Shown here: in pieces, positions 1 through 64,000 of the stretch
Numbering within the stretch: position 1 is the first letter of the stretch
How the letters are laid out: each line of letters starts with the position of its first letter
Assembly (NCBI GenBank): GCA_002423615.1
Contig: DIKO01000049.1
Coordinates: forward strand, 40,264 to 104,263
Length of the DNA: 64,000 nucleotides
From: Desulfobacteraceae bacterium UBA5616
GTDB lineage: Bacteria > Desulfobacterota > Desulfobacteria > Desulfobacterales > UBA5616
Direction: 5' to 3'
Translations under genes and position numbers: made by a program
The notes under the pieces: generated by a model
What the model was told of the DNA's origin: nothing
The model's database searches: none
What the model saw: the letters and a program-made list of their open reading frames with translations, nothing else

Positions 1-500
1 AGGATGATTCTTCTTACCTTGGCTTTGGTCAGGGCTTCCACCGCCATGGCCATGGCCAGATATGTCTTCCCCGTACCAGCCGGACCGATGCCGAATACCA
101 TGTCATGGTTTCTGATGGCATCTATATAGTTTTTCTGGGAGAGACCTCTGGGCGAAATGGCACGCTTGGTTGAAGTGACGAAAACCGTGTCCAGAAAAAT
201 ATTTTTAAGGTTGGCCTGGTTATCCTGGCTCAAAATTTTAATGGCATAATCCACATCCTGCGGATAAATGGGGTGTTTTTCCTTCAGAATGCCGTATAGC
301 TGAGTAAGTATGTTGCGGGCGAAATCCCTCCCCAACCTCTCGCCTTCTATGGAAAGTGTGTTTCCCCTGGCATGAATGGCCACATCCGCGGCTTTTTCGA
401 TGGTTTTCAAATTTTGCTGATGTTCCCCGAAAAGCTGTTTTGCCAGATCATTATCGGCAAAACTCAGCTGTGCCTTCTGGTTTTGTGAAACTTCTTCCAT
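1..500 (-). CDS. phoH: PhoH-like ATPase, 3' end cut by the window edge
   Basis: My translation of the minus strand from the ATG at 500..498 reads MEEVSQNQKAQLSFADNDL... and ends with ...AIRNHDMVFGIGPAGTGKTYLAMAMAVEALTKAKVRRII. GPAGTGKTYLA is the PhoH Walker A signature. The ORF runs off the window, so it is absent from the ORF track. Confidence 0.9.
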   Translation of the reverse strand, partial: MEEVSQNQKAQLSFADNDLAKQLFGEHQQNLKTIEKAADVAIHARGNTLSIEGERLGRDFARNILTQLYGILKEKHPIYPQDVDYAIKILSQDNQANLKNIFLDTVFVTSTKRAISPRGLSQKNYIDAIRNHDMVFGIGPAGTGKTYLAMAMAVEALTKAKVRRII

Positions 501-804
501 ACGATCGCCGACTCGCGTCGATATCCTTTTTTACGGTTAATGGGTAAGAGGTTGTTGTTGATTGGAAGCGACCTTCCAGCCCGTCAATTTATAAGCCTCC
601 ATTTTATATCACACAATGAAAATGGATAGCAAACAACAATTTCAGCTGAAAATGCACCCGGGAAAAACACCTTGACTAAAACGACAGGGCTTTGTTAGGT
701 AAGGTCCATTCCATGCCGCTGTCTTGAAACAGGACAAAAGTTAAGGTTAAGGTTTCTATAAAATATATTAATTATTTATATTAAAAACGAAAATTGAGGG
801 CGAT

Positions 805-1332
805 ATGAATCCGCTGGATATCATTATCATGGTGATTCTGGGTTTTTGTCTGATCCGGGGCATCTTCAGGGGGCTGATCAAGGAAGTCTCCTCCATCGTC
901 GGTGTATTGGCCGGGTTCTATTTCGCCTATTCCTATTATCGCCCCGTTGCCGATCTGCTGTCGGAATGGATTTCCAATACGGGATATCGAAATATCCTGG
1001 GATTCATGATTATTTTCTTTGCCGTGGCCATCCTGGTTGCAGCGGTTGCCGTCATCATCAAATATGTTCTGAAGATTGCTTCCCTCGGATGGTTCGACAG
1101 GATCTGCGGCACAATTTTCGCCCTGGTCAAGGGCGTTCTCATCGTTTCCGTGGTCATCCTGATCCTGACCACCTTTCTGCCCAAGGGGTCCCCTTTTATC
1201 AGGAATTCGCTGCTGGCGCCGCATGTGATGCTGATATCCGAGAAAATGATCAAAATCGTGCCACCGGAGATGAAACAACAGTTTGCCGACAAGTTTATAG
1301 AATTAAAAAAATCCTGGAAATCGAAACAATAG
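805..1332 (+). CDS. cvpA: CvpA family membrane protein (colicin V production protein-like)
   Basis: 175 aa and strongly hydrophobic. The N-terminus MNPLDIIIMVILGFCLIRGIFRGLIKEV is typical of CvpA. A GAGGG RBS lies upstream. Confidence 0.85.
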   Translation: MNPLDIIIMVILGFCLIRGIFRGLIKEVSSIVGVLAGFYFAYSYYRPVADLLSEWISNTGYRNILGFMIIFFAVAILVAAVAVIIKYVLKIASLGWFDRICGTIFALVKGVLIVSVVILILTTFLPKGSPFIRNSLLAPHVMLISEKMIKIVPPEMKQQFADKFIELKKSWKSKQ

Positions 1333-1341
1333 ATAATTGAA

Positions 1342-2139
1342 ATGCCCATAGATCAAATTGACCGGCTGATTCGCCTGATTGAAACCCTCAGGGGGGAGGA
1401 GGGTTGCCCCTGGGATAAGCAGCAGACCTCACGGTCCATGGCCGTTTATCTGGTGGAAGAAGTTTATGAACTCGTGGATGCCATAGAATCCGGAAACATC
1501 GCGGAGATCTGTGAGGAACTCGGCGACGTTCTTTTTCAAATACTGTTTATCGCCTGCATTTATCAGGAAAAGGGAGATTTCACCCTCGGCGATGCAGCTA
1601 GAGAAAGCCGCGAAAAAATGATCCGGCGTCATCCCCACGTGTTCGGGGATGAAAACCTTGAGGATGCGGAACAGGTCCGGCGGCAGTGGCGTCGGATCAA
1701 GAAAGAGGAGCAGGGGAAAGCCGAAAAGTCTTCCATCCTGGATTCGATACCCCGTAAACTGCCTGCCCTGATGCGCGCCTACCGGATTTCCGAACGGGCC
1801 GGGGGAAAAGGGTTTGACTGGGACGATATCCATGGGGTTGTTGAAAAGACCGAAGAGGAGTGGACGGAATTTAAACACGAGCTGGAGCGGCAGCAGGCCC
1901 ATGGCAATAACAGGGAACGGCTCGCTATGGAGTTCGGAGACGTGTTGTTCACTCTGGTCAATGTCGCCCGGTTTGCCCGTTTTCATCCCGAAACCGCCTT
2001 GACCGACGCCACCCGGAAATTTGAAATGCGGTTTCGGCATATGGAAAAAATGATTCAACAGAGAGGTCAGGGCATCGACACTGTTGAAAGATGCGAACTG
2101 GAACGATTGTGGGCGGTCTCTAAAAACGAGCTGGGTTAG
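1342..2139 (+). CDS. mazG: Nucleoside triphosphate pyrophosphohydrolase MazG
   Basis: Contains EEGCPWDKQQT...YLVEEVYELVDAIE and a second EEWTEFK...EFGDVLFTLVNVAR repeat. This is the tandem MazG-domain architecture. Confidence 0.9.
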   Translation: MPIDQIDRLIRLIETLRGEEGCPWDKQQTSRSMAVYLVEEVYELVDAIESGNIAEICEELGDVLFQILFIACIYQEKGDFTLGDAARESREKMIRRHPHVFGDENLEDAEQVRRQWRRIKKEEQGKAEKSSILDSIPRKLPALMRAYRISERAGGKGFDWDDIHGVVEKTEEEWTEFKHELERQQAHGNNRERLAMEFGDVLFTLVNVARFARFHPETALTDATRKFEMRFRHMEKMIQQRGQGIDTVERCELERLWAVSKNELG

Positions 2140-2164
2140 TTCGGGGTGTTACGCTTTTACGGGG

Positions 2165-2719
2165 TCATCGTTGTTTGAATTTACCGTAAAAATGGCTGAC
2201 AAACTGCCGGTGGCTGTCAAAAGCGATGGGAGGGCGTTCATGTGTGCTGAACCAACCCGCATCGGCAGCATCGTCTCCGGCAATGAGGTTCCCTGAAAAA
2301 CACCTTACCAGGTAGCCGACCATCAGGATCGTGCTGTACTGTGCGCTTGGATTGGAGGATACTCCCAGCAAATGCTCGACTGCGCCGGTGAGACCGGTTT
2401 CTTCCTTAAGTTCCCGTAATGCCGACTCACGGGGCCCTTCGTTCAGTTCGATAAATCCGCCGGGAAGGCACCATTCGCCGATTTTCGGGGCTACGCTTCG
2501 CTTGACAAGCAGGAGGCGGTCCTGTTCGTCAATAACCACCACACAGGTGGCGGGAACCGGATTTTGATAGATCGGAATGTCGCAGGCCTCGCAATAAAGC
2601 CGGCTGCGTCCTTCGATAAATTTTTGGGTCAGGCCGTATCCGCAAAAATGGCAATGGGAAATCGGCCTGATGAAAGACAGAATATCAGTCGTCAAAATTA
2701 CCGGATCCTCCTTTATCAC
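2165..2719 (-). CDS. Nudix hydrolase with N-terminal zinc ribbon (NudC-like)
   Basis: Nudix box GGFIELNEGPRESALRELKEETGL, preceded by CHFCGY...CEAC. The track ORF extends to 2833 but would overlap the aldolase 3' end by about 150 nt. In-frame GTG (2719) or TTG (2695, preceded by AAGGAGG) are more plausible starts. The start is uncertain. Confidence 0.75.
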   Translation of the reverse strand: MIKEDPVILTTDILSFIRPISHCHFCGYGLTQKFIEGRSRLYCEACDIPIYQNPVPATCVVVIDEQDRLLLVKRSVAPKIGEWCLPGGFIELNEGPRESALRELKEETGLTGAVEHLLGVSSNPSAQYSTILMVGYLVRCFSGNLIAGDDAADAGWFSTHERPPIAFDSHRQFVSHFYGKFKQR

Positions 2720-3974
2720 CGGCAATCCCGGCTCCGCGACGGGTGATTTTTTCAGGGGTCCAATCGTTTGGGTCCTCGATGCGTTCCGCCTTTGGTCCGG
2801 GATCAAAACTTCGCGTTTCCAGAATTTTTTCAATAACCAAGGGGGCCGAATCTTGCGCGTTAAAGACGTTTGTCAGCATGTGGTATACAAAGTCTTCCAC
2901 ACGGCCGGCCATCCTTTCCCGGATTTCCCTGGGTTGACCCAAGAACTTGTTTTCAAAAACGATGTTTAATTTTTTGTAATCCCCGGCTTTTAATCCCTTA
3001 TCCGTTGCATATCGGATTATCTCGGCCCATAAAGTTTCGGTTACTCCCTGTCCGGGGACTTTGATGAAAGACCCGGTTTCATCGAGTATGGCATTACCGT
3101 AGTCGTTGACTTCAAGGCCCCATGAAATCATCTGCAGGGCTGTTGCCACGTTTGCCTTGGTGGTGCGGGTTTTTTCCGCGATTTCTCTCAATCGCTGGGA
3201 ACTGTTTCCCGATGTTCCGTGCTGGGCTCCCGACACTTTGTATTTCGCCAGGGCTTTGTGGATATCGGCGGTCAGGTCAACCTGGATACCCTCGTCGCTG
3301 GCCTCGATACCGTGGGTTGTCCCGTTGTTCAGGGCGATCCAGTTGGGAAAAATGCCATGGGCGTTTAATCCCTGTATTAAAAAAAGAGCTTCATCAACGG
3401 TAGAAAGACCGGATTTTCCCTTAATTTCACCAACTTCAGTCTCAAGACCGGCCCATTTGGGAACAAGGGGCGCAAGTTCTAAGCTTGAAAGAAGATTCTG
3501 ATCATCCGGGAGATGAGATGCATCGATGGCAATGCTGGTGATGCCGGCTTCGAACATGGAGGGAATTTCAACTTTTGCCGTTTCAACATCCTTGCGGTTT
3601 TTAATACCGTAATGATCCGCATGAACCGCTACAGGCACCGTGATGTGGAGTTCATTGCACAAGGCATCCACTATTCTGGCCATATTCCAGTAATTGACCG
3701 CGCAGTAGGCGTTGGCGCCGCCTTCGGATTTTGCAATTTCGATGATGATGCAGGAATTGGCCTTCTGTGCCGCGAGGAGTGCGCCGCGGATAATGAAATA
3801 ACTTCTGCCGTTCGCCGCAATCGAAATAGCGTTTCCTTTTTTTCTCATGGCCAGGTCAACGAATTTCCCGCTGACGATCAGGGCTTTTGAATTGGGAAAC
3901 AGAGATGAAATATTGGGGGGGCGACCAATGTCGAGAACCCGGTTGAAAGTTTTTGAATCGATTTGGTGCGACAT
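2685..3974 (-). CDS. fba: Class II (metal-dependent) fructose/ketose-bisphosphate aldolase family protein
   Basis: VPVAVHADHYG, IDASHL and GAQHGTSG motifs fit class II aldolases. The start is placed at MSHQ (ATG 3974), directly after an AAGGAGG RBS, rather than at the track start 3995. Confidence 0.75.
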   Translation of the reverse strand: MSHQIDSKTFNRVLDIGRPPNISSLFPNSKALIVSGKFVDLAMRKKGNAISIAANGRSYFIIRGALLAAQKANSCIIIEIAKSEGGANAYCAVNYWNMARIVDALCNELHITVPVAVHADHYGIKNRKDVETAKVEIPSMFEAGITSIAIDASHLPDDQNLLSSLELAPLVPKWAGLETEVGEIKGKSGLSTVDEALFLIQGLNAHGIFPNWIALNNGTTHGIEASDEGIQVDLTADIHKALAKYKVSGAQHGTSGNSSQRLREIAEKTRTTKANVATALQMISWGLEVNDYGNAILDETGSFIKVPGQGVTETLWAEIIRYATDKGLKAGDYKKLNIVFENKFLGQPREIRERMAGRVEDFVYHMLTNVFNAQDSAPLVIEKILETRSFDPGPKAERIEDPNDWTPEKITRRGAGIAGDKGGSGNFDD

Positions 3975-4088
3975 GGCATAACCTCCTTTATTCAATCAAT
4001 CCGGTAAAGTCGATGTATCGCAGGGATTGTTTCGGATATCCGTGACGATATCCAGAATCTCCTGCCGATATTTTATCGGAGCCAGCAA

Positions 4089-4259
4089 TTACCCGTAACC
4101 TTTTTGAAATTGATACAGGCCGTTATAGGCGGTATCGTGGAAAGAGCGAATATGATGGGGAATGTTATTTTCGGTCAGAAGGGATTCCACCAGATTGGCC
4201 TCGATAACATCTTCAATCTGAACGATTTTGACATATGTCGTCTCAAGAAATTGGTTCAT
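4089..4259 (-). CDS. Possible 56-aa small protein (hypothetical)
   Basis: My own translation gives MNQFLETTYVKIVQIEDVIEANLVESLLTENNIPHHIRSFHDTAYNGLYQFQKGYG. It is below the track length cutoff. No family was recognised and no clear RBS was seen. Confidence 0.2.
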   Translation of the reverse strand: MNQFLETTYVKIVQIEDVIEANLVESLLTENNIPHHIRSFHDTAYNGLYQFQKGYG

Positions 4260-4505
4260 CCTGGCTTTTCGAGTGACACGGGTTACAAGGCCCCCATAAC
4301 CTTCCGGAGAGACCGGTGGAAATCCGTTTGAACATCATGGGTTCTTATATATCCTTTGGAAGGATCGGCTGTCAAGAACCGATGGCGAAAGAGCGGATGT
4401 TAAAATAAGTTGTTAAACCGGAAACAAATATTGTATAAAAAAAGCTTAATTTCATATCGATTGGGGCAAAAAAGGAAAACAAAATTATTGGCTTCGGATG
4501 ATTTT

Positions 4506-6371
4506 ATGAAAAAGAAAAGTGTTGTCATCATCTTTTTATTGATTTGGGGCGCGATTGCAAGCCTGTATGGCTGCGCCCCGAAAGTGGTTCTCGAACCGAT
4601 TCCGATGGAATCGCCGCACGACCTTTTTACAAAGGCTGAAAAATCATTTGAAACAGGAGCCTATGCCGAAGCATGGGCACAGTACGAGTCCTATCTGAAT
4701 AAGTTTCCCGATTCCCCCATGGCACCCGGGGCACTCATGAAAATGGGAAAAATAAAGGCATGGCAGGGGGATTATGAAACCGCCCGGATCTATTTCGAAA
4801 GAATTTTAACCGAATATCCGGATACGGTCTTTTTTTCCGATGCCGGCGTCGAAGTTCTCGAAATGCTGTTTGCGCAGGGCCGGTTCTCGGACTTGATTCA
4901 TCGCGCAACAGATCTTCCCAAAGAAAGAATGAACCGTATCCAGGAGGTCAGGGTTTCCATCCTGGTCGGGGACTCCTTTCTTTCCATGGATCTTCCCATG
5001 GAAGCCGTATATTCCTATATGCATGGTTATGAACGGGCTTCCACAACGGAACGGGAGACAATTGAAACAAAGATCCGGACGGCGCTCTCGAAGTTGAGTG
5101 AGACCCAGACCCGGGAACTTGCCGACAGGCTTAAAGATCCGGCCCTTCGAGCTCTGGTGGAAGGACCTCGGAAAACGACGGCGTTCAACCGCGAAATTAT
5201 CGGCTGCCTGTTGCCTCTTTCCGGTCAGTACAAGGAGTTCGGTCAGAGGGCCCTTAGAGGAATTGAGCTTGCCATGCACCAGTTCGGGTCACGTGGGACG
5301 ACGCAGTATAAAATGATCGTCAAGGATGCCCAGTCCGAATCGAGTTCTTCCGTCAAGGGGGTTCAGGAACTTTTCGATGAAAACGCTTCCTGTATTATCG
5401 GGCCCATGGTGGAGCCTGTCCCGGCGGTGAAGAAGGCCCAGGAACTTCAGATACCCATTGTCGCCCTTTCGCAGAAGGAGGGGATTCCGGAAACAGGGGA
5501 TTATGTTTTTCGTAATTTCATCACTCCCGAAATGCAGGTGAATACCCTGGTATCCTATGCCATGAACGAACTGGGGGCCGACCGTTTTATCGTCCTTTAT
5601 CCCAGGGAAAAGTACGGTACGACCTTTATGAACCTTTTCTGGGAAGAAGTGGTGAAGCAGAATGGGCAGATGGTGGGCTCAGAACCCTACAATCCCGGTC
5701 AGACGGATTTTGAAGATTCGCTGAAAAGATTGGAGAACCTGTTCCGCTATGCCCCAAGGGGTCTGGATTCAACGGAAGCCGCATCAGTGGGAAGGGGTAT
5801 CACGGCGAACACGGGCAGGGGATATGAAGGATTTTCCAATGATGGTGATTCCGAGCATATTCAATACGATAAAGACGGAAACGCTTTTGTTGTTCGTCCT
5901 TCCGACGTGCTTTTCATCCCCGATTCATCGAAGTTTGCAGGCCTGATCATTCCCCAGCTGGCCTACCACGATGTGAATAACGTCATCATTATGGGCACCA
6001 ACCTCTGGCATTCCGATGAATTGATCAAGATGGCCGGTCCCTATGCCCAGGGTGCGTTGATCACCGATGGATTTTTCGAACAAAGCCAGTCATTGCAGGT
6101 AAGGGAATTCGTTGATGCTTTTGAGCGCATATACGGTTCAAAACCCGGTTTCTTCGAAGCGATTGCGTACGATACCGCGATGATGCTCTTTAAGGTACTT
6201 TCAAATCCGGGCATTCGTAACCGTCAGGATATCCGGGATAATCTTCAGAAAATGCCTCATTACAACGGTGTAACCGGCAAAACCGCCTTCAAGGAGAATG
6301 GGGATGTGGAAAAAGAGCTGTTTCTGCTTGAGCTGAGAAACGATAAATTTATTGAAATCAGATCATTCTGA
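4506..6371 (+). CDS. Lipoprotein with N-terminal TPR region fused to a type-1 periplasmic-binding domain (LpoA-like / Leu-Ile-Val-binding fold)
   Basis: MKKKSVVIIFLLIWGAIASLYGC is a lipobox signal peptide. TPR-like helices follow (YAEAWAQYESYLNKFPDSP), then a PBP1-like C-terminal half (IIGPMVEPV..., GTNLWHS...). The start is placed at the internal ATG 4506. Confidence 0.65.
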   Translation: MKKKSVVIIFLLIWGAIASLYGCAPKVVLEPIPMESPHDLFTKAEKSFETGAYAEAWAQYESYLNKFPDSPMAPGALMKMGKIKAWQGDYETARIYFERILTEYPDTVFFSDAGVEVLEMLFAQGRFSDLIHRATDLPKERMNRIQEVRVSILVGDSFLSMDLPMEAVYSYMHGYERASTTERETIETKIRTALSKLSETQTRELADRLKDPALRALVEGPRKTTAFNREIIGCLLPLSGQYKEFGQRALRGIELAMHQFGSRGTTQYKMIVKDAQSESSSSVKGVQELFDENASCIIGPMVEPVPAVKKAQELQIPIVALSQKEGIPETGDYVFRNFITPEMQVNTLVSYAMNELGADRFIVLYPREKYGTTFMNLFWEEVVKQNGQMVGSEPYNPGQTDFEDSLKRLENLFRYAPRGLDSTEAASVGRGITANTGRGYEGFSNDGDSEHIQYDKDGNAFVVRPSDVLFIPDSSKFAGLIIPQLAYHDVNNVIIMGTNLWHSDELIKMAGPYAQGALITDGFFEQSQSLQVREFVDAFERIYGSKPGFFEAIAYDTAMMLFKVLSNPGIRNRQDIRDNLQKMPHYNGVTGKTAFKENGDVEKELFLLELRNDKFIEIRSF

Positions 6372-6394
6372 GAAAGTAAGCCTTGTTCAGGGAC

Positions 6395-7690
6395 ATGCCC
6401 ATAGCCTATTTCGTCTATCGACACCTATCCAGCCTGATCTTTTGGATACTTCTGCCCATTTTTAAACTTTATGTTGCAGTCTGCGGGGAACCTTCAGGCA
6501 GCTTCAACCAGAGGGTGGGGGATTATAGCCGGGCGGTTTTAAAAAAATCGTCGGAGAAAAGAATTTGGATTCATGCCGCTTCCGTGGGGGAGGTGGGGGT
6601 TGCATCCGTTATCGTGGAAGAAATTCAGCGGCGGATGCCAGGCTTATCCATTGTTGTATCTACAACCACGCGTACCGGCCAAAAGATTGCCTCTGCGAGA
6701 CTGCCCCATTCCGTGGATTTGATTCATGCTCCGGTGGATTCGGTTTTTGCCGTAAGAAAAGCCCTGGGTCAGATCCGCCCGGATATCCTGGTGTTCGTGG
6801 AAACGGAAATCTGGCCCAACTGGATTATGGAAGCATCGGCCCGGGGAGTCAAAATCCTTTTGATCAACGGAAGGATTTCCGTCCGGTCCGAAAAAAAATA
6901 TCTGAAAATATCTTCTCTTTTAAGGCCGGTGTTAAACACTTTTTACGGCTTCAGCATGATCCATGAAGAGGATGCCGGTCGTATTTCAGCCATGGGCGCC
7001 CCCCGGGAAAAAATTTCCATAAACGGCAATGCCAAATATGACGGCCTGATTCGTGCCCAAAGGACGTTTTGCATAGACCAAGTCCGTAAAACCTATTCCC
7101 TGGACGGCGACCAAACGGTTTTTGTCGCCGGGAGTACCCGACAGAAAGAAGAAGGGCTGATTCTGGATGCGTATGAAAAAATCCTGGTTGAATTCCCGGA
7201 TACCGTTCTGTTTATAGTCCCCCGGCACATTGAACGGGCCCCCGACATCCTGCGGTTGACAATCGGCCGTGGTCATGCGGCCCGGTTGAGGAGCCGGTTT
7301 GACGGGAACAATCTGAAAAGAACTTCCCAAGTGGTGATTGTGGATACCATCGGCGAGCTTGCCGCCCTTTACGGGGCCGGGACCCTGGCTTTCTGCGGTG
7401 GAAGTCTCGTCCCTCTGGGAGGACAAAATCTTTTGGAAGCCGCTGTATGGGGCAGGCCGGTGTTTTACGGACCCCATATGGAAGACTTCCAGGAAGCCAG
7501 GGGTATTGTGGAATCTATTGTGGGGGATGCTTTCCTGGTTCGAACCAGCGAGGAGCTGGCGGAAAAATCCATAGATTACCTCAAAAACCCGGATAAACGG
7601 GAATCAGCAGGGAGAAGTGTTCGAGACGCCTTGCTGCGGCATCAGGGAGCTGCCGAAAAGTATGCCGAGCTCGTATGCAGGGCATTGTAG
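6395..7690 (+). CDS. waaA: 3-deoxy-D-manno-octulosonic acid (Kdo) transferase
   Basis: RIWIHAASVGEVGVA is the KdtA/WaaA hallmark, and a glycosyltransferase C-terminal half follows. The track start 6383 is a TTG; ATG 6395 is chosen, so the start is uncertain by 12 nt. Confidence 0.9.
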   Translation: MPIAYFVYRHLSSLIFWILLPIFKLYVAVCGEPSGSFNQRVGDYSRAVLKKSSEKRIWIHAASVGEVGVASVIVEEIQRRMPGLSIVVSTTTRTGQKIASARLPHSVDLIHAPVDSVFAVRKALGQIRPDILVFVETEIWPNWIMEASARGVKILLINGRISVRSEKKYLKISSLLRPVLNTFYGFSMIHEEDAGRISAMGAPREKISINGNAKYDGLIRAQRTFCIDQVRKTYSLDGDQTVFVAGSTRQKEEGLILDAYEKILVEFPDTVLFIVPRHIERAPDILRLTIGRGHAARLRSRFDGNNLKRTSQVVIVDTIGELAALYGAGTLAFCGGSLVPLGGQNLLEAAVWGRPVFYGPHMEDFQEARGIVESIVGDAFLVRTSEELAEKSIDYLKNPDKRESAGRSVRDALLRHQGAAEKYAELVCRAL

Positions 7691-7698
7691 CTCAATAA

Positions 7699-7896
7699 GG
7701 GTTTCCGGATCTCAATCAGGAAGGGGGTCGACATGATGGGCAGGTTTGGATCGATATGCTCGATCACCGCAACATCCTGTCCCATACCTATGATTCGGAT
7801 CCCTTCGAGAAGGCTGTCCTGTTCATCCGGGACCGGTATTTTCCGGCATTGACTGGTCTTCATGAATGGTTGATGAAAAGGGAGCGGGAGTCATGA
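7699..7896 (+). pseudogene. Remnant (C-terminal about 50 aa only) of an HI0074-type HEPN nucleotidyltransferase-substrate-binding protein
   Basis: The frame reads ...WIDMLDHRNILSHTYDSDPFEKAVLFIRDRYFPALTGLHEWLMKRERES*. The RNxxSHTYD motif is the HEPN RX4-6H signature of this family. The frame opens right after a stop at 7696-7698, with no start codon and no N-terminal half. Confidence 0.6.
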
Positions 7897-7997
7897 CGGG
7901 ACGCATGTCCCATTCGGGACTTACCGAACACGAATGGAATCTCATCGAGGAAGTATTGTCCCGGCACAAGGAGGTTTCCGGGGGTGTTCTCTTCTAA
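7893..7997 (+). pseudogene. Truncated N-terminus (34 codons) of a cognate MNT-type nucleotidyltransferase
   Basis: MTGRMSHSGLTEHEWNLIEEVLSRHKEVSGGVLF* overlaps the HEPN stop by ATGA. It ends exactly where the GSRARG catalytic motif should begin. Confidence 0.45.
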
Positions 7998-8028
7998 TCC
8001 AGTGAAAGAGGTTTTAAGGAGGTTCATT

Positions 8029-8541
8029 TCAGGGCAAACCCGTCTTGTTTATTTTTTCTACCATGTTCAGGCAGGAGGTTTTGAATTCCTCATATTGGCT
8101 TCCCTTCATATCCCCGGTCAGTATCCATTCCAGGGCGTAGTGAACCCCCAGATAATCGTAGGCCATGACCCCATGCCGGTCACGGAGCCATTCAATGCCT
8201 TGTCTGCAAAAGAAACTGAGGCAAATCGGGCTTTTGTGGGTTTTCAGCATGCATCCCGCCAGGGTATGGTATTCACAGGGGCTGATTCTTTTGATACGGG
8301 ACAGTGTTTCAGGAGAGCCGAAAAGCAGTTCCCTGCGGGTTTTCAGCAGTTCAAAAGCAGGGTGATCCAGATCGTATTTTTGATAATAGCGGTCCACACA
8401 GCATCCCGGATTCGGGAATTTCTCGTGATCCGGCTCCAGGATGCAGTGTTTGACGCAATAATCCGTTTCTCTGAACAGTTCGTTCAGGATAGACTCGATT
8501 TCAAGATATTTATGAAGGTTCTCCTCGAAAATGCCCTGCAT
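8029..8541 (-). CDS. Cysteine-rich hypothetical protein (170 aa), last gene of the ACAD operon
   Basis: The ORF lies 31 nt downstream of the ACAD stop. It has about 10 Cys, including CVKHC, GCC, SPCEY, AGC and ICLSFFC. No family was recognised. Confidence 0.5.
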   Translation of the reverse strand: MQGIFEENLHKYLEIESILNELFRETDYCVKHCILEPDHEKFPNPGCCVDRYYQKYDLDHPAFELLKTRRELLFGSPETLSRIKRISPCEYHTLAGCMLKTHKSPICLSFFCRQGIEWLRDRHGVMAYDYLGVHYALEWILTGDMKGSQYEEFKTSCLNMVEKINKTGLP

Positions 8542-8572
8542 CTCAAACCTGAACCACCCGAAATTTCCCTGT

Positions 8573-9706
8573 TTACAAACCCAGGGCTTGCGCCACTTTT
8601 TCCAGGTGATAAGCCGGGTCCCCGAAGAAGACCTCGCCGGCCTTGGCCTTGCGATAATAAAGGTGTAGATTCATCTCTTCGCAAAAACCGATGGCCCCAT
8701 GAATTTGATGGGCCAGGGTGGTTACCTGCCGGGCCGCTGTTCCGGTCCAGGCCTTGCACATGGAGGCATCTTTCCGGAAGGGCAGGTCCCGGGCGATTTT
8801 CCAGGCTGCCTGATAGGTGATGAATCGTGCTCCGTCCACATCCAGAACCATGTTGGCCAGGTGATGCTGGACAGCCTGGAAACTGCCGATGGGCCGGTTG
8901 AACTGATTGCGTTCCTTGGCGTAAGTAACGGACATGTCAAAGGCGGTCTGGAGGCAACCCACCAGTTCGGCACACTTGGCAACGACGGCCCGGGCCTGTA
9001 TCGATTCCAGGATTTCGAATGCGCCGTCAACCGGCCCCAGGACGTCATTTCCGGAAACCCGGACATGGTCCAGAACGACTTCGCATTGATGGTCATGGGC
9101 CAGTGTCTGGATGCGGTTGACCCGGATACCGGGATTCTTGCCGTTTACGATGAACAGGGTGAGGCCGTTTTTATCCCCGGGGTTTCCTCCGGTCCGGGCC
9201 GCGCAGATGATCTTGTCAGCAACATGGGCATTTTCAACGAACAACTTGGTACCGGTGAGAACGTAACCGTCCGTATCGGGAGCCGCTTCCATGGCGATGT
9301 GGACCGGATCAAAATATTGGCCGGGCTCGGTCAGGGCGAACGCCGTCAGCAAATTGCCGTCCGCGATCCCGGGCAAAAGCGCTTTTTTCTGGTTTTCGTT
9401 TCCAGCCAGGAGGATGGGCATGGCGCCCAGTACGATCGTTGAGAAAAACGGGCTTGGGCAGTTTACTTCGCCCATGGCCTCCAGCAGGATGGAAAGCTCG
9501 ATGAAATCGCCGCCGATCCCGTTAAACGACTCGGGAATCATAACCCCTGTCCAGCCCAGTCCGGCCATTTTTTTCCACATCCGGGGGAGGTACCCTTTTT
9601 CGTCGGATTTTAATTCCCTCAAAAGGGAAGGGGGACATTCTTTTTTCAGAAAATCACGGGCCGATTGTTTTAATATTTTTTGCTCTTGGGTGAGATCAAA
9701 ATCCAT
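8573..9706 (-). CDS. Acyl-CoA dehydrogenase family protein, small/beta-type member of a pair
   Basis: ACAD fold (TEPG, GxK.FV.NA). The C-terminus ends ...YHLEKVAQALGL and lacks the GxSEIQRN motif. It is a close paralog of 51197..52333. Confidence 0.9.
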   Translation of the reverse strand: MDFDLTQEQKILKQSARDFLKKECPPSLLRELKSDEKGYLPRMWKKMAGLGWTGVMIPESFNGIGGDFIELSILLEAMGEVNCPSPFFSTIVLGAMPILLAGNENQKKALLPGIADGNLLTAFALTEPGQYFDPVHIAMEAAPDTDGYVLTGTKLFVENAHVADKIICAARTGGNPGDKNGLTLFIVNGKNPGIRVNRIQTLAHDHQCEVVLDHVRVSGNDVLGPVDGAFEILESIQARAVVAKCAELVGCLQTAFDMSVTYAKERNQFNRPIGSFQAVQHHLANMVLDVDGARFITYQAAWKIARDLPFRKDASMCKAWTGTAARQVTTLAHQIHGAIGFCEEMNLHLYYRKAKAGEVFFGDPAYHLEKVAQALGL

Positions 9707-9736
9707 TTCAGATTCCTTTTCTGTGCTTGTAGAAGG

Positions 9737-10939
9737 TTATTTTCTCGGCAATCCCAGACCCCTCTGGGCCACGATATTGCGCTGGATTTCGGAGGAACCC
9801 GCACCGACGGTCGCGGAAATGCAGTCCAGGTATCCCTTGGGGATCATTCCCCGAATGGGCGTCCATGGGGATGGCCCGGTGAGCTGACCGTAGGGGCCCA
9901 TGATCTCCATGGACATGTCGGCCATTTTACGGCTGAGTTCGGTACAGATGAGTTTCAAGGCCGAGGCCTCCACGCTGGGTTGCTGTCCCTTGTCCAGCAT
10001 GTCGGCAGTCCTCCAGAAAAATTTATACGCCACTTCAAGCCGGGTGGCGAGATAAGCGATCTGTTGCCGAACCTGGACGTTTTCACTCAAGGGCCTTCCG
10101 TCCCTTTGAGCGGTTTTAACGTATGCGATGAGTTCCTCGAGCATTTTGGCGAAAGCGCCGATGCCGACCATCAGCCTCTCGAAATCCAGGGCCAGCATGA
10201 GATAGTAAAAGCCCATGTTTTTCTGTCCGATGAGGTTTCGCTTGGGAACGCGGACATTGTCGAAGAAAACCTCGTTAAAGGAATGGGACCCGAGAATGTT
10301 GATCAAGGGACGGATGGTCACCCCGGGGCTCTTGTTGTCCACGATGAACATGCTCATACCCTTGTGGGGTTTTGCATCCGGGTCGGTTTTGGCGGCGAGC
10401 CAGGCGTAATCGGAGAGGTGGGCCGCCGAACTCCAGATTTTCTGGCCATTGATGATATAATCGTCCCCATCCTCGATGGCTGTTGTCCTCATGGCGGCCA
10501 GGTCACTTCCGGCATCGGGTTCGCTGTAGCCCAGCCAGAGGTTGATTTCTCCCCTGGCGATCGGGGGAATCCAGTCCTTCTTGTTTTCTTCGGTGCCGAA
10601 ATGAAGAATGCTGGGCCCGGCAATGCCCGTGGCAATGCCCATTCCCGGAGCCTTGTAATACATGATCAGGTCTTCGTATATGGCCTGCTCCATGTATGAG
10701 TATTGCTTGCCCCCATATTCCTTGGGCCAGGATATGGTGAGCCATCCTTTCTCAGCCAGCTTGTTCTTGAACGCAATCGCAGTCCGGACCATTTCCGGGT
10801 CTTCGTTCAGTTCCATCGAACCATACCCGCCGGGCCAGTATTTCATGCGGTCCGGCCAGTCGGAGGGGAGTTCGGTCTTGAGAAAATTCAGGACCTCGTT
10901 TCTGAAGTCGATCTGTTTTTGCGTAAACTGAAATTCCAT
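9737..10939 (-). CDS. Acyl-CoA dehydrogenase family protein, large/alpha-type member of a pair
   Basis: Contains WPKEYGG, YSEPDAGSDLA, an IVD-like LDFERL segment and a C-terminal GAGSSEIQRNIVAQRGLGLPR. The start is placed at MEFQFTQKQ (ATG 10939), not the track start 11005. It is a paralog of 49972..51159. Confidence 0.9.
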   Translation of the reverse strand: MEFQFTQKQIDFRNEVLNFLKTELPSDWPDRMKYWPGGYGSMELNEDPEMVRTAIAFKNKLAEKGWLTISWPKEYGGKQYSYMEQAIYEDLIMYYKAPGMGIATGIAGPSILHFGTEENKKDWIPPIARGEINLWLGYSEPDAGSDLAAMRTTAIEDGDDYIINGQKIWSSAAHLSDYAWLAAKTDPDAKPHKGMSMFIVDNKSPGVTIRPLINILGSHSFNEVFFDNVRVPKRNLIGQKNMGFYYLMLALDFERLMVGIGAFAKMLEELIAYVKTAQRDGRPLSENVQVRQQIAYLATRLEVAYKFFWRTADMLDKGQQPSVEASALKLICTELSRKMADMSMEIMGPYGQLTGPSPWTPIRGMIPKGYLDCISATVGAGSSEIQRNIVAQRGLGLPRK

Positions 10940-11000
10940 GGCGTCCCTTTCTTTTATAAGAGCATATCGATAAATCGGGTTTGTGTGTCTATGAATATAA

Positions 11001-11016
11001 AGCAAAGGCCGTGCCG
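11001..11016 (-). promoter_or_regulatory. sigma54 (-24/-12) promoter candidate P1
   Basis: The minus strand reads CGGCAC-GGCCT-TTGCT with correct GG-N10-GC spacing. It sits about 60 nt upstream of the ACAD start at 10939. Confidence 0.6.
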
Positions 11017-11227
11017 TCTACAAATAAAATCTGGATGTGTTTTGGCAATCAATTGATTTAGCAGTAAATAAGCTATTATTAGGATTGCCGAATTACGGTA
11101 ACAGGCCGGTTGAATGGGAAAAGCATGTCGGGAAACCGTCTTAAATAGGCCGGTATGCCGACACTCATGGTCCGGTAAAGGCGTTTTGGGAAGGTTGTGC
11201 GATTGAATTTAACACCGGAATGGAATG

Positions 11228-11267
11228 GGTTCCCCGTCGTGCCCGGTGTCGGGCATGACGGGGAACC
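11228..11267 (-). terminator. GC-rich hairpin downstream of the DUF1329 gene
   Basis: GGTTCCCCGTC-gTGCCCGgtgtCGGGCAt-GACGGGGAACC has an 11-bp outer stem plus an inner stem. It lies about 50 nt after the stop at 11318. There is no strong U-tract. Confidence 0.5.
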
Positions 11268-11317
11268 TGATTCTCATGCAATTTTGAGGATTTAAATCCG
11301 GACAGGTGGTGAGAAGA

Positions 11318-12529
11318 TCATCCTCCGCTTAGTGCGCCCGGGTCAAAAAGGTGGGGGTCTAAATCGCTGTTGGTGTTGAGTGCCCCGACAATTGAATAGG
11401 ACCAATATAGCGTTTTGAAATCCGTAGTCCCTCCCCCGAGCCTGAGGGCGTAAAGGTCGGTTTTCGAATTACCGAGGGGCCTGACATGAAAGGCCAATGT
11501 TATGCCTTTCCAGAATTCGCCGCGTTTGTCGTATATTTCCGAGTAAACGCCGGCCCAGTGCCGGTCTCTCACCCACAGGTCCCATTTGGAGGTAGGGTAC
11601 CGTGGATCTTTGGATTTGAGCTCGATGACATAGGCGTCGACGAGTTCATAAGGATCGTTGGGGCCGAAAAGTACGGGATGAGAATACATCTTGTTGGGGA
11701 GCTTATCACCCGTGGTGACCTGGTTCGCCAGCATCAGGGTTTTTTCTTTTCGGAGCAGTTTGTATGTAAAAAGGGGAATTTTTCCATCGAAACAGAATAT
11801 TTCATCCCAGGTCGAAGCGGATCCCCGCATGGGGTTGGCCCTTTCAGCGCTTACCATGCGAATGGTTCTTCTTAAGGTCGGAACATAAGTCCACATGTCA
11901 TCAGTTTTTAAAGGGTCCTTATACCTCCAGGTTAAGGTTGCCATATCTTTGTGGGGAGGTGTCTTGGAATTGATGATGGAAGCCCAGTAGAGACCCTTGG
12001 GATTTGGAAGCTCCGGCAATGGAGGCAGAATGGTCCGTCCTGAGAATTTCAAACAATCAAAGACGCTGTCAAATACGGCAATGGATCCTCCCTTTCGTTT
12101 GGAGAAAGTCAGATAGCTGTAGGGAAGACTCCAGTCTTCGGGCAGATCCTTATAAAACTGATTCCACATGATTTTCAGAGCGAGATCCGGTTCCTGGGGA
12201 TTTGGGAAAGGAACGTCCACCCCGGTGTACCCTTCAATCAAGCCCTCCGGTGTCAGTTTAGCCTTGCCGATATTGCCTTCGGAAGCTTTCCGAAAGGCAT
12301 CGGTGATCGGCCAGTCTTTGGGTTCCCCGATCGAAAGCACGACGGGAGCCTCGAAGCCCCATCCGTCCTTTACGAAGCGCGCCAAAAAGGATGGGAGGTA
12401 ATCCTTGTATTGATCAATATTGGTGGAATCAATAACGTCTCCTCCTCGGGGTTCCGCGGCAAATGAGGGGGGTGAAAAGATCAGCGCTGTAACTGTTGTC
12501 ACCAGCAATAAAAAAAACCGATTTTCCAT
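11318..12529 (-). CDS. Secreted DUF1329 family protein (LolA-like fold), copy 1
   Basis: Signal peptide MENRFFLLLVTTVTALIFSPPSFAAEP. The DDMWTYVPTLRRTIRMVSAERANPMRGS...DEIFCFDG region matches the conserved DUF1329 core pattern (W.Y.P.LRR..R). Confidence 0.75.
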   Translation of the reverse strand: MENRFFLLLVTTVTALIFSPPSFAAEPRGGDVIDSTNIDQYKDYLPSFLARFVKDGWGFEAPVVLSIGEPKDWPITDAFRKASEGNIGKAKLTPEGLIEGYTGVDVPFPNPQEPDLALKIMWNQFYKDLPEDWSLPYSYLTFSKRKGGSIAVFDSVFDCLKFSGRTILPPLPELPNPKGLYWASIINSKTPPHKDMATLTWRYKDPLKTDDMWTYVPTLRRTIRMVSAERANPMRGSASTWDEIFCFDGKIPLFTYKLLRKEKTLMLANQVTTGDKLPNKMYSHPVLFGPNDPYELVDAYVIELKSKDPRYPTSKWDLWVRDRHWAGVYSEIYDKRGEFWKGITLAFHVRPLGNSKTDLYALRLGGGTTDFKTLYWSYSIVGALNTNSDLDPHLFDPGALSGG

Positions 12530-12931
12530 TTCTTTTTAACATCCATTCGTGTACCAGTCCTTTTTGTTTAATGAAGTTTTGTTGAAGAAAGGTCTTTGCT
12601 TGCCGGAAGTAATCAACCGGATATCCTGTTTTGATCAGAAAATATTAGAGGTTCAACTATTACGGTAATAATTTTTTAAAATAGGGTTCCGAAAACGATG
12701 TCTCTGCCGGAACCCGGCAAAAAGCTGAATGGCACGGTTCCACAAGAGGGAGTTAAAAATTTTGTAGCACCTCAAATCCGTGCCGTCAACACCAGGGTAT
12801 TGGTGGGGTTTTGGCGGTTTAAAACCCGAAATAGACAATTTAACCGGTCGGGTCGAATGTGTATCGAACGACCGCTGAACTCGAGGCTTATCCAAAAACA
12901 TTCAAGATCTTAAAAAAAGTGGAGACTCCAT

Positions 12932-15900
12932 ATGATCACAGAAAACCTTCCTGCCTTTTCCATGTCCCAATGGCAGTTTCTGGCCCTTTACCAGGCCGTG
13001 GCCAAACCCTTGTCCATCGACACCGCCGGGCATATCGTTCCTCTGTTGCCCGGGCCTTTTCTCGATCTTTTCAAAAAAGCCGTCGATCTGGGATGGTTGA
13101 TTCCAAGAGCCGAAGGGCTATATCAATTCGCAAAGGCGGCCCCTCCCGGAGTTGTCCGGAAGCTAGATAAAATCAACTCGCCCCATTATCTGACTTCGGT
13201 CGTCAACCGGATTCAGTCCGACCAGGGTATCGCCCGGGAGGCCGGAGACATTGCGGAACTCCTGCTGATCAGGGCCGGCAAAAGTCTGGATGTGGCCCAG
13301 GAAGAATATCAGCGCGCCAAAATCCATATTTCGGAAAACCGGCTGGACGAAGCGTTTTCCGCTTTTCAGAAAACCCTGTCCCTCATTGCCCTGGCCGGGG
13401 ACAGCGCCAAATCGGCCAAACTGTTTGTTTCGGTGGTCATTCATTATTCCTATTTGAGTACGCTGTATGGAAAGGCCACCCGAAAAACCTATGCCCTGAT
13501 GCAGAAAGCCCTTAAACTGTCCGAAAATATCGGTGATATCCGATCCCGGGCCGTGCTGAAAATGCAGTTGGGACTCTATCTGTTTCTGACCCATAATTTA
13601 TCCAACGCCATTTCATCCCTGTCCTCAGGACTGGATATCGTCCGGCAACTCGGGGATGAAGACATCCGGAGCCAGACGACTTCCTATATCGGCTTTTATT
13701 ACTTCATGCGGGGGCGTTACCGGGAGGCCGCCCGTTACTGCCTTCAGGCCTTTCAGGACGGTATCGAAATTAAATACAACCCCTACATCTTAAGTGTCAT
13801 GGGGTATTCCCTGGGATTCCAGGGCCGTTTTTCAACCGCCATCGGCTGCATGGATTATATCCGGACCCTGGCCAGACACCAGGCAGACCCCCAGATGGCG
13901 GCCTATTGCCGGATCGTTATCGGGCTCCTCCTGATTTTCATGGGGGATATGCCCCGGGGTAAGGCCGTGATGGAAGAGGCGATGCTCCATAACCAGAAAA
14001 AATCCCCGAACTTCGCTGAAATCCAGTATGAACTGGGAATGGGGTATGCGGAATACCTCTCCGGGGCTTTCCAATCCGCAGTGGACCACTTTAAAAATGC
14101 CTTCAGCCTTTTTCAGGGCCTCAATATGCAATACCGGAATTTTATTCCCCCATGGATGATTGAAGCCTATTACGAACTTTCCGGAAAGGGATTTTCACTG
14201 CCGGGATTTCAGGAAAATTTTCGGGATGATATGGCATTTTATATCAATGAACCCAATATCGTCCGGAAGGGGATCGCCCTGAGGATGCGCGTTCAGCGGG
14301 ATATGGCCCAGGGGAGTGATTTAAAAAACCTTGAAGCGGATTTACTGGAAAGCGAGCAATACCTGGATCAGGCCGGCGATGTTTTCGAACTGGCCAAAAC
14401 CAGGTTGTGCATGGCCGGATTAAAGCGACGTATGGGAATTCATCAACAGGCAGCCTGGTATGCCGGCCAGGCAGGACCGGAGCTGTCCCGTTACAGACAC
14501 ATGAAGATCAGTGAAGATTTATTGAGACATGTTTCGGGAATAAATCCGATGGCCGATAATAAGGGAAACCCGGAAGACATGTTCCAAAGACTTCTGGACA
14601 TGGTGGAAAATCTGTTGATCATGGATATTCAATTGAATCCCCCGAATTTTTTGTTCCGTTTTATCGTGTCATCCGCACATTTTTTAGGGGCGGAACGGGG
14701 AGCTTATTTCCATTACAGCGAAAAGGAGAAAGGTGAAAACCCGGGGTTTAACCTGATGGGCCAGTTCAACATGGATTCCGGTATTTTTGAAGACCCGGAT
14801 TTTCTTCCCTCACTGACAGCCGTCAAAACCGCATTTGATAACGGTGAACCCAGGGTTTTTATATCAGATGGAAAGGATTCTCACCAGGGTTCATTGATGC
14901 GCTCTTATTTGTGTCTGCCCCTGAAGAACGGCCCCCATGCCAGGGGCGTGTTATATTACGACAACCGGTGGCTGGACGCTCAATACAACAATGTTCCCAT
15001 GAATTCCTTGAAGCGGATCAGCATCCTTTTCGACAATGCGTTTAACCAGGTTTTTCAGATTTATCGGAGAATACGGACCGATACGGACTCCCTCATCGAA
15101 CAAAAAACGCATCTTGGCCCTGGAGAAAACAGCGATTTCATGACCATCAGCCCGGTCATGAAAAAAATGCTGAAACAAATTGACCGGATTGCCGCATCGG
15201 ATGCCCCGGTGCTGATTACCGGCGAGACCGGGGTGGGCAAAGGACTTCTGGCAAAGCGCATTCACGAGAAGAGCAGCAGAAAGGAACGGCCATTCATCGT
15301 GGTGGACCTGAACACCATCCCGGAAAACCTGGTCGAAAGCGAATTGTTCGGGTATGAGAAGGGAGCCTTCACCGGAGCCGACCGGAAAAAAATCGGTCAC
15401 CTGGAAATGGCTCACCGGGGAACCTTGTTTATGGATGAGATCGGTGAAATCCCCCATGCCCTGCAAAGCAAACTCCTGCAGTTTGTTCAGGAAAAATCCT
15501 TCACCCGGATCGGCGGCACCCAGTTGATAAAATCCGATTTCCGGCTGATCACGGCCACCAACCGGGACCTGTCGGAGGATGTCCGGAAAGGGGCCTTCCG
15601 CCTGGATCTTTTTCACCGGTTGAACGTCATTCCCTTTGTTATTCCTTCCCTGGCTGAACGGCGGGAGGACATTCTTTATCTGGCCCGTCATTTTTTGAGG
15701 AATTACGCGACCAAACATCACAAGCCCAATATCCGGCTGTCCGCTCGGCATGAGCAGATGCTTTCATCCTACCACTGGCCCGGGAATGTCCGTGAGCTCG
15801 CCAATATCATGGAACGGTGCATTCTGCTCTCACCGGAAAACCCCATCGATCTGATACTTCCCCTGAACCGGGCCCTTTCAACCGACCACCCGTTTTCCGA

Positions 15901-16075
15901 TACGCCGACCATGGAGGACCTGCAGCGGCGCTACATCGATTTTGTATTGAACCTCACCAATGGTAAAATCGGCGGCAGCAAGGGGGCCGCCGCCATTCTC
16001 GGAATGAAAAGATCCACCCTGTATACGCGGATGGATCGTCTGGGTATCCGGGGCGGCGAGAAGCGGGGTGTTTAG
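12932..16075 (+). CDS. sigma54-dependent transcriptional activator (EBP-1): unknown helical N-domain, GAF, AAA+, Fis-type HTH
   Basis: Walker A GETGVGKG (from 15221), GAFTGA (15361..15378), FRLDLFHRLNV, and C-terminal AAILGMKRSTLYTRMDRLGI. The GAF-like block includes LCLPLKNGPHARGVLYYDN. The first 550 aa or so match no sensor domain I recognise. Confidence 0.9.
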   Translation: MITENLPAFSMSQWQFLALYQAVAKPLSIDTAGHIVPLLPGPFLDLFKKAVDLGWLIPRAEGLYQFAKAAPPGVVRKLDKINSPHYLTSVVNRIQSDQGIAREAGDIAELLLIRAGKSLDVAQEEYQRAKIHISENRLDEAFSAFQKTLSLIALAGDSAKSAKLFVSVVIHYSYLSTLYGKATRKTYALMQKALKLSENIGDIRSRAVLKMQLGLYLFLTHNLSNAISSLSSGLDIVRQLGDEDIRSQTTSYIGFYYFMRGRYREAARYCLQAFQDGIEIKYNPYILSVMGYSLGFQGRFSTAIGCMDYIRTLARHQADPQMAAYCRIVIGLLLIFMGDMPRGKAVMEEAMLHNQKKSPNFAEIQYELGMGYAEYLSGAFQSAVDHFKNAFSLFQGLNMQYRNFIPPWMIEAYYELSGKGFSLPGFQENFRDDMAFYINEPNIVRKGIALRMRVQRDMAQGSDLKNLEADLLESEQYLDQAGDVFELAKTRLCMAGLKRRMGIHQQAAWYAGQAGPELSRYRHMKISEDLLRHVSGINPMADNKGNPEDMFQRLLDMVENLLIMDIQLNPPNFLFRFIVSSAHFLGAERGAYFHYSEKEKGENPGFNLMGQFNMDSGIFEDPDFLPSLTAVKTAFDNGEPRVFISDGKDSHQGSLMRSYLCLPLKNGPHARGVLYYDNRWLDAQYNNVPMNSLKRISILFDNAFNQVFQIYRRIRTDTDSLIEQKTHLGPGENSDFMTISPVMKKMLKQIDRIAASDAPVLITGETGVGKGLLAKRIHEKSSRKERPFIVVDLNTIPENLVESELFGYEKGAFTGADRKKIGHLEMAHRGTLFMDEIGEIPHALQSKLLQFVQEKSFTRIGGTQLIKSDFRLITATNRDLSEDVRKGAFRLDLFHRLNVIPFVIPSLAERREDILYLARHFLRNYATKHHKPNIRLSARHEQMLSSYHWPGNVRELANIMERCILLSPENPIDLILPLNRALSTDHPFSDTPTMEDLQRRYIDFVLNLTNGKIGGSKGAAAILGMKRSTLYTRMDRLGIRGGEKRGV

Positions 16076-16080
16076 TTCTT

Positions 16081-16419
16081 TTATGAGGTGCCCGGAGGGC
16101 TTTCAATGGAATAGACATCAGCGGGCAATTCGATGGTTTTTTCAGGATGGTCAAATTTTTTTCGCTTAAAAAGTTTTTCATGGAAAAAAATCCCAAACCA
16201 TCGGATGTTTCTCCCCAGAAAAGCCAGAAACCGCCCTTTGAAAAGAATATTGGCCAACCCCCGGATATCGTCTTTTCCGACGGTGATCTGGAAATACCAC
16301 ATCACAGGAGTCACGATCTGGCCTTTGATCAGCAGATTGCCATCCCTGATTTCAACGTAATAATGCCTGAAATCCATATTCAGGACCATTGTGCCCAGTC
16401 CTTTGGACCATATGTTCAT
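16081..16419 (-). CDS. Small hypothetical protein (112 aa), tandem paralog B
   Basis: MNIWSKGLGTMVLNMDFRHYYVE... aligns with the upstream 97-aa ORF. Its start overlaps that ORF's stop (ATGA). It is the last gene of the CrtI-like operon. Confidence 0.55.
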   Translation of the reverse strand: MNIWSKGLGTMVLNMDFRHYYVEIRDGNLLIKGQIVTPVMWYFQITVGKDDIRGLANILFKGRFLAFLGRNIRWFGIFFHEKLFKRKKFDHPEKTIELPADVYSIESPPGTS

Positions 16420-16709
16420 TTCGGCTTCTCCGATATCCTCGCATAGCGTTGCCGTTTAAATGCCTTTTCATATAAAAATTGCAGCACAATGGGGAAGTTT
16501 CTCAGAAGGAAAAAAAACGTCGTGGGTTTGAAAAAAATGTTGAGCAGGCCCGGGATGTCTTCCTTGTGAAATGTTGCCTTGAAATCCCACTGAACCGGCT
16601 GGATGGTTATTCCCCGGACCACTGTGCCGTCATTTTCATTTTCAACCCAATAGCGGGAAAAATCGACTTCGAGCTGAATTTTCCCAAGACCTTCGGACCA
16701 CATCTTCAT
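16416..16709 (-). CDS. Small hypothetical protein (97 aa), tandem paralog A
   Basis: MKMWSEGLGKIQLEVDFSRYWVE...KEDIPGLLNIFFK...EKAFKR. A GGAGG lies upstream. The ORF starts 86 nt after the CrtI-like B stop. Confidence 0.55.
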   Translation of the reverse strand: MKMWSEGLGKIQLEVDFSRYWVENENDGTVVRGITIQPVQWDFKATFHKEDIPGLLNIFFKPTTFFFLLRNFPIVLQFLYEKAFKRQRYARISEKPK

Positions 16710-16795
16710 GAAATGTTTGCCTCCGTAAAAAGGATCTGAAAACCGGGCATGACATGGGCCCTGATGCCGTCGTCATGCCCGGTTTTAAAAAAGCT

Positions 16796-18469
16796 TCAAT
16801 CGTCGATATACTGTTTTACATAACGCTCGATGCTCTCCGAATATTTCCACCACTTTGTCACGCCCATGTCTTCTGCGATCCTGTTCGCGGCGATATAGCC
16901 CGGACCGCCGATGATCAATCCCCCTGGATAGGTGGAGGCGCCGCAGACATAGAGGCCTTCGATGGGGGTGCTGGTCCTGGAGCAAAGGTCATTGGGCCGG
17001 AAATACCCCATCTGCAGGGGATTGTACTCCCCGTGTTTGATGGATCCGTATTTCATGCAGGGAATTCGGCGTTCAATATCCAAGGGGCTTTCGGACGTCG
17101 ACATGACAAGATTGTCCTTGTTGAGATTTTTTAAATAACCCGACCAGGTCTCCATGATTTTGGCTTCCAGGCCTTTCTTTTTCTCTTCCCACCCCCCTTC
17201 AATCTTCCCCGGAACCAGCATCTGGAAAAAAGCCGTATGATGGCCCGGAATTCTTGTCAGGGTATGATCAAAAAGGGTTTCCATGGAACAATGACCGGCC
17301 GGCGGAGGAATTTCTCCTTCCCGGATCTGTTTTGCCATGCCCGCCAGTTCATCAGCCGAATCAATGCCGATAATGTTCATGAACGTGTTGTCGATATCCC
17401 GCTCGTCAGCCTTGTAATGCAGGGGCTCCTTGATCGCGATGTGGGTGGTGAAGAAGCTGCTTTTATCCCAGGCCCAGTTTTTGACGTAATTTTTCAATGC
17501 CGGCGAGAGATAATCTTCCCCCACCAGTTTCATGAACGTGGTCTGGGTATCCAGGCTGGATGCCACCACCTTGGCCTTGACGATCTGCCCGTCGAACAAT
17601 TCAACCCCCACGGCCCGGTTGTTCTGCATCAGAATTTTCGTGACCTCGGCGTTTTCCAGGATCAGTCCTTTGTTCCGGATGATTTCCTTGGAAAAGCTGC
17701 TGGCCACCTTGTGGGAACCGCCGATGCTGATGCATTTGTTCATGCCGGTTCTGATCATCAGCAGAGGGACCAGGTATCCAAGACCCGGTTCCGTCGGGGA
17801 AAGCCCCCACATGCAGGTCACATACAGGAACAGGGCCTTGACCCGCTCATCCGTGAACATCCGGTCGATGATTTCAACCGGGCTGTCCTCGGCAAGCTTC
17901 ATCATTTGCTTGCCGATGGCCGTTCTCTCGGTTTTAACGGCCAGTTCAATGGGCGGCAGAGGACGATAATAGGTGGCCGGGGCCAGAATTTCATCGATCA
18001 TCTGAATGAACTGTCGGGAATAGGTCTCAAAGGAAACGGCGTCTTTTCTGGAAAATTTCATGATCTGGTCCGCCGTATCCTGAATTTTTGCGGACATGAT
18101 CCAGGATGTGCCGTCTTTGAAAATAATTCCGGTCTGGCGGTTGGGCTTGACGAATTGAAGGGAATGCTCGCTCAGATTGAAATCCGAAAATGCCGGCATG
18201 TAATCCACCATCAGATGATAGGTGGCATGGGTGTTGGCGAAATAGGACGGGAACAGGATTTCTTCGGTTGCAAGACCCCCGCCCACTTCGTATCGTCTCT
18301 CCAGTAATACGACTTTAAGCCCCGCCCTGGCCAGGTAAGCGGCGGTGATCAGGCCGTTCGGGCCTCCGCCGATAACGGCCACATCGCAGGTGATTTCTTC
18401 CGGCATTTTGAACAGGGTGGGAAGATCATACTGGCAGGTGGTGTTTCCGGGATGATTATTGACTGGCAT
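16796..18469 (-). CDS. FAD-dependent oxidoreductase, phytoene desaturase (CrtI)-like family, subunit B candidate
   Basis: Dinucleotide-binding motif CDVAVIGGGPNGLITAAYLARAGLKVVLLERRYEVGGG. Length 557 aa, with C-terminal GLYVCGASTYPGG. An AGGAGGG RBS is present. Confidence 0.8.
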   Translation of the reverse strand: MPVNNHPGNTTCQYDLPTLFKMPEEITCDVAVIGGGPNGLITAAYLARAGLKVVLLERRYEVGGGLATEEILFPSYFANTHATYHLMVDYMPAFSDFNLSEHSLQFVKPNRQTGIIFKDGTSWIMSAKIQDTADQIMKFSRKDAVSFETYSRQFIQMIDEILAPATYYRPLPPIELAVKTERTAIGKQMMKLAEDSPVEIIDRMFTDERVKALFLYVTCMWGLSPTEPGLGYLVPLLMIRTGMNKCISIGGSHKVASSFSKEIIRNKGLILENAEVTKILMQNNRAVGVELFDGQIVKAKVVASSLDTQTTFMKLVGEDYLSPALKNYVKNWAWDKSSFFTTHIAIKEPLHYKADERDIDNTFMNIIGIDSADELAGMAKQIREGEIPPPAGHCSMETLFDHTLTRIPGHHTAFFQMLVPGKIEGGWEEKKKGLEAKIMETWSGYLKNLNKDNLVMSTSESPLDIERRIPCMKYGSIKHGEYNPLQMGYFRPNDLCSRTSTPIEGLYVCGASTYPGGLIIGGPGYIAANRIAEDMGVTKWWKYSESIERYVKQYIDD

Positions 18470-18547
18470 TTGTTTGCCCTCCTGGATTACAATTTTTGTT
18501 GAACCGGCAATAAATCCATATTTGCCGAAAGCTTGCCCATGCTTTTA

Positions 18548-20239
18548 TCAGGCGTTGGAAGGGATAAAATGAGGCGAAGGATACCACCATTCACCCGGTC
18601 TTAATTTCAGGTCTTCAATCAGGATGTGCATGAGGTTATAGGAAACCGCCTGCAGGGCCAGTCCTCCCGGATAGGATGTCTGGTGGCACAAATAAAGGTT
18701 TTTAATGGGGGTCCGGTATCGAGAGAGTTCCGGAAGGGGCTTCTTCTGGTACCACTGTTCTTCTTCCTGGCTGATTCCCATCCAGTTGCCTCCCACAAAA
18801 GCCATATTTCGCAGACTGGAGTCATAGGGGGTATTGACGAATTTGGCCACGATCTTGTCATCGGTGAGATTGGGAGCGACTTCCCTGATCTTCTCCATCA
18901 TCACCTCCACGATGTCCCATTTGGCGTTGTTGACCGCCAAAGGTCCGTCCCGGTGGTATTCGGGAGGGGGAACCTCGAGATAAATGGGGGTGAATACATG
19001 GTACCCTTCAGGCGTGTGACAGGATGCGTCAAAGACATCATGGTTGAGGAACATCAAAACCATGTCTTCTTTTCTCATGGGGTGGGTGTTTTCCGAATAG
19101 ACCACCCGTTCCATATTGAACATCGCCTCCCGGGAATCCGTGTTGATCACCGTGCAGTTGGGGTAGAGGCCGTTTGAAAACATTTCTTCCGCCTCCCCTT
19201 TGAATCTGGGCATTTCCCGGGTGACCAGGGACAGGACGAAGAGGCTGCCCCCCTTTAAATTAATGCCCCTGACCCGTTCCAGGAAGCCCGCGTCCAGTTC
19301 GCGTTCGGGGATCAGTTCCAGGAACGTCGGTTTGACGTGGGTATTGGAAAGGACCGCCTTGTCCGCGTAAATTTTACGGTTTCGGGCCGTTGCAGTGTCC
19401 GCCAGGATAACCCCCTTGGCTTCCCGGTCCTCGACGATGATTTCTTCAACCTTGCTGTTGGTGTAAATTCTGGCCCCGTAATGCATGGCGCATCTGACCA
19501 GGGCGTGGGTCAACGAATGCATGCCCCCCCGGGGTTGCCCGCAGCTGTACCCGAGGAGCATATTGCAGCAGTACCCGGGTACCGCCGTGCCTTTCCAGTT
19601 GGGATGAGGGCCGTTGTACCAGGATCCCATGGCCGATACCATCTTCATTTGTTCGGATTCAAACAGGGTGTCCAGCAATTCCATGGTGGGCATGTGATTC
19701 CATGAATCCTCGTAAAGCGGATGGTTGTATTTCCTGAATACCTTTGCCCAGGGAAGGTCTTCCATGGCAAGGGAAATATGGGGCGGCGGGGGCGGGGTCC
19801 AGTAGATGGATCTCAACAATTCGGCCAGCCTTGCCGGGTCCCCGTTGATGGTGGCCATGAGTTCATTGGCTTTCAGGTCTTTGGCCGACATTTTCTTGAG
19901 CGCCAGATTCATTGCGGCCTCGTTTTTGACGTTTCCGCCGAAAAGCTGCCCATTTCCGTCGGAAGTGACCCCTCCGCTTAAAACATTGAAATGGACCATG
20001 CGGAAACCGAATTTATGCAGTTCCAGCTGCTCGAAAGCCGGCGCTGCGCCTCCGTATAAATAGGTGGCATGGGGGTCGATTTTACATCCGGGCATAGGTT
20101 CGGTGTTTTCCGCGCCTCCGCCGCATTCCCCCCTTTCTTCGAGAATACAGACCGTAAGTCCGCATTTTCCCAGATAACCGGCAATGCTGAGGCTATTGGT
20201 TCCTCCGCCGACGATGACGACATCATATACTTCTTTCAA
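18548..20239 (-). CDS. FAD-dependent oxidoreductase, phytoene desaturase (CrtI)-like family, subunit A candidate
   Basis: YDVVIVGGGTNSLSIAGYLGKCGLTVCILEERGECGGG, 563 aa, with C-terminal LYLCHQTSYPGG. The start is a TTG preceded by AAAGGGGGA. Confidence 0.8.
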   Translation of the reverse strand: MKEVYDVVIVGGGTNSLSIAGYLGKCGLTVCILEERGECGGGAENTEPMPGCKIDPHATYLYGGAAPAFEQLELHKFGFRMVHFNVLSGGVTSDGNGQLFGGNVKNEAAMNLALKKMSAKDLKANELMATINGDPARLAELLRSIYWTPPPPPHISLAMEDLPWAKVFRKYNHPLYEDSWNHMPTMELLDTLFESEQMKMVSAMGSWYNGPHPNWKGTAVPGYCCNMLLGYSCGQPRGGMHSLTHALVRCAMHYGARIYTNSKVEEIIVEDREAKGVILADTATARNRKIYADKAVLSNTHVKPTFLELIPERELDAGFLERVRGINLKGGSLFVLSLVTREMPRFKGEAEEMFSNGLYPNCTVINTDSREAMFNMERVVYSENTHPMRKEDMVLMFLNHDVFDASCHTPEGYHVFTPIYLEVPPPEYHRDGPLAVNNAKWDIVEVMMEKIREVAPNLTDDKIVAKFVNTPYDSSLRNMAFVGGNWMGISQEEEQWYQKKPLPELSRYRTPIKNLYLCHQTSYPGGLALQAVSYNLMHILIEDLKLRPGEWWYPSPHFIPSNA

Positions 20240-20363
20240 GGCAGTCCCCCTTTCTTTAGAACGGGTTGGTGAAAAAAAGAACTCCTAAGGATCAACCAAA
20301 TGTGAAGGTTTGCATGAGATGGAAATAAATCGCGATGAAAAAATATGAAACGATGTTTTTTAA

Positions 20364-20379
20364 AGCATTTTTCATGCCA
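20364..20379 (-). promoter_or_regulatory. sigma54 (-24/-12) promoter candidate P2
   Basis: The minus strand reads TGGCAT-GAAAA-ATGCT with correct spacing. It sits about 125 nt upstream of the CrtI-like A start, in the divergent region shared with EBP-2. Confidence 0.55.
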
Positions 20380-20592
20380 ATAAGAATACCCACTCCCGAC
20401 CGAGAGTTACATCATCATAAGAAACCGATATCACGTTGAATAAAAATCAATGACGATAAAAGATGATTTGGTCCCTGATGCGGTTCAGAAAAATGTCTTT
20501 TTATCGACACCCGAATGACGGTAATTCAACAAAGAACGTCCATATTCGGACAACGTGCTTGATTTATGGCGCCCGAGTCCGTATAAATAGAA

Positions 20593-23500
20593 ATGACGAT
20601 CACCGTCATTCCTCATGATTTCCTTTCAAACTACCCGACGAGGTGCCGCATGGATGCCGAACCCATAAAAATCACCACGGAGCAATGGGAATTTCTGTCG
20701 GTTCTTGACGCTCTGGAGAAGCCCGTGTCACTGGATGTCGCCGGAAAAATTTTCCCGATATTGCCGGCGCCTTTTCTGAAACTCCTGGGACGAGAGGATT
20801 TCCCGGCCCTCATCCAGGAGAGTGAACCCGGTTTCTTCGGCATTTCCGGGGATATCCCCGAATGGATCCTGGAAAAAATCAAATCCATGAATGATTCCCG
20901 GCGGCTGACCGATCTGATCGAACGTCTGTATGACACCCATCTCTTTAAAAGGATTGACCCGGATATCATCTCCAGACTTCTGGAAAGGACAGGACGAACC
21001 CGGGATATGGCCGAGCTTGAGATTGATCAGGCCCGAAAGGCGCTGAAAAATGGGGAACAGTCCCAGGCCATGGCCCATCTCTGGCATGTGGTGAAGCAGC
21101 TCTTCGGTATGCCTGAAGATCCCGAGCATGACCCCCTGTTTATTTCAGCCACCCTCAAATTGTCGGACCTCTGTTTTTCTCTGGGGACCGGATTCATGGA
21201 ATTGCCCCGTTTCCTGAAAAAAGCGCGTTTAATGGCCCAGAAAATGGGAGACAGGCGATCCCATGCCTTGATCCACCTCAATCTTTCCATTTTTCTGCAT
21301 ATCGCCGGGCAGCATGACGAATCCCTTTCGGCCTTGTCCGAAGGGTTGAAGGAAGTGGAGTCTCTGGGTGATGAGGATATCCTGAACCGGTCTGCGGCTT
21401 TCATCGGGCTGAATTTCTTTCTTCAGGGGATGTTCAGGGATGCGGAACCCTATCTGGAACGGGCGACCCAGGATTATGAGCTCCAGGGCGGAGATAGTAT
21501 GACCATGGGGCCCCTGCCCATGCCCTTTCTTTTGGGGTATTGCCTTGCAAATCTGGGGCATTTTCATGACGCCGTCGGCGGACTGGAGTGTTTCCGGCGT
21601 ATGGCCGGAAAACGGTCACAGGATGCGCTGGCCACAACCATCCGATCCATTCTCGGGACGGTTTTACAGATGGCGGGTAAACGGGATGAGGCCCTGTATC
21701 ACCTTGAATCAGCAAGCAGGGAAGCCCTGGAGAGCAGAAATTCCTTTGCCATGGCCATCGCGGACGGTGGTCTGATTTACCAGGCATTTCTCGACGGCGA
21801 TCTGGAAAAGGCGAGAAACAGAATGGATAATCCATCCGGATATCGGGGGAAGGAGGGTTTTCTGAGATTGTATACGGCTCCGCATATTCTTGAGATGATT
21901 TTTGAAATTGAGGCCGTGGGTTTACCCCCCCATCCCCGGTTAAATTTTGATAATGAAATGTCATGGATCAATAAAGCGCCGAATATTCATGCCAAGGGGG
22001 CCTTGTTCCGACTGCTGGCCAGGGGCGAAATGGGCAAGACGGGAGAAACTCCGGAAGTTGCATCCTTTCTTGAGAAGAGCGAGACATGGTTAAAGATATC
22101 CGGAGATCCGGTGGAATTGGCTAAAACCTGGCTGGAAAAGGCACGGTATCATCTCCTGAAAAATGATACCGACAAGGCGAAAGTCCTCACCCAAAGGGCC
22201 TATCAATTTCTGACACAGCATTGCCGATGGATATTTCCCGATGATCTGCTGACGATGGTAAAGAAAGAGGATAAAACGGAACAGGTCGGGGAATCCTATT
22301 CGGGCTTCCTGAGACGGTTCATGGAAATGTTTGAATACAAATCCCATGGTGAAAACGTCGAGAGGGTTCTGGAGGAATTGCTGAAAAACGCGTGCAGATT
22401 GTTTAAAGCCGAGCGGGGCGGCATATTTCGTGCCGGAGAAAAAGAATCTTCGGTCCTTCCTGTTCTCTGGTCCGGACACAACCTGACTTCCGATGATATT
22501 TCGGACCCGGATTTCTCCCCGTCACTCGAAATCATCCGGAGCGTCATGCAGCGGCATGAGAGCCTGTCCAGACGCCTGCAACGGGATCAACCCGTCTTTA
22601 AAGATCAGTTCCCCATCAAGGCCGTGCTGTGCCTGCCGTTTTTTCAGGGCATGGAACCTGCGGGCGCTTTTTATTTTGACAATCTCTATCTGGATAATGA
22701 TTTTGATCTTCCGGACCCCGCCCTGATGACCCAAATGGCTGTTTTCATGAGTGATCATGTGGCTCAGAGGCTGGATTACCGGCGATTGCGGAGGGAGACC
22801 AGTATGTGGTCATCGGCCCGGACCGTTCAGATTGAACAGCTCAGAAGGGAAGATTTTATTTTTCAAAGTCCGGTCATGAAGCGCCTGTTATCCCAGGCCG
22901 AAAAGGTCGCCCGCACGGACAGCACCCTTTTGATTCAGGGTGAAACCGGTGTCGGGAAGGAACTCCTGGCCCGTCAGTTGCATAAAATGAGCATCCGGGA
23001 TTCCGGTCCTTTTGAAGTGGTGGATCTCACCGCCATTCCCGAGAGTCTCCTGGAAAGTGAATTGTTCGGCTATGAAAAAGGCGCTTTCACCGGAGCGGAA
23101 CGTCAGAAGCGCGGAAGATTCGAACTGACCCGGAAAGGAACGCTTTTTCTGGATGAGATCGGAGAAATTCCCCTTTCCTTTCAGGTCAAGCTTTTAAGGG
23201 TTTTACAGGAAAAAACGTTTGTAAGGGTGGGAGGCACAAAAACACTTGCCTCAAATTTCAGACTGATCGTGGCCACCAACCGGGATCTTGCAGAGGAGGT
23301 CAAATCCGGACGGTTTCGGCAGGATCTGTTTTACCGGCTCAATATGATTCCCCTGACCGTGCCCCCGCTTCGGGAAAGGGAAGATGACATCGTTCTGCTG
23401 GCCGGCTATTTTCTGGCTCGCTACGCCGCCAAGCACGGCAAATCCGCCCTGAGTTTGTCGCCGGAAGATGAAGCGGTTTTAAGGGCCTATCCCTGGCCGG

Positions 23501-23889
23501 GGAATGTCAGGGAATTGAAAAATGTCATGGAAAGGGCGGTGTTGCTGTCAAGAAGCGAAAGACTGGACCTCGGTCAGTTGAATCCCGGCTCATTTTTATC
23601 TCCAACCCAGGCGCTGCTCCCTGAAAAACAGGAAATCCTGGACGACGTCAGTGAAGAAGCGTTTAAGCAAGACCTGACCCTTGAAGCGCTGGAACGCAGC
23701 TATGTCCGCCGGGTTCTGGAAAAAAGCCGGGGAAAAATCAGCGGACCGAACGGGGCTTGTGAAATCCTGGGGATAAAAAGAACCACGTTGTACAGCCGCA
23801 TGAAAAAATTGGGCCTTGAAAACCAGAGGGTCGCGGTAAAGCCTGTAAAAATTTCCCGGGGGGAAGCAAAGCCAAAGCCTTTGCCTTGA
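20593..23889 (+). CDS. sigma54-dependent transcriptional activator (EBP-2), same architecture as EBP-1 and EBP-3
   Basis: GETGVGKE (from 22939), GAFTGA (23080..23097), FRQDLFYRLNM, and the HTH ACEILGIKRTTLYSRMKKLGL. The N-terminal TEQWEFLSVLDALEKPVSLDVAGKIFPILP aligns with the other two. An alternative start at M20 (20650) is possible. Confidence 0.9.
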   Translation: MTITVIPHDFLSNYPTRCRMDAEPIKITTEQWEFLSVLDALEKPVSLDVAGKIFPILPAPFLKLLGREDFPALIQESEPGFFGISGDIPEWILEKIKSMNDSRRLTDLIERLYDTHLFKRIDPDIISRLLERTGRTRDMAELEIDQARKALKNGEQSQAMAHLWHVVKQLFGMPEDPEHDPLFISATLKLSDLCFSLGTGFMELPRFLKKARLMAQKMGDRRSHALIHLNLSIFLHIAGQHDESLSALSEGLKEVESLGDEDILNRSAAFIGLNFFLQGMFRDAEPYLERATQDYELQGGDSMTMGPLPMPFLLGYCLANLGHFHDAVGGLECFRRMAGKRSQDALATTIRSILGTVLQMAGKRDEALYHLESASREALESRNSFAMAIADGGLIYQAFLDGDLEKARNRMDNPSGYRGKEGFLRLYTAPHILEMIFEIEAVGLPPHPRLNFDNEMSWINKAPNIHAKGALFRLLARGEMGKTGETPEVASFLEKSETWLKISGDPVELAKTWLEKARYHLLKNDTDKAKVLTQRAYQFLTQHCRWIFPDDLLTMVKKEDKTEQVGESYSGFLRRFMEMFEYKSHGENVERVLEELLKNACRLFKAERGGIFRAGEKESSVLPVLWSGHNLTSDDISDPDFSPSLEIIRSVMQRHESLSRRLQRDQPVFKDQFPIKAVLCLPFFQGMEPAGAFYFDNLYLDNDFDLPDPALMTQMAVFMSDHVAQRLDYRRLRRETSMWSSARTVQIEQLRREDFIFQSPVMKRLLSQAEKVARTDSTLLIQGETGVGKELLARQLHKMSIRDSGPFEVVDLTAIPESLLESELFGYEKGAFTGAERQKRGRFELTRKGTLFLDEIGEIPLSFQVKLLRVLQEKTFVRVGGTKTLASNFRLIVATNRDLAEEVKSGRFRQDLFYRLNMIPLTVPPLREREDDIVLLAGYFLARYAAKHGKSALSLSPEDEAVLRAYPWPGNVRELKNVMERAVLLSRSERLDLGQLNPGSFLSPTQALLPEKQEILDDVSEEAFKQDLTLEALERSYVRRVLEKSRGKISGPNGACEILGIKRTTLYSRMKKLGLENQRVAVKPVKISRGEAKPKPLP

Positions 23890-23970
23890 CAGGCATGATG
23901 GTTTTGCCTATAGTTTTTGAAACTTTCCTTTAAATCACTGCTTTTAACACTGCTGTTTTCGGAGAAGGCG

Positions 23971-25692
23971 ATGTCCCAGAAAATTCTGTATTCCACAGAT
24001 GCGGAGGATTTTTATTACACGGATATCAATATTCCCTGCCAGCGCGCCTGCCCCGCACTGACCAATATCCCGGCATATATTCGGGCCATCTTTGAAAACC
24101 GGCCTGATCAATCCTACGAGATCAACCGGATGGCCAATATCCTGCCGGGGGTTCTCGGGCGCATCTGCTCCAGACCCTGCGAACAAAAATGCCGTCATGG
24201 AGAATCGGAGTTGGGCCAGCCCGTCAATATCTGCCACCTTAAGCGGGCTGCATCGGATTTTAAAACCCGGATGCCCGAATTTTCGAGGCATCCAAAACCC
24301 TTGGGGAAAAAAGTGGCCATCATCGGATCCGGTCCGTCAGGACTTGCCGCCGCCCATGATCTGGCCCGTTTCGGCTTTGACGTTACCCTTTATGAGGCAC
24401 TGGAAAAGCCGGGAGGGATGCTCCGGTACGGTATCCCTGAATTCAGACTGCCGCGGAACGTCCTGGATGAGGAAATCAACGCCATCCTGAAGATGGGGGT
24501 TATGCTGAAGACCGGAATCCGGATTGGTGAAAACATGCCCCTGGACAACCTGTTAAATTCCCATGATGCCGTGCTGGCGGCCACGGGGTGTTATCGTACC
24601 ATCCCGCTGCACATTCCGGGGGAATCCGAATTGGCCGGGGTCTATCCGGGTCTGGACTTCATGATGGATGTCTGTTCCGGAAAGAATCCCCGGGTAGGCA
24701 GAAGAGTTCTGGTGATCGGTGCGGGGTTTACCGCCTTTGATTGTGCAAGGTCCGCCGTAAGACTCGGGGGAGAGGAGGTTATGATCTGCATTCGGCGCAC
24801 CGAAGAGGATTTAACGGTAACCCATGATGAAATTCTGGAAACCAAGTCCGAAGGGGTAAAAATCCGTTCCCTGATGTTGCCCCAAAAAATCATGGGTAAA
24901 ACCGGAATTGAAGGCGTTGAATTCGTAAGAACGCGTCCCGGTGAAAAAAGACCGGACGGAAAAAGGGAAGTGTCCGTCATTCCCGGCAGTGAATTTGTAT
25001 TGCCCACGGATACCGTCATCGTGGCTACGGGTCAGAGACCCGGTCCTTTTGAACTCTCCGGGGGAGGGATAAAACCTGAGGCCGGGACCTCGTTCAAAAC
25101 CACCACAAGAGGGTTGTATATTTCAGGAGACTATCTTACCGGGCCTTCAACGGTCATCGAGGCTGTGGCCAAGGGCCGGAATGCGGCTCATGAACTTGCC
25201 CGGGACCTCGTGGGAAGAAGGTTTTACGAGAAAACGGTTCGGATGGAGGATGGGCGTATTACAGATCGGGAACGGACCTGGGATTTCATTCCCAGGGAAG
25301 AAATGCCCACACTGATGCCCATTGAAAACCGCATTTCCAACCCGGGTTATGAGGTGGAAACCGGCCAGACCCGGGATCAGGCGATGAACGAGGCAAAGCG
25401 GTGTTATCTGTGCTATCTGCACTATGAAATTGACCTGGACCGATGCATTTACTGTCGGTACTGTATTGACGTGGCGCCGAGGGATTGTATCAAGCTGGTG
25501 AAGGACGTCGGCATCAACGACGATGGAGCCGTCACCGGGTTCGTGGAAACCACCGTGTGGCAGGATGTCAATGCCATTGTCATCGACAACAGCCGATGCA
25601 TCCGGTGCGGGCAATGCATGCGGGTCTGCCCCGTGGAATGCATCTCCGTTACACGGGTGGAACTGGTGGAAAAAGAAACAGGGGGGATCTGA
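23971..25692 (+). CDS. GltD/NfnB-like NAD(P)H-dependent FAD/FeS oxidoreductase with C-terminal 2x[4Fe-4S] ferredoxin domain
   Basis: N-terminal Cys motifs CQRACPALTNIPAYI and CSRPCEQKC. Two Rossmann motifs, VAIIGSGPSGLAAA and VLVIGAGFTAFDCA. C-terminal CIYCRYCIDVAP and CIRCGQCMRVCP. The start is at MSQKIL, after GGAGAAGG. Confidence 0.8.
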   Translation: MSQKILYSTDAEDFYYTDINIPCQRACPALTNIPAYIRAIFENRPDQSYEINRMANILPGVLGRICSRPCEQKCRHGESELGQPVNICHLKRAASDFKTRMPEFSRHPKPLGKKVAIIGSGPSGLAAAHDLARFGFDVTLYEALEKPGGMLRYGIPEFRLPRNVLDEEINAILKMGVMLKTGIRIGENMPLDNLLNSHDAVLAATGCYRTIPLHIPGESELAGVYPGLDFMMDVCSGKNPRVGRRVLVIGAGFTAFDCARSAVRLGGEEVMICIRRTEEDLTVTHDEILETKSEGVKIRSLMLPQKIMGKTGIEGVEFVRTRPGEKRPDGKREVSVIPGSEFVLPTDTVIVATGQRPGPFELSGGGIKPEAGTSFKTTTRGLYISGDYLTGPSTVIEAVAKGRNAAHELARDLVGRRFYEKTVRMEDGRITDRERTWDFIPREEMPTLMPIENRISNPGYEVETGQTRDQAMNEAKRCYLCYLHYEIDLDRCIYCRYCIDVAPRDCIKLVKDVGINDDGAVTGFVETTVWQDVNAIVIDNSRCIRCGQCMRVCPVECISVTRVELVEKETGGI

Positions 25693-26708
25693 TGGACAAA
25701 CCTCATTTCGTCGTCATCGGAAACGGGCCGGCCGGGAATCAGGCGGCTTTGACCTTAAGGGAACTGGACCCGGATGCCCGTATAACCCTGATCAGTAAAC
25801 ACCTTGGGGGGTGCTTTCATCCCTATCTGCTCCCCCGGATGATTTCCGGGGAGATCTCGGAAGAGGATATTTACCTCTATTCGCCGAGCTCTTACAAGGA
25901 AAACAACATAAAATTTCGAAAAGGGCAGGAAGTGGTGCGGCTTGATCTTGAACGGCATGAAATTTATATGGACCATAAAGAGGTGCTGCGATTCGACGGA
26001 CTTATCATTGCGGTGGGGGGTAAGCCCAGAATCCCTGAAAACCTGGCTGTTTTCAGCGATATCCTGTATACGCTCAAAAATCCCGGCGATGCCGGAAAAT
26101 GGATTCAAAGACTGAAATCCGTGGAATCCGTGCTGATGATCGGCGGGGACTTGACCTCCTTCGCCTTGACAAAAGCGCTGCTTTCCATGAGAAAAAATAT
26201 CTGGTTTATGTTCGATGAAGAAGCTTTCTGGCCGGTGCGATTCAATGAAAAACTGTGGGAAGATGCATCCTGCAGGCTCGCCGGCCTCGGCGTAAACGTG
26301 CTGCCCCTCTCCAGGATAGAAAGCCTGTCCGTGATAAATGAGAACGAGGTGCGAATCGAGATGGGAGGCGAGGCGATTTGTGTCGGGATGATCGGCGCCT
26401 TTTTCGGGCTGATGCCGGATATCCGGTTTCTGGCCGGGAGCGGATTGAAAATCGACAGGGGGATTCTGGTGGATGAATATTTGAACACCGGTTTTGCGTC
26501 TGTATATGCCGCCGGCGACTGTGCCCAGATCTATCACCCGGAACTGCAGGACTATTGGGTTTCCATAGGTCATGAGAATGCCTTGGGTCTGGGCCGGATC
26601 GCCGCCATGAACCTTGTGGGCGCAAATATCAAAACCGAGGTGGATCAAAGGAGCGTATTTCAGGTGCAGGGAGTGAACGTCAATACATCCTGGTGGATGG
26701 AGTTCTGA
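25692..26708 (+). CDS. Pyridine nucleotide-disulfide family FAD/NAD(P)-dependent oxidoreductase
   Basis: MDKPHFVVIGNGPAGNQAA and YAAGDCAQ motifs. The start overlaps the upstream stop by 1 nt (TGATG), indicating translational coupling. Confidence 0.75.
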   Translation: MDKPHFVVIGNGPAGNQAALTLRELDPDARITLISKHLGGCFHPYLLPRMISGEISEEDIYLYSPSSYKENNIKFRKGQEVVRLDLERHEIYMDHKEVLRFDGLIIAVGGKPRIPENLAVFSDILYTLKNPGDAGKWIQRLKSVESVLMIGGDLTSFALTKALLSMRKNIWFMFDEEAFWPVRFNEKLWEDASCRLAGLGVNVLPLSRIESLSVINENEVRIEMGGEAICVGMIGAFFGLMPDIRFLAGSGLKIDRGILVDEYLNTGFASVYAAGDCAQIYHPELQDYWVSIGHENALGLGRIAAMNLVGANIKTEVDQRSVFQVQGVNVNTSWWMEF

Positions 26709-26709
26709 T

Positions 26710-28476
26710 ATGACCAAAGTGGATATGACCATTGAAATTTGCGGGATGTCCGGGGATGGAACCATAGCCGCGGGCCAACTTCTCAATACGGCCTTGATTC
26801 AGGCCGGTCTTTACCTCATCGCATTTGATTCCTACCCCGCCGAAATCCGGGGATTCGGCCGATGCGTAACCCATTCCCGGGTGGGAGATGAAGAAATGCT
26901 GGCCTTGAACAGCAAGGCCCATGTACTGATATCCCTGGATGATGAACAATCTTTATCCCGGCTTCCCTTTCTGGATGATGAGGCCGTCATCCTCTTTGAC
27001 AACCGTCCACTTTCCTATGTGTCCTCGGAAAAGACGCTTCCCGCCCATATTGAACCGGAGATGCATCCTTACGGCATTCCTTTCGGAGACCTGGCATCCG
27101 AGGCCATGGGGAGCCGGCGCGGCCGGAACATGGTCGCGTTGGGAGGATTTTCTGGAATCTTCGGACTTCCGCCGGGGTATTTTCATAACGCGATTCGCAA
27201 GAAATTCGGTTCCAAGGACGATAAAACCGTTCAGGACAATATCAGGTGCTTTGACGCCGGCATTCAATACGCTCTGGATCATTTCAAGGGCTTGCCGGTA
27301 AATGGGTTGGCGGCTCAGAGGGAAGTGGCCCCGAACGACAGGCTTCTTGTGTCCGGGAACGAGGCTGTAGCCAAAGGAGCCCTGGCCGGGGGGCTGAAAT
27401 TTTATTACGGATATCCCATCACCCCGGCCACGCCGGTTATGGAGTTTTTATCCAGGGCCCTGCCCGAGGTCGGGGGAGCGATGATGCAGATGGAAGACGA
27501 AATGGCCTCCATCGGCGGTGTTTTGGGGTCTTTTTTTGCCGGCAGGAGAGCCATGACGGCGACTTCGGGTCCCGGCTTCGCCCTGATGACCGAACTGATC
27601 GCTCATGCCACGATTACCGAGACCCCTGCGGTCATCGTCAACGCGCAGAGAGGGGGGCCGGGCACGGGACTTCCCACCAAAACGGAACAGTCGGATCTCG
27701 GGGCGGCTGTATTTGGCGGCCCCGGTGATTCTGCCCGCATCGTTCTGGCCCCGGCCAATGTCAGTGAATGCTATTATTTTACGGCCCGAAGTTTTCAGAT
27801 CGCGGAAAAATACCAGTCGCCGGTAATTCTTCTGACGGATTTTTTCCTCCACAACCGGGTGGAAAGCATTCCGGAACCAAAGGCAAAGGCGGCTGAGGTC
27901 GCCGACGGAAACCTGTATCCGGGTCCGACGGATAAAGATCCATACCGGCGGTATAAAATAACGGATTCCGGCATATCCCCCAGGGCGATTCCCGGCATGG
28001 AGGGGTATATTTTTCGTGCCACCGGCCTTGAGCATACAGAAAACGGGATTCCCGATTATACGCCCGGTCTGCATATGAATATGAGCGAAAAACGCCACCG
28101 CAAGATCCAGGGGGCATTGCAGGATCTGCCCGAACCTGTGCGGTTTTTCAAAGAGGAGAAACTGGATATCGGCGTGGTCGCATGGGGTTCCACCTTCGGC
28201 TCTGCTCTGGAGGCCGTTAAAAAAGCCAGGAAAGAGGGGATTCCGGCTGACGTGCTGAAGATATCCTCCATTTATCCCTATCACGCCAATCATATCAAGG
28301 AGTTTATGGACATATGCGGCGAGGTGTTGATTCCGGAACTGAATCTTGAAGGGCAGTTGGCCAATCTCATCGGGCATCTTCATCGAAAATGCGTCTGGCG
28401 CTTGAATCAGGTGACGGGGGTCCCCATGCCGGCCAGTGATATTCTGGCCAGGATCCGGTCCATACTCGGATCTTAA
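26710..28476 (+). CDS. korA: 2-oxoacid (2-oxoglutarate-type):ferredoxin oxidoreductase, fused gamma-alpha subunit
   Basis: Gamma-like N-terminus ICGMSGDGTIAAGQLL, then the alpha domain NEAVAKGALAGGLKFYYGYPITPATP. Length 588 aa. Confidence 0.85.
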   Translation: MTKVDMTIEICGMSGDGTIAAGQLLNTALIQAGLYLIAFDSYPAEIRGFGRCVTHSRVGDEEMLALNSKAHVLISLDDEQSLSRLPFLDDEAVILFDNRPLSYVSSEKTLPAHIEPEMHPYGIPFGDLASEAMGSRRGRNMVALGGFSGIFGLPPGYFHNAIRKKFGSKDDKTVQDNIRCFDAGIQYALDHFKGLPVNGLAAQREVAPNDRLLVSGNEAVAKGALAGGLKFYYGYPITPATPVMEFLSRALPEVGGAMMQMEDEMASIGGVLGSFFAGRRAMTATSGPGFALMTELIAHATITETPAVIVNAQRGGPGTGLPTKTEQSDLGAAVFGGPGDSARIVLAPANVSECYYFTARSFQIAEKYQSPVILLTDFFLHNRVESIPEPKAKAAEVADGNLYPGPTDKDPYRRYKITDSGISPRAIPGMEGYIFRATGLEHTENGIPDYTPGLHMNMSEKRHRKIQGALQDLPEPVRFFKEEKLDIGVVAWGSTFGSALEAVKKARKEGIPADVLKISSIYPYHANHIKEFMDICGEVLIPELNLEGQLANLIGHLHRKCVWRLNQVTGVPMPASDILARIRSILGS

Positions 28477-28500
28477 ACAAATTATAATAAGGAGCTTTGA

Positions 28501-29334
28501 GTGAAAACGCCCGGAAAGAGCCTTGCCGGTAAAATAACTGCCATTGCCGAATCGCGGAAATTTTCCATTCGTTCCGGAAGCCTGCCCACATGGTGCCCGG
28601 GTTGCGGCTATTTCGGTATTCACCAGGGAATCAATGATGCCATTCAGCAGACCGGGATTGCCCATCACCGGGTGGTTGTGGTATCGGGCGTCGGCTGCGC
28701 CGGCCGCTACCCGTTTTTTGTCAATGCGTACGGATTTCATTCGGCTCACGGACGGGCATTGCCTGTAGCGACAGGGGTTAAAACAGCAAATCCGGAATTA
28801 ACGGTTTTTGCCGTTGGAGGAGACGGCGACGGCATCGGCATCGGGGGTGGACATTTGCCCCATGTCGCCAGAAAAGACATCAATATCAATTACATTCTAT
28901 TTGATAATTCAATCTATGGTTTAACCAAGGGGCAACCCTCTCCCAGTTCCCCCATCGGGCTAAAAACCAAAGCTTCGCCCGGAGGAAATGACGCTGCCCC
29001 GCTGAACGCCACCCTGATGGCCCTGGCATACGGTGCCTCTTTCGTGGCGCGCCTGTACGCAGGTGACCCCCGGGCCATTGCAACGGCGGTTTTGGAAGGC
29101 ATCAAACACCCCGGGTTCTCTTTTTTCCACGTTTATACTTCCTGCGTGACCTTTGACAAACAGAATAAAACCTGGGACCACCTCAGAGAACGGACCCATT
29201 CTCTTCCCCGGGATTATGATGCGTCGGACCAAAAAAACGCCATGAACCTCGTCCTCGATGATGATTATGCCATGGGGATAATTTACAAAAAAAAGGGTAA
29301 TCGCCCTGAAGATCAGAGTGATCACCCCTTTTAG
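28501..29334 (+). CDS. korB: 2-oxoacid:ferredoxin oxidoreductase beta (ThDP-binding) subunit
   Basis: PTWCPGCGYFGI and GGDGDGIGIGGGH motifs. The start is a GTG, 6 nt after AAGGAG. Confidence 0.85.
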   Translation: MKTPGKSLAGKITAIAESRKFSIRSGSLPTWCPGCGYFGIHQGINDAIQQTGIAHHRVVVVSGVGCAGRYPFFVNAYGFHSAHGRALPVATGVKTANPELTVFAVGGDGDGIGIGGGHLPHVARKDININYILFDNSIYGLTKGQPSPSSPIGLKTKASPGGNDAAPLNATLMALAYGASFVARLYAGDPRAIATAVLEGIKHPGFSFFHVYTSCVTFDKQNKTWDHLRERTHSLPRDYDASDQKNAMNLVLDDDYAMGIIYKKKGNRPEDQSDHPF

Positions 29335-29352
29335 GATGCAATCGAATCGGGG

Positions 29353-30579
29353 TTAGAAGTTGGTTCCCAGAGCCGCGGGGGTAAACCGCTCCTTATCCAT
29401 GGGGGCATCCGCGGTAATCGTCCATAACAGGTTGTTGCTCCAGAAATTGTTTTTCAGATCGGTCAGGGAAGAAGAGCACTGGGTCCAGGCCGGCTGTTTC
29501 TGAGCCGTGGCATAATTGATGACGGCGTTGACGCATCCTTTCCAAAGGTTGCCCTGTTTGTCGTAAACATGGGCATATATCACGTGATAGACGAAATCCT
29601 CGATAAACAGGGTTTTCCTGGATTCCGGGTGCCGGGGATTCACCGGAACGACATCCACGACGAAAAAGTTCCGGACCTCATAAGGATCGTCAGGACCGTT
29701 GACCACGGGATGCGGATAACCCTTCTCATATTTGGTTCCCGGCACACACTTGGTCTGCTGGGCCATCAGGGCCAGCATCTTTTTTTCGGCGATCAGGGTC
29801 GGTTTCCATTCGTTGAGCCGCCCGTCAAACCCGTAAAAATCATCCCAGGTAAAAGGGGTCCCCCGAACCGGGTTTGCTCTTTCACTGGATACCAGTCTCA
29901 AGGTTCTCCGGAGAGTGGGTATGTAAGTCCACATATCGTCATTTTTCGTCGGATCGTCATACCGCCAGGCCAAGGTGGCCATATCCTTGTTCGGCGGGGT
30001 CCTGGAGTTCAGGAGCAGGGCTGAATAAAGGTTTTGGTTGTTGGGCAGGGTGGGTTTGGGGTCGACGGCGGTCCTGTGGGCATAGAACAGCATGTCGATC
30101 TGGGTCAGATAGCTGCTGATGGGGCCTCCTTTTCTCTGCTGGGTGTACCAGTACCCGTCGTCATAGGAGTATCCGTCCGATCGCCAGCGGTAATAATGAT
30201 TCCACATGATTTTTATGGCTTTGTTGGGTTCCTGGGGATCGGGGAAGGGTTGCCCGGCGATAAATCCCTGGATCGTGCCGTCGGGATTCAGGGTTGTCTT
30301 TCCGGCGTTTTGCTTGGTGGCTTCGGTGTAAGTCGAGGGGACGTCGACATTGGTTTTTCCCTTGACATGAATGACGGCCGGGGAAACGATTCCCCATCCA
30401 TCCTTGATAAAACGCTGCATGATTTCGGGGAAATAATCATTGTATTGATCAATATTGGCGGAATTGATCACGTCTCCCGGTTGAGGATCCGCCGCTATGG
30501 CAGGTCCGATCGGTACCATCCAGATGGATAATAATACAATGAACGCAAAAACCAGGCTCAATCTATTGATTTGAAACAT
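29353..30579 (-). CDS. Secreted DUF1329 family protein (LolA-like fold), copy 2
   Basis: Signal peptide, then GDVINSANIDQYNDYFPEIMQRFIKDGWG and DDMWTYIPTLRRTLRLVSSERANPVRGT, which are collinear with copy 1. The start is placed at the second ATG (30579), 7 nt after GGAGG. Confidence 0.75.
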   Translation of the reverse strand: MFQINRLSLVFAFIVLLSIWMVPIGPAIAADPQPGDVINSANIDQYNDYFPEIMQRFIKDGWGIVSPAVIHVKGKTNVDVPSTYTEATKQNAGKTTLNPDGTIQGFIAGQPFPDPQEPNKAIKIMWNHYYRWRSDGYSYDDGYWYTQQRKGGPISSYLTQIDMLFYAHRTAVDPKPTLPNNQNLYSALLLNSRTPPNKDMATLAWRYDDPTKNDDMWTYIPTLRRTLRLVSSERANPVRGTPFTWDDFYGFDGRLNEWKPTLIAEKKMLALMAQQTKCVPGTKYEKGYPHPVVNGPDDPYEVRNFFVVDVVPVNPRHPESRKTLFIEDFVYHVIYAHVYDKQGNLWKGCVNAVINYATAQKQPAWTQCSSSLTDLKNNFWSNNLLWTITADAPMDKERFTPAALGTNF

Positions 30580-30815
30580 TAACATACCTCCTGATTAGGG
30601 TTGAGCTGTTCCTTTGAAGCAGTTGGTTTTACAACGGCATTCGGAAAAAAGTTCAACAAAATGAATGAAATTTATATAATAGATATTTAAAAAAATATTA
30701 TAAGTCAAGTTAAAAATAAAATCAGCTTTTTTGCCGGCCTTGCCTGCCATGAAGGGATTGGAAACATGGAGGTAGAACCGGTCATATCCAAAAAGACCCG
30801 ATTGGGTCATTGTCG

Positions 30816-30834
30816 AGACGAAATCAAGTCGTCT
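30816..30834. promoter_or_regulatory. Palindrome AGACGA-N7-TCGTCT, candidate activator binding site
   Basis: Perfect 6-bp arms in the divergent region between DUF1329 copy 2 and EBP-3. The same half-site recurs at 46422..46448. Confidence 0.3.
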
Positions 30835-30991
30835 TGACGATTATCTCCTTGACTAAATAAAAAACATTCGTTAACTGAAGCGGTCAAATGTTTTTGAAGG
30901 CGTTGCGATTTTTTTGAAAAACATTCAGAATCCTCCAACACCCCGAAAAATTGCAGCCCGGGCCCTTTAATCAATGAACCTTGGATAACGC

Positions 30992-33900
30992 ATGAGTTTG
31001 AAAGTCCCTGATTTTTCACCAGCGCAATGGGAATTTATAGCCGCAACCCAGGCCTTTGAGGAGCCGGTATCGGTTCATATCATCGGAGCCCTTGTGCCCC
31101 TGTCTCCGGGGGAAATTTTGGATCTGCTTCGAAAAAGCCTTAAATTAAAATGGATTCACAGATCCGAGGAAGACCTGTTTTCATTGACCGCAGATATTCC
31201 CGAGCAGGTGGCGGCTGTTTTACAGAAAATAAATACACCTGAAAAAATCGCGGGAATCATTGAATTTCTTGAAACAAAGGGGCTGGTGGAACAGGTTCCC
31301 GGGGGTGCATATGCCAGACTGCTTCAAAGATCCGGAAAAGAGAAAAAAGCCATCAGGCTGGAAATGGACATGGCCATTGAGGCGCTGAAAAAAGGAGATA
31401 AAGAAGGCGCTAAGGTCCACATCCAGCAAGTGGAGGCCCTGCTTCCCGCCATAGAAGGGTCCCCGGACAGTCATCCCTGGTTTATACAGAGCGCGATCGA
31501 ACTTTCACAACATTGCGAGGCGAGGGCGGTTGGATTTTCCCTGGTATTCGGCCTGTTGGAAAAAGTCCTTGTCATGGCCCACGGCATCGGCGATGAAAGG
31601 AGCTGGACCATCGCTAATTTCCTGCTCGGCAGGGCTTACTGGAGTGTGAATAAACTGCAGGAGGCCATTCAATTTTTATCCAGGGGCAAGGCCAAGGCGG
31701 AGGAACTCGGCGACAGCGATATCCTGACCCAATCCGCCCCGTTTGTCGGCATTTACTATTTTATTAAAGGTCTTCATAACCAGGCCGTCCCCTACCTTGA
31801 AATGGCGGTGGAGTTCGCCGAGGACAGCGACAAGTATCCCATGAATTTTGAATCCCCCATTTTACTCGCCTATTGCGACGTCGACCGGGGAGATTTCCAT
31901 CGGGCTATCGGGAAGATTGATTTTTTCAGGCATTCGGCCCTGCGGGTTGAGGATTACTACATCGCTTCGCTGTATCGCGCGGTTCTGGGCATCATCCTCT
32001 GGCTCATCAAGAAAAGAAAGGAATCCCTGTTCCATCTGGAGAGAAGCCAGACCGACGCTTTGGCCACCCAGAACATGGTAGCGTACTGGACAAGCCTTTA
32101 CGGTCTTTCCGCCTTATATTTGAGTGAAGGGGATATCGAAACAGGACTTGCCATACTGAAACAGGCAATAAAAATCGCTGAGCAATTCGGCATGGGGCAT
32201 CAAATTTTTCACTCCATTTTCCTTGAAAGCTATGCAACGGTTGAACAGGCCGGATGGAAGCTCCCCGCCGGTTGGAGCTTCAACGAACTATTTGAGCGGA
32301 TCATGAGGGAGCCGAATATCCATGTGCAAGGGGTGGCCTTACGTATCCGCGCCTCCAGGACCATGTTGATGTCGCCCTATGAATCCGCGCCGGTGATAAA
32401 GGACCTGGACCACAGCGAAGTGTTGTTGAAAAAATGCGGCGATCCCGTGGAACTGGCCAAAACCCATATTGAAAAAGCCCGGTATTATTTAAAGCAGAAA
32501 GATACGGAAAAGGCAAGGGAACTGACCTATGCGGCATACCAGTTGATGTCCGGATACAGTGAGGTTTTTTTTCCGGATGACCTTCGCTTTCTTCTGGGAG
32601 ATGAGAACAAGGAGATTCGGTCACGGCAGGAACCGGAGGATATGGTCGAACCCTTTGTCCGGATGCTGGAGGAACTGATCCCCGGTCCGTTCCAAACTCG
32701 GGAAATTGATGCCCTGCTGTCCACCCTTTCGCGGTTTTTCAGGGCTGAAAGATCAGCCTTGTTTTTATTTCAGGACCAGAAGGGGAAAAACTATGAAATA
32801 AAGGCTGCGAGAAATTTGTCGCAGAGCATTATTCAGGCTGAAAATTTTCGTGATAACCTGGCCGTCATCTTTAAAAGCGTTCACGAGAAAAAACCCATCG
32901 TCATTCAATCCAGCGGTGTACGAAATCGCCTGGCCTCGGGTAGCCGTTTATCCATGTTATGCCTCCCCTTGATAGAGGACAATAAAGTACTCGGCGTTTT
33001 GTACTTTGATAATTCCTACCTGGACAATTGCTTTGATTTTATCAAAACGCCGACCCTCAGCCGTTTGGGGCACTATTTGACCAACGTTATCGGAAATTAT
33101 TTGCGGATTGAACAGAGAGCCGCGTCCGTGGAAACGACCCCGCAGATGAACACCGTCATGGATATAGCGGGAAATCAAAATATTTTCGCCGAAGATCCCA
33201 ACATGAAGCGTATTTTGCAGCAGGCGGAAAAACAGGCCCGGTCGGATGCGGCCATTCTGCTCATGGGGGAGACCGGGGCCGGAAAGGAAGTACTGGCCAG
33301 GTGGATTCACCGCATGAGCAACCGGAAGCGAAACCCCTTTGTGGTGGTGGATCTGACGACCATCCCCGAGAATTTAATGGAAAGCGAATTGTTCGGGCAT
33401 GAAAAAGGCGCTTTTACGGGAGCGGACCACCAGAAAATCGGCCGTGTGGAATTGGCCCATCACGGCACGTTGTTCATTGATGAAATCGGAGAAATTTCAC
33501 GCGGTCTTCAGACCAAGCTCCTGAGACTTCTTCAGGAGAAATCCTTTGTCAGAATCGGGGGAACAAAGACCCTCATCTCCGATTTTCGGCTCATCTCCGC
33601 AACAAACCGCAATCTTACCGAAGAAATTGCCGCAGGTCGATTCCGCGAGGACCTGTATTATCGGCTGAATGTCCTTGAGCTCACCATCCCTCCCCTGAGG
33701 AACCGGAAAAAGGATATCCTGCCGCTGGCCCGGTATTATCTTCTCCATTATGCCAAAAAATACCATGTTTCAATGCCGGAGATCAACCAGGAACAAGAGT
33801 CGGCGCTTATGGAATATCATTGGCCGGGAAACGTCAGAGAACTTAAAAACGTTATTGAAAGAGCGGTCATTGTTGCCGACGGCGGTCCGCTTGAATTTGA

Positions 33901-34099
33901 TTTCACCCTGAGAAGCCTCGAACACGAAAACAACCCGTTCGCTGATTTACCAAGCCTGGACGAAATTCAACGCCGTTACATCCGATATGTCATGGAGCAC
34001 ACAAAAGGGAGAATCGGAGGTCCGGAAGGCGCAGCTGAAATCCTGGGGATGAAAAGGACAAGCGTCAATTCCAGGATGATTCGCCTGGGTTTGAAATAA
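30992..34099 (+). CDS. sigma54-dependent transcriptional activator (EBP-3), same architecture as EBP-1 and EBP-2
   Basis: GETGAGKE (from 33266), GAFTGA (33407..33424), FREDLYYRLNV, and the HTH AAEILGMKRTSVNSRMIRLGL. The GAF-like block includes LCLPLIEDNKVLGVLYFDNSYLDN. Confidence 0.9.
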   Translation: MSLKVPDFSPAQWEFIAATQAFEEPVSVHIIGALVPLSPGEILDLLRKSLKLKWIHRSEEDLFSLTADIPEQVAAVLQKINTPEKIAGIIEFLETKGLVEQVPGGAYARLLQRSGKEKKAIRLEMDMAIEALKKGDKEGAKVHIQQVEALLPAIEGSPDSHPWFIQSAIELSQHCEARAVGFSLVFGLLEKVLVMAHGIGDERSWTIANFLLGRAYWSVNKLQEAIQFLSRGKAKAEELGDSDILTQSAPFVGIYYFIKGLHNQAVPYLEMAVEFAEDSDKYPMNFESPILLAYCDVDRGDFHRAIGKIDFFRHSALRVEDYYIASLYRAVLGIILWLIKKRKESLFHLERSQTDALATQNMVAYWTSLYGLSALYLSEGDIETGLAILKQAIKIAEQFGMGHQIFHSIFLESYATVEQAGWKLPAGWSFNELFERIMREPNIHVQGVALRIRASRTMLMSPYESAPVIKDLDHSEVLLKKCGDPVELAKTHIEKARYYLKQKDTEKARELTYAAYQLMSGYSEVFFPDDLRFLLGDENKEIRSRQEPEDMVEPFVRMLEELIPGPFQTREIDALLSTLSRFFRAERSALFLFQDQKGKNYEIKAARNLSQSIIQAENFRDNLAVIFKSVHEKKPIVIQSSGVRNRLASGSRLSMLCLPLIEDNKVLGVLYFDNSYLDNCFDFIKTPTLSRLGHYLTNVIGNYLRIEQRAASVETTPQMNTVMDIAGNQNIFAEDPNMKRILQQAEKQARSDAAILLMGETGAGKEVLARWIHRMSNRKRNPFVVVDLTTIPENLMESELFGHEKGAFTGADHQKIGRVELAHHGTLFIDEIGEISRGLQTKLLRLLQEKSFVRIGGTKTLISDFRLISATNRNLTEEIAAGRFREDLYYRLNVLELTIPPLRNRKKDILPLARYYLLHYAKKYHVSMPEINQEQESALMEYHWPGNVRELKNVIERAVIVADGGPLEFDFTLRSLEHENNPFADLPSLDEIQRRYIRYVMEHTKGRIGGPEGAAEILGMKRTSVNSRMIRLGLK

Positions 34100-34226
34100 A
34101 AAGAGGTCATAGATGGACAAAACGACGAAATAAAGTCGCATTTGGGCGGTATTGAGTCGATAACAGGCCTTCATGATTTGCTGAACATCATTTAAATAAA
34201 TAAATAAATACATGATATTGCGTATA

Positions 34227-34242
34227 AGCTCCTTTATGGCAC
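34227..34242 (+). promoter_or_regulatory. sigma54 (-24/-12) promoter P3
   Basis: TGGCAC-ACAGA-TTGCA is an exact consensus match. It lies about 107 nt upstream of the 73-aa ORF and is preceded by an (AAAT)4 AT-tract at 34194..34210. Confidence 0.8.
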
Positions 34243-34348
34243 ACAGATTGCATTATCCTTCTTCAAATCTTATCGATTTATTTTCTGCAATCATTTTCAG
34301 AAGGTCATTCGCAATCAATTCCGACCAGCACTTTAAAGGGGGGGCGTA

Positions 34349-34570
34349 ATGAAAAGAATACTCAAGGACACCAAGGATTCAAAAAAAATTTTTAAGGACA
34401 TGGGAATGAACAAGTGGCGCGAGGTCGCCATTCCCAAAATCAAAAAGGGAGATCGATTCAGAATTTACTCTCAGGCCGGCCGTCCTCTTGAACTGGGGGG
34501 TGAAGAAACCCTTGTGGCCCAGTCCGACGCCTTTCAGGTCGACGGCGTCTGGGCTGTCGAAATCAACTGA
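34349..34570 (+). CDS. Small hypothetical protein (73 aa), first ORF behind P3
   Basis: MKRILKDTKDSKKIFKDMGMNKWREVAIPKIKKGDRFRIYSQ..., with an AAAGGGGGG RBS. No family was recognised. Confidence 0.5.
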   Translation: MKRILKDTKDSKKIFKDMGMNKWREVAIPKIKKGDRFRIYSQAGRPLELGGEETLVAQSDAFQVDGVWAVEIN

Positions 34571-34652
34571 ACCGGTCCCTGGGCCGGAGGGATTCGACAT
34601 ATGAACCCGATTAATTCCTCGGATATGAAATCAACATCAGGAAGGAGGAGGT

Positions 34653-35900
34653 ATGCCACGAGAAGGCAATAAAAGCGGCGTGATTTTAGGAGGGGAGCTT
34701 CCAAGGGAAGTGACCATGCTGGAGCTTTTGTTAAGAGACGGGTTGCAGCATGTGGACAAAGTTATTCCGGCGGAAGCCAAAGTATGGTATGCGGAACAGC
34801 TCGTCAAGGCGGGTTACCGTCATATCGAGGTGACCAATTTTGGACACCCGAAGACCCTGGTTCAGTTCAGGGACGCGGAAGAAGTGCTGGAACGGGTTCA
34901 TAAACTTAAAATTGTCCAGGAGGAAAAACCCCACCTGAAATGTTATGCCATGACCAAAAGGGCCTTTGAACGGGCCGCGGAAATGGCCCAGAAAGGATTT
35001 CCGCCGTCCAGTTGTGCCTTCACCATATCGGCGGAGGACCTCCACGGCAGGAGAAACTCCGGGCGCACCCGTGAGGAATATCTGAAGGAAATCCCAGAGT
35101 TTATTAAAATCGCCGAAGCCAACGGTTTCGAAATCGACATGGCCATTGCCTGCACTTACGGCTCCGCCATCGCCGGTCCGGTTCCTATTGAAAACACCGT
35201 AGAACTCATGGAATGGGGCCTGGATCACGGCATACGGAATTTCACACCCTGCGATACAACCGGCGAATGCAATCCAAGAACCGCCTTCGAATACATGTCC
35301 ACGCTGGTGGACCGGTTCGGTAAACATGACGACCGGATCAAATTCAGGGTTGCTCATTTTCATGAGGGCAGGGGAATGTCTCTTGCCAACACCATCGCCT
35401 GTATCCAGGCCGGCGCGGAGATCGTTGAAAGCTCGGTGGGCATGGGCGGCGGCCAGCCTGCTTTTTTTGTGGAAGGCATTCCCGGAAAGGGCAGCGGACC
35501 CATTTATACCAATTCCTGGGAAGTGGGAAACTGCCCCACGGAAGACGCCCTGGTCATGATCGATGAGATGGGGATCGAGACGGGTATCGATATTGACCAG
35601 ATGCTTTGTATCGGCCGCGTGTTTGAATGGACCATGCAGCGCACCCTGCCGGTCTGGACCACCAAGTCCGGACGGCCCATTAAATATCCCGTTCAGTGGT
35701 GTATCCCCGGAAACAGCCTGGAACATATACCGCCCTATGGTCCGCCCCAGATGTTCTGGGCGTCTCCTGAAAAATACATACCTGCCTCAAAGGAATTTAT
35801 CGACCGGGAGTTCTCCGGCAGAAGTTTTAAATGGGGCAAGACCAAGGACTGCGAGGACGAATATTGTCGGATCGAAATTTTTGAAGATGAAGACAAATAA
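34653..35900 (+). CDS. HMG-CoA lyase-like (DRE-TIM metallolyase) protein with C-terminal extension
   Basis: LLLRDGLQHV matches the RDGLQ motif typical of HMG-CoA lyases. HFHEGRGMSLANTIACIQAG matches the H.H...G..AN metal site. Strong RBS GGAAGGAGGAGG. The 415-aa length exceeds typical HMGL. Confidence 0.75.
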   Translation: MPREGNKSGVILGGELPREVTMLELLLRDGLQHVDKVIPAEAKVWYAEQLVKAGYRHIEVTNFGHPKTLVQFRDAEEVLERVHKLKIVQEEKPHLKCYAMTKRAFERAAEMAQKGFPPSSCAFTISAEDLHGRRNSGRTREEYLKEIPEFIKIAEANGFEIDMAIACTYGSAIAGPVPIENTVELMEWGLDHGIRNFTPCDTTGECNPRTAFEYMSTLVDRFGKHDDRIKFRVAHFHEGRGMSLANTIACIQAGAEIVESSVGMGGGQPAFFVEGIPGKGSGPIYTNSWEVGNCPTEDALVMIDEMGIETGIDIDQMLCIGRVFEWTMQRTLPVWTTKSGRPIKYPVQWCIPGNSLEHIPPYGPPQMFWASPEKYIPASKEFIDREFSGRSFKWGKTKDCEDEYCRIEIFEDEDK

Positions 35901-35918
35901 CTGAAAAAGGAGCCATTG

Positions 35919-37880
35919 ATGACTGACAACAAGAAGATTCCCGAACAAGAGATTCCCTGGGGTGAACTGGATCTGCATCCTAACGCAAGTACGTATCTGG
36001 CGGAGGCGCTGGTGGAACACGGTGTGGAAATCGCATTCGGCGTGTCCGGAGGCCATATCTGGCAGATGTGCGATGAAATGAGCCTGGCCGGCATCAAAAC
36101 CATCACCGTCCGTCACGAACAAACCGGTGCCTATGCCGCCGAAGCTTATTCCAAAGTCACGCGAAAACCAGGCGTTTGTTACGGAACCGTCGGACCGGGG
36201 GTCGGTAATGCCCTGAGCGGAATCCAACAGGCCCATGAAAGCAATTCACCGGTTCTTTTTCTGGGCGGCGGCAACAGCCCGGAATCGGATTACCTGCCGG
36301 TGATTCAACCCTCTTATGTTCTCGACCTGTTCCGGCATATCACCAAGTATTGCCAGCGCCTGGTGGAACCTTCGATGTTCAAGCAGAATATCGCCAGGGC
36401 CTTCATGGCCATGCAGTCCTACCCCAAGGGGCCGGCTGCTTTGGAAGTCCCGGGATCAGCACTTTTCAGACCGGTTCCGCCGAAGGGTCCTGCCGGTATG
36501 ATGGGGCAGCATGCGCTGTACCAGGGAAAATGGCTCAGGGAAAAAACAGGAGATGCGCCCGAGCCGGGCGGGGATCCCGAGATGATCGCCAAGGCGATTA
36601 AGCTGCTGTGGGAATCCAAGAAGCCCGTTATTTTTGCAGGAGACGGCGTTCACTGGGCCAATGCCGCAGCCGAACTGGTGGAGTTCGCCGAACTGGTGAA
36701 GATTCCGGTTGTCACACGGCGAATCGCCAGAGGCAGCATGCCGGAAAACCATCCCCTGTATCTGGATTCCAGAACAGGCCGGGCCGCCATCAGCCAGAGC
36801 GATATCCGGTTGGGGCTGGGCATGAAAATCGGATTGTTCGACAACTGGGGAAAAGGTTGGGGCCCGACCATTCAGGTCAATGAAGGGTGGGAACACATCT
36901 GGACCTACGTGGATACTCCGGCGGCCATCGTCGGGAGCGTACGGATCGTTTTGAAACAAATGATGGAATACATCCGGCAGAACAACCTGAAACCGCCGGC
37001 AGGCCGGGATGAATGGGTTGAAACATGCCGCAAGGTGCAAATGGGCGGATTGGATGCCCGCAGGGCTAAAGCCGAACAATACAAGGACCATACCCCGGTC
37101 CATTACGGCTATCTGGCCAAGAAGGCCTGGGATGTCTGTGAGTCGGTCTACGGCGGAATGAACCGGGTGATCCTGGACGGCTACACCATTTCGGATTTTG
37201 CACCGGCTTTTATCCAGGCACGGTTTTCCGGACAGATCATGGATGCTTCGGAATATGCCGGCGTCGGGCATGGGGTGGGCATGGCCATCGGTGCGGCGTT
37301 CGGTGATCCGGAATCAAAAAAACATCCCATATTGGCTCTGATGGGAGATGCCGGGATGGGGATCGCCGGTATGGATTACGAGACGGCGCTGATCCACAAA
37401 CTGCCCATCGTTTACCTGGTCACGGAAAACAGAGGCTGGTTGACGGGCATGAAGCATGTGGTGTACGGGGAACACTGGGAAGCCAAGGGGCCCCAGGACC
37501 AGGCTCACGGCGAGGAAGGTGTGGACAACGCCCGTTATGACAAACTTTGTGAAATTTTTGGCGGCCACGGGGAATATGTCGCCAAACCCGATGAGATCGT
37601 TCCGGCACTGACCCGGGCTTTTAAGGCCGCCGAGAACGGCGTGCCCGCCATCGTGAACGTTCACATGGATCCCCGGGTGCACAACCGGCAGCTCATCGCA
37701 CCGTCTTATGCCGCCAGTTGGGCACATCTGCCATGGAATAAACTGGCGCCCAGGGCAAAGGCGGCCAGACGGGCCTGGTTCGGTATGGCCTATCCATTTG
37801 ACCAGTACGGAATTCCGCCGATGAGCCTGCCTGATCCATGGGAGCCGGTGAAAGACGATGAGGATTTTACCATTGAGTAA
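35919..37880 (+). CDS. Thiamine-diphosphate-dependent enzyme (acetolactate synthase / oxalyl-CoA decarboxylase / 2-hydroxyacyl-CoA lyase superfamily), long form
   Basis: N-terminal Pyr domain FGVSGGHIWQMCDE...RHEQTGAYAAEAY...GPGVGNALSGIQQA. The ThDP-binding block GDAGMGIAGMDYETA...VTENRGW is also present. The protein is about 650 aa with an extra C-terminal tail. The start is at ATG 35919, 7 nt after AAAGGAG. Confidence 0.85.
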   Translation: MTDNKKIPEQEIPWGELDLHPNASTYLAEALVEHGVEIAFGVSGGHIWQMCDEMSLAGIKTITVRHEQTGAYAAEAYSKVTRKPGVCYGTVGPGVGNALSGIQQAHESNSPVLFLGGGNSPESDYLPVIQPSYVLDLFRHITKYCQRLVEPSMFKQNIARAFMAMQSYPKGPAALEVPGSALFRPVPPKGPAGMMGQHALYQGKWLREKTGDAPEPGGDPEMIAKAIKLLWESKKPVIFAGDGVHWANAAAELVEFAELVKIPVVTRRIARGSMPENHPLYLDSRTGRAAISQSDIRLGLGMKIGLFDNWGKGWGPTIQVNEGWEHIWTYVDTPAAIVGSVRIVLKQMMEYIRQNNLKPPAGRDEWVETCRKVQMGGLDARRAKAEQYKDHTPVHYGYLAKKAWDVCESVYGGMNRVILDGYTISDFAPAFIQARFSGQIMDASEYAGVGHGVGMAIGAAFGDPESKKHPILALMGDAGMGIAGMDYETALIHKLPIVYLVTENRGWLTGMKHVVYGEHWEAKGPQDQAHGEEGVDNARYDKLCEIFGGHGEYVAKPDEIVPALTRAFKAAENGVPAIVNVHMDPRVHNRQLIAPSYAASWAHLPWNKLAPRAKAARRAWFGMAYPFDQYGIPPMSLPDPWEPVKDDEDFTIE

Positions 37881-37921
37881 AATGCAACGCGGATAGAAAT
37901 CCTCTTGATGCCGGAAGGCCG

Positions 37922-37980
37922 GGCTGTTTCAAGTGAAGCAGGGCAGGCGGGTACGCAAGGCCCTGCTTCATAAAACAGCC
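37922..37980 (+). terminator. Long imperfect stem-loop between the ThDP gene and the ligase gene (terminator or attenuator candidate)
   Basis: GGCTGTTT-caag-TGAAGCAGGGC-(15 nt loop)-GCCCTGCTTCA-ta-AAACAGCC. A T-rich stretch (gtctttttgttt) follows about 20 nt later. Confidence 0.35.
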
Positions 37981-38047
37981 GGTTTTCGTCAAGGGTCTTT
38001 TTGTTTCAAGGGGGAAGATTGCATGAAACTGTAAGGAGGTATGTACG

Positions 38048-39619
38048 ATGAATCTTGCGGACGGACTGAGGATCAGTTCATGGAAGAACCCGGACAAGGT
38101 GGCGGCCGTGTTCGAAGAAAAACGCGTCACCTATGAGGAATTGAACAAAAGGGCCAACCGCCTTTCCCATGCCATGCTTCAAAAAGGATTTAAGCGCCAG
38201 GAAAAGGCTTCCATCATCATGTACAACAATATCGAATTCCTGGAAATTTACCACGGGCTGGCCCGGGCCGCACTCATTTCGGTGCCCGTGAATTTCAGAC
38301 TGGTTCCCGCGGAACTTGAATATGTGATCAACAATTCCGATTCAACCGCCCTTTTTATCGGCTGTGAATTTCTGGAAAAGGTCAATCTGAAAAATATCCC
38401 GATGGTCCGGAAGGATAATGTCATTGTTGTCGGACCCAGGGAGCAGACTCCGGCCGGGTTTATGAATTATGAGGATTTCATCGGCGGGCAACCCGAACAC
38501 GAACCGGACAACGTCCTTCAGCAGGAAAGCGATATATTTTATTTCGGCTATACCAGTGGAACGACGGGATTCCCCAAGGGAGCGATGAACACATCCCGGG
38601 GGACCATCGATATCATAAAAAACCTTTTTGTCCGAACCGGGAACCGGAAAGCGGTGGATCTGTCCAGCCGCGTTTTTCTGGCCATCATCCCCATCTGTCA
38701 CTCAAACAGCGTCTGGGCCACCTTGATCACCTTCTGGGTGGGCGGCACCAACGTGATTTTTCCATCGGGAAAATATGATCCTGAAAAGGTGTTGAAAACC
38801 ATATCCCGGGAAAAGGTGACCACCACGTCCATGGTGCCCACCATGATCACCCGGATCATGGAATTGCCGGATGAGGTTAAGAATCAATATGACATCAGTT
38901 CGTTGACTTCCCTGGGGTCTTCATCGGCGCCGTTGATGACGAAAACCAAGGAAGAAGCGCTTCAGTTCTTTAAAAACGTCCGTTTCAGCGAGGGGTATGG
39001 TTCAACCGAAACAGGCGCCCTGACCACCCTGCGCTTCAAGGACCAGAAACGGAAAGTCCGCAGCATCGGCCAACCCAATCCCGGAATTGAAATTAAATTG
39101 ATCGACGAAGACGGAAACGTGGTGACGGAACCCCATAAATCCGGGGTCCTGTGGGCAAAGACCCGGTCCGCATTCATCGGATATTACAAAGAACCCAAAA
39201 AAACCAGGGAATCCATTGACGGGGAGTGGTCCACTGCAGGTGATGTGGCCTATTTCGATGAAGAGGGCTACTATTATCTGAGCGACCGCAAACACGACAT
39301 GATTATTTCCGGCGGGGAAAATATTTACCCGGCGGAGATCGAAGAAGTCATCTCCAAACTTCCGGAAGTTTCAGAGGTTGCGGTGATCGGCATTCCCAAC
39401 GAGGAGTTCGGCGAGGAAGTCAAGGCCATTGTCAAGCTGGTTGAGGGCAAAGTCCTGACGGAAAAGCAGATACTGGACCATTGCAAGGAACATCTTGCGG
39501 GCTATAAGCGCCCCCGGTCCGTGGATTTTGTGACGGACTTCCCGAGAACAGCCACCGATAAAATACTCAAGAGACTGATTCGTGCGCCCTATTGGAAAAA
39601 CCAGGAACGAAACATTTAA
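38048..39619 (+). CDS. AMP-forming acyl-CoA ligase (ANL superfamily)
   Basis: YTSGTTGFPKGA (A3 motif), GYGSTE, YYYLSDRKHDMIISGGENIYPAEIE and PRTATDKILKR (A10 lysine region). GGAGG lies 8 nt upstream. Confidence 0.9.
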   Translation: MNLADGLRISSWKNPDKVAAVFEEKRVTYEELNKRANRLSHAMLQKGFKRQEKASIIMYNNIEFLEIYHGLARAALISVPVNFRLVPAELEYVINNSDSTALFIGCEFLEKVNLKNIPMVRKDNVIVVGPREQTPAGFMNYEDFIGGQPEHEPDNVLQQESDIFYFGYTSGTTGFPKGAMNTSRGTIDIIKNLFVRTGNRKAVDLSSRVFLAIIPICHSNSVWATLITFWVGGTNVIFPSGKYDPEKVLKTISREKVTTTSMVPTMITRIMELPDEVKNQYDISSLTSLGSSSAPLMTKTKEEALQFFKNVRFSEGYGSTETGALTTLRFKDQKRKVRSIGQPNPGIEIKLIDEDGNVVTEPHKSGVLWAKTRSAFIGYYKEPKKTRESIDGEWSTAGDVAYFDEEGYYYLSDRKHDMIISGGENIYPAEIEEVISKLPEVSEVAVIGIPNEEFGEEVKAIVKLVEGKVLTEKQILDHCKEHLAGYKRPRSVDFVTDFPRTATDKILKRLIRAPYWKNQERNI

Positions 39620-39797
39620 GGATTTTATCATTGTCCCATTTTTCACACAGCCGGAATATCTCATGCGAGAACACCATAATTCACCCCACCCGATCCGGGA
39701 TGGGATTGATGGTCTTGTTCCTGTACGTTCAATCACCCGGCAAATGAGACACTTGAACCCTCCGAGATAATTTTTACCATAAAAAAAGGAGAATGCC

Positions 39798-41096
39798 ATG
39801 AGTCAGGAAAAAGAAGTCAAAACCAAAGGATCGAAAAAATCCCTTCAGACAGCCCGGAATACGTTTAAATTCATCGTCGAGGACTACCTTCAGGGCCATG
39901 CCCATAAACAAGAGGGAAAGCCCGTCGTGTGGTCCTGCGCCCTTGCGGAAAAAGAACTTTTTTATGCCATGGGGCTTCACCCCTACTACCCGGAAAATTA
40001 TGCGGCGGTCTGCGCCACCCAGAGAAAAAACAGAGATCCGTCTGCAGAAAAGGAAGCGGTCCGTTTTGCCAAGATTGCCGAACAGGCCGGGTATTCCGCG
40101 GATTTATGCGGATATCAAAGGGTGGCTACCGGCTACATCATGAACGACGACCTGACCGATGCACCACTGGGGGGGATGCCCGCCCCGGATTTAATGGTGA
40201 CCACATCCAGCGTTTGCGATGTTCGCCTTAAATGGTTTGAAGACATGGCCCAGCGCCTGAATGTACCGCTTTTCACGCTGGATCGTCCGGAACGGGTTTT
40301 TAACGATATCCGGCGGCATCCCATGCCCCATGAAGTCAAATATTACAAATCCATTCTCGAGGACTACATGTCCTTTGTCACCGATGTTACCGGCATTCGA
40401 TACGATGAAGACCGGTTAAGGGAATGCATGGAATGGAGCTACAAAACCAATGAAGTCCGTTTGGAGATACTGGATCTGAGAAAAGCCGTCCCCTCACCCA
40501 TGGGATGTGCCGACGGGTTCGCCACCATGTATCCGGGCATGTACTGCTCGGGAACGGAAAAGGCCTACAACTACTACAAGGAACTGAGGGATGAGGTCAA
40601 GGCAAAGGTCCTTGCCGGGGAAGGCATCATTCAGAATGAGAAGTTCCGTCTCATGTGGTACGGGATTCCCCTGTGGTTCAATATGGGGATATTTAATTAT
40701 TTTGAAGATATCGGCGGCGTGTTCGCCTATGAACCGGCTTACAACCCCTCTCCCTGGCCGCAGTCGACAGGGGATGATCCCTTGACCGAACTGGCCATCC
40801 GCTCTCTTTACACCGGAACGTCGATGAGTTCCGGCATGAGTTCGATACTGGAACAATGCCGGGAATATCATATCAACGGAGCGGTGCTGGCCTTTTTATT
40901 GACCTGCCGACCGGTTTACCTGCCGGCGCTGGAAACCAAACGGATACTGGAAAAAGAACTCGGTATCCCCTCCGTGATGATCGAATGTGATCTGGTTGAC
41001 GAGCGGAGTTATTCCGAAGCCCAGGTTAAAACACGGATGGATGCTTTTGCGGAACAGATTCTAGGCCAATTGGAAGCGAAAAAGGAGGTGGCTTGA
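39798..41096 (+). CDS. Benzoyl-CoA reductase / 2-hydroxyacyl-CoA dehydratase family catalytic subunit (BcrB/BzdO/HgdA-like)
   Basis: 432 aa. GKPVVWSCALAEKELFYAMGLHPYYPENYAAVCA is typical of the N-terminus of this family (HGD-D type). Confidence 0.8.
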   Translation: MSQEKEVKTKGSKKSLQTARNTFKFIVEDYLQGHAHKQEGKPVVWSCALAEKELFYAMGLHPYYPENYAAVCATQRKNRDPSAEKEAVRFAKIAEQAGYSADLCGYQRVATGYIMNDDLTDAPLGGMPAPDLMVTTSSVCDVRLKWFEDMAQRLNVPLFTLDRPERVFNDIRRHPMPHEVKYYKSILEDYMSFVTDVTGIRYDEDRLRECMEWSYKTNEVRLEILDLRKAVPSPMGCADGFATMYPGMYCSGTEKAYNYYKELRDEVKAKVLAGEGIIQNEKFRLMWYGIPLWFNMGIFNYFEDIGGVFAYEPAYNPSPWPQSTGDDPLTELAIRSLYTGTSMSSGMSSILEQCREYHINGAVLAFLLTCRPVYLPALETKRILEKELGIPSVMIECDLVDERSYSEAQVKTRMDAFAEQILGQLEAKKEVA

Positions 41097-41097
41097 T

Positions 41098-42267
41098 ATG
41101 AACGAGATCTTTGCCCAGTATTGCAATAATCGCCATGATATGGCGCGAAAATGGAAGCAGGAAACCGGCAAAAAAGTGTACGGTTATTTTTGCTGCATGT
41201 CACCTGAAGAAATTCTGTTTGCAGCGGATATCCTGCCGGTGCGTATTACGGGAACCGGCGAGCCGCTTCAGAAGGCGGATCTGCATGTTCCCCCCAATTC
41301 CTGCCCCTTTGCCCGTTCCTGCCTGGATGCCGGAATGCAGGGGCATTACGATTATCTGGACGGGGTTGTGGTTCCCAACAGCTGCGATATTATTTTCAGC
41401 ATGGAATACCTTTGGAAGACCCTGGTCAAACGCCCCAATCCGCCTTCAATGGTGGGCGGAATCGACTTGAAGCCCTACGTTCACTATATCAATTACCCGG
41501 AAAAAATTAACAGCCGGGGAGTATTGCCGTTTTACAAGGAAGTTTTGAGCATATTCAAACAGGAACTGGAACGCGGCAACAACCGTCTCATTACCGATGA
41601 GGATATGTCCCGTGCCATAACGGCATACAACGATGACAAATTTCAACTCAAGCGCCTCTACGAGATGCGAAAGACCGACCCACCGGCAGTATCGGGGTTT
41701 GAAGCCTGGCAGGCCGTTTATGCCAGTATTTTGATGCCCAAGGACCAGCACGCGGCCCTGTTGAAAGAATCACTGGACGAGATCGAAAAAACCGGACGGA
41801 AAGCGGAAGAAGGCGTAAGGATTTATCTGTCCGGTTCGGCCATGGATCGGGTGAATGCCGATATCATCAAGGTCATTGAAGAGTGCGGCGGTCAGGTGGT
41901 CACCGACGACCTGTGCGTTGGCACACGCAGCTTCTGGTACCCCATCAGCACGGAATTACCGCCACTGGAAGCCATTGCCCGGCGCAGCCTGGGGACGGCC
42001 TGCCCCAGAAGCACGGTCAAGGAGCGGATCCCCGAGAACCGGTGGGCTCATATCGTGAACACCATAAAAGGATATGACGTTGAGGGGGCGATTTTTTACG
42101 TGTTAAAATGTTGTGACGCGCGACTGGGTGAATATCCGCATTTAAGAGACAAGATCAAGGAAGAAATGGGGTTGCCGTCCCTTTTTCTGGAAGGCGATTA
42201 CACCGCCGAAGGGGTTGAACAGATGCGGGGCAGGGTGGAAGCATTCATTGAAATGATCGGAGGGTAA
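41098..42267 (+). CDS. Benzoyl-CoA reductase / 2-hydroxyacyl-CoA dehydratase family catalytic subunit (BcrC/BzdN/HgdB-like)
   Basis: 389 aa. KKVYGYFCCMSPEEILFAADILPVRITG...CPFARSCLD. The start is 1 nt after the upstream stop. Confidence 0.8.
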   Translation: MNEIFAQYCNNRHDMARKWKQETGKKVYGYFCCMSPEEILFAADILPVRITGTGEPLQKADLHVPPNSCPFARSCLDAGMQGHYDYLDGVVVPNSCDIIFSMEYLWKTLVKRPNPPSMVGGIDLKPYVHYINYPEKINSRGVLPFYKEVLSIFKQELERGNNRLITDEDMSRAITAYNDDKFQLKRLYEMRKTDPPAVSGFEAWQAVYASILMPKDQHAALLKESLDEIEKTGRKAEEGVRIYLSGSAMDRVNADIIKVIEECGGQVVTDDLCVGTRSFWYPISTELPPLEAIARRSLGTACPRSTVKERIPENRWAHIVNTIKGYDVEGAIFYVLKCCDARLGEYPHLRDKIKEEMGLPSLFLEGDYTAEGVEQMRGRVEAFIEMIGG

Positions 42268-42270
42268 TCC

Positions 42271-43071
42271 ATGCCGTTTTATGCCGGGATCGATGTCGGC
42301 GCCCAGAGCATCAAGGTCGTTGTTTTTGACGGAGAAAAAATTCTGGGCGCCAGGATCGTCGTTACGGAAGACGAGGCCAATCGCGCTGCCCAGCGGATTT
42401 ATGAGGATCTTCTGGGTGAATTGAAGCTTTCCGGATCTGATGTCGAAAAAATATATGTCACTGGATGGGGCGCCGATGACGTTTTATTCGCCGACGGAAA
42501 AAGTTCGGAACAGGTTTGCGCCGCCAAGGGGGCCCGCTTTTTAATCCCGACGGCAAGAACCATTCTGGACATGGGGGCCGAAGGGTCCCGTGTCATGAAG
42601 CTTTCCGCCGACGGTATCCTGGAGGAATTCGTCAATAATTCGAAGTGTGCATCGGGAACCGGGTCTTTTATCGAACTGGGGGCCGTTTACCTTCAGGTCC
42701 CCATCGAACAAATGGGACCCCTGTCATTATCCGCCGACGGGTCTGCGGATGTCAGCAGCACCTGTGCCGTATTCGCCGAATCCGTCATTATTTCGAATAT
42801 TCACAAAGGGGAACCCCTTGAACGGATAGCCGCCGGAATTCATAAATCGGCGGCAACCCGCGTTTCGGAACTTCTGGGCAGGATCGGCAAGGTGGACGAC
42901 GTGGTATTCGTGGGAGGACCGGCGAAAAACCGCGGATTGGTCAGAATCCTGGAGGAAATGAGCGGTGTCTCCTTCAAGATCCCGGACAACCCCCAGATCG
43001 TTGTGGCCCTCGGTGCGGCTCTTCAGGCCTCCACGAAACAAAAACGAAAGCGCCGAAAGGGTGCAACGTAA
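42271..43071 (+). CDS. BadF/BadG/BcrA/BcrD-type ATPase (electron-activating subunit 1)
   Basis: MPFYAGIDVGAQSIKVVVF matches the ASKHA phosphate-1 motif. The cluster-bridging Cys contexts NNSKCASGTGSFIE and SSTCAVFAES are present. Confidence 0.85.
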   Translation: MPFYAGIDVGAQSIKVVVFDGEKILGARIVVTEDEANRAAQRIYEDLLGELKLSGSDVEKIYVTGWGADDVLFADGKSSEQVCAAKGARFLIPTARTILDMGAEGSRVMKLSADGILEEFVNNSKCASGTGSFIELGAVYLQVPIEQMGPLSLSADGSADVSSTCAVFAESVIISNIHKGEPLERIAAGIHKSAATRVSELLGRIGKVDDVVFVGGPAKNRGLVRILEEMSGVSFKIPDNPQIVVALGAALQASTKQKRKRRKGAT

Positions 43072-43097
43072 TTTTATTCATGCAAGGAATGAGACCT

Positions 43098-43877
43098 ATG
43101 TTTGTTGCGGGAATCGATATCGGATCAGCCGCCACCAAGGCAGTCCTGTTGAACCAGACGGAAATCGTCGCTTCTCATATCATTGAAACCGGGCCCAGGA
43201 GCCGGGCAACGGCGGAAGAAGCGATGAAGGGCATCCTGGAAAAAAGCGGGTTGAACAGCGGCGATCCGGGATATATTGTAGCCACCGGTTATGGCCGGAT
43301 CAATGTGCCCAGCGCCAATGAAATTATCACGGAAATCGCCTGCCATGCCAAAGGGGTGAACGCCGTTTTCCCCAAGGCCAGGACGATTCTGGATATGGGT
43401 GGACAGGACTGCAAGGCCATCCGCATTGACCACAAAGGCAGGCATGTGGCATTTGTCATGAACGACAAATGCGCCGCCGGGACAGGCCGGTTCCTGGATA
43501 TCATGGCCCAGATGCTGAAAGTGCCGCTGAGTGAAATCGGGCCTTTGTCCATGGAAGCCAGGGAAGATATCAAGATCAGCAGTGTCTGTGGGGTGTTCGC
43601 CAGGTCCGAGGTTGCCCGACATCTGAGACGGGGTGTGAGCAAGGCCGATATCCTGGGAGGACTGCACGCCTCGGTTGCAGACCGGGTTTACGGAATCCTA
43701 AAACGAGTCGGGATCGAAGAGGATTTCGTGATTTCGGGCGGAATCGGAAAAAACATCGGGGTCGTTAGGCGGGTCGAAGCCAAGGTCGGCCTTCCCGCTT
43801 ATATTTCTGATGAACCCCAGCTCATCGGTGCCTTGGGCGCCGCATGTTTCGCCAGGGAAAGGGTGAGCCAGGGGTAA
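43098..43877 (+). CDS. BadF/BadG/BcrA/BcrD-type ATPase (electron-activating subunit 2)
   Basis: MFVAGIDIGSAATKAVLL, MNDKCAAGTGRFLD and SSVCGVFARSE. It is distinct in sequence from subunit 1. The start is chosen at ATG 43098 (AAGGAA 8 nt upstream); the track ORF opens at 43080. Confidence 0.85.
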   Translation: MFVAGIDIGSAATKAVLLNQTEIVASHIIETGPRSRATAEEAMKGILEKSGLNSGDPGYIVATGYGRINVPSANEIITEIACHAKGVNAVFPKARTILDMGGQDCKAIRIDHKGRHVAFVMNDKCAAGTGRFLDIMAQMLKVPLSEIGPLSMEAREDIKISSVCGVFARSEVARHLRRGVSKADILGGLHASVADRVYGILKRVGIEEDFVISGGIGKNIGVVRRVEAKVGLPAYISDEPQLIGALGAACFARERVSQG

Positions 43878-43888
43878 AAGGATCATGC

Positions 43889-45985
43889 ATGGATATCAGA
43901 ACTTATTGTCCGGATAAACTGGTCACCGCCGAGGAGGCCGTCTCCCATATCAAACGGGGAAGCCGCGTTTTCGTGGGTTCGGGAGCCGGAGAGCCCACCC
44001 ATCTGGTGGAAGCCATGGTCCGGAACCCCGATCTTTACGATATCATCATCTACCAGATGCTTTCCTGGTCGCTCGCCGATTATGTGAACGATAATGATTT
44101 TCTCCGTCGTTTCTCGTTAAAACTCTTTTTTATCAGCAGCAATATGAGGGAGGCGGCTTTTCAGGGAAAAATCGACTACATCCCCGCCTATATCTCGAAA
44201 ATACCGACGCTTTTCTCGACCCGGCAGATTGGACTGGACGTCGCCCTGATTCAGGTCAGCGTACCCGATGAATTCGGTTATTGCAGTCTGGGCATCTCCG
44301 TGGATATCACCCGTTCCGGGATGGAAAATGCGGATCTGGTCATCGCCCAGGTCAATCCGCGGATGCCGCGAACTTTCGGGGCGACATTCGTGCATGTGGA
44401 CGATATCGATTTCCTGGTCTGGCATGAGAAAAATCTGGTTGAAACCATCCGTACCGTAAGCGAACGGGAGCAGGACGTCACCGAGAGAATCGGCCGATAT
44501 GTAGCCCAGCTGGTGGATGACGGCGCCACCCTCCAGATCGGGTTTGGATTTCTTTCCCTCTCCATATTGAAATACCTTGATGATAAAAAGGACCTGGGCG
44601 TTCATACCCAGATGATCACCGATTCGTTTCTGCCCCTGTTTAAAAAAGGCATCATCAACAACCGGAAAAAGACCCTTCTTCCGGGTATGGCCGTGGCCTC
44701 GCTGTGCATGGGATCCGAGAAAATCTTTAATTACGTGGACAGCAATCCCATGTTTTATTTCCGGTCCTCGGATTTTGTAAACGACCCCATCCAGATAGCC
44801 CGGAACGACAATATGGTCTCCATTTCCTCGGCCCTCGAGGTGGATTTGACCGGCCAGGTGTGTTCAGACTCCATGGGGTCGCGTTTTTATTCCGGCATCG
44901 GTGACCAGGTTGATTTTTTAAGGGGTTGCTCCATGTCCAGGGGGGGCATTTCCATCATCGCCCTGCCGTCAACCGCTAAAAACGGAACGGTGTCACGCAT
45001 AGTTCCTTTTTTAAGCGAGGGCGCCGGCGTTGCCACCACCCGTGGGGACGTGGATTTCGTGGTAACGGAATACGGCATCGCCGCTTTGCAGGGGAAGGGA
45101 ATATATCAGCGGGTCATGGAACTGGCCCAGATCGCACACCCGGACTTCAGGGCGGAGCTTATCGATTCGGCAAAAAACAGGCGGTATATTTTTCCGGACC
45201 AGCTTCCGCCCGCCCAGGAAGACCTCCTGTTCATTGAGGAATATAAAAGCACTTTCCCGATGAAAAACCGTAAAACATTGGAGGTCCGGCCTTTGCTGCC
45301 TTCGGATGAATTCGAGATCCGGAACTTTTTCTATTCCCTCCAGGACCGTACCATTTACATGAGATTTTTTTACGAAATGAAGCTGTTTTCCCATGAAGTG
45401 GTTCAGATGGAGTGGGCCAGCCTGGATTATCGGAAAAATATGTCTCTGATCGGTCTTGTAAAGGTCGGCGGGCATAAGGAGATCAAGGCCATAGGCTCCT
45501 ACGCCAGGGGGCACGGTGAAGACGATGAGGACTGTGCTGAAATCGCCTTTGTGGTGAGTGAAGAATATCAGGGCATGGGCATCGCCTCCTGTCTTCTGGA
45601 CAAGCTGGAGGGAATTGCGCGAAAAAACGGTTATAAGAGGTTCGGCGCCACAGTGATGAGAGAAAACATCTCCATGCTCCGGGTTTTCCGGAAACGTTAC
45701 CCCGATGCCCGGGTCTCACCTACCGAGACCGACGAGTACCGTGTGATCATGACGTTTTACGATCATCTGATACCTGAAAACACGCTGACCAACGAAATCC
45801 GGAATCAGGTCTACAGTCAGTTGAAAGACCGTCTGGGCAAGGAAATGGTCAATCAATTATTAACGGATTTCAAGAAGACCGAAGCCTTTGATGAACTCGT
45901 GGAAAAGGCTTCGCGGGATCAACTGGATTTTGAACAGGCGGTTAAGGACATGGCCGCCGGGTGGCTCGACGGCATTCCCCGGTAA
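43889..45985 (+). CDS. Acetyl-CoA hydrolase/CoA-transferase family domain fused to a C-terminal GNAT acyltransferase domain
   Basis: N-terminal RVFVGSGAGEPTHLVEAM and EVDLTGQVCSDSMGSRFYSGIGDQVDFLRG match the Cat/ACH1 family. The C-terminal AEIAFVVSEEYQGMGIASCLLDKLEGIARKNGYKRF is a GNAT A-motif, from about 45300. The start is at MDIR. Confidence 0.8.
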   Translation: MDIRTYCPDKLVTAEEAVSHIKRGSRVFVGSGAGEPTHLVEAMVRNPDLYDIIIYQMLSWSLADYVNDNDFLRRFSLKLFFISSNMREAAFQGKIDYIPAYISKIPTLFSTRQIGLDVALIQVSVPDEFGYCSLGISVDITRSGMENADLVIAQVNPRMPRTFGATFVHVDDIDFLVWHEKNLVETIRTVSEREQDVTERIGRYVAQLVDDGATLQIGFGFLSLSILKYLDDKKDLGVHTQMITDSFLPLFKKGIINNRKKTLLPGMAVASLCMGSEKIFNYVDSNPMFYFRSSDFVNDPIQIARNDNMVSISSALEVDLTGQVCSDSMGSRFYSGIGDQVDFLRGCSMSRGGISIIALPSTAKNGTVSRIVPFLSEGAGVATTRGDVDFVVTEYGIAALQGKGIYQRVMELAQIAHPDFRAELIDSAKNRRYIFPDQLPPAQEDLLFIEEYKSTFPMKNRKTLEVRPLLPSDEFEIRNFFYSLQDRTIYMRFFYEMKLFSHEVVQMEWASLDYRKNMSLIGLVKVGGHKEIKAIGSYARGHGEDDEDCAEIAFVVSEEYQGMGIASCLLDKLEGIARKNGYKRFGATVMRENISMLRVFRKRYPDARVSPTETDEYRVIMTFYDHLIPENTLTNEIRNQVYSQLKDRLGKEMVNQLLTDFKKTEAFDELVEKASRDQLDFEQAVKDMAAGWLDGIPR

Positions 45986-46045
45986 ACACCCGGATCACCC
46001 TGAGATATCCCCGCGGGTTACGAGGGGGGGGTGAAGATCAGAGAA

Positions 46046-46300
46046 TTATTCCAGGGCGCATAATATACGGGTTTGTTCATCGATCCGGCAGGTGTTATAG
46101 CGCTCCTGACCGGCTTCATACAAACGGCGTTCTTCGTCGGTGGAAGGAATCAACGGAGGCACCCGGGCCGGTTTCTGGTCTTTATCTAAGGCCACGAAAA
46201 TAAAATAGGCGGTGAGTGCCTCCCATTTTTTACTCGTCAGCAGGTGTTCGGAAACGACTTTTACTTGAACTTCGATGATTGTTTTTAAGCCGATGCAAAC
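46046..46300 (-). pseudogene. Remnant of a hotdog-fold acyl-CoA thioesterase (C-terminal half only)
   Basis: My minus-strand translation gives ...IIEVQVKVVSEHLLTSKKWEALTAYFIFVALDKDQKPARVPPLIPSTDEERRLYEAGQERYNTCRIDE...*. The F.FVALD..GKP..VP pattern is typical of the YciA/Acot family. The 143-codon open frame (46046..46474) contains no Met and lacks the N-terminal half. Confidence 0.55.
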
Positions 46301-46421
46301 AGGCGTTTCCGGCAGATTGACGGAATCGCATGGAAAAAGTGAATGCGGGATGTCAAGGCCCGGAAAAGCACCTGCCGGATACCTGAAATCCTTAAAATAT
46401 TGTTTCCGGGGAGAACGGGAA

Positions 46422-46448
46422 AAGACGAGGTTGACGTAATATCGTCTT
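46422..46448. promoter_or_regulatory. Palindrome AAGACGA-N13-TCGTCTT, candidate upstream activator site for P4
   Basis: Perfect 7-bp arms lie about 100-125 nt upstream of the -24 element at 46546. The half-site is the same as in the palindrome at 30816..30834. Confidence 0.35.
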
Positions 46449-46545
46449 TTTGAGGATTTATTTGCGTCTCTCGGTCATTTTATCAGTAAACGGCAAAACA
46501 CGGATTTTCATTTAATTCATTGAAATAGACCTTTTCGGAACCGCA

Positions 46546-46561
46546 TGGCATATCCATTGCA
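46546..46561 (+). promoter_or_regulatory. sigma54 (-24/-12) promoter P4
   Basis: TGGCAT-ATCCA-TTGCA with correct spacing, about 145 nt upstream of the thiolase-like start. Confidence 0.75.
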
Positions 46562-46707
46562 TAGTTATAATTACTCTTTTTTAATATGCAGGCCCATGCC
46601 CGGAAACGCAGCGAAATTTGAAGGCGGTTGATTTTTAAATTGCCGTAATACCGACAGTCTTTTTTGCGGACAGCTCATTTAAATTGATAACATGTGAGGA
46701 GGTTAGT

Positions 46708-47838
46708 ATGAGTCAAAAAGAATGTGCAATTGTCGGTCTAGGGTATACCCCCCAGGGAAAATGCCCGGACTGGAGCGTAAGAGAGCTTTTTCTGGAGGCC
46801 AGTGTGAATGCCATCAAGGATGCGGGTATGAAGCCCCATGATATCGACGGTATTCTGGTCGAACTCTGCTGGACCGATCCGACCACCCAAAACTGGTCTT
46901 TACAGATGGACCTGGGAATCCCCGAGCTGAGTCTTTCGGCGGTTTATGATTCCATGGGCGCATCTCCCGGATGCCAGATGCAGGTTGCCCAATGGGCCAT
47001 TCAAAACGGGATCTGCAAAAATGTTTTGTGTGCCTTTGTGGAAAAATCCGCAACAGCACCGGCGGTGCCATACCGCATGAGTGCCGGGCCGGGACTGGCT
47101 TACGGACTTCACGGCGCCATGCACGGTATCGCCCTGGCCGCCATGCGTCATAAAATGCTGTACGGGACCACCAGCGAACAGCTTGGGGAGGTGGCCGTAA
47201 CATTCCGGAAACACGCCCAGTTGAATCCCAAGGCCCAGATGTACGGCAAACCCATGACCCTTGCGGACCATCAGAATTCCCGGATCATTGCCGAACCCCT
47301 GCATCTTTTCGACTGCTGTCTGGTATCCGATGGTGGACGGGCCGCGGTTATTACATCGGGGGACCGGGCAAAGGATTGTCCTCAGCCGCCGGTTTATATC
47401 ATGGGATACGGTCAGGGTCATGTGAAGATGGATCTTATTGAAAGAAACACCCTGGTGGACACCGGAGCCGGAGTCTCCGGGGCACATGCTTTCAGGACCG
47501 CCGGTATCCAGCACAAAGACATCGATGTCCTGGGACTGTACGATGCCACCACCCATAACATCATCACCCAGCTCGAGGAACTGGGATTCTGCGAAAGGGG
47601 TGAAGGCGGGCCCTTTGTCGAAAACGGCCGTTTGTCCATTGATGGTGAATTCCCCACCAATCTTTCAGGTGGCATGCTCTCCGAAACCTACCTCCAGGGA
47701 TGGACCGGAATTCCGGAAATCGTCAGCCAGCTTAGAGGCCACTGCGGGGACCGCCAGGTCAAGGATGCCAAAATCGGGCTGGTCACCAACCAGGGCGGAT
47801 ATATCGCATTTCATTCAACTCTAATTTTGCGGAGGTAA
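46708..47838 (+). CDS. Thiolase-like protein (SCP-x / BbsB / Ltp-type)
   Basis: MSQKECAIVGLGYTPQGK..., with a C-terminal thiolase fold ending ...NLSGGMLSETYLQGW...GLVTNQGG. The start is at ATG 46708, after GAGGAGG. Confidence 0.8.
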   Translation: MSQKECAIVGLGYTPQGKCPDWSVRELFLEASVNAIKDAGMKPHDIDGILVELCWTDPTTQNWSLQMDLGIPELSLSAVYDSMGASPGCQMQVAQWAIQNGICKNVLCAFVEKSATAPAVPYRMSAGPGLAYGLHGAMHGIALAAMRHKMLYGTTSEQLGEVAVTFRKHAQLNPKAQMYGKPMTLADHQNSRIIAEPLHLFDCCLVSDGGRAAVITSGDRAKDCPQPPVYIMGYGQGHVKMDLIERNTLVDTGAGVSGAHAFRTAGIQHKDIDVLGLYDATTHNIITQLEELGFCERGEGGPFVENGRLSIDGEFPTNLSGGMLSETYLQGWTGIPEIVSQLRGHCGDRQVKDAKIGLVTNQGGYIAFHSTLILRR

Positions 47839-47844
47839 TCTGAT

Positions 47845-48270
47845 ATGACAACCCAGTTTAAAAAACCATCTCCCGGAATTACGCCGGAAACCAAGCCTTT
47901 CTGGGATGCTGCTAAAAGAAATGAATTCATGCTGGTCAAATGCGTGGGTTGCGGTTTTTACCGGAACCCGGTTTCCATCACCGCCAACATCTGCCCGGAA
48001 TGCGGGTCCAGAAAGCCGGGGGAATGGGTGAAGGCCAGCGGCAAGGGCAGGGTCCACACTTACACGGCGGTTCACCGGACTTTTGATCCTTCCTTTGAAA
48101 AAGAACTTCCCTATATCATCGTCATCGTCGAGCTTGAAGAAGGCCCGCGCTTTCTTTCCAACATGAGAGACGCAAAGCCGGAAGACATGAAACTGGACAT
48201 GCCCCTTGAAGTGGTCTTTGAAAAAGTCAGCGACGAGGTGACCGTTCCGTATTTCAAACCCGCAAAATAA
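47845..48270 (+). CDS. DUF35 OB-fold / rubredoxin-like zinc-ribbon protein (thiolase partner, BbsA-like)
   Basis: CVGCGFYRNPVSITANICPECGS is a zinc ribbon, followed by the OB-fold segment GKGRVHTYTAVHR. The protein is 141 aa and directly follows the thiolase-like gene. Confidence 0.8.
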   Translation: MTTQFKKPSPGITPETKPFWDAAKRNEFMLVKCVGCGFYRNPVSITANICPECGSRKPGEWVKASGKGRVHTYTAVHRTFDPSFEKELPYIIVIVELEEGPRFLSNMRDAKPEDMKLDMPLEVVFEKVSDEVTVPYFKPAK

Positions 48271-48283
48271 ATGGGAGGTTCCG

Positions 48284-49072
48284 ATGAATTATGAAGCCAT
48301 TCTCGTCGAAAAAAAAGGCCATATCACAATAGTGACAATAAACCGGCCCGAAGTGATGAATGCGGTAAGCCCCATCACCGGTCTGGAGCTTGAAACCGCT
48401 TTCAATGAATTCAACGAAGATCCCGAGGCATGGGTCTGTATCGTTACCGGCGCCGGTGACCGGGCTTTCTGCGTGGGAAACGATCTGAAGTTTCATGCGG
48501 AAAACTTCGCCCGGATGCCGGAGCTCTCGGCCAGATTAAAATACGGATTCGGCGGGATTACCGAAAGATACGACTGCTTTAAACCCATGATCGCGGCGGT
48601 TAACGGCATGGCCCTGGGCGGTGGTTTCGAGATCGCGCTGGCCTGTGATATCATCATTGCTTCCGAGAAAGCTGTTTTCGGCCTTCCCGAACCCCGGGTG
48701 GGACTCATGGCCCTGGCCGGCGGCGTGCATCGCCTTTCCCGTCAGATTCCCTATCACGTGGCCATGGGCATGATACTGGCATCCAGGCGCATTACCGCCC
48801 AGGAGGCTCTTAACTACGGGGTCGCCAACGAAGTCGCCGCCCCGGAGAAACTCATGGAAGTCGCCTTGAAATGGGCTGAGGAAATTCTTCTGAGCGCCCC
48901 CCTTTCCGTAAGGGCATCCAAGGAGTCGGTGATCAGGGGCAGCGATTTGCCTCTGGACAAGGCCATTTCCGCCCAATTTCCCGGTGTGATTAAAATGATG
49001 AATTCCCAGGATATGATCGAAGGTCCGACTGCCTTTGCACAGAAACGCAAACCCAACTGGAAGGGAAAATGA
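48284..49072 (+). CDS. Enoyl-CoA hydratase/isomerase (crotonase) family protein
   Basis: ITIVTINRPEVMNA, GAGDRAFCVGNDLK and AAVNGMALGGGFEIALACDIIIAS. Confidence 0.9.
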   Translation: MNYEAILVEKKGHITIVTINRPEVMNAVSPITGLELETAFNEFNEDPEAWVCIVTGAGDRAFCVGNDLKFHAENFARMPELSARLKYGFGGITERYDCFKPMIAAVNGMALGGGFEIALACDIIIASEKAVFGLPEPRVGLMALAGGVHRLSRQIPYHVAMGMILASRRITAQEALNYGVANEVAAPEKLMEVALKWAEEILLSAPLSVRASKESVIRGSDLPLDKAISAQFPGVIKMMNSQDMIEGPTAFAQKRKPNWKGK

Positions 49073-49099
49073 TCGATAGGATTATAAAAGGACTGTGCG

Positions 49100-49909
49100 A
49101 TGAAAACCTTATGTGAGGATCTAAGAAACGAACAGCAGGCCCTGGATGATATCATCGCTGAGATTGCAGACGCGGACTGGGAAAAAGATACCCCTGCCAA
49201 GGGATGGGCGATAAGGGATCAAATCGCCCATCTTGCCTTTTTCGATGAAAAAGCCAAAAAGACCATTATCGATCCGGAAGGATTTAAAGCCGAGCTTGAA
49301 GAAATGATGCGGAACCCACAAAAATTTCTTGATGTTATGAATAAACCGGCAATGTCAAGAACCGTTCCGGAATTAAAAGCCTGGTGGCGGAAAGAACGAT
49401 GGGACCTTGTGGAAGCCCTGTTACCGCTGGATCCCAGGGAACGGGTCGCCTGGTATGGCCCCCCCATGAGTGCCAGATCCCATGCCACGGCAAGAATGAT
49501 GGAAACCTGGGCTCATGGGCAGGATGTGGCCGATGCTCTGGGGGTAAAACGCCCGGCCACCGACCGTCTGAAGCATATCGCCCACCTGGGATATACCACC
49601 TTCAAATGGAGCTTCGTCAACCACCGGATGGCGGTTTCGGATGAGCAGGTGAGACTGGAACTGGTGAGCCCCTCCGGAGAGTTATGGACATGGGGGCCTG
49701 ATTCCAGTGAAAACCTGATCAAGGGGCCTTGTGAGGATTTTTGTCTTGTGGTGATTCAGAGACGGAACGTGGCTGATACGCGGCTATCTGTAACAGGGAA
49801 AACGGCGGGGAAATGGATGTCCATTGCCCAATGTTTCGCAGGTCCTGGAACCATGGGTCCTGATCCGGGAAAATTTCCCTTGGGGTCATTCTCTGATGGA
49901 TCCTGCTGA
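49100..49909 (+). CDS. DinB/MDMPI-like metal-binding protein (TIGR03084-like)
   Basis: The N-terminal four-helix region LRNEQQALDDIIAEIADADWEKDTPAKGWAIRDQIAHLAFFDE and ETWAHGQDV resemble the maleylpyruvate-isomerase N-terminal/DinB superfamily. The assignment rests on recall of family patterns only. Confidence 0.55.
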   Translation: MKTLCEDLRNEQQALDDIIAEIADADWEKDTPAKGWAIRDQIAHLAFFDEKAKKTIIDPEGFKAELEEMMRNPQKFLDVMNKPAMSRTVPELKAWWRKERWDLVEALLPLDPRERVAWYGPPMSARSHATARMMETWAHGQDVADALGVKRPATDRLKHIAHLGYTTFKWSFVNHRMAVSDEQVRLELVSPSGELWTWGPDSSENLIKGPCEDFCLVVIQRRNVADTRLSVTGKTAGKWMSIAQCFAGPGTMGPDPGKFPLGSFSDGSC

Positions 49910-49971
49910 AATATCATTTTAATTTGTACACTGTAGATGGACGTTTGAATTTTCAGGTTGGAGGGAAGAAC

Positions 49972-51159
49972 ATGAATTTCAGCTTTACAACGGAACAGGA
50001 AGCATTTCGCACGGAAGTCAGGGAATTTATGGAAAAGGAAGTGCCCAGCAGGTGGAGGGAACTGGGTTACGGCATCTGGGAAGAGGATGACGAATCCTGG
50101 GAGCTCACTTCCCAATGGGTTAAAAAGCTGGGGCAGAAAGGCTGGCTTTCCTTGACCTGGCCGAAGGAATTTGGAGGACAGGAACGATCCCATATTTACC
50201 AGTTGATTCTGGATGAGGAAACGGCCAGGGTCGGGACCCCTTCGGGAATTGAGAGCATGATCACCATCGGCTGGGTCTGCCCGACCATCATGGTGTTCGG
50301 AAGCCCCGAACAGAAAGAAACAATCCTCCCGAAGGCCTCCAAAGGGGAACTGATTTTCTGCCTGGGGTACAGCGAACCCGGAGCCGGCTCCGACCTGGCA
50401 TCGGTAACGACAACGGCTGTGGAAGAGGGCGATGAATTCATCCTGAACGGACAGAAGGTCTGGACCACCATCGCCCACCGGGCGGATTACTGCTGGCTGG
50501 TGGCGAGAACCGACCTGGATGCGCCCAAGCACAAGGGCCTTTCCATGTTTATCGTGGACATGAAAACCCCCGGAATCAAAATCAATCCGCTGACCAATAT
50601 TCTGGGGTTTCATTCCTTTAACGAAGTGTTTTTCGATAACGTCAGAATCCCCAGGAAAAACCTGGTAGGGCAGAAAAATCTGGGATGGTATCAACTGGCC
50701 ATGGCTCTGGACCACGAAAGGTCGGGAGTCGGCTCTCCAGCCGCCATGGACAGGATGCTCCATGAACTGATCCGGTATTGCAAGACGACCCGAAGGGACG
50801 GGAAATTCCTCGCCGATGACCCATCGGTGAGAAAACGGATCGCACGCCTTGCCGTAGAGAAGGATGTTTTAAGAATGATCTGTTACCGGGTGACTTCCGT
50901 TCAGGAAAAAGGCGGGGTCCCCAATTATGAGGCCTCCACCGCCAAGGTTTTTACAACGGAATTGATGGACCGGTTCGCCAATACGGTCCTCGATATACTG
51001 GGTCCTTACGGCCAGTTGGATCGAAATTCCAGACTCGCGCCTTTTAACGGGCTGTTCGTCAGGCAATTTCTCCATTCCCCATCCAGCGTCGGCGGCGGAA
51101 CCTCCGAAATTCAAAGAAATATTATCGCCATGAGGGGATTGGGCCTTCCCCGAGGGTAA
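49972..51159 (+). CDS. Acyl-CoA dehydrogenase family protein, alpha-type (paralog of 9737..10939)
   Basis: WPKEFGG, YSEPGAGSDLA, LDHER and GGGTSEIQRNIIAMRGLGLPRG. The start is at ATG 49972, after GGAGGG. Confidence 0.9.
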   Translation: MNFSFTTEQEAFRTEVREFMEKEVPSRWRELGYGIWEEDDESWELTSQWVKKLGQKGWLSLTWPKEFGGQERSHIYQLILDEETARVGTPSGIESMITIGWVCPTIMVFGSPEQKETILPKASKGELIFCLGYSEPGAGSDLASVTTTAVEEGDEFILNGQKVWTTIAHRADYCWLVARTDLDAPKHKGLSMFIVDMKTPGIKINPLTNILGFHSFNEVFFDNVRIPRKNLVGQKNLGWYQLAMALDHERSGVGSPAAMDRMLHELIRYCKTTRRDGKFLADDPSVRKRIARLAVEKDVLRMICYRVTSVQEKGGVPNYEASTAKVFTTELMDRFANTVLDILGPYGQLDRNSRLAPFNGLFVRQFLHSPSSVGGGTSEIQRNIIAMRGLGLPRG

Positions 51160-51196
51160 AAAGGACCCTGCCTACTCACGCCAAAGGAGATGTAAA

Positions 51197-52333
51197 ATGG
51201 ATCTGGATTTGACCAGGGATCAGAAAATCCTTTTCAATTCGGCAAAAGAATTTTTGAAAAAAGAATGTTCAACTTCCCTGTTGCGGGAAATGAAGGACGA
51301 CGCAAACGGTTATCCGCCGAAAATGTGGAAAAAAATGGCGGAACTGGGATGGCCGGGGGTTATGATCCCGGAGGAATTCGGTGGAATGGCGGGAAATTTC
51401 ATCGATCTTGTCCTTCTTCTCGAGGCCATGGGGGAGGTCAATTGCCCCGGGCCCTTCTTCTCGACAGTTGTTCTCGGAGCGCTTCCGGTGATGAACGCCG
51501 GAACTCCGGAACAGAAAAAGGAAATACTTCCCAAAATCGCCGATGGCGCCATGATCATGGCCTATGCCATGAATGAGGCCGGAATTCATTACGACGCTTC
51601 ATTTGTCGCCATGCCCGCCAAGGCCGATGGGGACGCCTATATTTTAAACGGAACCAAGCTGTTTGTTGAAAACGCCCACATTGCCGACCTTATCCTTTGC
51701 GTTGCCAGAACCGAAGGGGTTCCCGGATCGAAAGACGGGTTGACGCTTTTCATGGTGGATGGGAAAAGCAAGGGCGTCCGCACGTCGATGCTGACGACCC
51801 TGGCCTTCGACAAGCAATGCGAAGTGGTGTTTGACGATGCCCGGGTTGATAAAGACAGAATCCTCGGCCGGCCGGGAAAGGCTTTTGAGATAATCGAAAC
51901 ACTAACGGAACAGGCGGCCCTGGCCAAGTGTGCCGAAATGGTGGGGAGCGCCCAGAGAGCCTTTGACCAGACCGTTGCCTATGCCAAGGAAAGAAAACAG
52001 TTTGACAAACCCATCGGGAGTTTCCAGGCGATCCAGCACCATATGGCCAATATGATCATGGATATGGACGGCGCACGGTTCATGACCTATCGGGCCGCAT
52101 GGGAAATGACCCGGGACCTGCCGTCGGCGTCCATGTCGGCATCCATGGCCAAAGCCTGGACCGGAAACGCCACGCACAAAATAGCTCTTTTGGCTCACCA
52201 GATTCACGGCGCCATTGCTTTTTGCGAAGAACTGGATCTGCACCTGCATTATCGCAGGACAAAGGCCGGGTCGCTTTCCTTTGGCGACGAGGATTACCAT
52301 TTAGAGAAAGTGGCAAGGCATCTGGGGCTTTAA
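51197..52333 (+). CDS. Acyl-CoA dehydrogenase family protein, beta-type (paralog of 8573..9706)
   Basis: The N-terminus MDLDLTRDQKILFNSAKEFLKKEC is collinear with MDFDLTQEQKILKQSARDFLKKEC. The C-terminus ends ...YHLEKVARHLGL. Confidence 0.9.
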   Translation: MDLDLTRDQKILFNSAKEFLKKECSTSLLREMKDDANGYPPKMWKKMAELGWPGVMIPEEFGGMAGNFIDLVLLLEAMGEVNCPGPFFSTVVLGALPVMNAGTPEQKKEILPKIADGAMIMAYAMNEAGIHYDASFVAMPAKADGDAYILNGTKLFVENAHIADLILCVARTEGVPGSKDGLTLFMVDGKSKGVRTSMLTTLAFDKQCEVVFDDARVDKDRILGRPGKAFEIIETLTEQAALAKCAEMVGSAQRAFDQTVAYAKERKQFDKPIGSFQAIQHHMANMIMDMDGARFMTYRAAWEMTRDLPSASMSASMAKAWTGNATHKIALLAHQIHGAIAFCEELDLHLHYRRTKAGSLSFGDEDYHLEKVARHLGL

Positions 52334-52353
52334 TTTGTTGAGTCGAATTTTGA

Positions 52354-53406
52354 TTATGCGCTTTTGGCCTGGGCCAGACCCAGATCCGCCAGCGGTTCGG
52401 CCATGGCTGAGGTTTCCCGGGCCTGCTGGCTGGCTGCGGTCCCGTCCTTCACCCGGCCCATGATGCCGAAGACAATGGCGGAAACACGGAACAGGTTAAA
52501 CGCCATATAGTAGTTCCAGTTCTTAATCTCTTTTATCCCGGTCCGGCGGCAATACGCCGCGACATAATCTTCTTCAGTAGGAATATTAAGGGATTTCAAA
52601 TCCAGACCGGCCAGTCCCCGTCCTTCACCGGCAGGCATCCGCCAGCTCATGCAGTGATAACAGAAGTCCGACAGAGGGTGGCCCAGGGTGGAAATTTCCC
52701 AGTCCAGGATGGCCAGGATTCTGGGTTGCGTCGGATGATAAATGATGTTGTCGATCCGGTAGTCCCCGTGGACAATGGCGGTTTGATCATCTTCGGGGAT
52801 GTTCCGGTTCAACCAGTCGATGAGCTCATCCATGGGCGGATAGCCGCTGTCCACCGATGCCTGGTACTGTTTGGTCCAGCGGGAAAGCTGGCGGGCAAAA
52901 TAATTGCCTTTTTTCCCGAAGTCCTCAATGCCTATGGATTTGTAGTCCACTTTGTGGAGTCCGGCGATGGCCTCGTTCATGGCGTCGAACAGGGCGGCCC
53001 TTTCTTCAAGCGGCGCATCTTCATAGGTCCAGAAAATGCGGCCTTCCACATCGTCCATGATGTAAAACCAACTGCCGATCACCGAATCATCCGTACACAG
53101 GGCATAGGTCCGGGCGACCGGCACATCGGTCCGGGCCAGTGCGGTGATGACCCGGTATTCCCGGTCCACGGCATGGGCCGATTTCAACAGCTTCCCCAAG
53201 GGTTTCCGGCGGAGAACGTATTTCCGGGAAGGCGTTACGATCTGGTACGTGGGGTTGGACTGGCCTCCCCTGAACTGCCTTATTCCAACCGGTCCCGCAA
53301 AGCCCTGCACATGCTCGGTCATGTATTTTTCAAGCGCTTTTTCATCAATTTCATACCCGCTTCTCACAGGTCCGGTTCCGGAAAATGCAACTTGTCGTTC
53401 GGTCAT
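52354..53406 (-). CDS. APH-like phosphotransferase (ACAD10/11 N-terminal kinase-domain type)
   Basis: IRQFRGGQSNPTYQI...YVLRRKP, then HGDYRIDNIIY (catalytic loop) and ILDWE. Confidence 0.8.
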   Translation of the reverse strand: MTERQVAFSGTGPVRSGYEIDEKALEKYMTEHVQGFAGPVGIRQFRGGQSNPTYQIVTPSRKYVLRRKPLGKLLKSAHAVDREYRVITALARTDVPVARTYALCTDDSVIGSWFYIMDDVEGRIFWTYEDAPLEERAALFDAMNEAIAGLHKVDYKSIGIEDFGKKGNYFARQLSRWTKQYQASVDSGYPPMDELIDWLNRNIPEDDQTAIVHGDYRIDNIIYHPTQPRILAILDWEISTLGHPLSDFCYHCMSWRMPAGEGRGLAGLDLKSLNIPTEEDYVAAYCRRTGIKEIKNWNYYMAFNLFRVSAIVFGIMGRVKDGTAASQQARETSAMAEPLADLGLAQAKSA

Positions 53407-53449
53407 TGTTTGCTCCTATCCGGGCACTCTCCCATCAAGGGGAGGAAAA

Positions 53450-55477
53450 TTAAGGTGTAACCACCGGAAAATCGGCGTCCACCGGTTCGATAACATCGGC
53501 AAGGGCTTCAAAAAGGCTTGAATCGCCATCCATCACGATATCTCCTTTCGCCGCCTTTATGCCGATGGGTGCTTTAGCGAAAAGCGTCATCAACAGGTCG
53601 GGAAAGGTACATCTTACGGTTGCCCCGGCTTCGGGATCCACAATATCCTGTTCATGAATCAAAACACCGTTCTCAACGGTGATCAGGTGGCGCTCCTTTC
53701 GGTCGGTCAGTTCGATGTTCAGCTTGAAAGGCCGGGATATGGCTTTATCAGGGTTAATCCGCACGGCGGCAAAATCAAATATCATGGGTGTGGGCGTGGC
53801 GGCTATCAAATCTTTGGCGATCATGCCGGCAGGCGTCTTCAAAACACCGGTGCGCAACTCCTGGGCGCCGGTGAGATAAATGTTGCGCCATGTGCCTGCT
53901 TCACATTGAAACCCAAGCTGCGTGTACACGTCGGCAAGCTGATCCCTGGCCGGCTTATTTGTTTTATCGGCGAATACGACATGGTTTAACAACATGGCGG
54001 CCCAGCGGTATTCCCCCTTTTCGACGGCGCTGTTAGCCAGATCCATGACTTTTTTTGCTCCGCCCATGGCTTCCGTGTAACGTTTGGCCGCGGGTTCAGG
54101 AGGCAAAGGCCAAAGGTTCGCCGGATTCGCATCATACCAGCCCATGTACCGCTGATAAACCGCCTTGGCGTTGTGGCTCATGGTGCCGTAATAGCCGCGG
54201 TTATACCACTGTCTGGCCAGCACATCGGGAAGCTCCAGGACCTCGGCGATTTCCGAACCGGTCAGGCCGGCGTTCATCAGCCGGACGGATTGATCATGCA
54301 GGAATTTATAGGCATCCCGGTGGAGGCTCAAAAAATCGACGATTTCTTTTTGTCCGAAACGGGGTATTCCGTGGGCTGCGAACATAATATCGCTTTTATC
54401 CGCGAAAAGACGGATGGATTCGGTCAAATAGTCCGCCCACGCCTTGGCATCCCTGACAAGCGCGCCTCTTGCGGGCAGAAAATTGTGCATGGTCAGATTG
54501 GCATTTTCCGCCATGAAGACCGCCCGGAACTGAGGGAGATAGAAATTCATTTCCGCAGGCGCCTCTGTTCCGGGCGTGACCTGAAAAACCAGTTTAACAT
54601 CGCCGATGGTGATCTCCCGGCCGGTTTTTTTAATGATAATGGTAGGAGCGATCAGGCTGACGGTTCCGTGAGGGATCCCCGGTCCGAGTCCGGAGGTAAC
54701 TTCACCTTCCGGGCCCCTGGGCAGGGTCCCGCCGATCTGGAAGCGAACCCGCCGGTTCATGGCAGGTCCGGCAATCACGTTCTCCGAAATGGCATGCTCC
54801 ATGAAGCCATCGGGTGCAATCACCTTTACTTTTCCTGAATCAACATCCTCATGGGAAGTAACCCCCAGAACACCACCGAAATGGTCTCCGTGGGTGTGGG
54901 AATAAATCACCGCCAGCACCGGTTTTTCGCCCAGATTCGCGGTGACCAGATCAAATGCGGCCCGGGCCGGTTCCACCACCGTTAAGGGGTCCACAACGAT
55001 CCAGCCGCTGCCGGCGTCGATGAAGGATACGGTGGAGATATCAAACCCCCGCACCTGGTAGATCCTGTCGGCAACCTTGAACAGTCCGTGTCTGGTCAGA
55101 ATTTTAGCATGACGCCAGAGACTGGGATTCACGGTGTTCGATGTCGGGCCTTTTAAAAAATCATAGGAAGACAGATCACTGACAACCTCGCCCTTGGCAT
55201 TTCGTATGAGCGGGTCCGTTCGTGTGGCGATAAATCCCCGTTCCGCAAATTCAAAATCCTTTTGATCATCAGCCTCCACGAGTTGACGGACTTCGGTCAT
55301 CGCGAGTTTTGATGCTTCTGACAGGGCTTGTTCAGGGGGTGCCGGAATCTCGGGTTTCCCTGCAAAATTGATTTGGGCGATCATGCCCCGAAATGCATAA
55401 GCCCCGGCAGCGATCAAAACCATTGCGGAAAGCCCGCCGATGAAAATCCCCAGCCAAAATTTGCCTTTCAGCATCAT
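53450..55477 (-). CDS. Alkyl/aryl sulfatase (MBL fold + dimerisation + SCP2-like domains; SdsA1/YjcS type), N-terminal anchor or signal
   Basis: YSHTHGDHFGG is the MBL metal motif. WADYL..., NAKAVYQRYMGWYDANPANL is typical of the alkyl sulfatase dimerisation domain. The protein is 675 aa with the hydrophobic N-terminus FWLGIFIGGLSAMVLIAAGAYAF. Confidence 0.8.
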   Translation of the reverse strand: MMLKGKFWLGIFIGGLSAMVLIAAGAYAFRGMIAQINFAGKPEIPAPPEQALSEASKLAMTEVRQLVEADDQKDFEFAERGFIATRTDPLIRNAKGEVVSDLSSYDFLKGPTSNTVNPSLWRHAKILTRHGLFKVADRIYQVRGFDISTVSFIDAGSGWIVVDPLTVVEPARAAFDLVTANLGEKPVLAVIYSHTHGDHFGGVLGVTSHEDVDSGKVKVIAPDGFMEHAISENVIAGPAMNRRVRFQIGGTLPRGPEGEVTSGLGPGIPHGTVSLIAPTIIIKKTGREITIGDVKLVFQVTPGTEAPAEMNFYLPQFRAVFMAENANLTMHNFLPARGALVRDAKAWADYLTESIRLFADKSDIMFAAHGIPRFGQKEIVDFLSLHRDAYKFLHDQSVRLMNAGLTGSEIAEVLELPDVLARQWYNRGYYGTMSHNAKAVYQRYMGWYDANPANLWPLPPEPAAKRYTEAMGGAKKVMDLANSAVEKGEYRWAAMLLNHVVFADKTNKPARDQLADVYTQLGFQCEAGTWRNIYLTGAQELRTGVLKTPAGMIAKDLIAATPTPMIFDFAAVRINPDKAISRPFKLNIELTDRKERHLITVENGVLIHEQDIVDPEAGATVRCTFPDLLMTLFAKAPIGIKAAKGDIVMDGDSSLFEALADVIEPVDADFPVVTP

Positions 55478-55515
55478 AATTACCTTTTATTTCGGTTCTT
55501 TCGGATGTCAGACCT

Positions 55516-56814
55516 TTATTCACTAAATGCCTGGGACATCGGGTCATTTTTTCCTTCCGGGAAATACTGGATCGTGGCGTCGGGAATGACGACGACTTTG
55601 GCGTTATCGCCGTGGGTCGCCCGGAGACCTGAAATAACCTCATCCCAGTTGCGAAGGGTTTCGCTTTCTTTTAATCCCAGCCATTGTTCCCCGGCTTTAT
55701 CTCCGAGGGGGGCATAAATGATCATCCGGTTTAAACCCGGAATCTGGCTGACGGCGGGAAGTCCCTGGTAATGGCGTCCGCCGAGGTTTTTCCCGAAAAC
55801 ACCGTAAATATAATGGGTCACCTGGCCTTCCGGAGCGCTGACGATCATGATAAAGTCTTTTTTCGGGGGGACGAAGAAAAACGGAAGACAAGCCGGCAAG
55901 GCCAGTAGTGCTTCGCTGCCCTTGGCGTAGCAGTTGGCAACGATGATGTCGGCATCCGGCAGCATTTTGGTGGCATAGTGGGACTCGGCTGCGGCCGCTC
56001 CGGCCAGATAGGCTGCTTCCACGTCTCCGACGAAAAGGGCGGTATTCTGACGCCGGCCGTTGACCAGGGAGTTGATGATCATATCCATACCGGCGATTCG
56101 CGCCGCTTCCACCATGTCCAGCCGCATGACATTCTGTTTGTATTTGCCCAGGGCGATTTCAGATCCCAGAGAAGTCTGCATGGCGGTATACCGAAGCGAT
56201 TCGTGGTTCGCCTCGATGGTTTCCATGGAACATACACCGGGCAGCAGAATCTTGGCGCCGCCCCCGAATCCCGTGTACAGGTGAGGAACAATGGACCCCA
56301 TGCCGATCTTCAGGTCGCATTTGGCCACCTCGGCATTGATGAAGACCCGGGTCGCCCGGCTGGTTTTCCCCATGAGGGTGCAGTTCTCATAGACATTGTG
56401 ATTGTAAACAGGGTAACGGCCGACGGTATCCTCCCCCAGTTTCTTTACGAAGTCCGTCCGGGTGTAGGCGCCGTGTGCGCCCAGGCCCATGACGAAACGG
56501 ATGCAGTCGTCCTGTATGCCCCCGGCTTTCAGTTCTTGGAGCAATATGGGGATTATCGCGTCCATGCGGGTGGGCCGGGTCATGTCATCTATGATAATAG
56601 CCGCCTCATGGCGGTCCTTTGCCAGTTCCCGGATGGGTTTTGCGCCGATGGGTTCGGCAAATGCCTTTCGGATGCCGGCTTCATCCAGCTCAGGGGCACG
56701 ATGGCCGTTCATTTCACAGGAGACGACGTCCCAGGATGCGGGAAATAACAGCTCCACGGGAATATCCCCGTGCCAGGCACGGGTTTGAACGGTTACGGAT
56801 TTGGTATCATACAT
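55516..56814 (-). CDS. LarA-like (lactate racemase / 2-hydroxyacid racemase family, DUF2088) protein
   Basis: IIIDDMTRPTRMDAIIPILL, GLGAHG and GFGGGAKILLPGV match LarA-family blocks. Confidence 0.7.
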   Translation of the reverse strand: MYDTKSVTVQTRAWHGDIPVELLFPASWDVVSCEMNGHRAPELDEAGIRKAFAEPIGAKPIRELAKDRHEAAIIIDDMTRPTRMDAIIPILLQELKAGGIQDDCIRFVMGLGAHGAYTRTDFVKKLGEDTVGRYPVYNHNVYENCTLMGKTSRATRVFINAEVAKCDLKIGMGSIVPHLYTGFGGGAKILLPGVCSMETIEANHESLRYTAMQTSLGSEIALGKYKQNVMRLDMVEAARIAGMDMIINSLVNGRRQNTALFVGDVEAAYLAGAAAAESHYATKMLPDADIIVANCYAKGSEALLALPACLPFFFVPPKKDFIMIVSAPEGQVTHYIYGVFGKNLGGRHYQGLPAVSQIPGLNRMIIYAPLGDKAGEQWLGLKESETLRNWDEVISGLRATHGDNAKVVVIPDATIQYFPEGKNDPMSQAFSE

Positions 56815-56829
56815 GGCGATCGTCCTCCT

Positions 56830-58081
56830 TTATTTTTGAAGTGCGCCTTCATGAAGCGTCGTGACGGTATTGATGTAGCGTTTCATCTGACTCAGCAGAT
56901 TTTGATGCTCAGGCGTTTTTCAAATTTTTTTCCGCCGCTGGAGCTCATTCTCGTCGACCAGAAGATCCAGGCGGCGGTTGGGGATGTCGATACGAATCTT
57001 ATCTCCATCTTCGACCAGGGCTAAAGGCCCTCCGTCATAAGCCTCGGGGGTGATGTGGCAGACCATGGCACCCCGGTTTGAACCGGAAAGCCTGCCGTCG
57101 GTGATCATGCCGATATGATCCGCGTTAAGAGCATTCAACATGTAAGGCAAAAGGCTGATCTCCCTGCCGCCGGGCCCGCCCCTAAGCCCCTCATAGCGGG
57201 CGACTACGATATCGCCGTTCTTCACCCGTCCTCCCATGACGGCCCAAGCCGCCTGATCCGCGTCGGAAAAGCACCTGGCCGTGCCCTTAAAGACCATGCA
57301 GTCCGGTGGAAACGGCCACGCGAAGAGCGTTTTCAAAGGTATTGGCCGTCATGATGTCCCTGGGCCGGAGATTTTCATGGATCATTTCCACGATGCGCAT
57401 GCCGGATTTTTTGGCAAGACCCGGTTTTCTCGAATCCACCGCATGGATCGTGGCGCAGGAGGGCAGGGTGATGCCGATGGCTTCGGCGAAGATGGCCATG
57501 GAATTGGCCGTGTACATGCCCTGGCAGGAGCCCACGGTGGGAAAGGCCTGGGCCATTAATTCCGCTTTTTCCCCGGGGGTGAATTTCGCCTTTCCCAGGA
57601 GTTCCGCCATGCGGCAGTCCACATAATCCGACAGCACGAAATTTTTACCGTTACCGCATCCGGGCTGCATGGGGCCGGATGTCACCAGGATGCCGGGGAT
57701 GTTCAACCGGGCCAGGGCCATCATCTGACCCGGCACGATCTTGTCGCAGCCGGATAACAGCACCATGCCGTCGAGCTGGTGGGATTCGATGAGGATTTCG
57801 ATGGAATCGGCAATGTGGTTTCGCATGGCCATCTGGTATTTCCCGGTGGCCACCCCGTCGCACATGGCGATGCAGGGAAATTCCAGGGGGACACCTCCGG
57901 CCATCCGGATCCCGGTTTTCACCATGTCGGTCAATATTCTCAGGTTCATGTGACCGGGAACGATCTCGCTGAAAGCGTTGATCACCCCCACCATGGGTTT
58001 CCCAACCTCGTCTTCAGTAAACCCGCAGGCATACATCAGCCCGTTTAATTCGGAAAATCGCTGTTTGCTGCGTAACTCCAT
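56830..58081 (-). pseudogene. ilvD: Decayed IlvD/Edd-family dehydratase gene (internal deletion with frameshift, plus an in-frame TGA)
   Basis: The N-part (58081..57287) has GVINAFSEIVPGH, CDG, LLSGCDKIVPG and SCQGMYTANSM, and stops at ...AVSTGLHGL*. The C-part, in another frame (57336..56920), has FKGTARCFSD...VARYEGLRGGPG...ITDGRLSG...DIPNRRLDLLV...ELQRRKKI*. After that TGA the same frame continues KTPEHQNLLSQMKRYINTVTTLHEGALQK* to 56830. About 150 central residues are missing. Confidence 0.7.
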
Positions 58082-58194
58082 TTGCGGTAACCTTTTTTGT
58101 TATGTGTCGGGATATGAATCCCGACCTGGGGAAAGGACTCAGCAGATCATTGTGGGTCGGGTTTCCAAATCCGAAAACATTCCCCCAATTTTAT

Positions 58195-58860
58195 TTACCC
58201 CACCATGATCACGATCAACTTCCGGGGGCCGTGCATGCCCTTGAACATCTGTCCCTGGATGTCGGCCGTCATGCTGGGTCCGGTGATAAAACACAGCTGG
58301 GATGGACTTTGACCGTTTAAGAAAACACTTTCCATCACGCTCTCATATACGGGCACCACATTCTTGGCCTCCACCACGGCGATATGCAGGGCCGGTGCAA
58401 GCGAAAGTAGTCTGGCATTGCTTTTGTCATGGATGATGGCGAGGGTTCCGGATTCAGCGACGGCGAAATCCGCGGCGGTCATACCGGCGTCGGCATGGTT
58501 GAAAACAGTATCCTGGTAATCTTTTCGGTCTTTAAAATCATGGGGAAAAGATACGGAAACGCCTTGGTCTGCCCCCCAGAGTTTCAGATTCAGGGCTGTT
58601 ATCAATCCATCTTCAGAAGCTATGACGTTTTTCAGGCCTTCCTGCCTGACGAGATTTGAAAGTATTTCCAAAACCCCCGTCGTGTCTGCCGTACGGTAAA
58701 AAACACCTGTTTGTTCCCCCAGTTTGGCGGCGAATTTTTCGATCCATTCTTCCCGGGTCATGGCGGCTTCATAAGGCGGCGGCAACTGAATTCTTTTCGG
58801 AACTTCCATTGACCGGGCCATTCTCAACTGCCGCAGAATCGCATCCCGTGTACCTTCCAT
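58195..58860 (-). CDS. lutC: LUD-domain protein LutC (lactate utilisation)
   Basis: 221 aa with LUD-domain character (AESGTLAI..., FITGPSMTADI). It is positioned after lutB. Confidence 0.75.
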   Translation of the reverse strand: MEGTRDAILRQLRMARSMEVPKRIQLPPPYEAAMTREEWIEKFAAKLGEQTGVFYRTADTTGVLEILSNLVRQEGLKNVIASEDGLITALNLKLWGADQGVSVSFPHDFKDRKDYQDTVFNHADAGMTAADFAVAESGTLAIIHDKSNARLLSLAPALHIAVVEAKNVVPVYESVMESVFLNGQSPSQLCFITGPSMTADIQGQMFKGMHGPRKLIVIMVG

Positions 58861-58878
58861 TTTTTTACCTTTCCCGGC

Positions 58879-60333
58879 TCAGTTTTCGAGCACAGCTTTT
58901 GGCGGGTTGTTTTCTATTTCCTTCCATCTTTCATGAAAGGTTTTATCGCCCATCTGCGGAAAATCCCGTCCAGCAAGCCAGGTTTCCAGGGGTCCCGGAC
59001 CTTTTGAGAGTTTGCCGTCCTGAGCGTTCCGATTCAGAACCGTACGGATGATTTTTGAGGTCAACTTCCAGAGCGTGGGGTTGGATGCGATAACGGAGAA
59101 GGCCTTGTAGGCCATGTCTTCGGTGAATGGCGGGGGCACGGCATCCAGTGATTTTTCGCCCTGAACCTCCATTTCCCTCAGATAATGAAGGACTCTGGGG
59201 TGATCTATCCCCGCAGGGCAGTTGGCTTTGCAGGCGCCGCATCCCGTGCAGGCCCAGATATGGTCATGGCACCCGGAAAGACCCAGGAGCAGGGGCGTCA
59301 GCAGTTGGCCCATGGGCCCGGAATAGACCCAGCCGTAAGGAAATCCGCCGATGATACCGAAAACCGGGCAGATGTTCAGGCATCCTCCGCAGCGGATACA
59401 CTGCAGGGCCTGCCGGGTTTTTACATTTTGATACAGGCGTGTCCTGCCGTTGTCCAGGATGATGATATGCAGCTCATCAGGACCGTCCATCTCGTCCTTT
59501 TTCCTGGGGCCCGTGTCCATGGAGGCATAAGCGCCGATATGCTGACCGGTGCAGTTTCGGGAAACCAGACGCAGCATATGCATGGCGTCTTTCAGATTAG
59601 GGATCACCTTTTCCAGGGTCATGACGGAAACCTGAATCTTCGGTGATGATTTATTGAAGCGGATGTTGCCTTCATTTTCCACGTTGATGATGGTCCCGGT
59701 TTCGGCAACGGCAAAATTTATGCCGGTGATCCCCATTTTCATCCTTGAAAAACGATCCCTTAAATACAGCCTGGCCGCATACCCCAGTTCCCTGGGATCC
59801 ACCGTGGGGTTTTCCATGATGCCCTTTTCAATGAAAATATCCCGTATTTCAGGGGGAGGTACATTGGCTGCCGGCCCTACAATGTGAAAAGGAGGACGTT
59901 TCAGCAGCTGCGCGATGAATTCCCCCAGGTCTGTTTCATAGACCTCGATTCCGTTTTTTTCCAGAACTTCATTTATGCCCATTTCTTCGGTGACCATGGA
60001 TTTACCCTTGGTAACAAAGTCCACCTGGTTATTCCGGGCCAGTTCAAGGATATATGCGTTTGCGGCATGGGCATCACCGGCCCAGAAAACCTTGGCGCCG
60101 GCTTTAAGGGCATTTTTTTCAAACTGTTCAAGCAATTCGGGAAGTCTTGAAAGGGCTTCGGCCCGGATGATGCCACCCAGGCGCTGAGCCGCCTCAGGGT
60201 CGGGGAAGGACGCCATGGCCAATTGCCTGAGTGATGAAAGGACCACGGGCAAGAGGTCAAGGAATATGCGGGAATTGGGATTGTTGAGTTCCTGTCTGGC
60301 AACCGCTTTGAATTGTCGGGTCTTGATTTCCAT
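58879..60333 (-). CDS. lutB: Iron-sulfur lactate utilisation protein LutB
   Basis: LUD domain plus CIRCGGCLNICPV and CTGCGACKANCPAGI ferredoxin motifs. Length 484 aa. Confidence 0.85.
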   Translation of the reverse strand: MEIKTRQFKAVARQELNNPNSRIFLDLLPVVLSSLRQLAMASFPDPEAAQRLGGIIRAEALSRLPELLEQFEKNALKAGAKVFWAGDAHAANAYILELARNNQVDFVTKGKSMVTEEMGINEVLEKNGIEVYETDLGEFIAQLLKRPPFHIVGPAANVPPPEIRDIFIEKGIMENPTVDPRELGYAARLYLRDRFSRMKMGITGINFAVAETGTIINVENEGNIRFNKSSPKIQVSVMTLEKVIPNLKDAMHMLRLVSRNCTGQHIGAYASMDTGPRKKDEMDGPDELHIIILDNGRTRLYQNVKTRQALQCIRCGGCLNICPVFGIIGGFPYGWVYSGPMGQLLTPLLLGLSGCHDHIWACTGCGACKANCPAGIDHPRVLHYLREMEVQGEKSLDAVPPPFTEDMAYKAFSVIASNPTLWKLTSKIIRTVLNRNAQDGKLSKGPGPLETWLAGRDFPQMGDKTFHERWKEIENNPPKAVLEN

Positions 60334-60348
60334 GGGATGACTTCCCCT

Positions 60349-61077
60349 CTAGTTTTGTTTTCCGGCAAGAAATTCGGCGATATGCATGGCCTTATGTTCG
60401 GGATGGTTCCGTGAAAGGTACCCGTTGATGTTCAGAAAGCAGCCGGGCTCGGAGATGACGAGAAGATCGGCTTTTGATGCGATGTAGTGAACGGCCTTTT
60501 CCTTGACCAGGGCTTCGGAAATATCGGCGTAAGTCACTGAAAAATGGCCGCCGAACCCGCAACAGACCGCAGCCCCGTTCAACGGGACCAGTTCCGTTCC
60601 GTTAACGGCCCTTATGAGGGTTTTGGGCTGTTCCACAACGCCCAGTTCCCGTGAGAGTTGGCAGGATTCGTGGTAGGCGACCTTACCCGAAAAGCTTGCT
60701 CCCACGTCGGCGATTCCCATGATATCCACGATAAACTCGGATAGCTCGAATATCCGTTCCGCAACAGCCTGCGCCCTTTTCAGCCACGCCGGATCATCGG
60801 CCAGAAGCTCCGGATAGTGTTTTTTTACCATGACCACGCAGGAACCAGATGGGCAGACAATGGTCTCGTCATTTTCGAAGATCTCGATAAACCGTTTGGC
60901 GAGCTTGACGGCCTCGGGGTTGCGCCCGCCGTGGAAGGCGGGTTGTCCGCAGCAGGTCTGGGCATCGTGGTAGACCAGGGAAAGCCCCAGACGCTTTAAA
61001 AGCCGGGCCATTGCCTCGCCAATATCCGGCAGGAACAGATCCACGATGCAGGGGACAAACAGGGATACGGTTTTCAT
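60349..61077 (-). CDS. lutA: (Fe-S)-binding CCG-domain oxidoreductase LutA
   Basis: Two CCG motifs are present (TCCGQPAF and VCCGFGG). The N-terminus VSLFVPCIVD is typical of LutA/GlpC-like proteins. Confidence 0.85.
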   Translation of the reverse strand: MKTVSLFVPCIVDLFLPDIGEAMARLLKRLGLSLVYHDAQTCCGQPAFHGGRNPEAVKLAKRFIEIFENDETIVCPSGSCVVMVKKHYPELLADDPAWLKRAQAVAERIFELSEFIVDIMGIADVGASFSGKVAYHESCQLSRELGVVEQPKTLIRAVNGTELVPLNGAAVCCGFGGHFSVTYADISEALVKEKAVHYIASKADLLVISEPGCFLNINGYLSRNHPEHKAMHIAEFLAGKQN

Positions 61078-61083
61078 GTTCGT

Positions 61084-61713
61084 CTACCTCCCGTTCCGGG
61101 CGATCATCTCGATTCCCTTGTCATAGGCCGCCAGATTGACCTGGACCTTTTCCCCGGAAAACGTCAGGCCGATGGCGTTTTCAAAGTCTTCCCGGTCCAG
61201 GGGAAGTTCATTCAGCCCGGCCAGGGCGCCGATGAGAATGATATTTCCCAGAATGGCGGCACCCATTTCCATGGCGACATCGGTGGCGTCCAGAAACCAG
61301 GCGTCCCGGGAGAGTTCCCGGATCCAGTTTTTGGCGTCTTCCAGGTCCGGGTAGGAAGGCTCGCCGGAAATGACCTGGACCGGATGGATGGGCCTCATGT
61401 TGCAGATGGTTTTAACATCCGGGTTGCCGTAAGTCCCCAGGACCCGGAGGGTATCCGTGGGCTCCAGTCCGATGATCATGTCGGCTTTTCCCCTGGGGAT
61501 CAGGGGAGAAAAGGCGGATCCGGAGGATATTCTCAAATGGCTCATCACTGAGCCCCCCCGCTGGGTACCCCCGAAAGTTTCCCCGATGGTGACGGTCAAC
61601 CCTTTCCGGGAGAGCATATTCCCCACGACCCGGCTGGCCAGAACATTTCCCTGGCCGCCGACACCGGCAATGATCAGGTTGTATGGATCTTGTGAAAGCT
61701 GGATGTTCGTCAT
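61084..61713 (-). CDS. iorB: Indolepyruvate (aryl 2-oxoacid):ferredoxin oxidoreductase beta subunit
   Basis: YNLIIAGVGGQGNVLASRVVG...GETFGGTQRGGSV is typical of the IorB/gamma family. Length 209 aa. Confidence 0.8.
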   Translation of the reverse strand: MTNIQLSQDPYNLIIAGVGGQGNVLASRVVGNMLSRKGLTVTIGETFGGTQRGGSVMSHLRISSGSAFSPLIPRGKADMIIGLEPTDTLRVLGTYGNPDVKTICNMRPIHPVQVISGEPSYPDLEDAKNWIRELSRDAWFLDATDVAMEMGAAILGNIILIGALAGLNELPLDREDFENAIGLTFSGEKVQVNLAAYDKGIEMIARNGR

Positions 61714-61716
61714 GGC

Positions 61717-63648
61717 TCAGGCGACCTCCTTTTTCTCGATGGCGGCATTGGGGCAGATGGACCCGCAGACCCCGCATCCGATGCAGATGACGTCATTGAT
61801 TTCGGCCTTGCCTTTATCCTTGTTCCAGATGAGCCCGGGGCAACGGAAGATCCTTGTGCACAACCGGCCGCACCCGCAGCTTTCGCCCAGGCATTTTTCG
61901 GCCATCACCCGGACCTCGAATTTCTTTTTGGCTTTCTTCTCCGGACTGAGAGTACATATCTGTTTCAAAATCAAAACGTTAACACCATTTTCCTCAAGTA
62001 GTTCAAAAAGGGCGTTCCGGGTGGATTCGATGTCAAAGGGATCGCTGATTTTCACCTTGGCACCGATGGAGCGGCAAACGGCTTCAATGCTGATGGCCGG
62101 AACTTCCTGGCCCATGGCGCCTGTTTTAAGGCCGGGATGGGTTTGAAACCCGGTCATGGCGGTGCCGCTGTTGTCCAGAAGGACCATGGTGATATCCGAT
62201 TGATTATGAACGGCGTTGAACAGGGCCGGAAGCGCCGATGCAAAAAAGGTGGAATCTCCGCAAACGGAAAGAACGGGTTGGTCCATGCCGAACTGTTTGA
62301 GTTTCCCGAATCCGCTGGCTACGCCGGTTCCGGAACCCATGGCATGGAGGGTCTTGGATGCGGAGAATCCCGTGGGCAGCGTGGAGAGGGTGTAGCATCC
62401 GATGTCCCCGCAGACAAAACCCTGGCGGTTGTCCATTTTCAAGACGTTGTTGATGGTCCAGAAGGAGGCCCGGTGGGGGCATCCCGGGCAGAAGGTCAAT
62501 TCCCGGTTGGGGGCCCTGGTAACGATTTCCCGGCTTCTTTGCACATAATCATCCGGCTGGGGCTTGTACTCCAGCCCCAGCAGACCGGCAAGGGCCTGGG
62601 TGACGATGTCCGGGTTGAGTTCCCCCACCATGGGAAGTTTCCCGTCCCGCTTGCCCATGATGGTCTTTATCCCGATCCGGGGCGCCATTTCCTGGGCCAG
62701 GATTTTCAGGTTTTCCTCGGTAAAGGGAATGACTTCCTCAACCACGAAAAACCGGTCCGTCATGGAGAGGTATTTTTCGATCAGCTTCGGGGGCAGGGGC
62801 CAGGTGGTGGCGAGTTTCAGCAGCCCCACCCGGTCTCCGGCATCCAGGAGACCGATGGCTTCCCTGCAGTAAAAATTGCAGGCCGAAGAGGTGACCAGTA
62901 TCAGTTCAGGATGCTCGGGCCCCTGATAAGTGTTAAAAGGGGAATTTTCGAAACGTTCAACGGCTTTTTTCAACTTGGCATGCTGGAGACCGTGCTTGTA
63001 ATCCACCGGCGCACTGGTAATGATGCCTTCCATCTCATCAAGGATGAAGCCGTCATGCTTGAACCCGGCTTTTGGGTTGACCTGCGGCAATTCGCCGAAC
63101 TCCACATTACCGCTGGCATGGGAAAGGCGGGTCACGCTCCGGACAAACACCATGCTGTGGAGTTCCTCCGACAATTCAAAGGCCCACCGGGTTATGCCCT
63201 TGGCTTCCTGGAAATCTCCGGGTTCCAGAAGGGGGACTTCCAGAAGCCTGGCAAACTGGCGGGATTCCCCCTCGTTGATGCTGGAGAGTGCCCCGGGGTC
63301 ATCGCAGGGAACGATCACCATGCCCCCGCGGGTACCGGAAAGCGCCAGGTGAAGCAGAAAATCCGACCCCACGTTCACGCCGTTCTGCTTCATGGGGCAC
63401 ATTGCCCTCAAGCCGGCAAAGGAAGCCGCCGCCGCCACCTCCATGGAGACTTTTTCATTGGTCGACCATTCCACGTAAAGGTTTCTGTTCCCGGCGACCT
63501 TTGAAAGGCTTTCGATGATTTCGGAAGAAGGGGTTCCGGGATACCCGGCGCACACGCTGACCCCGGCTTCCAGGGCGCCCCGGGCAATGGCCTCGTTTCC
63601 CATGAGAAGATAACGTTTTCCAGGTTCTCCATTGGTTAGAATTGACAT
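61717..63648 (-). CDS. iorA: Indolepyruvate (aryl 2-oxoacid):ferredoxin oxidoreductase alpha subunit
   Basis: GNEAIARGALEAGVSVCAGYPGTPSSEI, the ThDP block GDSTFFASA, and C-terminal 2x[4Fe-4S] (CxxCxxC...CIGCGVCGSICP). Length 643 aa. Confidence 0.85.
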   Translation of the reverse strand: MSILTNGEPGKRYLLMGNEAIARGALEAGVSVCAGYPGTPSSEIIESLSKVAGNRNLYVEWSTNEKVSMEVAAAASFAGLRAMCPMKQNGVNVGSDFLLHLALSGTRGGMVIVPCDDPGALSSINEGESRQFARLLEVPLLEPGDFQEAKGITRWAFELSEELHSMVFVRSVTRLSHASGNVEFGELPQVNPKAGFKHDGFILDEMEGIITSAPVDYKHGLQHAKLKKAVERFENSPFNTYQGPEHPELILVTSSACNFYCREAIGLLDAGDRVGLLKLATTWPLPPKLIEKYLSMTDRFFVVEEVIPFTEENLKILAQEMAPRIGIKTIMGKRDGKLPMVGELNPDIVTQALAGLLGLEYKPQPDDYVQRSREIVTRAPNRELTFCPGCPHRASFWTINNVLKMDNRQGFVCGDIGCYTLSTLPTGFSASKTLHAMGSGTGVASGFGKLKQFGMDQPVLSVCGDSTFFASALPALFNAVHNQSDITMVLLDNSGTAMTGFQTHPGLKTGAMGQEVPAISIEAVCRSIGAKVKISDPFDIESTRNALFELLEENGVNVLILKQICTLSPEKKAKKKFEVRVMAEKCLGESCGCGRLCTRIFRCPGLIWNKDKGKAEINDVICIGCGVCGSICPNAAIEKKEVA

Positions 63649-63663
63649 GATTTACCCCTCCTT

Positions 63664-64000
63664 CTATGCAAGAATCCGTTCCACAACGGCTTTTTCGATT
63701 CTCATCATGGCCCGCTTTCCGTTTTCCGCGGTATTGAGCAACCCCTCTTCCATGGCCCCGGCAAGCGCCCTTTTTTTCTTGTTGGAGGCAGCGGCCGAAA
63801 GATGATCCAGGTTAACGGCCGGCATCTCCCGGATCGTCAGAAATCCCTGGGCAACGGCTTTATCCACAAGGTCTTGTCCGGTCCGGGTGCGGATAATCAG
63901 GGTGTTGAATTTGGGCTCACCCTCCAGGACCCCCACCGAAACATCGGCCCATTCGGAAGTCATGTCCGGACACAAGAGGCAGGTCCGGGGGACCAGAGGC
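63664..64000 (-). CDS. C-terminal part of an FrhB/FdhB-like (coenzyme F420 hydrogenase/dehydrogenase beta family) FeS flavoprotein, 5' end outside the window
   Basis: ...DVSVGVLEGEPKFNTLIIRTRTGQDLVDKAVAQGFL resembles the FrhB_FdhB C-terminal domain. The open frame continues to the window edge. Confidence 0.55.
   Translation of the reverse strand, partial: PLVPRTCLLCPDMTSEWADVSVGVLEGEPKFNTLIIRTRTGQDLVDKAVAQGFLTIREMPAVNLDHLSAAASNKKKRALAGAMEEGLLNTAENGKRAMMRIEKAVVERILA

Follow-up and report, generated by a model that had tools for sequence, protein, structure and literature searches.

The 45-kb block between 8.0 and 52.3 kb of the window (the whole 64,000-nucleotide stretch of DNA analysed here) is real, tightly regulated and unmatched by any characterised pathway. 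It carries 31 catabolic or regulatory genes, and their content supports a sigma54-wired catabolic island for the CoA-thioester chemistry of a hydrophobic substrate. The likely substrates are hydrophobic carboxylic acids with a tertiary beta-carbon, be they alicyclic ("naphthenic"), terpenoid or isoprenoid. In our best model, to which we give a probability of about 40%, side chains would be taken off tertiary carbons by an ACAD, a hydratase and a retro-aldolase/lyase to leave ketones, which a ThDP enzyme and an ATP-driven FeS enzyme would re-activate.

Every gene class listed by a first-pass annotation of this DNA was found where it had been placed (Pfam, NCBIfam), including three paralogous giant sigma54 activators, four -24/-12 promoters, two secreted LolA-like DUF1329 proteins, KorAB with flavo-FeS proteins, and two heteromeric-type ACAD pairs. 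Its claim that no characterised pathway maps onto the block also holds, as no characterised operon set was matched and searches for collinearity with the thn, ctm/mrc and bbs clusters came up empty. The sigma54 catabolic island thus stands, but the thiolase/beta-oxidation reading and the single 45-kb unit do not.

The claimed limits of the island are borne out by unrelated gene content on both sides: CvpA, MazG, an aldolase and a Kdo transferase on the left, and an APH kinase, an alkyl sulfatase, a LarA-like protein, LutABC and IorAB on the right. Peptide fragments resembling HepT/MNT at 7.7-8.0 kb are plausibly a decayed TA remnant. It is uncertain whether the convergent kinase at the right edge belongs to the island system; APH genes adjoin ACADs and BCR-like genes in loci L032, L055 and L008.

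52354..53406, minus strand: APH-family kinase, convergent (Pfam APH, 1e-49)

Close relatives of the island all come from uncultured Desulfobacteraceae/Desulfobacterales MAGs. All relatives above 40% identity are MAG-derived, and there is no isolate among the closest BcrN or ThDP-enzyme relatives. An NCBIfam equivalog cut-off is passed only by the DinB-fold protein. With no alcohol/aldehyde dehydrogenase, true thiolase, ETF or small ferredoxin encoded, the island is not self-sufficient, which counts against the best model. Judged by its name alone, the contig (MLSBCLC) would come from the Mildred Lake Settling Basin tailings pond, and the host, an uncultured bacterium of sulfate-reducer type, was apparently sampled from oil-sands tailings.

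A sigma54 -24/-12 promoter heads each catabolic unit (n = 4), in the correct orientation and 60-150 nt upstream of the first gene. The three giant activators (1035-1098 aa; TPR + GAF + sigma54 AAA+ + HTH) are full-length paralogs with 34-37% identity.

12932..16075, plus strand: giant sigma54 activator 1 (TPR + AAA+ + HTH, 1047 aa; Sigma54_activat 9e-65), with 34% full-length identity to activators 2 and 3
20650..23889, plus strand: giant sigma54 activator 2 (Pfam; start from the source gene call, 1079 aa)
30992..34099, plus strand: giant sigma54 activator 3 (TPR + GAF + AAA+; Pfam), with L007 and L090 retaining it upstream of their HMGL operons
11002..11016, minus strand: sigma54 -24/-12 promoter for the left ACAD unit, CGGCACGGCCTTTGC, located 63 nt ahead of the start codon as called
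20365..20379, minus strand: sigma54 promoter of the flavoprotein operon, TGGCATGAAAAATGC (motif and position)
34237..34251, plus strand: perfect sigma54 promoter (TGGCAC-N5-TTGC) of the HMGL operon, TGGCACACAGATTGC (motif and position)
46546..46560, plus strand: sigma54 promoter of the aldolase-ACAD operon, TGGCATATCCATTGC (motif and position)

Window-wide, -24/-12 matches are not above chance (41 found versus 58 expected); the promoter assignment relies on position and on conservation at orthologous sites rather than on match count. The HMGL-operon promoter also occurs in L022 and L090/L091, the aldolase-ACAD promoter has an orthologous site in L066, and in L002 the site TGGCACCTTTATTGCC precedes the first flavoprotein gene.

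The aldolase-ACAD operon carries one departure from the earlier interpretation.

46684..48270, plus strand: thiolase-fold, putative Ltp2-like retro-aldolase and its DUF35 (zinc ribbon + OB) partner (Pfam, structure matches)
48284..49909, plus strand: crotonase (DpgD/EchA19-like) and DinB-fold TIGR03084 metal-binding protein (Pfam, NCBIfam; TIGR03084 333 bits, over the 248 cut-off)
49924..52333, plus strand: ACAD pair 2, large PimC-like and small PimD-like subunits (Pfam, NCBIfam), the small one being the 51197-52333 protein

The first-pass annotation had assigned the thiolase/DUF35 pair to beta-oxidation and likened it to BbsAB, but the thiolase-fold protein is closer to the Ltp2 aldolase (6OK1, E 5e-64) than to BbsB (2e-23). 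It has GASPG in place of the thiolase C(A)(S/T)G, so that the nucleophile Cys is missing; its YDAT aligns to Ltp2 Y294DHF and its Tyr336 to Ltp2 Tyr344. True SCP2 thiolases in other loci, unlike this protein, carry C-A-S/T-G plus HDCF. A beta-oxidation thiolase was rejected because of the missing Cys, the retention of both Ltp2 catalytic Tyr residues and the lack of a 3-hydroxyacyl-CoA dehydrogenase in the island; by Pfam assignment, no SDR or HADH gene occurs within 8-52 kb. Together with the closeness to Ltp2 and the presence of an HMGL-like enzyme that has metal-site motifs, these features argue that the predicted chemistry is retro-aldol, not thiolysis.

The second candidate for carbon-carbon cleavage is found in the HMGL operon, together with the ThDP enzyme, the ligase and a CoA-transferase fusion.

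34349..34570, plus strand: 73-aa ORF, first gene after the promoter, no Pfam family (L007 and L090 carry 75- and 77-aa counterparts)
34653..35900, plus strand: HMG-CoA-lyase-like lyase of 415 aa, carrying insertions and extended at its C terminus (HMGL-like 6e-26)
35916..37880, plus strand: long-form ThDP enzyme, 654 aa, OXC/HACL/ALS superfamily (three ThDP domains)
38048..39619, plus strand: AMP-forming acyl-CoA ligase, FadD type (Pfam)
39798..41096, plus strand: BCR/HAD-family catalytic-type subunit in the BzdO/HadB position (HGD-D 4e-61)
41098..42267, plus strand: BCR-type electron-storage subunit, BzdN-like (BzdN 1e-56, HadC 4e-42)
42271..43877, plus strand: pair of distinct BcrA/D-type ATPases (266 aa and 265 aa) sharing 37% identity (Pfam)
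43844..45985, plus strand: fusion of a CoA-transferase (AbfT-like family I, Cat1) without the catalytic Glu and a Pat-like GNAT

Among known structures, the HMGL-like lyase comes closest to that of HMG-CoA lyase from B. subtilis (1YDO, E 5e-29), with which the RDGLQ and HFH motifs align; the NCBIfam HMG-CoA lyase model gives 132 bits against a cut-off of 246. For the ThDP enzyme, the closest structures (E 1e-46 to 1e-37) are those of oxalyl-CoA decarboxylase and 2-hydroxyacyl-CoA lyase/synthase, and just 321 representative clusters among 1.84 billion match it at E<=1e-30. It lies under every NCBIfam cut-off, its top-scoring family there being a generic "acetolactate synthase", which counts against the best model. 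FadD13 is the closest structure to the ligase, which scores 433 bits against a 476 cut-off for PRK06187, long-chain-fatty-acid--CoA ligase; among the chains listed at E<=1e-40 none is named benzoate-CoA ligase alone, the only ones bearing that name being malonyl-CoA synthetase/benzoate-CoA ligase chimeras.

Both domains of the fusion annotated earlier are present, but the CoA-transferase one has lost its catalytic Glu. The CoA-transferase domain matches 4-hydroxybutyrate CoA-transferase (3EH7, E 5e-118) and retains the QxGhG loop, with HTQM for the HTEM of AbfT (Glu238 of 3GK7); the same Gln-for-Glu exchange is found in the L007 and L066 orthologs, and ThnP likewise lacks the catalytic Glu. 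The GNAT part matches Pat-type protein acetyltransferases.

The BCR-like radical enzyme looks intact by its predicted ligands. The BzdN-like subunit has 6/6 of the BzdN [8Fe-9S] Cys ligands (C32, C69, C96, C273, C302 and C339), each kept in 22-28 of 28 family members, whereas HadC lacks the first and fourth. The three cluster Cys of the active site align in the catalytic-type subunit, with Leu at BzdO Trp46, and both ATPases keep the paired Cys in their KCA(S/A)GTG and SxC(A/G)VFA motifs. Six double-cubane Cys and two distinct ATPases constitute, at the level of sequence, the class I BCR architecture that had been proposed, but the catalytic-type subunit is nearer to HadB (6e-36) than to MbdO (1e-30) or BzdO (2e-24) among PDB matches. 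A six-Cys double cubane with a heterodimeric ATPase is a hallmark of a stoichiometric reductase, not a dehydratase, which counts against our best model.

Two clades have the long-form ThDP enzyme next to the BCR-like family. The genes form an uninterrupted run here and, at 72-92% identity, in two MAGs, and ThDP relatives of 650-660 aa lie beside BCR-like genes in six other loci (40-50% clade). Against the best model, no ThDP gene lies near BCR-like family members in the 56-75% tiers. Other family members adjoin Zn-ADH, SDR and AbfD/HpaB-like genes.

The remaining units comprise the left ACAD unit, the secreted proteins, the CrtI-family flavoprotein operon and the 2-oxoacid:ferredoxin (Kor) module.

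8029..8541, minus strand: Cys-rich 170-aa protein, last gene of the left ACAD unit, no Pfam family
8573..9706, minus strand: ACAD of small-subunit type (PimD-like), pair 1 (Pfam ACAD N/M/C domains)
9737..10939, minus strand: ACAD of large-subunit type (PimC-like), pair 1 (start from the source gene call, 400 aa)
11318..12529, minus strand: secreted DUF1329/LolA-like protein a (Pfam DUF1329 1e-34 and LolA_like)
16081..16709, minus strand: tandem pair of paralogous small ORFs (112 aa and 97 aa) that follows the flavoprotein genes, no Pfam family
16796..18469, minus strand: CtmAB/Delta24-SD-like flavoprotein subunit, 557 aa (CrtI-family matches)
18548..20239, minus strand: second flavoprotein subunit, 563 aa (CrtI-family matches)
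23971..29334, plus strand: GltD-like flavo-FeS protein with ferredoxin domains, PadH/HcaD-like FAD reductase, KorA and KorB (Pfam, NCBIfam)
29353..30585, minus strand: secreted DUF1329/LolA-like protein b (DUF1329 2e-48)

The ACAD subunits are 24-29% identical within a pair; between pairs, identity is 62% for the small subunits and 48% for the large ones. In pair 1, the pimD_small model, among the best NCBIfam matches of the small subunit, gives 201 bits against a 653 cut-off, and the best match of the large subunit, pimC_large, is below cut-off at 213 bits. As read from the alignment, the large subunit appears to have Ala for Glu at the usual C-terminal catalytic-base position. In L002/L003, a 63%-identical ortholog of the Cys-rich protein directly follows the Crt-module small ORFs; the AF2 single-sequence model of the Cys-rich protein scores too low to use (pLDDT 43). 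The DUF1329 proteins, 40% identical to each other, carry Sec signal peptides ending SFA|AE(P) in a and AIA|AD(P) in b, and protein a forms a duplicated cassette with its divergent activator. DUF1329 proteins have been tied to hydrophobic-substrate handling in Delftia and ORM2 (PMC13101534).

The two flavoprotein subunits share 24% identity. The 557-aa subunit has His81 in ...FANTHAT..., a covalent-flavin His context, and the 563-aa subunit has His58 in ...KIDPHAT.... Every CrtI-family match of the former is far under cut-off, and its 1611 homologs, from uncultured anaerobes, bear generic names only. The 112-aa and 97-aa ORFs are kept behind the pair in L002, L003 and L093, paralleling the position of ctmC/ctmD. 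The proposed likeness to CtmAB stands at the level of architecture. CtmAB-type oxidations need a positive-potential acceptor, and it has been argued that they could not run under sulfate-reducing or methanogenic conditions (PMC12583861), which counts against the best model.

In that model, the family of the FadD-type ligase rests on sequence, and we infer the order of the steps. LolA-like DUF1329 proteins would handle the hydrophobic substrate in the periplasm, the ligase would form the CoA ester, and the heteromeric PimCD-like ACADs and crotonase would yield a 3-hydroxyacyl-CoA. This could not be oxidised, because its carbinol carbon would be tertiary; nor is a 3-hydroxyacyl-CoA dehydrogenase encoded. 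Retro-aldol cleavage by the Ltp2-type aldolase/DUF35 or the HMGL-like enzyme, for which the catalytic residues are present in the sequence, would release acetyl- or propionyl-CoA and a ketone. The long-form ThDP enzyme may then add a C1 unit to give a 2-hydroxy-2-alkylacyl-CoA, modelled on the C1 addition proposed for acetone in D. biacutus, and the ATP-driven double-cubane BCR/HAD-family enzyme may remove the 2-hydroxyl by dehydration or reductive dehydroxylation, primed or fed with electrons by the adjacent 2-oxoacid:ferredoxin module. The Glu-less AbfT-like/GNAT fusion might shift CoA intramolecularly, as ThnP does, or acetylate and hence regulate the ligase. The CtmAB/Delta24-SD-like pair would modify an allylic or isoprenoid position in the same substrate class.

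The block is real, but as one fixed 45-kb system it fails, since its modules occur separately in relatives. Another lineage (L093) has the Crt module together with a dedicated activator, and strain NaphS2 has the same four Kor-module genes, of the same sizes and at 65% identity, adjoining glutamate dehydrogenase, aconitase and fumarase genes. The left arm (activator 1, DUF1329 protein a and ACAD pair 1) differs among relatives and is missing from a syntenic one, which counts against the best model. Linkage between modules is indicated by L004, where a single operon unites an aldolase-like Thl, DUF35 and ECH with a homolog (59%) of the flavoprotein pair, and by the order Kor-DUF1329-activator-HMGL, kept in L090/L091.

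The thn operon of N47 differs in inventory, with MaoC dehydratases, a 3-hydroxyacyl-CoA dehydrogenase, AtuA-like lyases, a metallo-hydrolase and a ferredoxin. Among experimentally studied systems, the HMGL-ThDP-ligase-BCR block comes nearest, by enzyme families only, to the proteins that ketones induce in Desulfococcus biacutus and Desulfosarcina cetonica (HMG-CoA lyase, ThDP enzyme, acyl-CoA synthetase and BCR/HGD subunits), a parallel absent from the earlier list of candidates. Against the best model, that pathway uses a B12 mutase, which the island lacks, and its ThDP step has never been reconstituted.

Tertiary beta-carbons are a known block to the beta-oxidation of naphthenic acids, and the genes for anaerobic naphthenic-acid degradation have not been identified (PMC10710301). 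The island looks built for oily acids of this kind, whose branched or ring carbons stop normal fat breakdown.

The island at 8.0–52.3 kb lies on a parent contig of 122,764 bp from JGI metagenome 3300002220 (record MLSBCLC_10003321), whose prefix we take, from the name alone, to stand for the Mildred Lake Settling Basin oil-sands tailings pond. Every gene class that the first-pass annotation had listed for the island was recovered in place by ORF listing combined with Pfam and NCBIfam scans, and its description of the island as a whole (the genes, the paralogous activators, four sigma54 promoters and unrelated flanks) was borne out. The flanks carry unrelated housekeeping or other catabolic genes, GC content is even (0.48–0.57) with no compositional break at the block edges, and an Rfam scan gave zero matches at the gathering threshold. 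To the left, short ORF fragments occupy 7756–7997 (+), one with "HRNILSHTYD" and the next with a C-terminal "...GGVLF"; by eye they look like a HepT toxin motif and the beginning of an MNT-type nucleotidyltransferase, which would fit a decayed TA remnant. The right flank begins with three genes on one strand (52354–56814, −) for an APH-family kinase, an SdsA1-type alkyl sulfatase (MBL plus SCP2-like C-terminus) and a LarA-like protein. APH genes also adjoin ACADs beside BCR-like genes in two loci of relatives (L032 and L055), a third (L008) has an APH-SCP2 fusion, and the APH/ACAD neighborhood recalls the kinase plus ACAD route for 4-hydroxyacyl-CoA (Lva/ACAD10-11). At 56920–58081 (−) a 264-aa ORF covers only the N-terminal domain of an IlvD/EDD dehydratase, with a second ORF (56920–57336) behind it, and these may represent a split or frameshifted gene; LutABC and an IorAB-type indolepyruvate oxidoreductase follow.

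The reading that uses most of the genes, to which we give a probability of about 40% on the basis of the residues tested and of recurrent gene linkage, is retro-aldol cleavage followed by reactivation of the resulting ketone. An acid would be converted to its CoA ester by the ligase, the ACAD pairs would desaturate the acyl-CoA and the crotonase would hydrate it. A retro-aldol step at a tertiary carbinol, catalyzed by an Ltp2-like/DUF35 complex or by the HMGL-like lyase, would then yield an acyl-CoA and a ketone, and the ThDP enzyme and the ATP-driven FeS enzyme would jointly re-activate the ketone, the Kor module acting as the source of low-potential electrons. The flavoprotein pair would act on these substrates too, at allylic or isoprenoid positions. 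Cycloalkyl-acetic-type naphthenic acids and 3-methyl-branched isoprenoid acids are the candidates; an aerobic cleavage of (1-hydroxycyclohexyl)acetyl-CoA to cyclohexanone is reportedly carried out by Arthrobacter.

The cleavage step is suggested by the operon at 46.5–52.3 kb. Its thiolase-fold protein has Ltp2 as best solved relative (6OK1, E 5e-64, against 2e-23 for BbsB, PDB 7PXP). The nucleophile Cys is absent, with GASPG standing where the SCP2 thiolases of other fetched loci have C-A-S/T-G. The sequence Y286-D-A-T aligns with Tyr294 of Ltp2 (YDHF), a site at which SCP2 thiolases have HDCF, and Tyr336 aligns with the second catalytic Tyr of Ltp2, Tyr344; Ala replaces the Ltp2 oxyanion His. 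GASPG, YDAT and Tyr336 are all retained in orthologs, and the DUF35 gene is adjacent, so that the absent Cys, the two Tyr and the DUF35 partner of the Ltp2/Sal-type aldolases are found together. The earlier assignment of this gene pair as a BbsAB-like thiolase/DUF35 is not sustained, since the nucleophile Cys is missing, Ltp2 is closer and the BbsB model reaches 92 bits against 750. Nor is its attribution to beta-oxidation, as the Pfam map contains neither a 3-hydroxyacyl-CoA dehydrogenase nor a true thiolase anywhere in the island. A mapping onto the bbs operon was rejected, the BbsB model and structure being far weaker than Ltp2 and the dehydrogenase (BbsCD) being absent from the island. The HMGL-like lyase has RDGLQ and HFH aligned with 1YDO, scores 132 against an HMG-CoA lyase cut-off of 246, and carries insertions and an extension of about 80 aa. 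The Ltp2-like set and the HMGL-like lyase, in an island with no such dehydrogenase or thiolase, point to C–C cleavage at tertiary alcohols, giving ketones.

We regard the 46.5–52.3 kb operon, on its predicted active sites, as functionally equivalent to the igr-type set for side-chain cleavage in steroid degradation (ChsE1-E2, hydratase, Ltp2-ChsH2). In both, a single operon unites a heteromeric-type ACAD pair, a hydratase, DUF35 and a thiolase-fold aldolase that has both catalytic Tyr and no nucleophile Cys, and in both the ketone would be left on a tertiary ring-type carbon. Unlike the igr-type set, the operon has a crotonase rather than a MaoC pair as hydratase, its DUF35 protein is free-standing (141 aa), Ala takes the place of the His of YDHF, other steroid genes are absent, and the lineage is strictly anaerobic. 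The two ACAD pairs of the island are paralogous (62% identity between small and 48% between large subunits, against 24–29% inside a pair), and the models that fit them best, those of the two pimeloyl-CoA dehydrogenase subunits (large and small), score well short of cut-off. When the four ACADs of the window were aligned with one another alone, both large subunits (49924–51159 and 9737–10939) had Gly/Ala at the expected C-terminal catalytic Glu, before SEIQR, and the small subunits a Glu in another C-terminal context. This residue pattern is consistent with heteromers that have one catalytic subunit.

The main rival to the retro-aldol reading, one that we consider doubtful, is a ring reduction of the kind encoded by the thn operon of the naphthalene-degrading culture N47. 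In that case the ligase would activate an aromatic or partly saturated bicyclic or alkyl-substituted ring carboxylate, and the resulting aryl-CoA would undergo an ATP-dependent Birch-type reduction by the BCR-type enzyme with electrons from KorAB. The ring would be cleaved to a dicarboxylyl-CoA on which the Glu-less Cat1 enzyme moves the CoA in the manner of ThnP, and PimCD-like ACADs, the crotonase and the lyases would finish the degradation. The architecture of the four-subunit enzyme favors it. The BzdN-like subunit (41098–42267, +) is nearest to BzdN (E 1e-56, against 4e-42 for HadC), and its C32, C69, C96, C273, C302 and C339 correspond to the [8Fe-9S] ligands Cys36/73/100/263/293/327 of BzdN. 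These six double-cubane Cys are kept in 22–28 of 28 family members, and HadC is without the first and the fourth. The two ATPases (266 and 265 aa) are 37% identical, each with its paired cluster Cys. The retained six-Cys site, in place of a reduced [4Fe-4S/5S] site, and two distinct ATPase genes, in place of a single gene for a homodimeric activator, set the enzyme apart from the HadBC/HgdAB dehydratases, and the HadB and HadC equivalogs score 165 against 750 and 177 against 700. Six Cys and two different ATPases imply a class I BCR architecture, as read from the aligned residues, and to this extent the class I BCR-like enzyme of the first-pass annotation stands; the specificity of the catalytic subunit is uncertain.

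The catalytic-type subunit (39798–41096, +), by contrast, speaks against the rival. It is nearer HadB (6e-36) than MbdO (1e-30) or BzdO (2e-24); its three cluster Cys align with BzdO 95/128/380, which HadB has too, and it has Leu at Trp46 of BzdO. All benzoyl-CoA reductase equivalog scores fall far under their cut-offs (bzdN 199/454, bzdO 109/449, bzdQ 238/380, with BcrA, BcrB, BcrC and BcrD lower). Compared with BzdNOPQ (PDB 8S02; PMC11971306), the gene order O-N-ATPase-ATPase, a six-Cys N and a three-Cys O are shared, whereas the equivalog scores reach 25–60% of cut-off, Trp46 is not conserved, the catalytic subunit is nearer HadB and downstream benzoyl-CoA pathway genes are lacking in the island. 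The gene neighborhoods of relatives point the same way. A 74% identical BCR-family member adjoins a Zn-ADH, two SDRs, an AbfD/HpaB-like protein and a ligase. Annotated neighbors in three loci (L034, L055 and L095) are carbonyl/alcohol enzymes, not benzoyl-CoA pathway genes. Relatives thus adjoin ThDP, ADH and SDR genes and no aromatic-pathway neighbors were seen, a statement that for BCR-family loci beyond these three covers what was probed with the window's own proteins.

The Kor module (23971–29334, +) consists of a GltD-like flavo-FeS protein, a PadH/HcaD-like reductase, KorA and KorB. Its presence beside a BCR-type enzyme, as a 2-oxoacid:ferredoxin oxidoreductase in a conserved linkage, is a likeness to the BzdNOPQ/KorAB pairing and counts for ring reduction, KorAB being the electron donor to BCR in Thauera and Azoarcus. 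In strain NaphS2 a counterpart of all four genes, 65% identical and equal in size, adjoins glutamate dehydrogenase, aconitase and fumarase. A PadEFGHI-like phenylglyoxylate oxidoreductase was rejected (PadH-like match, 107 against 475 bits), and because the set sits among TCA genes in NaphS2 the module is probably not primarily PadEFGHI-like.

Ring reduction also gains from the CoA-transferase/GNAT fusion. Residues 17–445 match 4-hydroxybutyrate CoA-transferase (E 5e-118), yet the catalytic Glu (Glu238 of 3GK7, HTEM) is Gln (HTQM) in the window and in orthologs at L007 and L066, with the QxGhG loop kept; the fusion thus departs from AbfT-type Cat1 enzymes in the catalytic Glu. Pat-type acetyltransferases, which the C-terminal GNAT domain resembles, regulate AMP-forming acyl-CoA ligases by lysine acetylation. 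The fusion may therefore serve in ThnP-like intramolecular CoA transfer or in regulation of the ligase by acetylation, and both readings remain. ThnP of N47 is likewise a Cat1 enzyme without this Glu, and is active in intramolecular CoA transfer on the ring-cleavage dicarboxylate (PMC11659651). The thn operon further shares an ATP-dependent class I-type four-subunit reductase, a crotonase, ACADs beside a tertiary carbon and a lyase step at a tertiary alcohol, and the best ACAD models of the island, as pimeloyl-CoA dehydrogenase subunits, fit the rival as well. Against this, the inventory of the thn operon includes MaoC dehydratases and AtuA-like lyases, a beta-hydroxyacyl-CoA dehydrogenase, a metallo-hydrolase, a ferredoxin, true thiolases and three or four crotonases; the island has one crotonase and none of the others, and it also lacks a BamA/Oah-type ring hydrolase. 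In the other direction, the ThDP enzyme, the HMGL-like lyase, DUF35, the ligase and GNAT of the island have no counterpart in thn. About half of the families are unshared either way and collinearity with thnA-V is absent (PMC11659651, Table S1 inventory, compared with the Pfam map). The ligase is FadD13-like, not of the benzoate-CoA-ligase type, and ring reduction leaves the ThDP enzyme without a role.

That enzyme has a place in the retro-aldol reading. It is a three-domain protein of 654 aa whose closest structures are oxalyl-CoA decarboxylase and 2-hydroxyacyl-CoA lyase/synthase (E 1e-46 to 1e-37), and it lies below the family cut-offs (HACL NF058623, 176 against 600; OXC, 183 against 557 and 168 against 739). 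It shares the full-length three-domain ThDP architecture of HACL/OXC (PDB 8VZJ, 6XN8 and 7PT1), but is about 60–100 residues longer and belongs to a small, separate long-form clade: 321 representative clusters among 1.84 billion match it at E<=1e-30, and the named members in the closest 10 of these 321 clusters are all MAG proteins. In six loci of a 40–50% identical BCR-like clade, a 650–660-aa ThDP enzyme lies within a few kb, aligning over its full length with the window's enzyme at 27–31% identity (E 1e-66 to 1e-80). Two of the loci of relatives read as follows:

L034: sigma54 two-component pair, BcrO, BcrN, two ATPases, crotonase, SDR, ThDP enzyme
L055: ThDP enzyme, HADH, thiolase, BcrO, BcrN, DUF362, thiolase, ACAD, APH, ETF

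No pairing of HACL with BCR was found described in the literature searched. A precedent for the joint occurrence of such families exists in ketone degradation by sulfate reducers. In Desulfosarcina cetonica a ThDP "acetolactate synthase" and an HMG-CoA lyase, together with an acyl-CoA hydrolase, a thiolase, an SDR and a B12 mutase, are induced during growth on acetone, butanone, isopropanol or pentanones, and the acetone-induced cluster of Desulfococcus biacutus includes two BCR subunit genes (PMC7888143, PMC4103992). According to the literature of 2014 and 2021, the proposed ThDP-dependent formylation of the ketone to 2-hydroxyisobutyryl-CoA has never been reconstituted and its C1 donor is not known. 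At the level of enzyme families, four families of the ketone set, which comes from the same bacterial family, are contiguous in one sigma54 operon of the window, in the order HMGL-ThDP-ligase-BcrO-BcrN-ATPases-AbfT-like. In contrast, the island has no B12-dependent 2-hydroxyisobutyryl-CoA mutase, MeaB, SDR, carboxyltransferase/decarboxylase or true thiolase, the regulators in D. biacutus/D. cetonica are a LuxR two-component system rather than giant sigma54 activators, and the BCR/HGD genes there lie outside the main cluster. That the 34.3–46.0 kb operon is the ATP-dependent carbonyl-activation machinery of sulfate reducers, encoded in one piece, with the ThDP and FeS enzymes acting jointly on bulky cyclic or isoprenoid ketones that retro-aldolases release, is a proposal that we put forward as speculative and unlikely.

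The flavoprotein unit (16796–20239, −) was previously likened to limonene dehydrogenase CtmAB, and the likeness holds for architecture. The two adjacent subunits (557 and 563 aa) are 24% identical over 555 aligned positions, score far below cut-off with CrtI/CrtO/CrtD models and match solved CrtI structures weakly. CtmAB of Castellaniella defragrans and the Delta24-desaturase of Sterolibacterium denitrificans are likewise encoded by adjacent COG1233 genes (about 550–565 aa, 24–27% identical), with 27% identity between the CtmAB subunits and 26% between those of Delta24-SD. Two small hypothetical genes follow directly, in the position of ctmC/ctmD, and a third small gene can be added from its orthologs:

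16081–16709, − strand: two paralogous small ORFs in tandem (112 and 97 aa), also behind the pair in three relatives (L002, L003 and L093)
8029–8541, − strand: Cys-rich ORF (170 aa), with a 63% identical ortholog directly after the small ORFs in L002/L003

The 112- and 97-aa ORFs have a conserved N-terminal half and a hydrophobic C-terminal half. From the place of its ortholog, the Cys-rich protein probably belongs to the flavoprotein module, and it may be an electron-transfer partner of the pair; its AF2 single-sequence model has a mean pLDDT of 43. Both subunits have His-Ala in the N-terminal covalent-flavin motif (SYFANTHA and GCKIDPHA), at the expected distance from the Rossmann motif. The residues before the motif His deviate from the consensus G-F-L/R-x-N/S-T/L-H-A at positions 1–3, and in one subunit at positions 5–6 too. 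Unlike in the CtmAB system, a 2Fe-2S ferredoxin is absent, and the host is a low-potential anaerobe, in which such oxidations are thought unfavorable: oxidations of the limonene-dehydrogenase type depend on an acceptor of positive potential and, it has been argued, do not work in sulfate-reducing or methanogenic cells (PMC12583861). In 2014 CtmA/B had their best BLAST match in a NaphS2 protein, NaphS2 being a sulfate reducer. Homologs of the flavoproteins are abundant in uncultured Thermodesulfobacteriota and Dehalococcoidia, where they carry no specific names. One 59% identical pair (L004) shares its operon with DUF35, a crotonase and an aldolase-like gene of the thiolase fold, and a 52% identical pair (L094) is followed by a Zn-alcohol dehydrogenase.

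The three giant activators (1035–1098 aa) are full-length paralogs (34–37% identity) with a Sigma54_activat domain (E 1e-65 to 1e-67). Four GG-N10-GC promoters, each placed 60–150 nt before the gene that opens a catabolic unit, complete what is expected of a sigma54-dependent regulon, namely bEBPs with an AAA+ sigma54-interaction domain and promoters before the target operons; rpoN lies outside the window. The perfect promoter is followed first by a small basic ORF:

11002–11016, − strand: sigma54 promoter
20365–20379, − strand: sigma54 promoter
34237–34251, + strand: sigma54 promoter, perfect match
46546–46560, + strand: sigma54 promoter
34349–34570, + strand: small basic ORF (73 aa), with counterparts of 75/77 aa in L007/L090

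There is no sigma54 promoter in front of the activator, DUF1329 and Kor genes. Across the whole window the motif occurs no more often than chance predicts (41 sites, with 58 expected), so that the argument for the promoters rests on position and on conservation only, the sites recurring before orthologous genes in L022, L090/L091, L002 and L066. A GGATTT/AAATCC half-site lies upstream of three of the four promoters (10700–11020, 34000–34240 and 46230–46550), and the 12-nt sequence AAATCCTCAAAA is common to both ACAD-containing units, in opposite orientation. Both may be sites to which the activators bind, but they are short enough to have arisen by chance, and a shared UAS among the units, for which only short motifs and this one 12-mer were found, was too weak to claim. 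Pfam has no family for the three small ORFs (112, 97 and 73 aa) nor for the 170-aa ORF. The two DUF1329 proteins are 40% identical, each starting with a Sec signal peptide, and the divergent DUF1329/giant activator pair is duplicated (11318–16075 and 29353–34099), with repeats at the DNA level about 18,035 bp apart.

The presence of three different activators, which suggests three signals, raises a second and unlikely alternative, that the 45 kb gather separately regulated units for different substrates with no single pathway: the flavoprotein unit, an ACAD unit, a 2-oxoglutarate:ferredoxin oxidoreductase of housekeeping type and the block from HMGL to the ACADs. It can be judged from the relatives. 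By the BzdN-like protein, the closest genomes are an uncultured Desulfobacteraceae MAG (86%) and Desulfobacterales bacterium BLK5-2.bin.101 (82%), followed at 70–75% by "delta proteobacterium" and Thermodesulfobacteriota MAGs. A genome scan and two cluster look-ups returned no isolates among close relatives, only MAG/environmental sequences, and the scan's sole isolate genome, that of Sporomusa silvacetica, had a match of only 33%. The right half is collinear, at 72–92% protein identity, in the BLK5-2.bin.101 MAG and in a Desulfobacteraceae MAG, where it is split over two contigs. The conserved order is activator 3, the 73-aa ORF, HMGL-like, ThDP, ligase, the four BCR-type genes, CoA-transferase/GNAT, thiolase-fold, DUF35, crotonase and ACADs. 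In one ENA long-read contig (L091, 14422–21300) the orthologs of activator 3, HMGL and ThDP are fragmented into short ORFs, as is that of activator 2 in another (L003, 4805–7835); with sister contig L090 intact, these are probably assembly frameshifts, not decay.

An ENA long-read contig keeps the sequence of flavoprotein unit, activator, Kor, DUF1329, activator and HMGL operon at 72–90% identity despite insertions of a histidine kinase, a transposase and a transporter, an order that argues against unrelated units; in place of the left arm (activator 1, one DUF1329 gene and ACAD pair 1) it has integrases and transposases. The left arm is absent from L002/L090, the flavoprotein unit has integrases and transposases on its outer side in L002/L003, and the BCR genes of the 70–75% tier travel with a ligase only. 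A 72% identical relative of the flavoprotein unit (L093) stands alone with a different, PAS-type sigma54 activator, and the Kor counterpart of NaphS2 sits among TCA genes; these too suit separate units. Against them are the L004 operon, which joins a flavoprotein pair with aldolase-like, DUF35 and ECH genes, the mutual paralogy of the activators, and the duplication inside the island of the DUF1329-activator cassette and of the ACAD pairs, which argues for local expansion around one theme. As far as these relatives tell, the island is modular, with a conserved core at about 16–52 kb and a variable left arm. The 45-kb supercluster of the first-pass annotation is thus one unit in part: the right half and the module order are kept, the left arm varies, and the flavoprotein and Kor modules are also found apart.

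An anaerobic alpha-oxidation, in which the BCR/HAD enzyme as a reversed 2-hydroxyacyl-CoA dehydratase hydrates a 3-methyl-2-enoyl-CoA at C2 and a ThDP lyase releases formyl-CoA and an aldehyde or ketone shorter by one carbon, so bypassing the beta-methyl branch without oxygen, is very improbable: although HACL/OXC are the closest structures of the ThDP enzyme, HadB is nearest to the catalytic-type subunit, the enoyl-CoA could come from the ACAD pairs and HACL reactions are described as reversible in PMC8760513, an aldehyde dehydrogenase for product recovery is absent, and the retained double cubane and the Kor module speak for a net input of electrons. It differs from the retro-aldol reading in reaction direction only, and the two are inseparable by sequence.

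No characterized operon collinear with the island was found among those compared (thn, ctm/mrc and bbs). The ctm/mrc mapping was rejected, ctm matching by architecture only and in the four-gene flavoprotein unit only. So were the "Magic" and "Nanopod" benzene clusters of ORM2, whose gene families differ except for DUF1329, and the lss/lrc operons of methanogenic limonene degradation, which encode other chemistry (a glycyl radical enzyme and a BadI-type hydrolase). The superfamilies of the parts are known, as is the kind of system, an anaerobic CoA-dependent catabolic cluster; the combination is undescribed in the literature searched.

Naphthenic acids, isoprenoid acids and many terpenoids owe their persistence in the absence of oxygen to tertiary and quaternary carbons, and according to a review no genes have been identified for anaerobic naphthenic-acid breakdown in tailings-pond communities (PMC10710301). 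The island is a candidate gene set for the anaerobic degradation of beta-blocked naphthenic or isoprenoid acids, comprising steroid-type retro-aldolases, an HMG-CoA-lyase relative, a small ThDP clade and an ATP-driven double-cubane enzyme. Annotations as "benzoyl-CoA reductase" or "thiolase" in such MAGs are not evidence for aromatic degradation or beta-oxidation. The HMGL-ThDP-BCR linkage also bears on ketone activation in Desulfococcus and Desulfosarcina. If the carbonyl-activation reading is true, it would be a new reaction type for the BCR/HAD family, and could explain the failed reconstitution of the D. biacutus ThDP enzyme without an FeS partner.

Follow-up and report, generated by a model that had tools for sequence, protein, structure and literature searches.

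Three paralogous sigma-54 activators with a predicted winged-helix and TPR input region in a Desulfobacteraceae genome

The window analysed here, a 64,000-nucleotide stretch of DNA from Desulfobacteraceae bacterium UBA5616, contains three open reading frames on the forward strand, EBP-1, EBP-2 and EBP-3 (coordinates checked in the window; Table 1), with translated lengths of 1047, 1098 and 1035 aa respectively. The true start of EBP-2 is probably Met20 (window position 20650), giving a protein of 1079 aa, because the database cluster representative has this length and the first 19 residues are without counterpart in the paralogues. The three genes encode sigma-54 enhancer-binding proteins (bEBPs) of collinear architecture, as the original prediction held, with GAF, Sigma54_activat, AAA_lid_14 and HTH_8 occurring in identical order behind the N-region in Pfam searches. 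Sigma54_activat (PF00158) scores 218-225 bits in all three against a cut-off of 20.2 (E 7e-67 to 9e-65), the Walker A, Walker B and GAFTGA motifs are intact, and GETG(V/A)GK, DEIGE and GAFTGA are invariant across the alignment. Given these intact ATPase and sigma-54-contact motifs, the proteins are predicted to function as sigma-54-dependent activators. The C-terminal HTH keeps the motif G..GAA..LG.KR..L..RM..LG, with HTH_8 above its cut-off of 22 bits in EBP-2 (29.0) and sub-threshold but collinear in EBP-1 (20.1) and EBP-3 (15.5). The GAF domain lies directly N-terminal to the AAA+ domain, exceeds its cut-off of 22.4 bits in EBP-3 (33.8), and is sub-threshold yet collinearly aligned in EBP-2 (19.7) and EBP-1 (13.8); in EBP-2 and EBP-3 the alignment to the NifA model starts at the GAF domain.

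Table 1 Positions of the three activator genes, their modelled N-terminal domains and neighbouring regulatory features within the window
Feature	Coordinates	Strand	Description
EBP-1	12932..16075	+	Winged helix ~aa 5-113, TPR superhelix ~114-535, degenerate GAF ~575-715, AAA+ 739-974, Fis-type HTH 994-1036
EBP-2	20593..23889	+	Winged helix ~aa 28-130, TPR ~131-560, GAF 588-718, AAA+ 756-998, HTH 1029-1073
EBP-3	30992..34099	+	Winged helix ~aa 5-113, TPR ~114-535, GAF 573-674, AAA+ 732-970, HTH 989-1029
Winged-helix domain of EBP-3	31004..31330	+	H-H-H-strand-strand plus three helices; AF2 and Foldseek
TPR-like superhelix of EBP-3	31331..32596	+	~22 helices; AF2, PDB profile search, Foldseek and family alignment
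Sigma-54 promoter-like site CGGCACGGCCTTTGCT	11001..11016	-	~60 bp before an acyl-CoA dehydrogenase operon whose true start is probably ~10938
Oxidoreductase operon, likely EBP-2 target	16081..20239	-	CrtI/CrtO-family FAD oxidoreductases 18548-20239 and 16796-18469, plus 112-aa ORF 16081-16419
Sigma-54 promoter-like site TGGCATGAAAAATGCT	20364..20379	-	-24/-12 type; divergent from EBP-2, upstream of the CrtI-like oxidoreductase operon
Two TGTC-N8-GACA inverted repeats	20494..20552	.	First copy (20494-20509) exact, second (20537-20552) with a single mismatch; 115-190 bp upstream of the promoter
Perfect sigma-54 promoter TGGCACACAGATTGCA	34237..34252	+	138 bp past the EBP-3 stop codon; preceded by an A/T-rich tract
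Operon, likely EBP-3 target	34349..45985	+	73-aa ORF first, then catabolic genes
Sigma-54 promoter-like site TGGCATATCCATTGCA	46546..46561	+	Upstream of a thiolase-like gene, ATG ~46709

Promoter-like sites of the -24/-12 type accompany these genes. The site divergent from EBP-2 scores 9/11 and has a conserved equivalent at three loci with EBP-2 orthologues (L031, L056 and L014); the oxidoreductase pair that it precedes is syntenic and 69-84% identical in L031 and L056. Two to three copies of the TGTC-N8-GACA repeat also occur at the equivalent position in all three loci, making the repeats beside EBP-2 a candidate enhancer (UAS) for this protein; their count over the whole window is not above chance (15 observed versus 17.9 expected), and a function is proposed for them from position and conservation only. 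Downstream of EBP-3, the promoter at 34237 matches the consensus at 11/11 positions and lies 97 bp ahead of the first ORF in the operon that is the likely target of EBP-3, with no inverted repeat found upstream of it. This operon comprises the 73-aa ORF (without homologue among related loci) followed by genes for an HMG-CoA-lyase-like protein, a TPP enzyme (2-hydroxyacyl-CoA-lyase/ALS-like), an acyl-CoA ligase, a four-subunit benzoyl-CoA-reductase/2-hydroxyacyl-CoA-dehydratase-like enzyme and an acetyl-CoA hydrolase/transferase-GNAT. Neither EBP-1 nor EBP-3 has a divergent sigma-54 promoter beside it. The sites at 46546 and 11016 each score 10/11, and the acyl-CoA dehydrogenase operon behind the latter is a candidate but unproven target of EBP-1, which we offer as a guess. 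The paralogues thus adjoin different catabolic operons, in keeping with the earlier suggestion of substrate-specific diversification.

The arrangement extends well beyond this genome. The N-terminal module is matched at E<=1e-30 by at least 309 clusters of proteins (50% identity), mostly of ~1040 aa and nearly all from Desulfobacterota. The 71 family loci are likewise almost all from this phylum and include Desulfatibacillum alkenivorans. Furthermore, 30 of 51 related loci carry a promoter match of at least 10/11 on the divergent strand within 500 bp of the regulator gene, against a background rate of 0.015 per 500 bp. The family is common among Desulfobacterota that reduce sulfate, and its members appear to activate the catabolic operons next to them.

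The N-regions alone (~545-567 aa) are homologous in each pairwise comparison (BLASTP E 2e-61, 1e-51 and 4e-92; 25-33% identity), and the three motif blocks quoted in the original prediction are all found in the alignment of the paralogues. That prediction also saw no REC, PAS, V4R/XylR-N or P-loop motif in the region, and Pfam agrees: in all three proteins, REC, PAS, ACT and V4R/XylR_N stay without a match at E<=1, and P-loop or AAA/NB-ARC models give none within residues 1-560, all such matches falling within the sigma-54 AAA+ domain. Its description of a single, unrecognised ~550-aa sensor stands only in part. The homologous region is real, but consists of two domains, residues 1 to ~110 forming a separate winged helix; and while the standard list of regulatory domains in bEBPs (PMC7175178, Table 1) indeed has no TPR entry, JGI automatic annotation already labels relatives as ‘GAF, ATPase, and Fis domain / TPR repeat protein’.

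Low identity among paralogues might suggest that the N-region is fast-evolving, mostly non-functional helical filler attached to ordinary GAF-type bEBPs. We give this reading almost no credence, given the breadth of the family, the confident AF2 models described below, and a family alignment with 25 invariant and 22 near-invariant positions. Additionally, identity between EBP-2 and its orthologues is 63-66% in the TPR region, nearly equal to that of the AAA+ domain (69-75%) and far above that of the GAF domain (35-40%). These conservation data refute the notion that the region is filler.

The winged-helix domain (~110 aa) of EBP-3 is modelled by AF2 with a pLDDT of 96.4 and resembles MarR/SarZ/IclR folds (Foldseek probability 0.99, E about 0.02); MarR_2 is weakly matched by a homologue (P0016). 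This domain is acidic throughout the family (net charge -3.75, pI 4.6) and is unlikely to bind DNA. A short-form branch of the family (~925-950 aa) lacks it entirely, and the winged helix is therefore dispensable for the basic mechanism.

Beyond the winged helix, domain searches and modelling indicate that the N-region is a TPR superhelix of about 11 repeats, which bears out the original suggestion of a TPR-like fold. TPR_12 exceeds its cut-off of 30.1 bits in EBP-1 (33.4) and EBP-3 (34.0) and reaches 28.6 in EBP-2, while the N-region profile matches LGN/Pins in the PDB at E 5.7e-13. The AF2 model of this part of EBP-3 is all-alpha, with ~22 helices (pLDDT 86.6), and Foldseek matches it to LGN, APC5, NprR and Rap (all at probability 1.00) and to the STAND-TPR structure 6mfv, at E about 1e-5 to 1e-4. 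Near the C-terminal end of the superhelix lie the family-specific motifs PNIHLRGVALRLRA and GDPVELAKT.

The more specific likeness to MalT-C did not hold up. TPR_MalT is below its cut-off of 45 bits in EBP-1, EBP-2 and EBP-3 (22.9, 9.4 and 22.1), hhalign of the family alignment against E. coli MalT returns a probability of 1.7%, and MalT chains are not among the PDB hits of the family profile. These results also weigh against the idea that the region is a STAND/MalT-type remnant (winged helix, arm and TPR sensor) which has lost its own NTPase, been grafted onto a bEBP AAA+ domain and works like the MalT sensor. Winged helix followed by TPR solenoid is also the order in the C-terminal half of STAND proteins, the Foldseek alignment to 6mfv spans 479 columns (TM 0.42), and the sub-threshold TPR_MalT matches reach E 6e-5 to 1e-4; however, the winged helix matches only generic MarR/IclR folds, and we regard such an origin and mode of action as improbable.

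We favour, with moderate confidence, an interpretation in which these proteins are an uncharacterised bEBP family of Desulfobacterota, with a winged-helix-TPR input and a GAF transducer, each member activating a neighbouring catabolic operon. Each paralogue would bind an enhancer through its C-terminal HTH (for EBP-2, putatively the TGTC-N8-GACA repeats) and, once bound, would activate its operon: the divergent CrtI-like oxidoreductases for EBP-2, the downstream CoA-ligase/TPP-enzyme/benzoyl-CoA-reductase-like operon for EBP-3, and possibly the acyl-CoA dehydrogenase operon for EBP-1. The TPR solenoid, aided by the acidic winged helix, may be the specificity-determining input module, binding a metabolite specific to the pathway, or else a protein or peptide partner, and the fast-evolving GAF would act as transducer, restraining the AAA+ domain for as long as no signal is present, in the manner of NorR/NifA-type bEBPs. 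A specificity-determining sensor role fits the finding that the TPR is kept among orthologues and diverged among paralogues (25-33% identity), although a role in structure or oligomerisation, matched to the GAF/AAA+ surfaces of the individual orthologue, would explain the pattern too.

What the TPR binds admits two readings. Together with the winged helix it could, tentatively, be a direct receptor for a small molecule (e.g. a substrate-derived acid or CoA thioester), perhaps recruited from a STAND-like WHD-TPR sensor; it would then be the first effector-binding regulatory domain of TPR type among sigma-54 activators and amount to a sixth bEBP input class, and the family would be a diversifying toolkit of switches for individual metabolites, serving the anaerobic catabolism of fatty acids and hydrocarbons in Desulfobacterota. 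TPR solenoids bind peptides or proteins more often than metabolites, which counts against metabolite sensing. Alternatively, and this too we hold possible but doubtful, the TPR may be where a trans-acting protein docks (an anti- or co-activator, cf. NifL-NifA and PspA-PspF), or may serve self-association controlling hexamer assembly, leaving any small-molecule sensing to the GAF domain. The nearest structural matches (LGN/Pins, APC5, Rap and NprR) are indeed protein- or peptide-binding TPRs, the acidic winged helix resembles a protein-interaction module, and GAF is an established ligand-binding regulatory domain in group 3 bEBPs (PMC7175178). Yet the GAF is the least conserved domain among orthologues and sub-threshold in two of the three proteins, which would be odd for a ligand pocket, and no gene that might encode such a partner recurs beside the family from locus to locus, gene neighbours differing from branch to branch.

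How the non-receiver regulatory domains of bEBPs signal to the AAA+ ring is recognised as a gap in knowledge (PMC7175178), and a TPR solenoid upstream of GAF in so large a family would add an input type for which the present division into five groups has no place. The family would also mark catabolic operons under sigma-54 control in sulfate-reducing and syntrophic organisms of hydrocarbon-impacted habitats, and would therefore be useful for regulon prediction; if ligands are found, the paralogues could serve as specific biosensors. The presence of a member in the cultured Desulfatibacillum alkenivorans DSM 16219 makes the idea testable.

Among known systems, the group 3 GAF-type bEBPs (NifA, NorR and FhlA) resemble these proteins in having GAF directly before the clade-6 AAA+ domain, GAFTGA within the latter and a Fis-type HTH at the C-terminus, and their expected mechanism, in which GAF represses the ATPase until a signal relieves it, is the one we adopt. 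They are the best NCBIfam matches (E 1e-88 to 1e-104), which span GAF and AAA+ only and fall well short of the equivalog cut-offs (NorR ~351 versus 476, NifA 336-340 versus 528.85, FhlA 316 versus 830). Unlike them, the proteins described here add ~550 aa of winged helix and TPR before a degenerate, fast-evolving GAF, and their neighbours are catabolic genes rather than nif, norVW or hyc. The group 2 regulators XylR, DmpR and EtpR, the last a sigma-54 catabolic regulator in anaerobic degraders (PMC4630880), are likewise one-component, effector-responsive and located beside, and often divergent from, the catabolic operon that they control, but their input is V4R/XylR_N/PAS rather than winged helix-TPR-GAF. 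STAND regulators of the MalT/LAL/AfsR type with TPR (SUPR) similarly place a winged helix before a long TPR effector sensor driving an oligomerising NTPase activator; here, however, no STAND NTPase or P-loop lies upstream, the winged helix starting at ~residue 5, and the output is a sigma-54 AAA+ domain with Fis-type HTH instead of LuxR or SARP. Finally, RRNPP receptors (Rap, NprR, PlcR and AimR) also join an N-terminal helical or HTH-like domain to a TPR, whose groove binds a small ligand, and the best fold matches include NprR and Rap (Foldseek E 2e-5 to 3e-4, TM 0.4-0.6). No conserved secreted pro-peptide gene was seen adjacent to the family at the loci examined, and RRNPP receptors, which are those of Firmicutes and phages, carry an XRE-type HTH or three-helix bundle without AAA+, whereas the N-domain of the present family is a MarR-like winged helix.

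Translation of the window and Pfam searches confirm three ORFs at exactly the coordinates originally predicted (see table), EBP-1, EBP-2 and EBP-3 having products of 1047, 1098 and 1035 aa, respectively, in which GAF, Sigma54_activat (E 7e-67 to 9e-65), AAA_lid_14 and HTH_8 domains follow in the same collinear order. Only the GAF domain of EBP-3 passes the Pfam cut-off, those of EBP-1 and EBP-2 being sub-threshold yet collinear, and the Walker A, Walker B, GAFTGA and arginine-finger regions are invariant in a three-way alignment. We found no fourth bacterial enhancer-binding protein (bEBP) within the 64-kb window. While the C-terminal halves share 42% identity, the N-regions (~550 aa ahead of the GAF domain) share 25-33%, yet pairwise BLASTP of the N-regions alone (E 2e-61, 1e-51 and 4e-92) argues unambiguously for their homology. 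The three N-terminal motif blocks reported earlier all recur in our alignment and, again in agreement with the earlier reading, Pfam detects no REC, PAS, V4R or P-loop family in the N-region of any of the three proteins. Codons 1-19 of the EBP-2 ORF (window 20593-20650) lack a counterpart in EBP-1 and EBP-3, and the public cluster representative of EBP-2 (1079 aa) begins at Met20; consequently, translation probably starts at Met20 (20650), downstream of the annotated start.

The original prediction treated the N-region as a single, TPR/MalT-C-like sensor, whereas structural modelling divides it into two domains, a winged helix and a TPR solenoid. For residues 1-546 of EBP-3, AlphaFold2 run on a 10-sequence family alignment predicts (mean pLDDT 86.6) a helix-helix-helix-strand-strand unit at residues ~10-65 and ~22 successive helices at ~104-535. 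The TPR half of the earlier assignment stands: the family profile matches Pins/LGN TPR domains in the PDB (E 5.7e-13; marginal at best when a single sequence replaces the profile), TPR_12 exceeds its Pfam cut-off in EBP-1 and EBP-3, and Foldseek returns LGN, APC5, NprR, Rap proteins and the STAND-TPR protein 6mfv (E 1e-5 to 1e-4, TM 0.4-0.6). These fold matches point to a generic TPR superhelix rather than one particular characterised sensor. A specific kinship with MalT was rejected: TPR_MalT reaches 9-23 bits where its cut-off is 45, and hhalign aligns the family profile to E. coli MalT with a probability of 1.7%. The conserved blocks 'GDxRS' and 'LGDEDI' read as ordinary inter-repeat turns of TPR_12-type repeats, and the family alignment places two family-specific motifs, 'PNIHLRGVALRLRA' and 'GDPVELAKT', towards the C-terminus of the solenoid.

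Residues 1-112, modelled separately from an alignment of 59 sequences (pLDDT 96.4), match MarR/SarZ/ZitR/IclR winged helix-turn-helix domains in a fold search (prob 0.99, E ~0.02). Fold search alone identified this domain: its profile finds nothing significant among PDB sequences (best E 0.13), and a MarR_2 match (Pfam) in one homologue is weak. Since the winged helix is acidic family-wide (mean net charge -3.75, median pI 4.6) and its 'recognition' helix reads P-G-x-L-L-D-L-L, we infer a protein-contact role for this module rather than that of a second DNA-binding domain.

The original interpretation is largely right, and the N-region is conserved well beyond this genome. An exhaustive HMM search with the N-region profile against 1.84 billion representative proteins returned 309 clusters at E<=1e-30; among the matches listed (150 of the 309 clusters), most are 1020-1070 aa long with the match beginning near residue 100, and these have the winged helix, TPR and bEBP layout of the window proteins. 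At the loose cut-off of E<=0.001 there are 21,202 matches, presumably mostly generic TPR proteins. An alignment-based pattern scan of GTDB species representatives located 71 loci, nearly all from Desulfobacterota (Desulfobacterales, Desulfatibacillum alkenivorans DSM 16219, Syntrophales, Desulfomonilaceae), the few others lying in MAGs labelled SAR324 or Bacteriovoracaceae; a single-sequence scan of genome contigs found no close relative of the EBP-3 N-region. Family proteins of ~425-490 aa stop near an FPDD motif, and were rejected as stand-alone TPR proteins as they look like truncated fragments. JGI automatically names relatives 'transcriptional regulator with GAF, ATPase, and Fis domain / tetratricopeptide (TPR) repeat', our literature search found neither a characterised TPR-containing bEBP nor a characterised family member, and a recent review of bEBPs lists their R domains as RR/PRD, PAS/V4R/ACT, GAF or none, with no others (PMC7175178, Table 1). 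The family is thus not wholly 'unrecognised', as first described: it is widespread and its TPR content already auto-annotated, yet it is uncharacterised.

Among 51 related loci, 30 possess a divergent sigma-54 site upstream of the regulator (at least 10/11 matches to TGGCAC-N5-TTGCW, opposite strand, <=500 bp upstream of the gene), against a background in the same DNA of 0.015 such sites per 500 bp, and none of the 51 has an equivalent site just downstream of the regulator gene. These promoters provide evidence, at the level of sequence, that family members are working sigma-54 activators of adjoining operons. The family splits into a short form of ~925-950 aa without the winged helix and a long form of ~1030-1100 aa, which includes EBP-1, EBP-2 and EBP-3 and has varied neighbouring genes. 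The short form is a tight orthologous group (loci L005, L006, L010, L011, L013, L019, L021-L023, L026, L028, L029, L033, L047 and L048) with a divergent AMP-ligase, acyl-CoA dehydrogenase and thiolase-like operon kept in at least 17 genomes, including that of D. alkenivorans. This operon is strictly conserved across the short-form loci, and in most of them a near-perfect sigma-54 promoter precedes the start of the regulator by ~150-200 bp; L013, from D. alkenivorans DSM 16219, is a cultured representative.

Two CrtI/CrtO-family FAD oxidoreductase genes lie divergently to EBP-2, whose N-region is 59-62% identical in orthologous loci (n=4). Two of these loci, L031 and L056, retain the oxidoreductase pair at 81-84% identity, and L014 retains the regulator-proximal gene at a contig end. 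Comparison of orthologous intergenic regions detected TGTC-N8-GACA inverted repeats beyond the promoter, a putative classical enhancer-promoter arrangement; an inverted-repeat search (seed 6, length 12) of this intergenic region in the window found none. The block that begins 28 bp after EBP-2 is missing downstream of the orthologues in L031 and L056, and hence lies outside the conserved EBP-2 unit.

The operon downstream of EBP-3 opens with a 73-aa ORF, which lacks a homologue in the related loci; the operon's other products are an HMG-CoA-lyase-like protein, a TPP enzyme (2-hydroxyacyl-CoA-lyase/ALS-like), an acyl-CoA ligase, a four-subunit benzoyl-CoA-reductase/2-hydroxyacyl-CoA-dehydratase-like enzyme and an acetyl-CoA hydrolase/transferase. 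The four-gene set resembles a benzoyl-CoA reductase of class I (bzd-type N/O/Q) or a 2-hydroxyacyl-CoA dehydratase plus activators, and misses all equivalog cut-offs. The search for inverted repeats (seed 6, length 12) gave no result upstream of the promoter that follows EBP-3. Acyl-CoA dehydrogenases occur among the genes after the 46546 site, such that more of that region may be sigma-54-controlled; the thiolase-like gene itself probably starts at ATG ~46709. EBP-1 has no adjoining divergent sigma-54 promoter, and its assignment to the acyl-CoA dehydrogenase operon, via the nearest candidate, is a guess. The mechanical ORF start of that dehydrogenase (TTG 11005) overlaps the candidate, and the start is probably ATG ~10938. 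No sigma-54 promoter was detected upstream of either DUF1329 gene; in L056 a DUF1329 homologue lies downstream of the EBP-2 orthologue.

Coordinates of the regulators, candidate promoters and neighbouring features in the window
Feature	Position	Strand	Remarks
EBP-1	12932-16075	+	
EBP-2	20593-23889	+	
EBP-3	30992-34099	+	
Sigma-54 promoter, divergent from EBP-2	20379-20364	-	~130-150 bp upstream of first oxidoreductase gene; kept in L031, L056, L014
TGTC-N8-GACA inverted repeats	20494-20509, 20537-20552		Further upstream of promoter; 2-3 copies in L031, L056, L014
Block after EBP-2	23917-29334		GltD-like Fe-S flavoprotein, second pyridine-nucleotide-disulfide oxidoreductase, two-subunit 2-oxoacid:ferredoxin oxidoreductase
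Perfect sigma-54 promoter TGGCACACAGATTGCA	34237-34252	+	138 bp past EBP-3; A/T-rich tract ahead of site
73-aa ORF	34349-34570		97 bp after TGGCACACAGATTGCA; strong GGGGG RBS
Four-gene reductase/dehydratase set	39798-43877		Two HGD-D subunits, two BcrAD/BadFG ATPases
Sigma-54 promoter-like site TGGCATATCCATTGCA	46546-46561		~150 bp upstream of thiolase-like gene
Nearest EBP-1 promoter candidate	11016-11001	-	10/11; ~60 bp before probable start of acyl-CoA dehydrogenase operon
Imperfect 38-bp palindrome	11126-11163		110-150 bp upstream
GC-rich hairpin	11228-11267		Looks like DUF1329 gene terminator
DUF1329/LolA-like gene	11318-12529	-	Divergently upstream of EBP-1; paralogue of next
DUF1329/LolA-like gene	29353-30585	-	Divergently upstream of EBP-3
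Unrelated catabolic cluster	52354-63648	-	Alkyl sulfatase (53450-55477), APH-family kinase, LarA-like lactate racemase N-domain protein, LutB-like Fe-S protein, indolepyruvate/2-oxoacid oxidoreductase-like TPP enzyme

Between EBP-2 and its orthologues in L031 and L056, identity is 50-55% in the winged helix, 63-66% in the TPR region, 35-40% in GAF and 69-75% in AAA+, and among the window paralogues 29-32, 25-33, 20-25 and 53-57%, respectively. The TPR region is strongly constrained within a same-target lineage and divergent between different-target lineages, and GAF drifts everywhere. This pattern favours, without proving, a model in which the solenoid is the input that sets specificity, through either a ligand or a partner, and GAF is a coupling element repressing the AAA+ domain, as NorR and NifA have it. 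The TPRs could equally well have a structural or oligomerisation role on this pattern. TPRs bind peptides or proteins more commonly than metabolites.

The family would extend the input types of sigma-54 activators, and its regulator-promoter-operon units are conserved and testable. By sequence, the window proteins qualify as bEBPs, every testable defining feature being present. They are similar to group 3 (GAF) bEBPs but have the additional ~550-aa module, and fall far under the NCBIfam equivalog thresholds of NifA, NorR and FhlA. Matches to the GPMC regulator and DagR, NCBIfam models with long N-regions, were confined to the AAA+ domain. The order of winged helix then TPR is like that in the C-terminal half of MalT and other STAND regulators, membership tests for which were negative, and recalls the HTH-TPR layout of RRNPP receptors. 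With the latter, the window proteins share fold similarity to NprR and Rap (TM 0.4-0.6), but their N-domain is a MarR-like winged helix, and a conserved gene for a small secreted peptide was not seen. As predicted one-component catabolic activators, the window proteins would resemble XylR, DmpR and EtpR, from which they differ in their input domain.

Follow-up and report, generated by a model that had tools for sequence, protein, structure and literature searches.

A four-gene operon, A-B-C-D, all of it on the minus strand under a sigma54 site, lies in the window, the 64,000-nt stretch of Desulfobacteraceae bacterium UBA5616 DNA that was analysed here (Table 1). Its two large genes very probably code for the alpha- and beta-type subunits of a flavoenzyme of the CtmAB/D24-SD family, a judgement that concerns family membership alone. 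The reading that we favour, at close to even chances, goes further: driven by the activator EBP-2 and sigma54, A and B would form a heteromer catalysing the oxygen-free allylic desaturation of an isoprenoid or sterol-type chain, with C and D as accessory proteins.

Table 1. Features of the A-B-C-D operon and its control region in the window
Feature	Position	Strand	Description
A	18548-20239	minus	alpha-type subunit, 563 aa; His57 is the predicted covalent flavin carrier
B	16796-18469	minus	beta-type subunit, 557 aa; His81 is the predicted covalent flavin carrier
C	16416-16709	minus	basic protein of 97 aa, putative accessory factor; family unnamed
D	16081-16419	minus	112-aa paralogue of C
Hairpin between B and C	16710..16795	minus	long; possible mRNA stabiliser or partial terminator
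Sigma54 (-24/-12) promoter site	20364-20379	minus	140 nt upstream of A
EBP-2	20593-23889	plus	TPR-containing sigma54 activator (Pfam)

The initial annotation had described a sigma54-driven operon carrying two FAD-fold genes of about 560 residues opposite EBP-2, and this layout holds, with EBP-2 divergent from the operon. The promoter site is an exact match to the sigma54 pattern. When the intergenic stretch was shuffled 20000 times, such a match arose in 14 shuffles. Exact sites are found at -140 in the window and at -148 in both same-family relatives, G072 and G217. Sites with one mismatch precede the cassette in G062, G381, G588 and G083, and none was found upstream of it in G107, G605, G027 and G300, so that a site, exact or with one mismatch, is present in 7 of the 11 upstream regions compared. 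Across the window as a whole, the pattern with up to one mismatch is not enriched (10 observed versus 7.4 expected), and a scan for sigma70 promoters and terminators remained at chance level. The divergent EBPs adjoining the cassette in G072 and G217 share 60% and 56% identity with EBP-2, and 31-36% with EBP-1 and EBP-3; EBP-2 is thus the likely activator of the operon.

Gene A starts with TTG behind a purine-rich ribosome-binding site, both features being conserved in G072 and G217. The spacing between A and B is 78 nt, C and D overlap by 4 nt, and EBP-1 converges on D, with 5 nt between their ends. The window, G072 and G217 each hold a hairpin in the B-C gap, at an equal position but of unrelated sequence (z = -4.2, -3.5 and -2.4, respectively, against 200 mononucleotide shuffles); that of the window is not flagged by the terminator scan, and G381 has no gap of this kind. 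A genome-wide repeat was considered for the window hairpin and rejected, as its two arms occur together nowhere else in the genome.

A and B share 24% identity over 555 aa, in keeping with the roughly 26-27% expected between the two adjacent COG1233 paralogues of a pair of this family. Both match FAD-binding Pfam models, while CrtO and CrtI models are matched below cut-off. One of the closest characterised relatives is D24-SD from Sterolibacterium denitrificans (alpha WP_067170564, beta WP_067170561; PMC11061730), whose subunits are likewise encoded side by side, alpha before beta, by COG1233 genes of divergent sequence. As reference for it we used the pair in G691, a genome of this sterol-degrading and denitrifying genus; the pair agrees by eye with Table S2 of PMC11061730 as far as the table is printed. 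A shares 28.7% identity over 567 aa with D24-SD alpha (152 bits) and 24.6% with beta (96 bits), whereas B shares 37.5% over 518 aa with beta (353 bits) and 27.3% with alpha (148 bits), the two pairs being reciprocal best matches. These values for A with alpha and B with beta (29% and 37%) are comparable to the 34% and 38% between D24-SD and CtmA/CtmB, which have a common His motif (PMC11061730), and speak for family membership. By way of D24-SD, A and B, which are of similar size, also belong with CtmAB of Castellaniella defragrans 65Phen (CDM25290, CDM25289).

Taking the D24-SD histidine positions from the legend of Fig. S12 in PMC11061730, His57 of A aligns with His57 of D24-SD alpha and is invariant in 57 of 57 rows, and His81 of B aligns with His58 of beta and is invariant in 32 of 32. 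The motif G-F-L/R-X-N/S-T/L-H-A, which rests on four sequences, is matched only in part (3 of 7 specified positions in A, 4 of 7 in B); A differs from D24-SD by Asp-Pro before His-Ala, and close relatives of the window proteins have Ser in place of Gly as the last residue of the dinucleotide motif. The predicted model of B (pLDDT 87.8) adopts a CrtD/CrtI/amine-oxidase fold, and PDB sequence searches returned only Rossmann-motif and weak CrtD/CrtI matches. A full-length, KstD-like PF00890 domain is absent from both proteins, which match it over short stretches only (A 214-300, B 29-66).

For the phylogeny, 258 candidates were reduced to 122 with an identity threshold of 72%, after which a further 12 rows were dropped (one in a wrong frame and 11 single-chain CrtI-like); the tree is a FastTree phylogeny only, and CtmA/CtmB, true CrtO and KstD are not among its rows. 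A belongs to a distinct subclade of 14 rows whose sister is the D24-alpha clade, and B likewise to a subclade separate from D24-SD beta, with local supports of 98 for the alpha and 99 for the beta clade. The window proteins thus fall outside both D24-SD clades, are not D24-SD orthologues by this tree, and form, as far as sequence can tell, a separate and uncharacterised subclade. It is well represented among strict anaerobes and occurs also in Acidimicrobiia and G691, where a second pair, with a small gene, is closer to A and B (37% and 47%) than D24-SD is. Annotated CrtI and CrtD sequences lie far outside A and B, and with the flavinylation histidines and the alpha/beta type this bears out the earlier assignment to the CtmAB-type family and answers its phylogenetic check with respect to CrtI and CrtD.

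In the sequence of events that we propose, EBP-2 would activate the sigma54 promoter and A-B-C-D would be transcribed; A and B would then assemble as an alpha/beta flavoenzyme, with the flavin of each subunit predicted to be covalently bound to its histidine. This enzyme would take hydrogen, without oxygen, from a carbon adjacent to a C=C bond in a lipophilic isoprenoid or sterol-type side chain, the most likely product being a conjugated diene. The step may be part of a set shared with a second pair of the family, a single-chain CrtI-like flavoprotein and SCP2-like carriers, whose genes would be those found elsewhere in this genome, on contigs C6 and C14. C and D would act either as an assembly or flavinylation helper, or as a membrane and electron-transfer adaptor.

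The small proteins had been described as orphans, a term that does not fit them: they are mutual paralogues (42% identity over 89 aa), the sole members in this genome of a widespread unnamed family encoded beside flavoprotein genes. The family occurs in 42 of 401 genomes and the beta subunit in 43, with both in 37 (this sample of genomes had itself supplied 14 of the 23 rows in the search profile), and 58 of the 66 genome matches lie within 4 kb of a family flavoprotein gene, with 8 located away from such genes. The linkage is also seen in metagenomes, at 62 of 80 loci and at 20 of the 22 with room on both sides. In G691, a small gene stands directly upstream of D24-SD alpha, related to C (37% over 70 aa) and to D (39% over 75 aa). 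Several pairs, e.g., L022, L148, L149, L060 and L075, have no small gene nearby, one small gene is often common to two flavoprotein pairs, and in G605 it is in trans to the pair. C has no Pfam family match, no Foldseek match at E 0.001 and no plasmid match, and an Atlas search yielded unnamed clusters only. Its predicted model (pLDDT 71.6) is a four-strand meander with amphipathic helices, for which fold searches brought no clear match (best Z 4.3, COMM-domain rows at 3.7-4.2). None of 37 longer matches of 197-328 aa joins the small domain to a flavoprotein, which is weak evidence, and a prediction of the B and D complex scored 0.06 against a mark of 0.32, with controls not folded, so that it speaks neither way. 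Purification of D24-SD yielded only two bands, both near 60 kDa (PMC11061730), which, with small genes serving two pairs or acting in trans, fits a non-stoichiometric helper, and C and D may be accessory factors rather than catalytic subunits.

The neighbourhoods of relatives point to an oily isoprenoid or sterol-like chain as the probable substrate. Among 72 loci picked by a D24-beta-type motif, none of them labelled as Castellaniella, a pair of the window clade adjoins a D24-like pair or subunit in 21. In four of the 80 metagenome loci (L256, L258, L276 and L318), A, B and a small gene are followed by homologues of the C14 single-chain flavoprotein (47-48%) and of the C6 pair (46-59%), with an SCP2-like gene (39-42%) in three of them; homologues of all these partners are present in this genome on C6 and C14. 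Of 17 other carriers of the A/B clade, only 7 have the C6-type pair, these 7 clustering by kin, and the C14 copy of this pair is truncated and contains stops. No electron-transfer partner is conserved beside the cassette in the relatives' loci compared.

Compared with D24-SD, which has one small gene before alpha, the window operon carries two after beta and is under sigma54/EBP control, and its host, a sulfate reducer as judged from dsrA, has no S26DH-type enzyme over cut-off. In this genome, which is 96% complete, 26 TIGR03479 matches for S25DH/S26DH-type molybdoenzymes all fall below the cut-off (best 130 of 985 bits) and two of the three strong PF00890 matches look NadB-like rather than KstD, so that the known post-desaturation sterol route is not evident; a light search revealed no evident steroid-ring pathway either. 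By our own thermodynamic reasoning, even desaturation is likely to be uphill for a sulfate reducer.

In a first alternative, the enzyme would run reductively, saturating conjugated or allylic C=C bonds or removing an allylic hydroxyl with low-potential electrons, as an electron sink or priming step. The sulfate-reducing host and the many strict anaerobes in the subclade are in line with it, as are 4 of the 72 loci, in which genes for a BadF ATPase and for two HGD-D subunits form part of the subclade's operon. CtmAB was reportedly found by Puentes-Cala in 2018 to be reversible with DTT. According to the excerpted text of PMC12583861, oxidation by limonene dehydrogenase (CtmAB) requires an acceptor of positive potential and might not be feasible in sulfate reducers. 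We nevertheless consider the reductive direction unlikely: both characterised members oxidise allylic carbons in vivo, as described in PMC11061730 and PMC4109377 as excerpted, the subclade extends to Acidimicrobiia and a denitrifier's genus (G691), and the operon contains no ferredoxin or reductase gene.

A non-isoprenoid substrate, such as an alkene, an unsaturated fatty chain, or a benzylic or heteroaromatic methyl group, appears quite improbable. Desulfatibacillum alkenivorans and Desulfosudis, which use alkenes or alkanes, have related pairs, but these belong to the D24-like branch, outside the window subclade. The lipid-type neighbours of relatives (DUF1302/DUF1329, MMPL, thiolase with OB-fold, CrtC-like) are in line with such a substrate but name none; against it, the recurring partners of the subclade are D24-like pairs and SCP2-like genes.

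Equally hard to sustain is the proposal of the initial annotation, a CtmAB-like hydroxylase converting the allylic methyl group of a monoterpene or alkyl-alicyclic compound into an alcohol that would feed the ligase, BCR-like and beta-oxidation genes of the window. Family membership is in its favour, and the order A-B followed by two small genes mirrors ctmABCD, where two hypothetical genes, ctmCD, follow ctmAB (PMC4109377, as excerpted). The window operon differs in consisting of A-B-C-D only, without the ctmE ferredoxin, the ctmF reductase or an alcohol or aldehyde dehydrogenase, and in its host, CtmAB working in a denitrifier; a geoB-flanking primer from PMC4109377 had no match in the genome contigs searched. 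Hydroxylation is unsupported as the default: D24-SD, the second member to be characterised, desaturates its substrate (PMC11061730), and CtmAB has the acceptor requirement mentioned above, so that limonene-type hydroxylation is doubtful in a dsrA-bearing host. In a methanogenic limonene enrichment, three homologues showed no expression, according to the available part of PMC12583861. The link to the ligase cluster is weak: its genes, which had been placed downstream, are on the opposite strand, 18-32 kb away, with exact sigma54 sites of their own at 34237 and 46546. Both G072 and G217 retain the cassette as well as the cluster at 34-52 kb, and the three paralogous EBPs could cross-activate, but synteny is broken in both relatives (about 166 kb apart in G217, separate contigs in G072), and the large BCR-like subunit has no close orthologue in the distant carriers G107, G381 and G588 (at most 30-40% identity). 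Moreover, the HGD/BadF genes linked to the subclade resemble those of contig C6 (46%, 46% and 33-55%) more than the window cluster (40%, 31% and 25%).

A carotenoid desaturase or ketolase for pigment, which the initial annotation had deemed unlikely, is effectively refuted: CrtO is the top NCBIfam match (131 and 180 bits) and the nearest solved folds are CrtD and CrtI (4rep, TM 0.73, 18% identity; 4dgk, TM 0.54), but the two models demand far more, 1000 for CrtO and 238 for CrtI, and none of the 13 and 39 genome matches passes these cut-offs, CrtI and CrtD are distant in a tree with no true CrtO, CrtI is a single-subunit enzyme with non-covalent FAD (PMC11061730) in contrast to the predicted covalent-flavin pair, and phytoene synthase (crtB) has no match in the genome, the control exceeding its cut-off in 8 of 14 genomes.

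Returning to allylic desaturation by A and B, a bolder and rather speculative extension is that the pair is the shared core of an undescribed route acting on isoprenoid or sterol side chains in strict anaerobes without molybdenum enzymes, combining several flavoenzymes (a second His-flavin pair and a single-chain CrtI-like enzyme) with SCP2-like carriers and, in some cases, an HGD-D enzyme driven by ATP. C and D would then represent a new kind of factor dedicated to flavinylation or membrane coupling, missed in the D24-SD work and probably corresponding to CtmC/CtmD. In a cultivable bacterium, a gene of the small-protein family stands next to those for D24-SD and goes unmentioned in the main text of PMC11061730. 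In the literature found, this rare oxygen-independent C-H-activating family has only two characterised members, both from denitrifiers. The operon, compact and under regulation of its own, places an unstudied subclade in a sulfate-reducing host, and its reaction direction and electron partner would bear on the breakdown of terpenoids and sterols in sediments.

The four-gene cluster on the minus strand is a real, intact and separately regulated operon. As claimed in the initial annotation, two genes for flavoproteins of about 560 residues, A and B (24% identity), lie in tandem behind a sigma54 promoter and are followed by two small genes, C and D (42% identity). Across the window, relaxed sigma54 matches are at chance level (10 vs 7.4 expected), while an exact site arose in 14 of 20,000 shuffles of the spacer upstream of A. 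The site is exact at -148 in both G072 and G217, relatives from the same family in which the divergent activator is the orthologue of the activator EBP-2 (60% and 56% identity), and it recurs with one mismatch in four of eight more distant upstream regions. More paralogues of the window's three TPR-containing activators are found on contigs C63 and C95 of the genome, and two DUF1329 genes are divergent from EBP-1 and EBP-3. The oxidoreductase block behind EBP-2 is absent beside the cassette in G072 and G217.

Features of the operon, its surroundings and related loci
Feature	Location	Strand	Content
A	18548-20239	minus	ORF, 563 aa
B	16796-18469	minus	ORF, 557 aa
C	16416-16709	minus	ORF, 97 aa
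D	16081-16419	minus	ORF, 112 aa
Sigma54 site of A-B-C-D	20364-20379		exact pattern match
Sigma54 activators	12932-16075, 20593-23889, 30992-34099		three TPR-containing paralogues, 33-37% identical
Block behind EBP-2	23917-29334		GltD-like Fe-S flavoprotein, pyridine nucleotide oxidoreductase, 2-oxoacid:ferredoxin oxidoreductase
Contig C6 locus	L002:1506-10584		TetR, SCP2-like gene, second His-bearing pair, BadF ATPase, two HGD-D subunits
Contig C14 locus	L001:5559-14093		C6-type pair copy, SCP2-like gene, zinc alcohol dehydrogenase, divergent single-chain CrtI-like flavoprotein
Locus L024	L024:2049-6961		subclade pair, CrtC-like lipocalin gene, small gene
Locus L025	L025:137-15820		subclade pair, CrtC-like lipocalin gene, small gene, APH kinase, several unnamed membrane proteins
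Desulfatibacillum alkenivorans locus	L122:2746-6424		small-alpha-beta operon, D24-like branch

According to PMC11061730, the delta-24 steroid desaturase of Sterolibacterium denitrificans (D24-SD) consists of an alpha and a beta subunit whose His57 and His58 carry flavin, and shares 34% and 38% identity with CtmA and CtmB, the limonene dehydrogenase subunits of Castellaniella defragrans. Our reference for it, locus L143 of G691, a genome of the same genus, was reached by motif scan and genus search; on visual comparison, its gene pair fits the section of Table S2 that the paper prints. A is alpha-type (28.7% identity and 152 bits against alpha, 96 bits against beta), B is beta-type (37.5% and 353 bits against beta, 148 bits against alpha), and His57 of A and His81 of B, invariant in 57 and 32 rows, respectively, align with the flavinylated histidines. 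In a FastTree phylogeny of 110 rows, the check proposed in the initial annotation against placement inside the carotenoid desaturases, A falls in a subclade of 14 rows (support 100) that is sister to the D24-alpha clade, and B in one of 16 rows (support 100) apart from the D24-beta subclade, with CrtI and CrtD outside. On these sequence grounds, A and B therefore form a paralogous, uncharacterised branch of the CtmAB/D24-SD family, in a tree that holds neither CtmA nor CtmB. A second pair in G691 is closer to A/B (37% and 47%); our literature search found no S. denitrificans proteomics that might show its induction. At the last Gly of the dinucleotide-binding motif (residue 16 of A), 25 of the 30 nearest relatives have Ser, while nearly all others have Gly. 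G691 holds two more uncharacterised family loci, L144 and L145, the former combining one beta gene and two alpha-like ones with a gene for a 1071-residue protein, a flavoprotein joined to a flavodoxin/FAD/NAD reductase module.

A carotenoid system is rejected, given this tree, the best NCBIfam scores of A and B (CrtO, 131 and 180 bits for a cut-off of 1000; CrtI, 41 and 85 for 238), and a genome with no phytoene synthase and no CrtO or CrtI match over cut-off, so that the pigment role was rightly considered unlikely. The model of B has a CrtD/CrtI/amine-oxidase fold, which is common to the superfamily.

C and D had been described as orphans; they match no Pfam family, but belong to a widespread one, with invariant Met, Ser, Gly-Leu-Gly, Pro and Trp, found beside such flavoproteins. 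In G691, one member lies directly upstream of the D24-SD alpha gene, of which we found no mention in the main text of PMC11061730, and one at each of the two other flavoprotein-family loci of that genome. Among 401 genomes of the phylum, where kin are not independent and which supplied 14 of the 23 profile rows, the small family occurs in 42, the beta subunit in 43 and both in 37; of 66 small-family matches, 58 have a family flavoprotein gene no more than 4 kb away and eight do not. In a set of metagenome contigs selected on the small gene (the best 80 of 147 confirmed), a flavoprotein gene lies within 3.5 kb in 62 of 80, and nearby in 20 of the 22 with room on both sides. Some flavoprotein pairs have no adjoining small gene, there is often one such gene to two pairs, purified D24-SD gave two large bands only (PMC11061730), and a hairpin between B and C keeps its position in three genomes; together these points suggest that the small protein is a helper produced at a lower level than the flavoprotein subunits. 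C, modelled as a four-strand meander with amphipathic helices, has a pI of about 9.5 and no transmembrane stretch; C and D may act as a flavinylation or assembly factor, or as a membrane adaptor. In PMC4109377, ctmC and ctmD follow ctmAB as C and D follow A and B, a likeness in gene order. Two loci, L024 and L025, combine a subclade pair and a small gene with a CrtC-like lipocalin gene.

With regard to recurring partners, a D24-like pair or a single D24-like subunit lies next to A/B-type genes in 21 of 72 loci picked by a D24-beta-type motif. In four metagenome loci, A, B and a small gene precede homologues of genes on contigs C14 and C6 of the host (a single-chain CrtI-like flavoprotein, a second His-bearing pair and SCP2-like genes), and four loci from Acidimicrobiia also carry genes for BadF and HGD-D, an ATP-driven enzyme, best matched by C6 and not by the window. 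The C6-type pair occurs in six of eight carriers of the phylum sample (host counted) vs 10 of 401 genomes overall, and the C6 locus is likely a functional partner of A/B. The tie is loose: of 17 other carriers, seven have the pair and most of these are kin, and neither G072 nor G217 has a close orthologue of the C6 HGD subunit. At C6, the larger HGD-D subunit is split into frames of 278 and 138 residues, and a CooC-like ATPase lies opposite; the C14 copy of the pair is 68% and 85% identical, its second gene being N-terminally truncated, with stops. Housekeeping blocks are duplicated on contigs C6, C18, C50 and C100 (nadB-like and dnaJ-like on C6 and C18; two dsrA), suggesting that strains are mixed to some extent in the assembly (contamination 3.6%).

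Judged by the reactions known for its family, the enzyme would use its flavins to oxidise an allylic carbon, next to a C=C bond, yielding a diene as in D24-SD or an alcohol as in CtmAB. According to PMC12583861, limonene dehydrogenase requires a positive-potential acceptor and might not function in sulfate-reducing systems; three homologues were unexpressed in a methanogenic limonene culture. Because of these limits, and of the D24-like and SCP2-like neighbours of relatives, our first choice, held with slightly less than even confidence, is that the enzyme desaturates a lipophilic chain of isoprenoid or sterol type; the lack in the genome of an S25DH/S26DH-type enzyme over cut-off and of an evident KstD counts against a plain sterol role. 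Operation in the reductive direction ranks second and seems unlikely, and action on another substrate class is somewhat less probable. Equally doubtful, or marginally more so, is the hydroxylase feeding the local cluster that had been proposed initially, against which the acceptor requirement also speaks. Its supposed link to the ligase, BCR-like and beta-oxidation genes is weak: these lie on the opposite strand behind their own sigma54 sites, the cluster is kept in G072 and G217 but on separate contigs or some 166 kb from the cassette, and in the more distant carriers G107, G381 and G588, whose A is 65-67% identical, the best match to the large BCR-like subunit reaches 30-40% at most.

The enzyme family encoded here is known but has received little study, and the branch of it found in this operon has received none; the accessory gene is duplicated. 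The host, which possesses dsrA, belongs to the same order as Desulfatibacillum alkenivorans, a cultivable sulfate reducer suited to testing the family.
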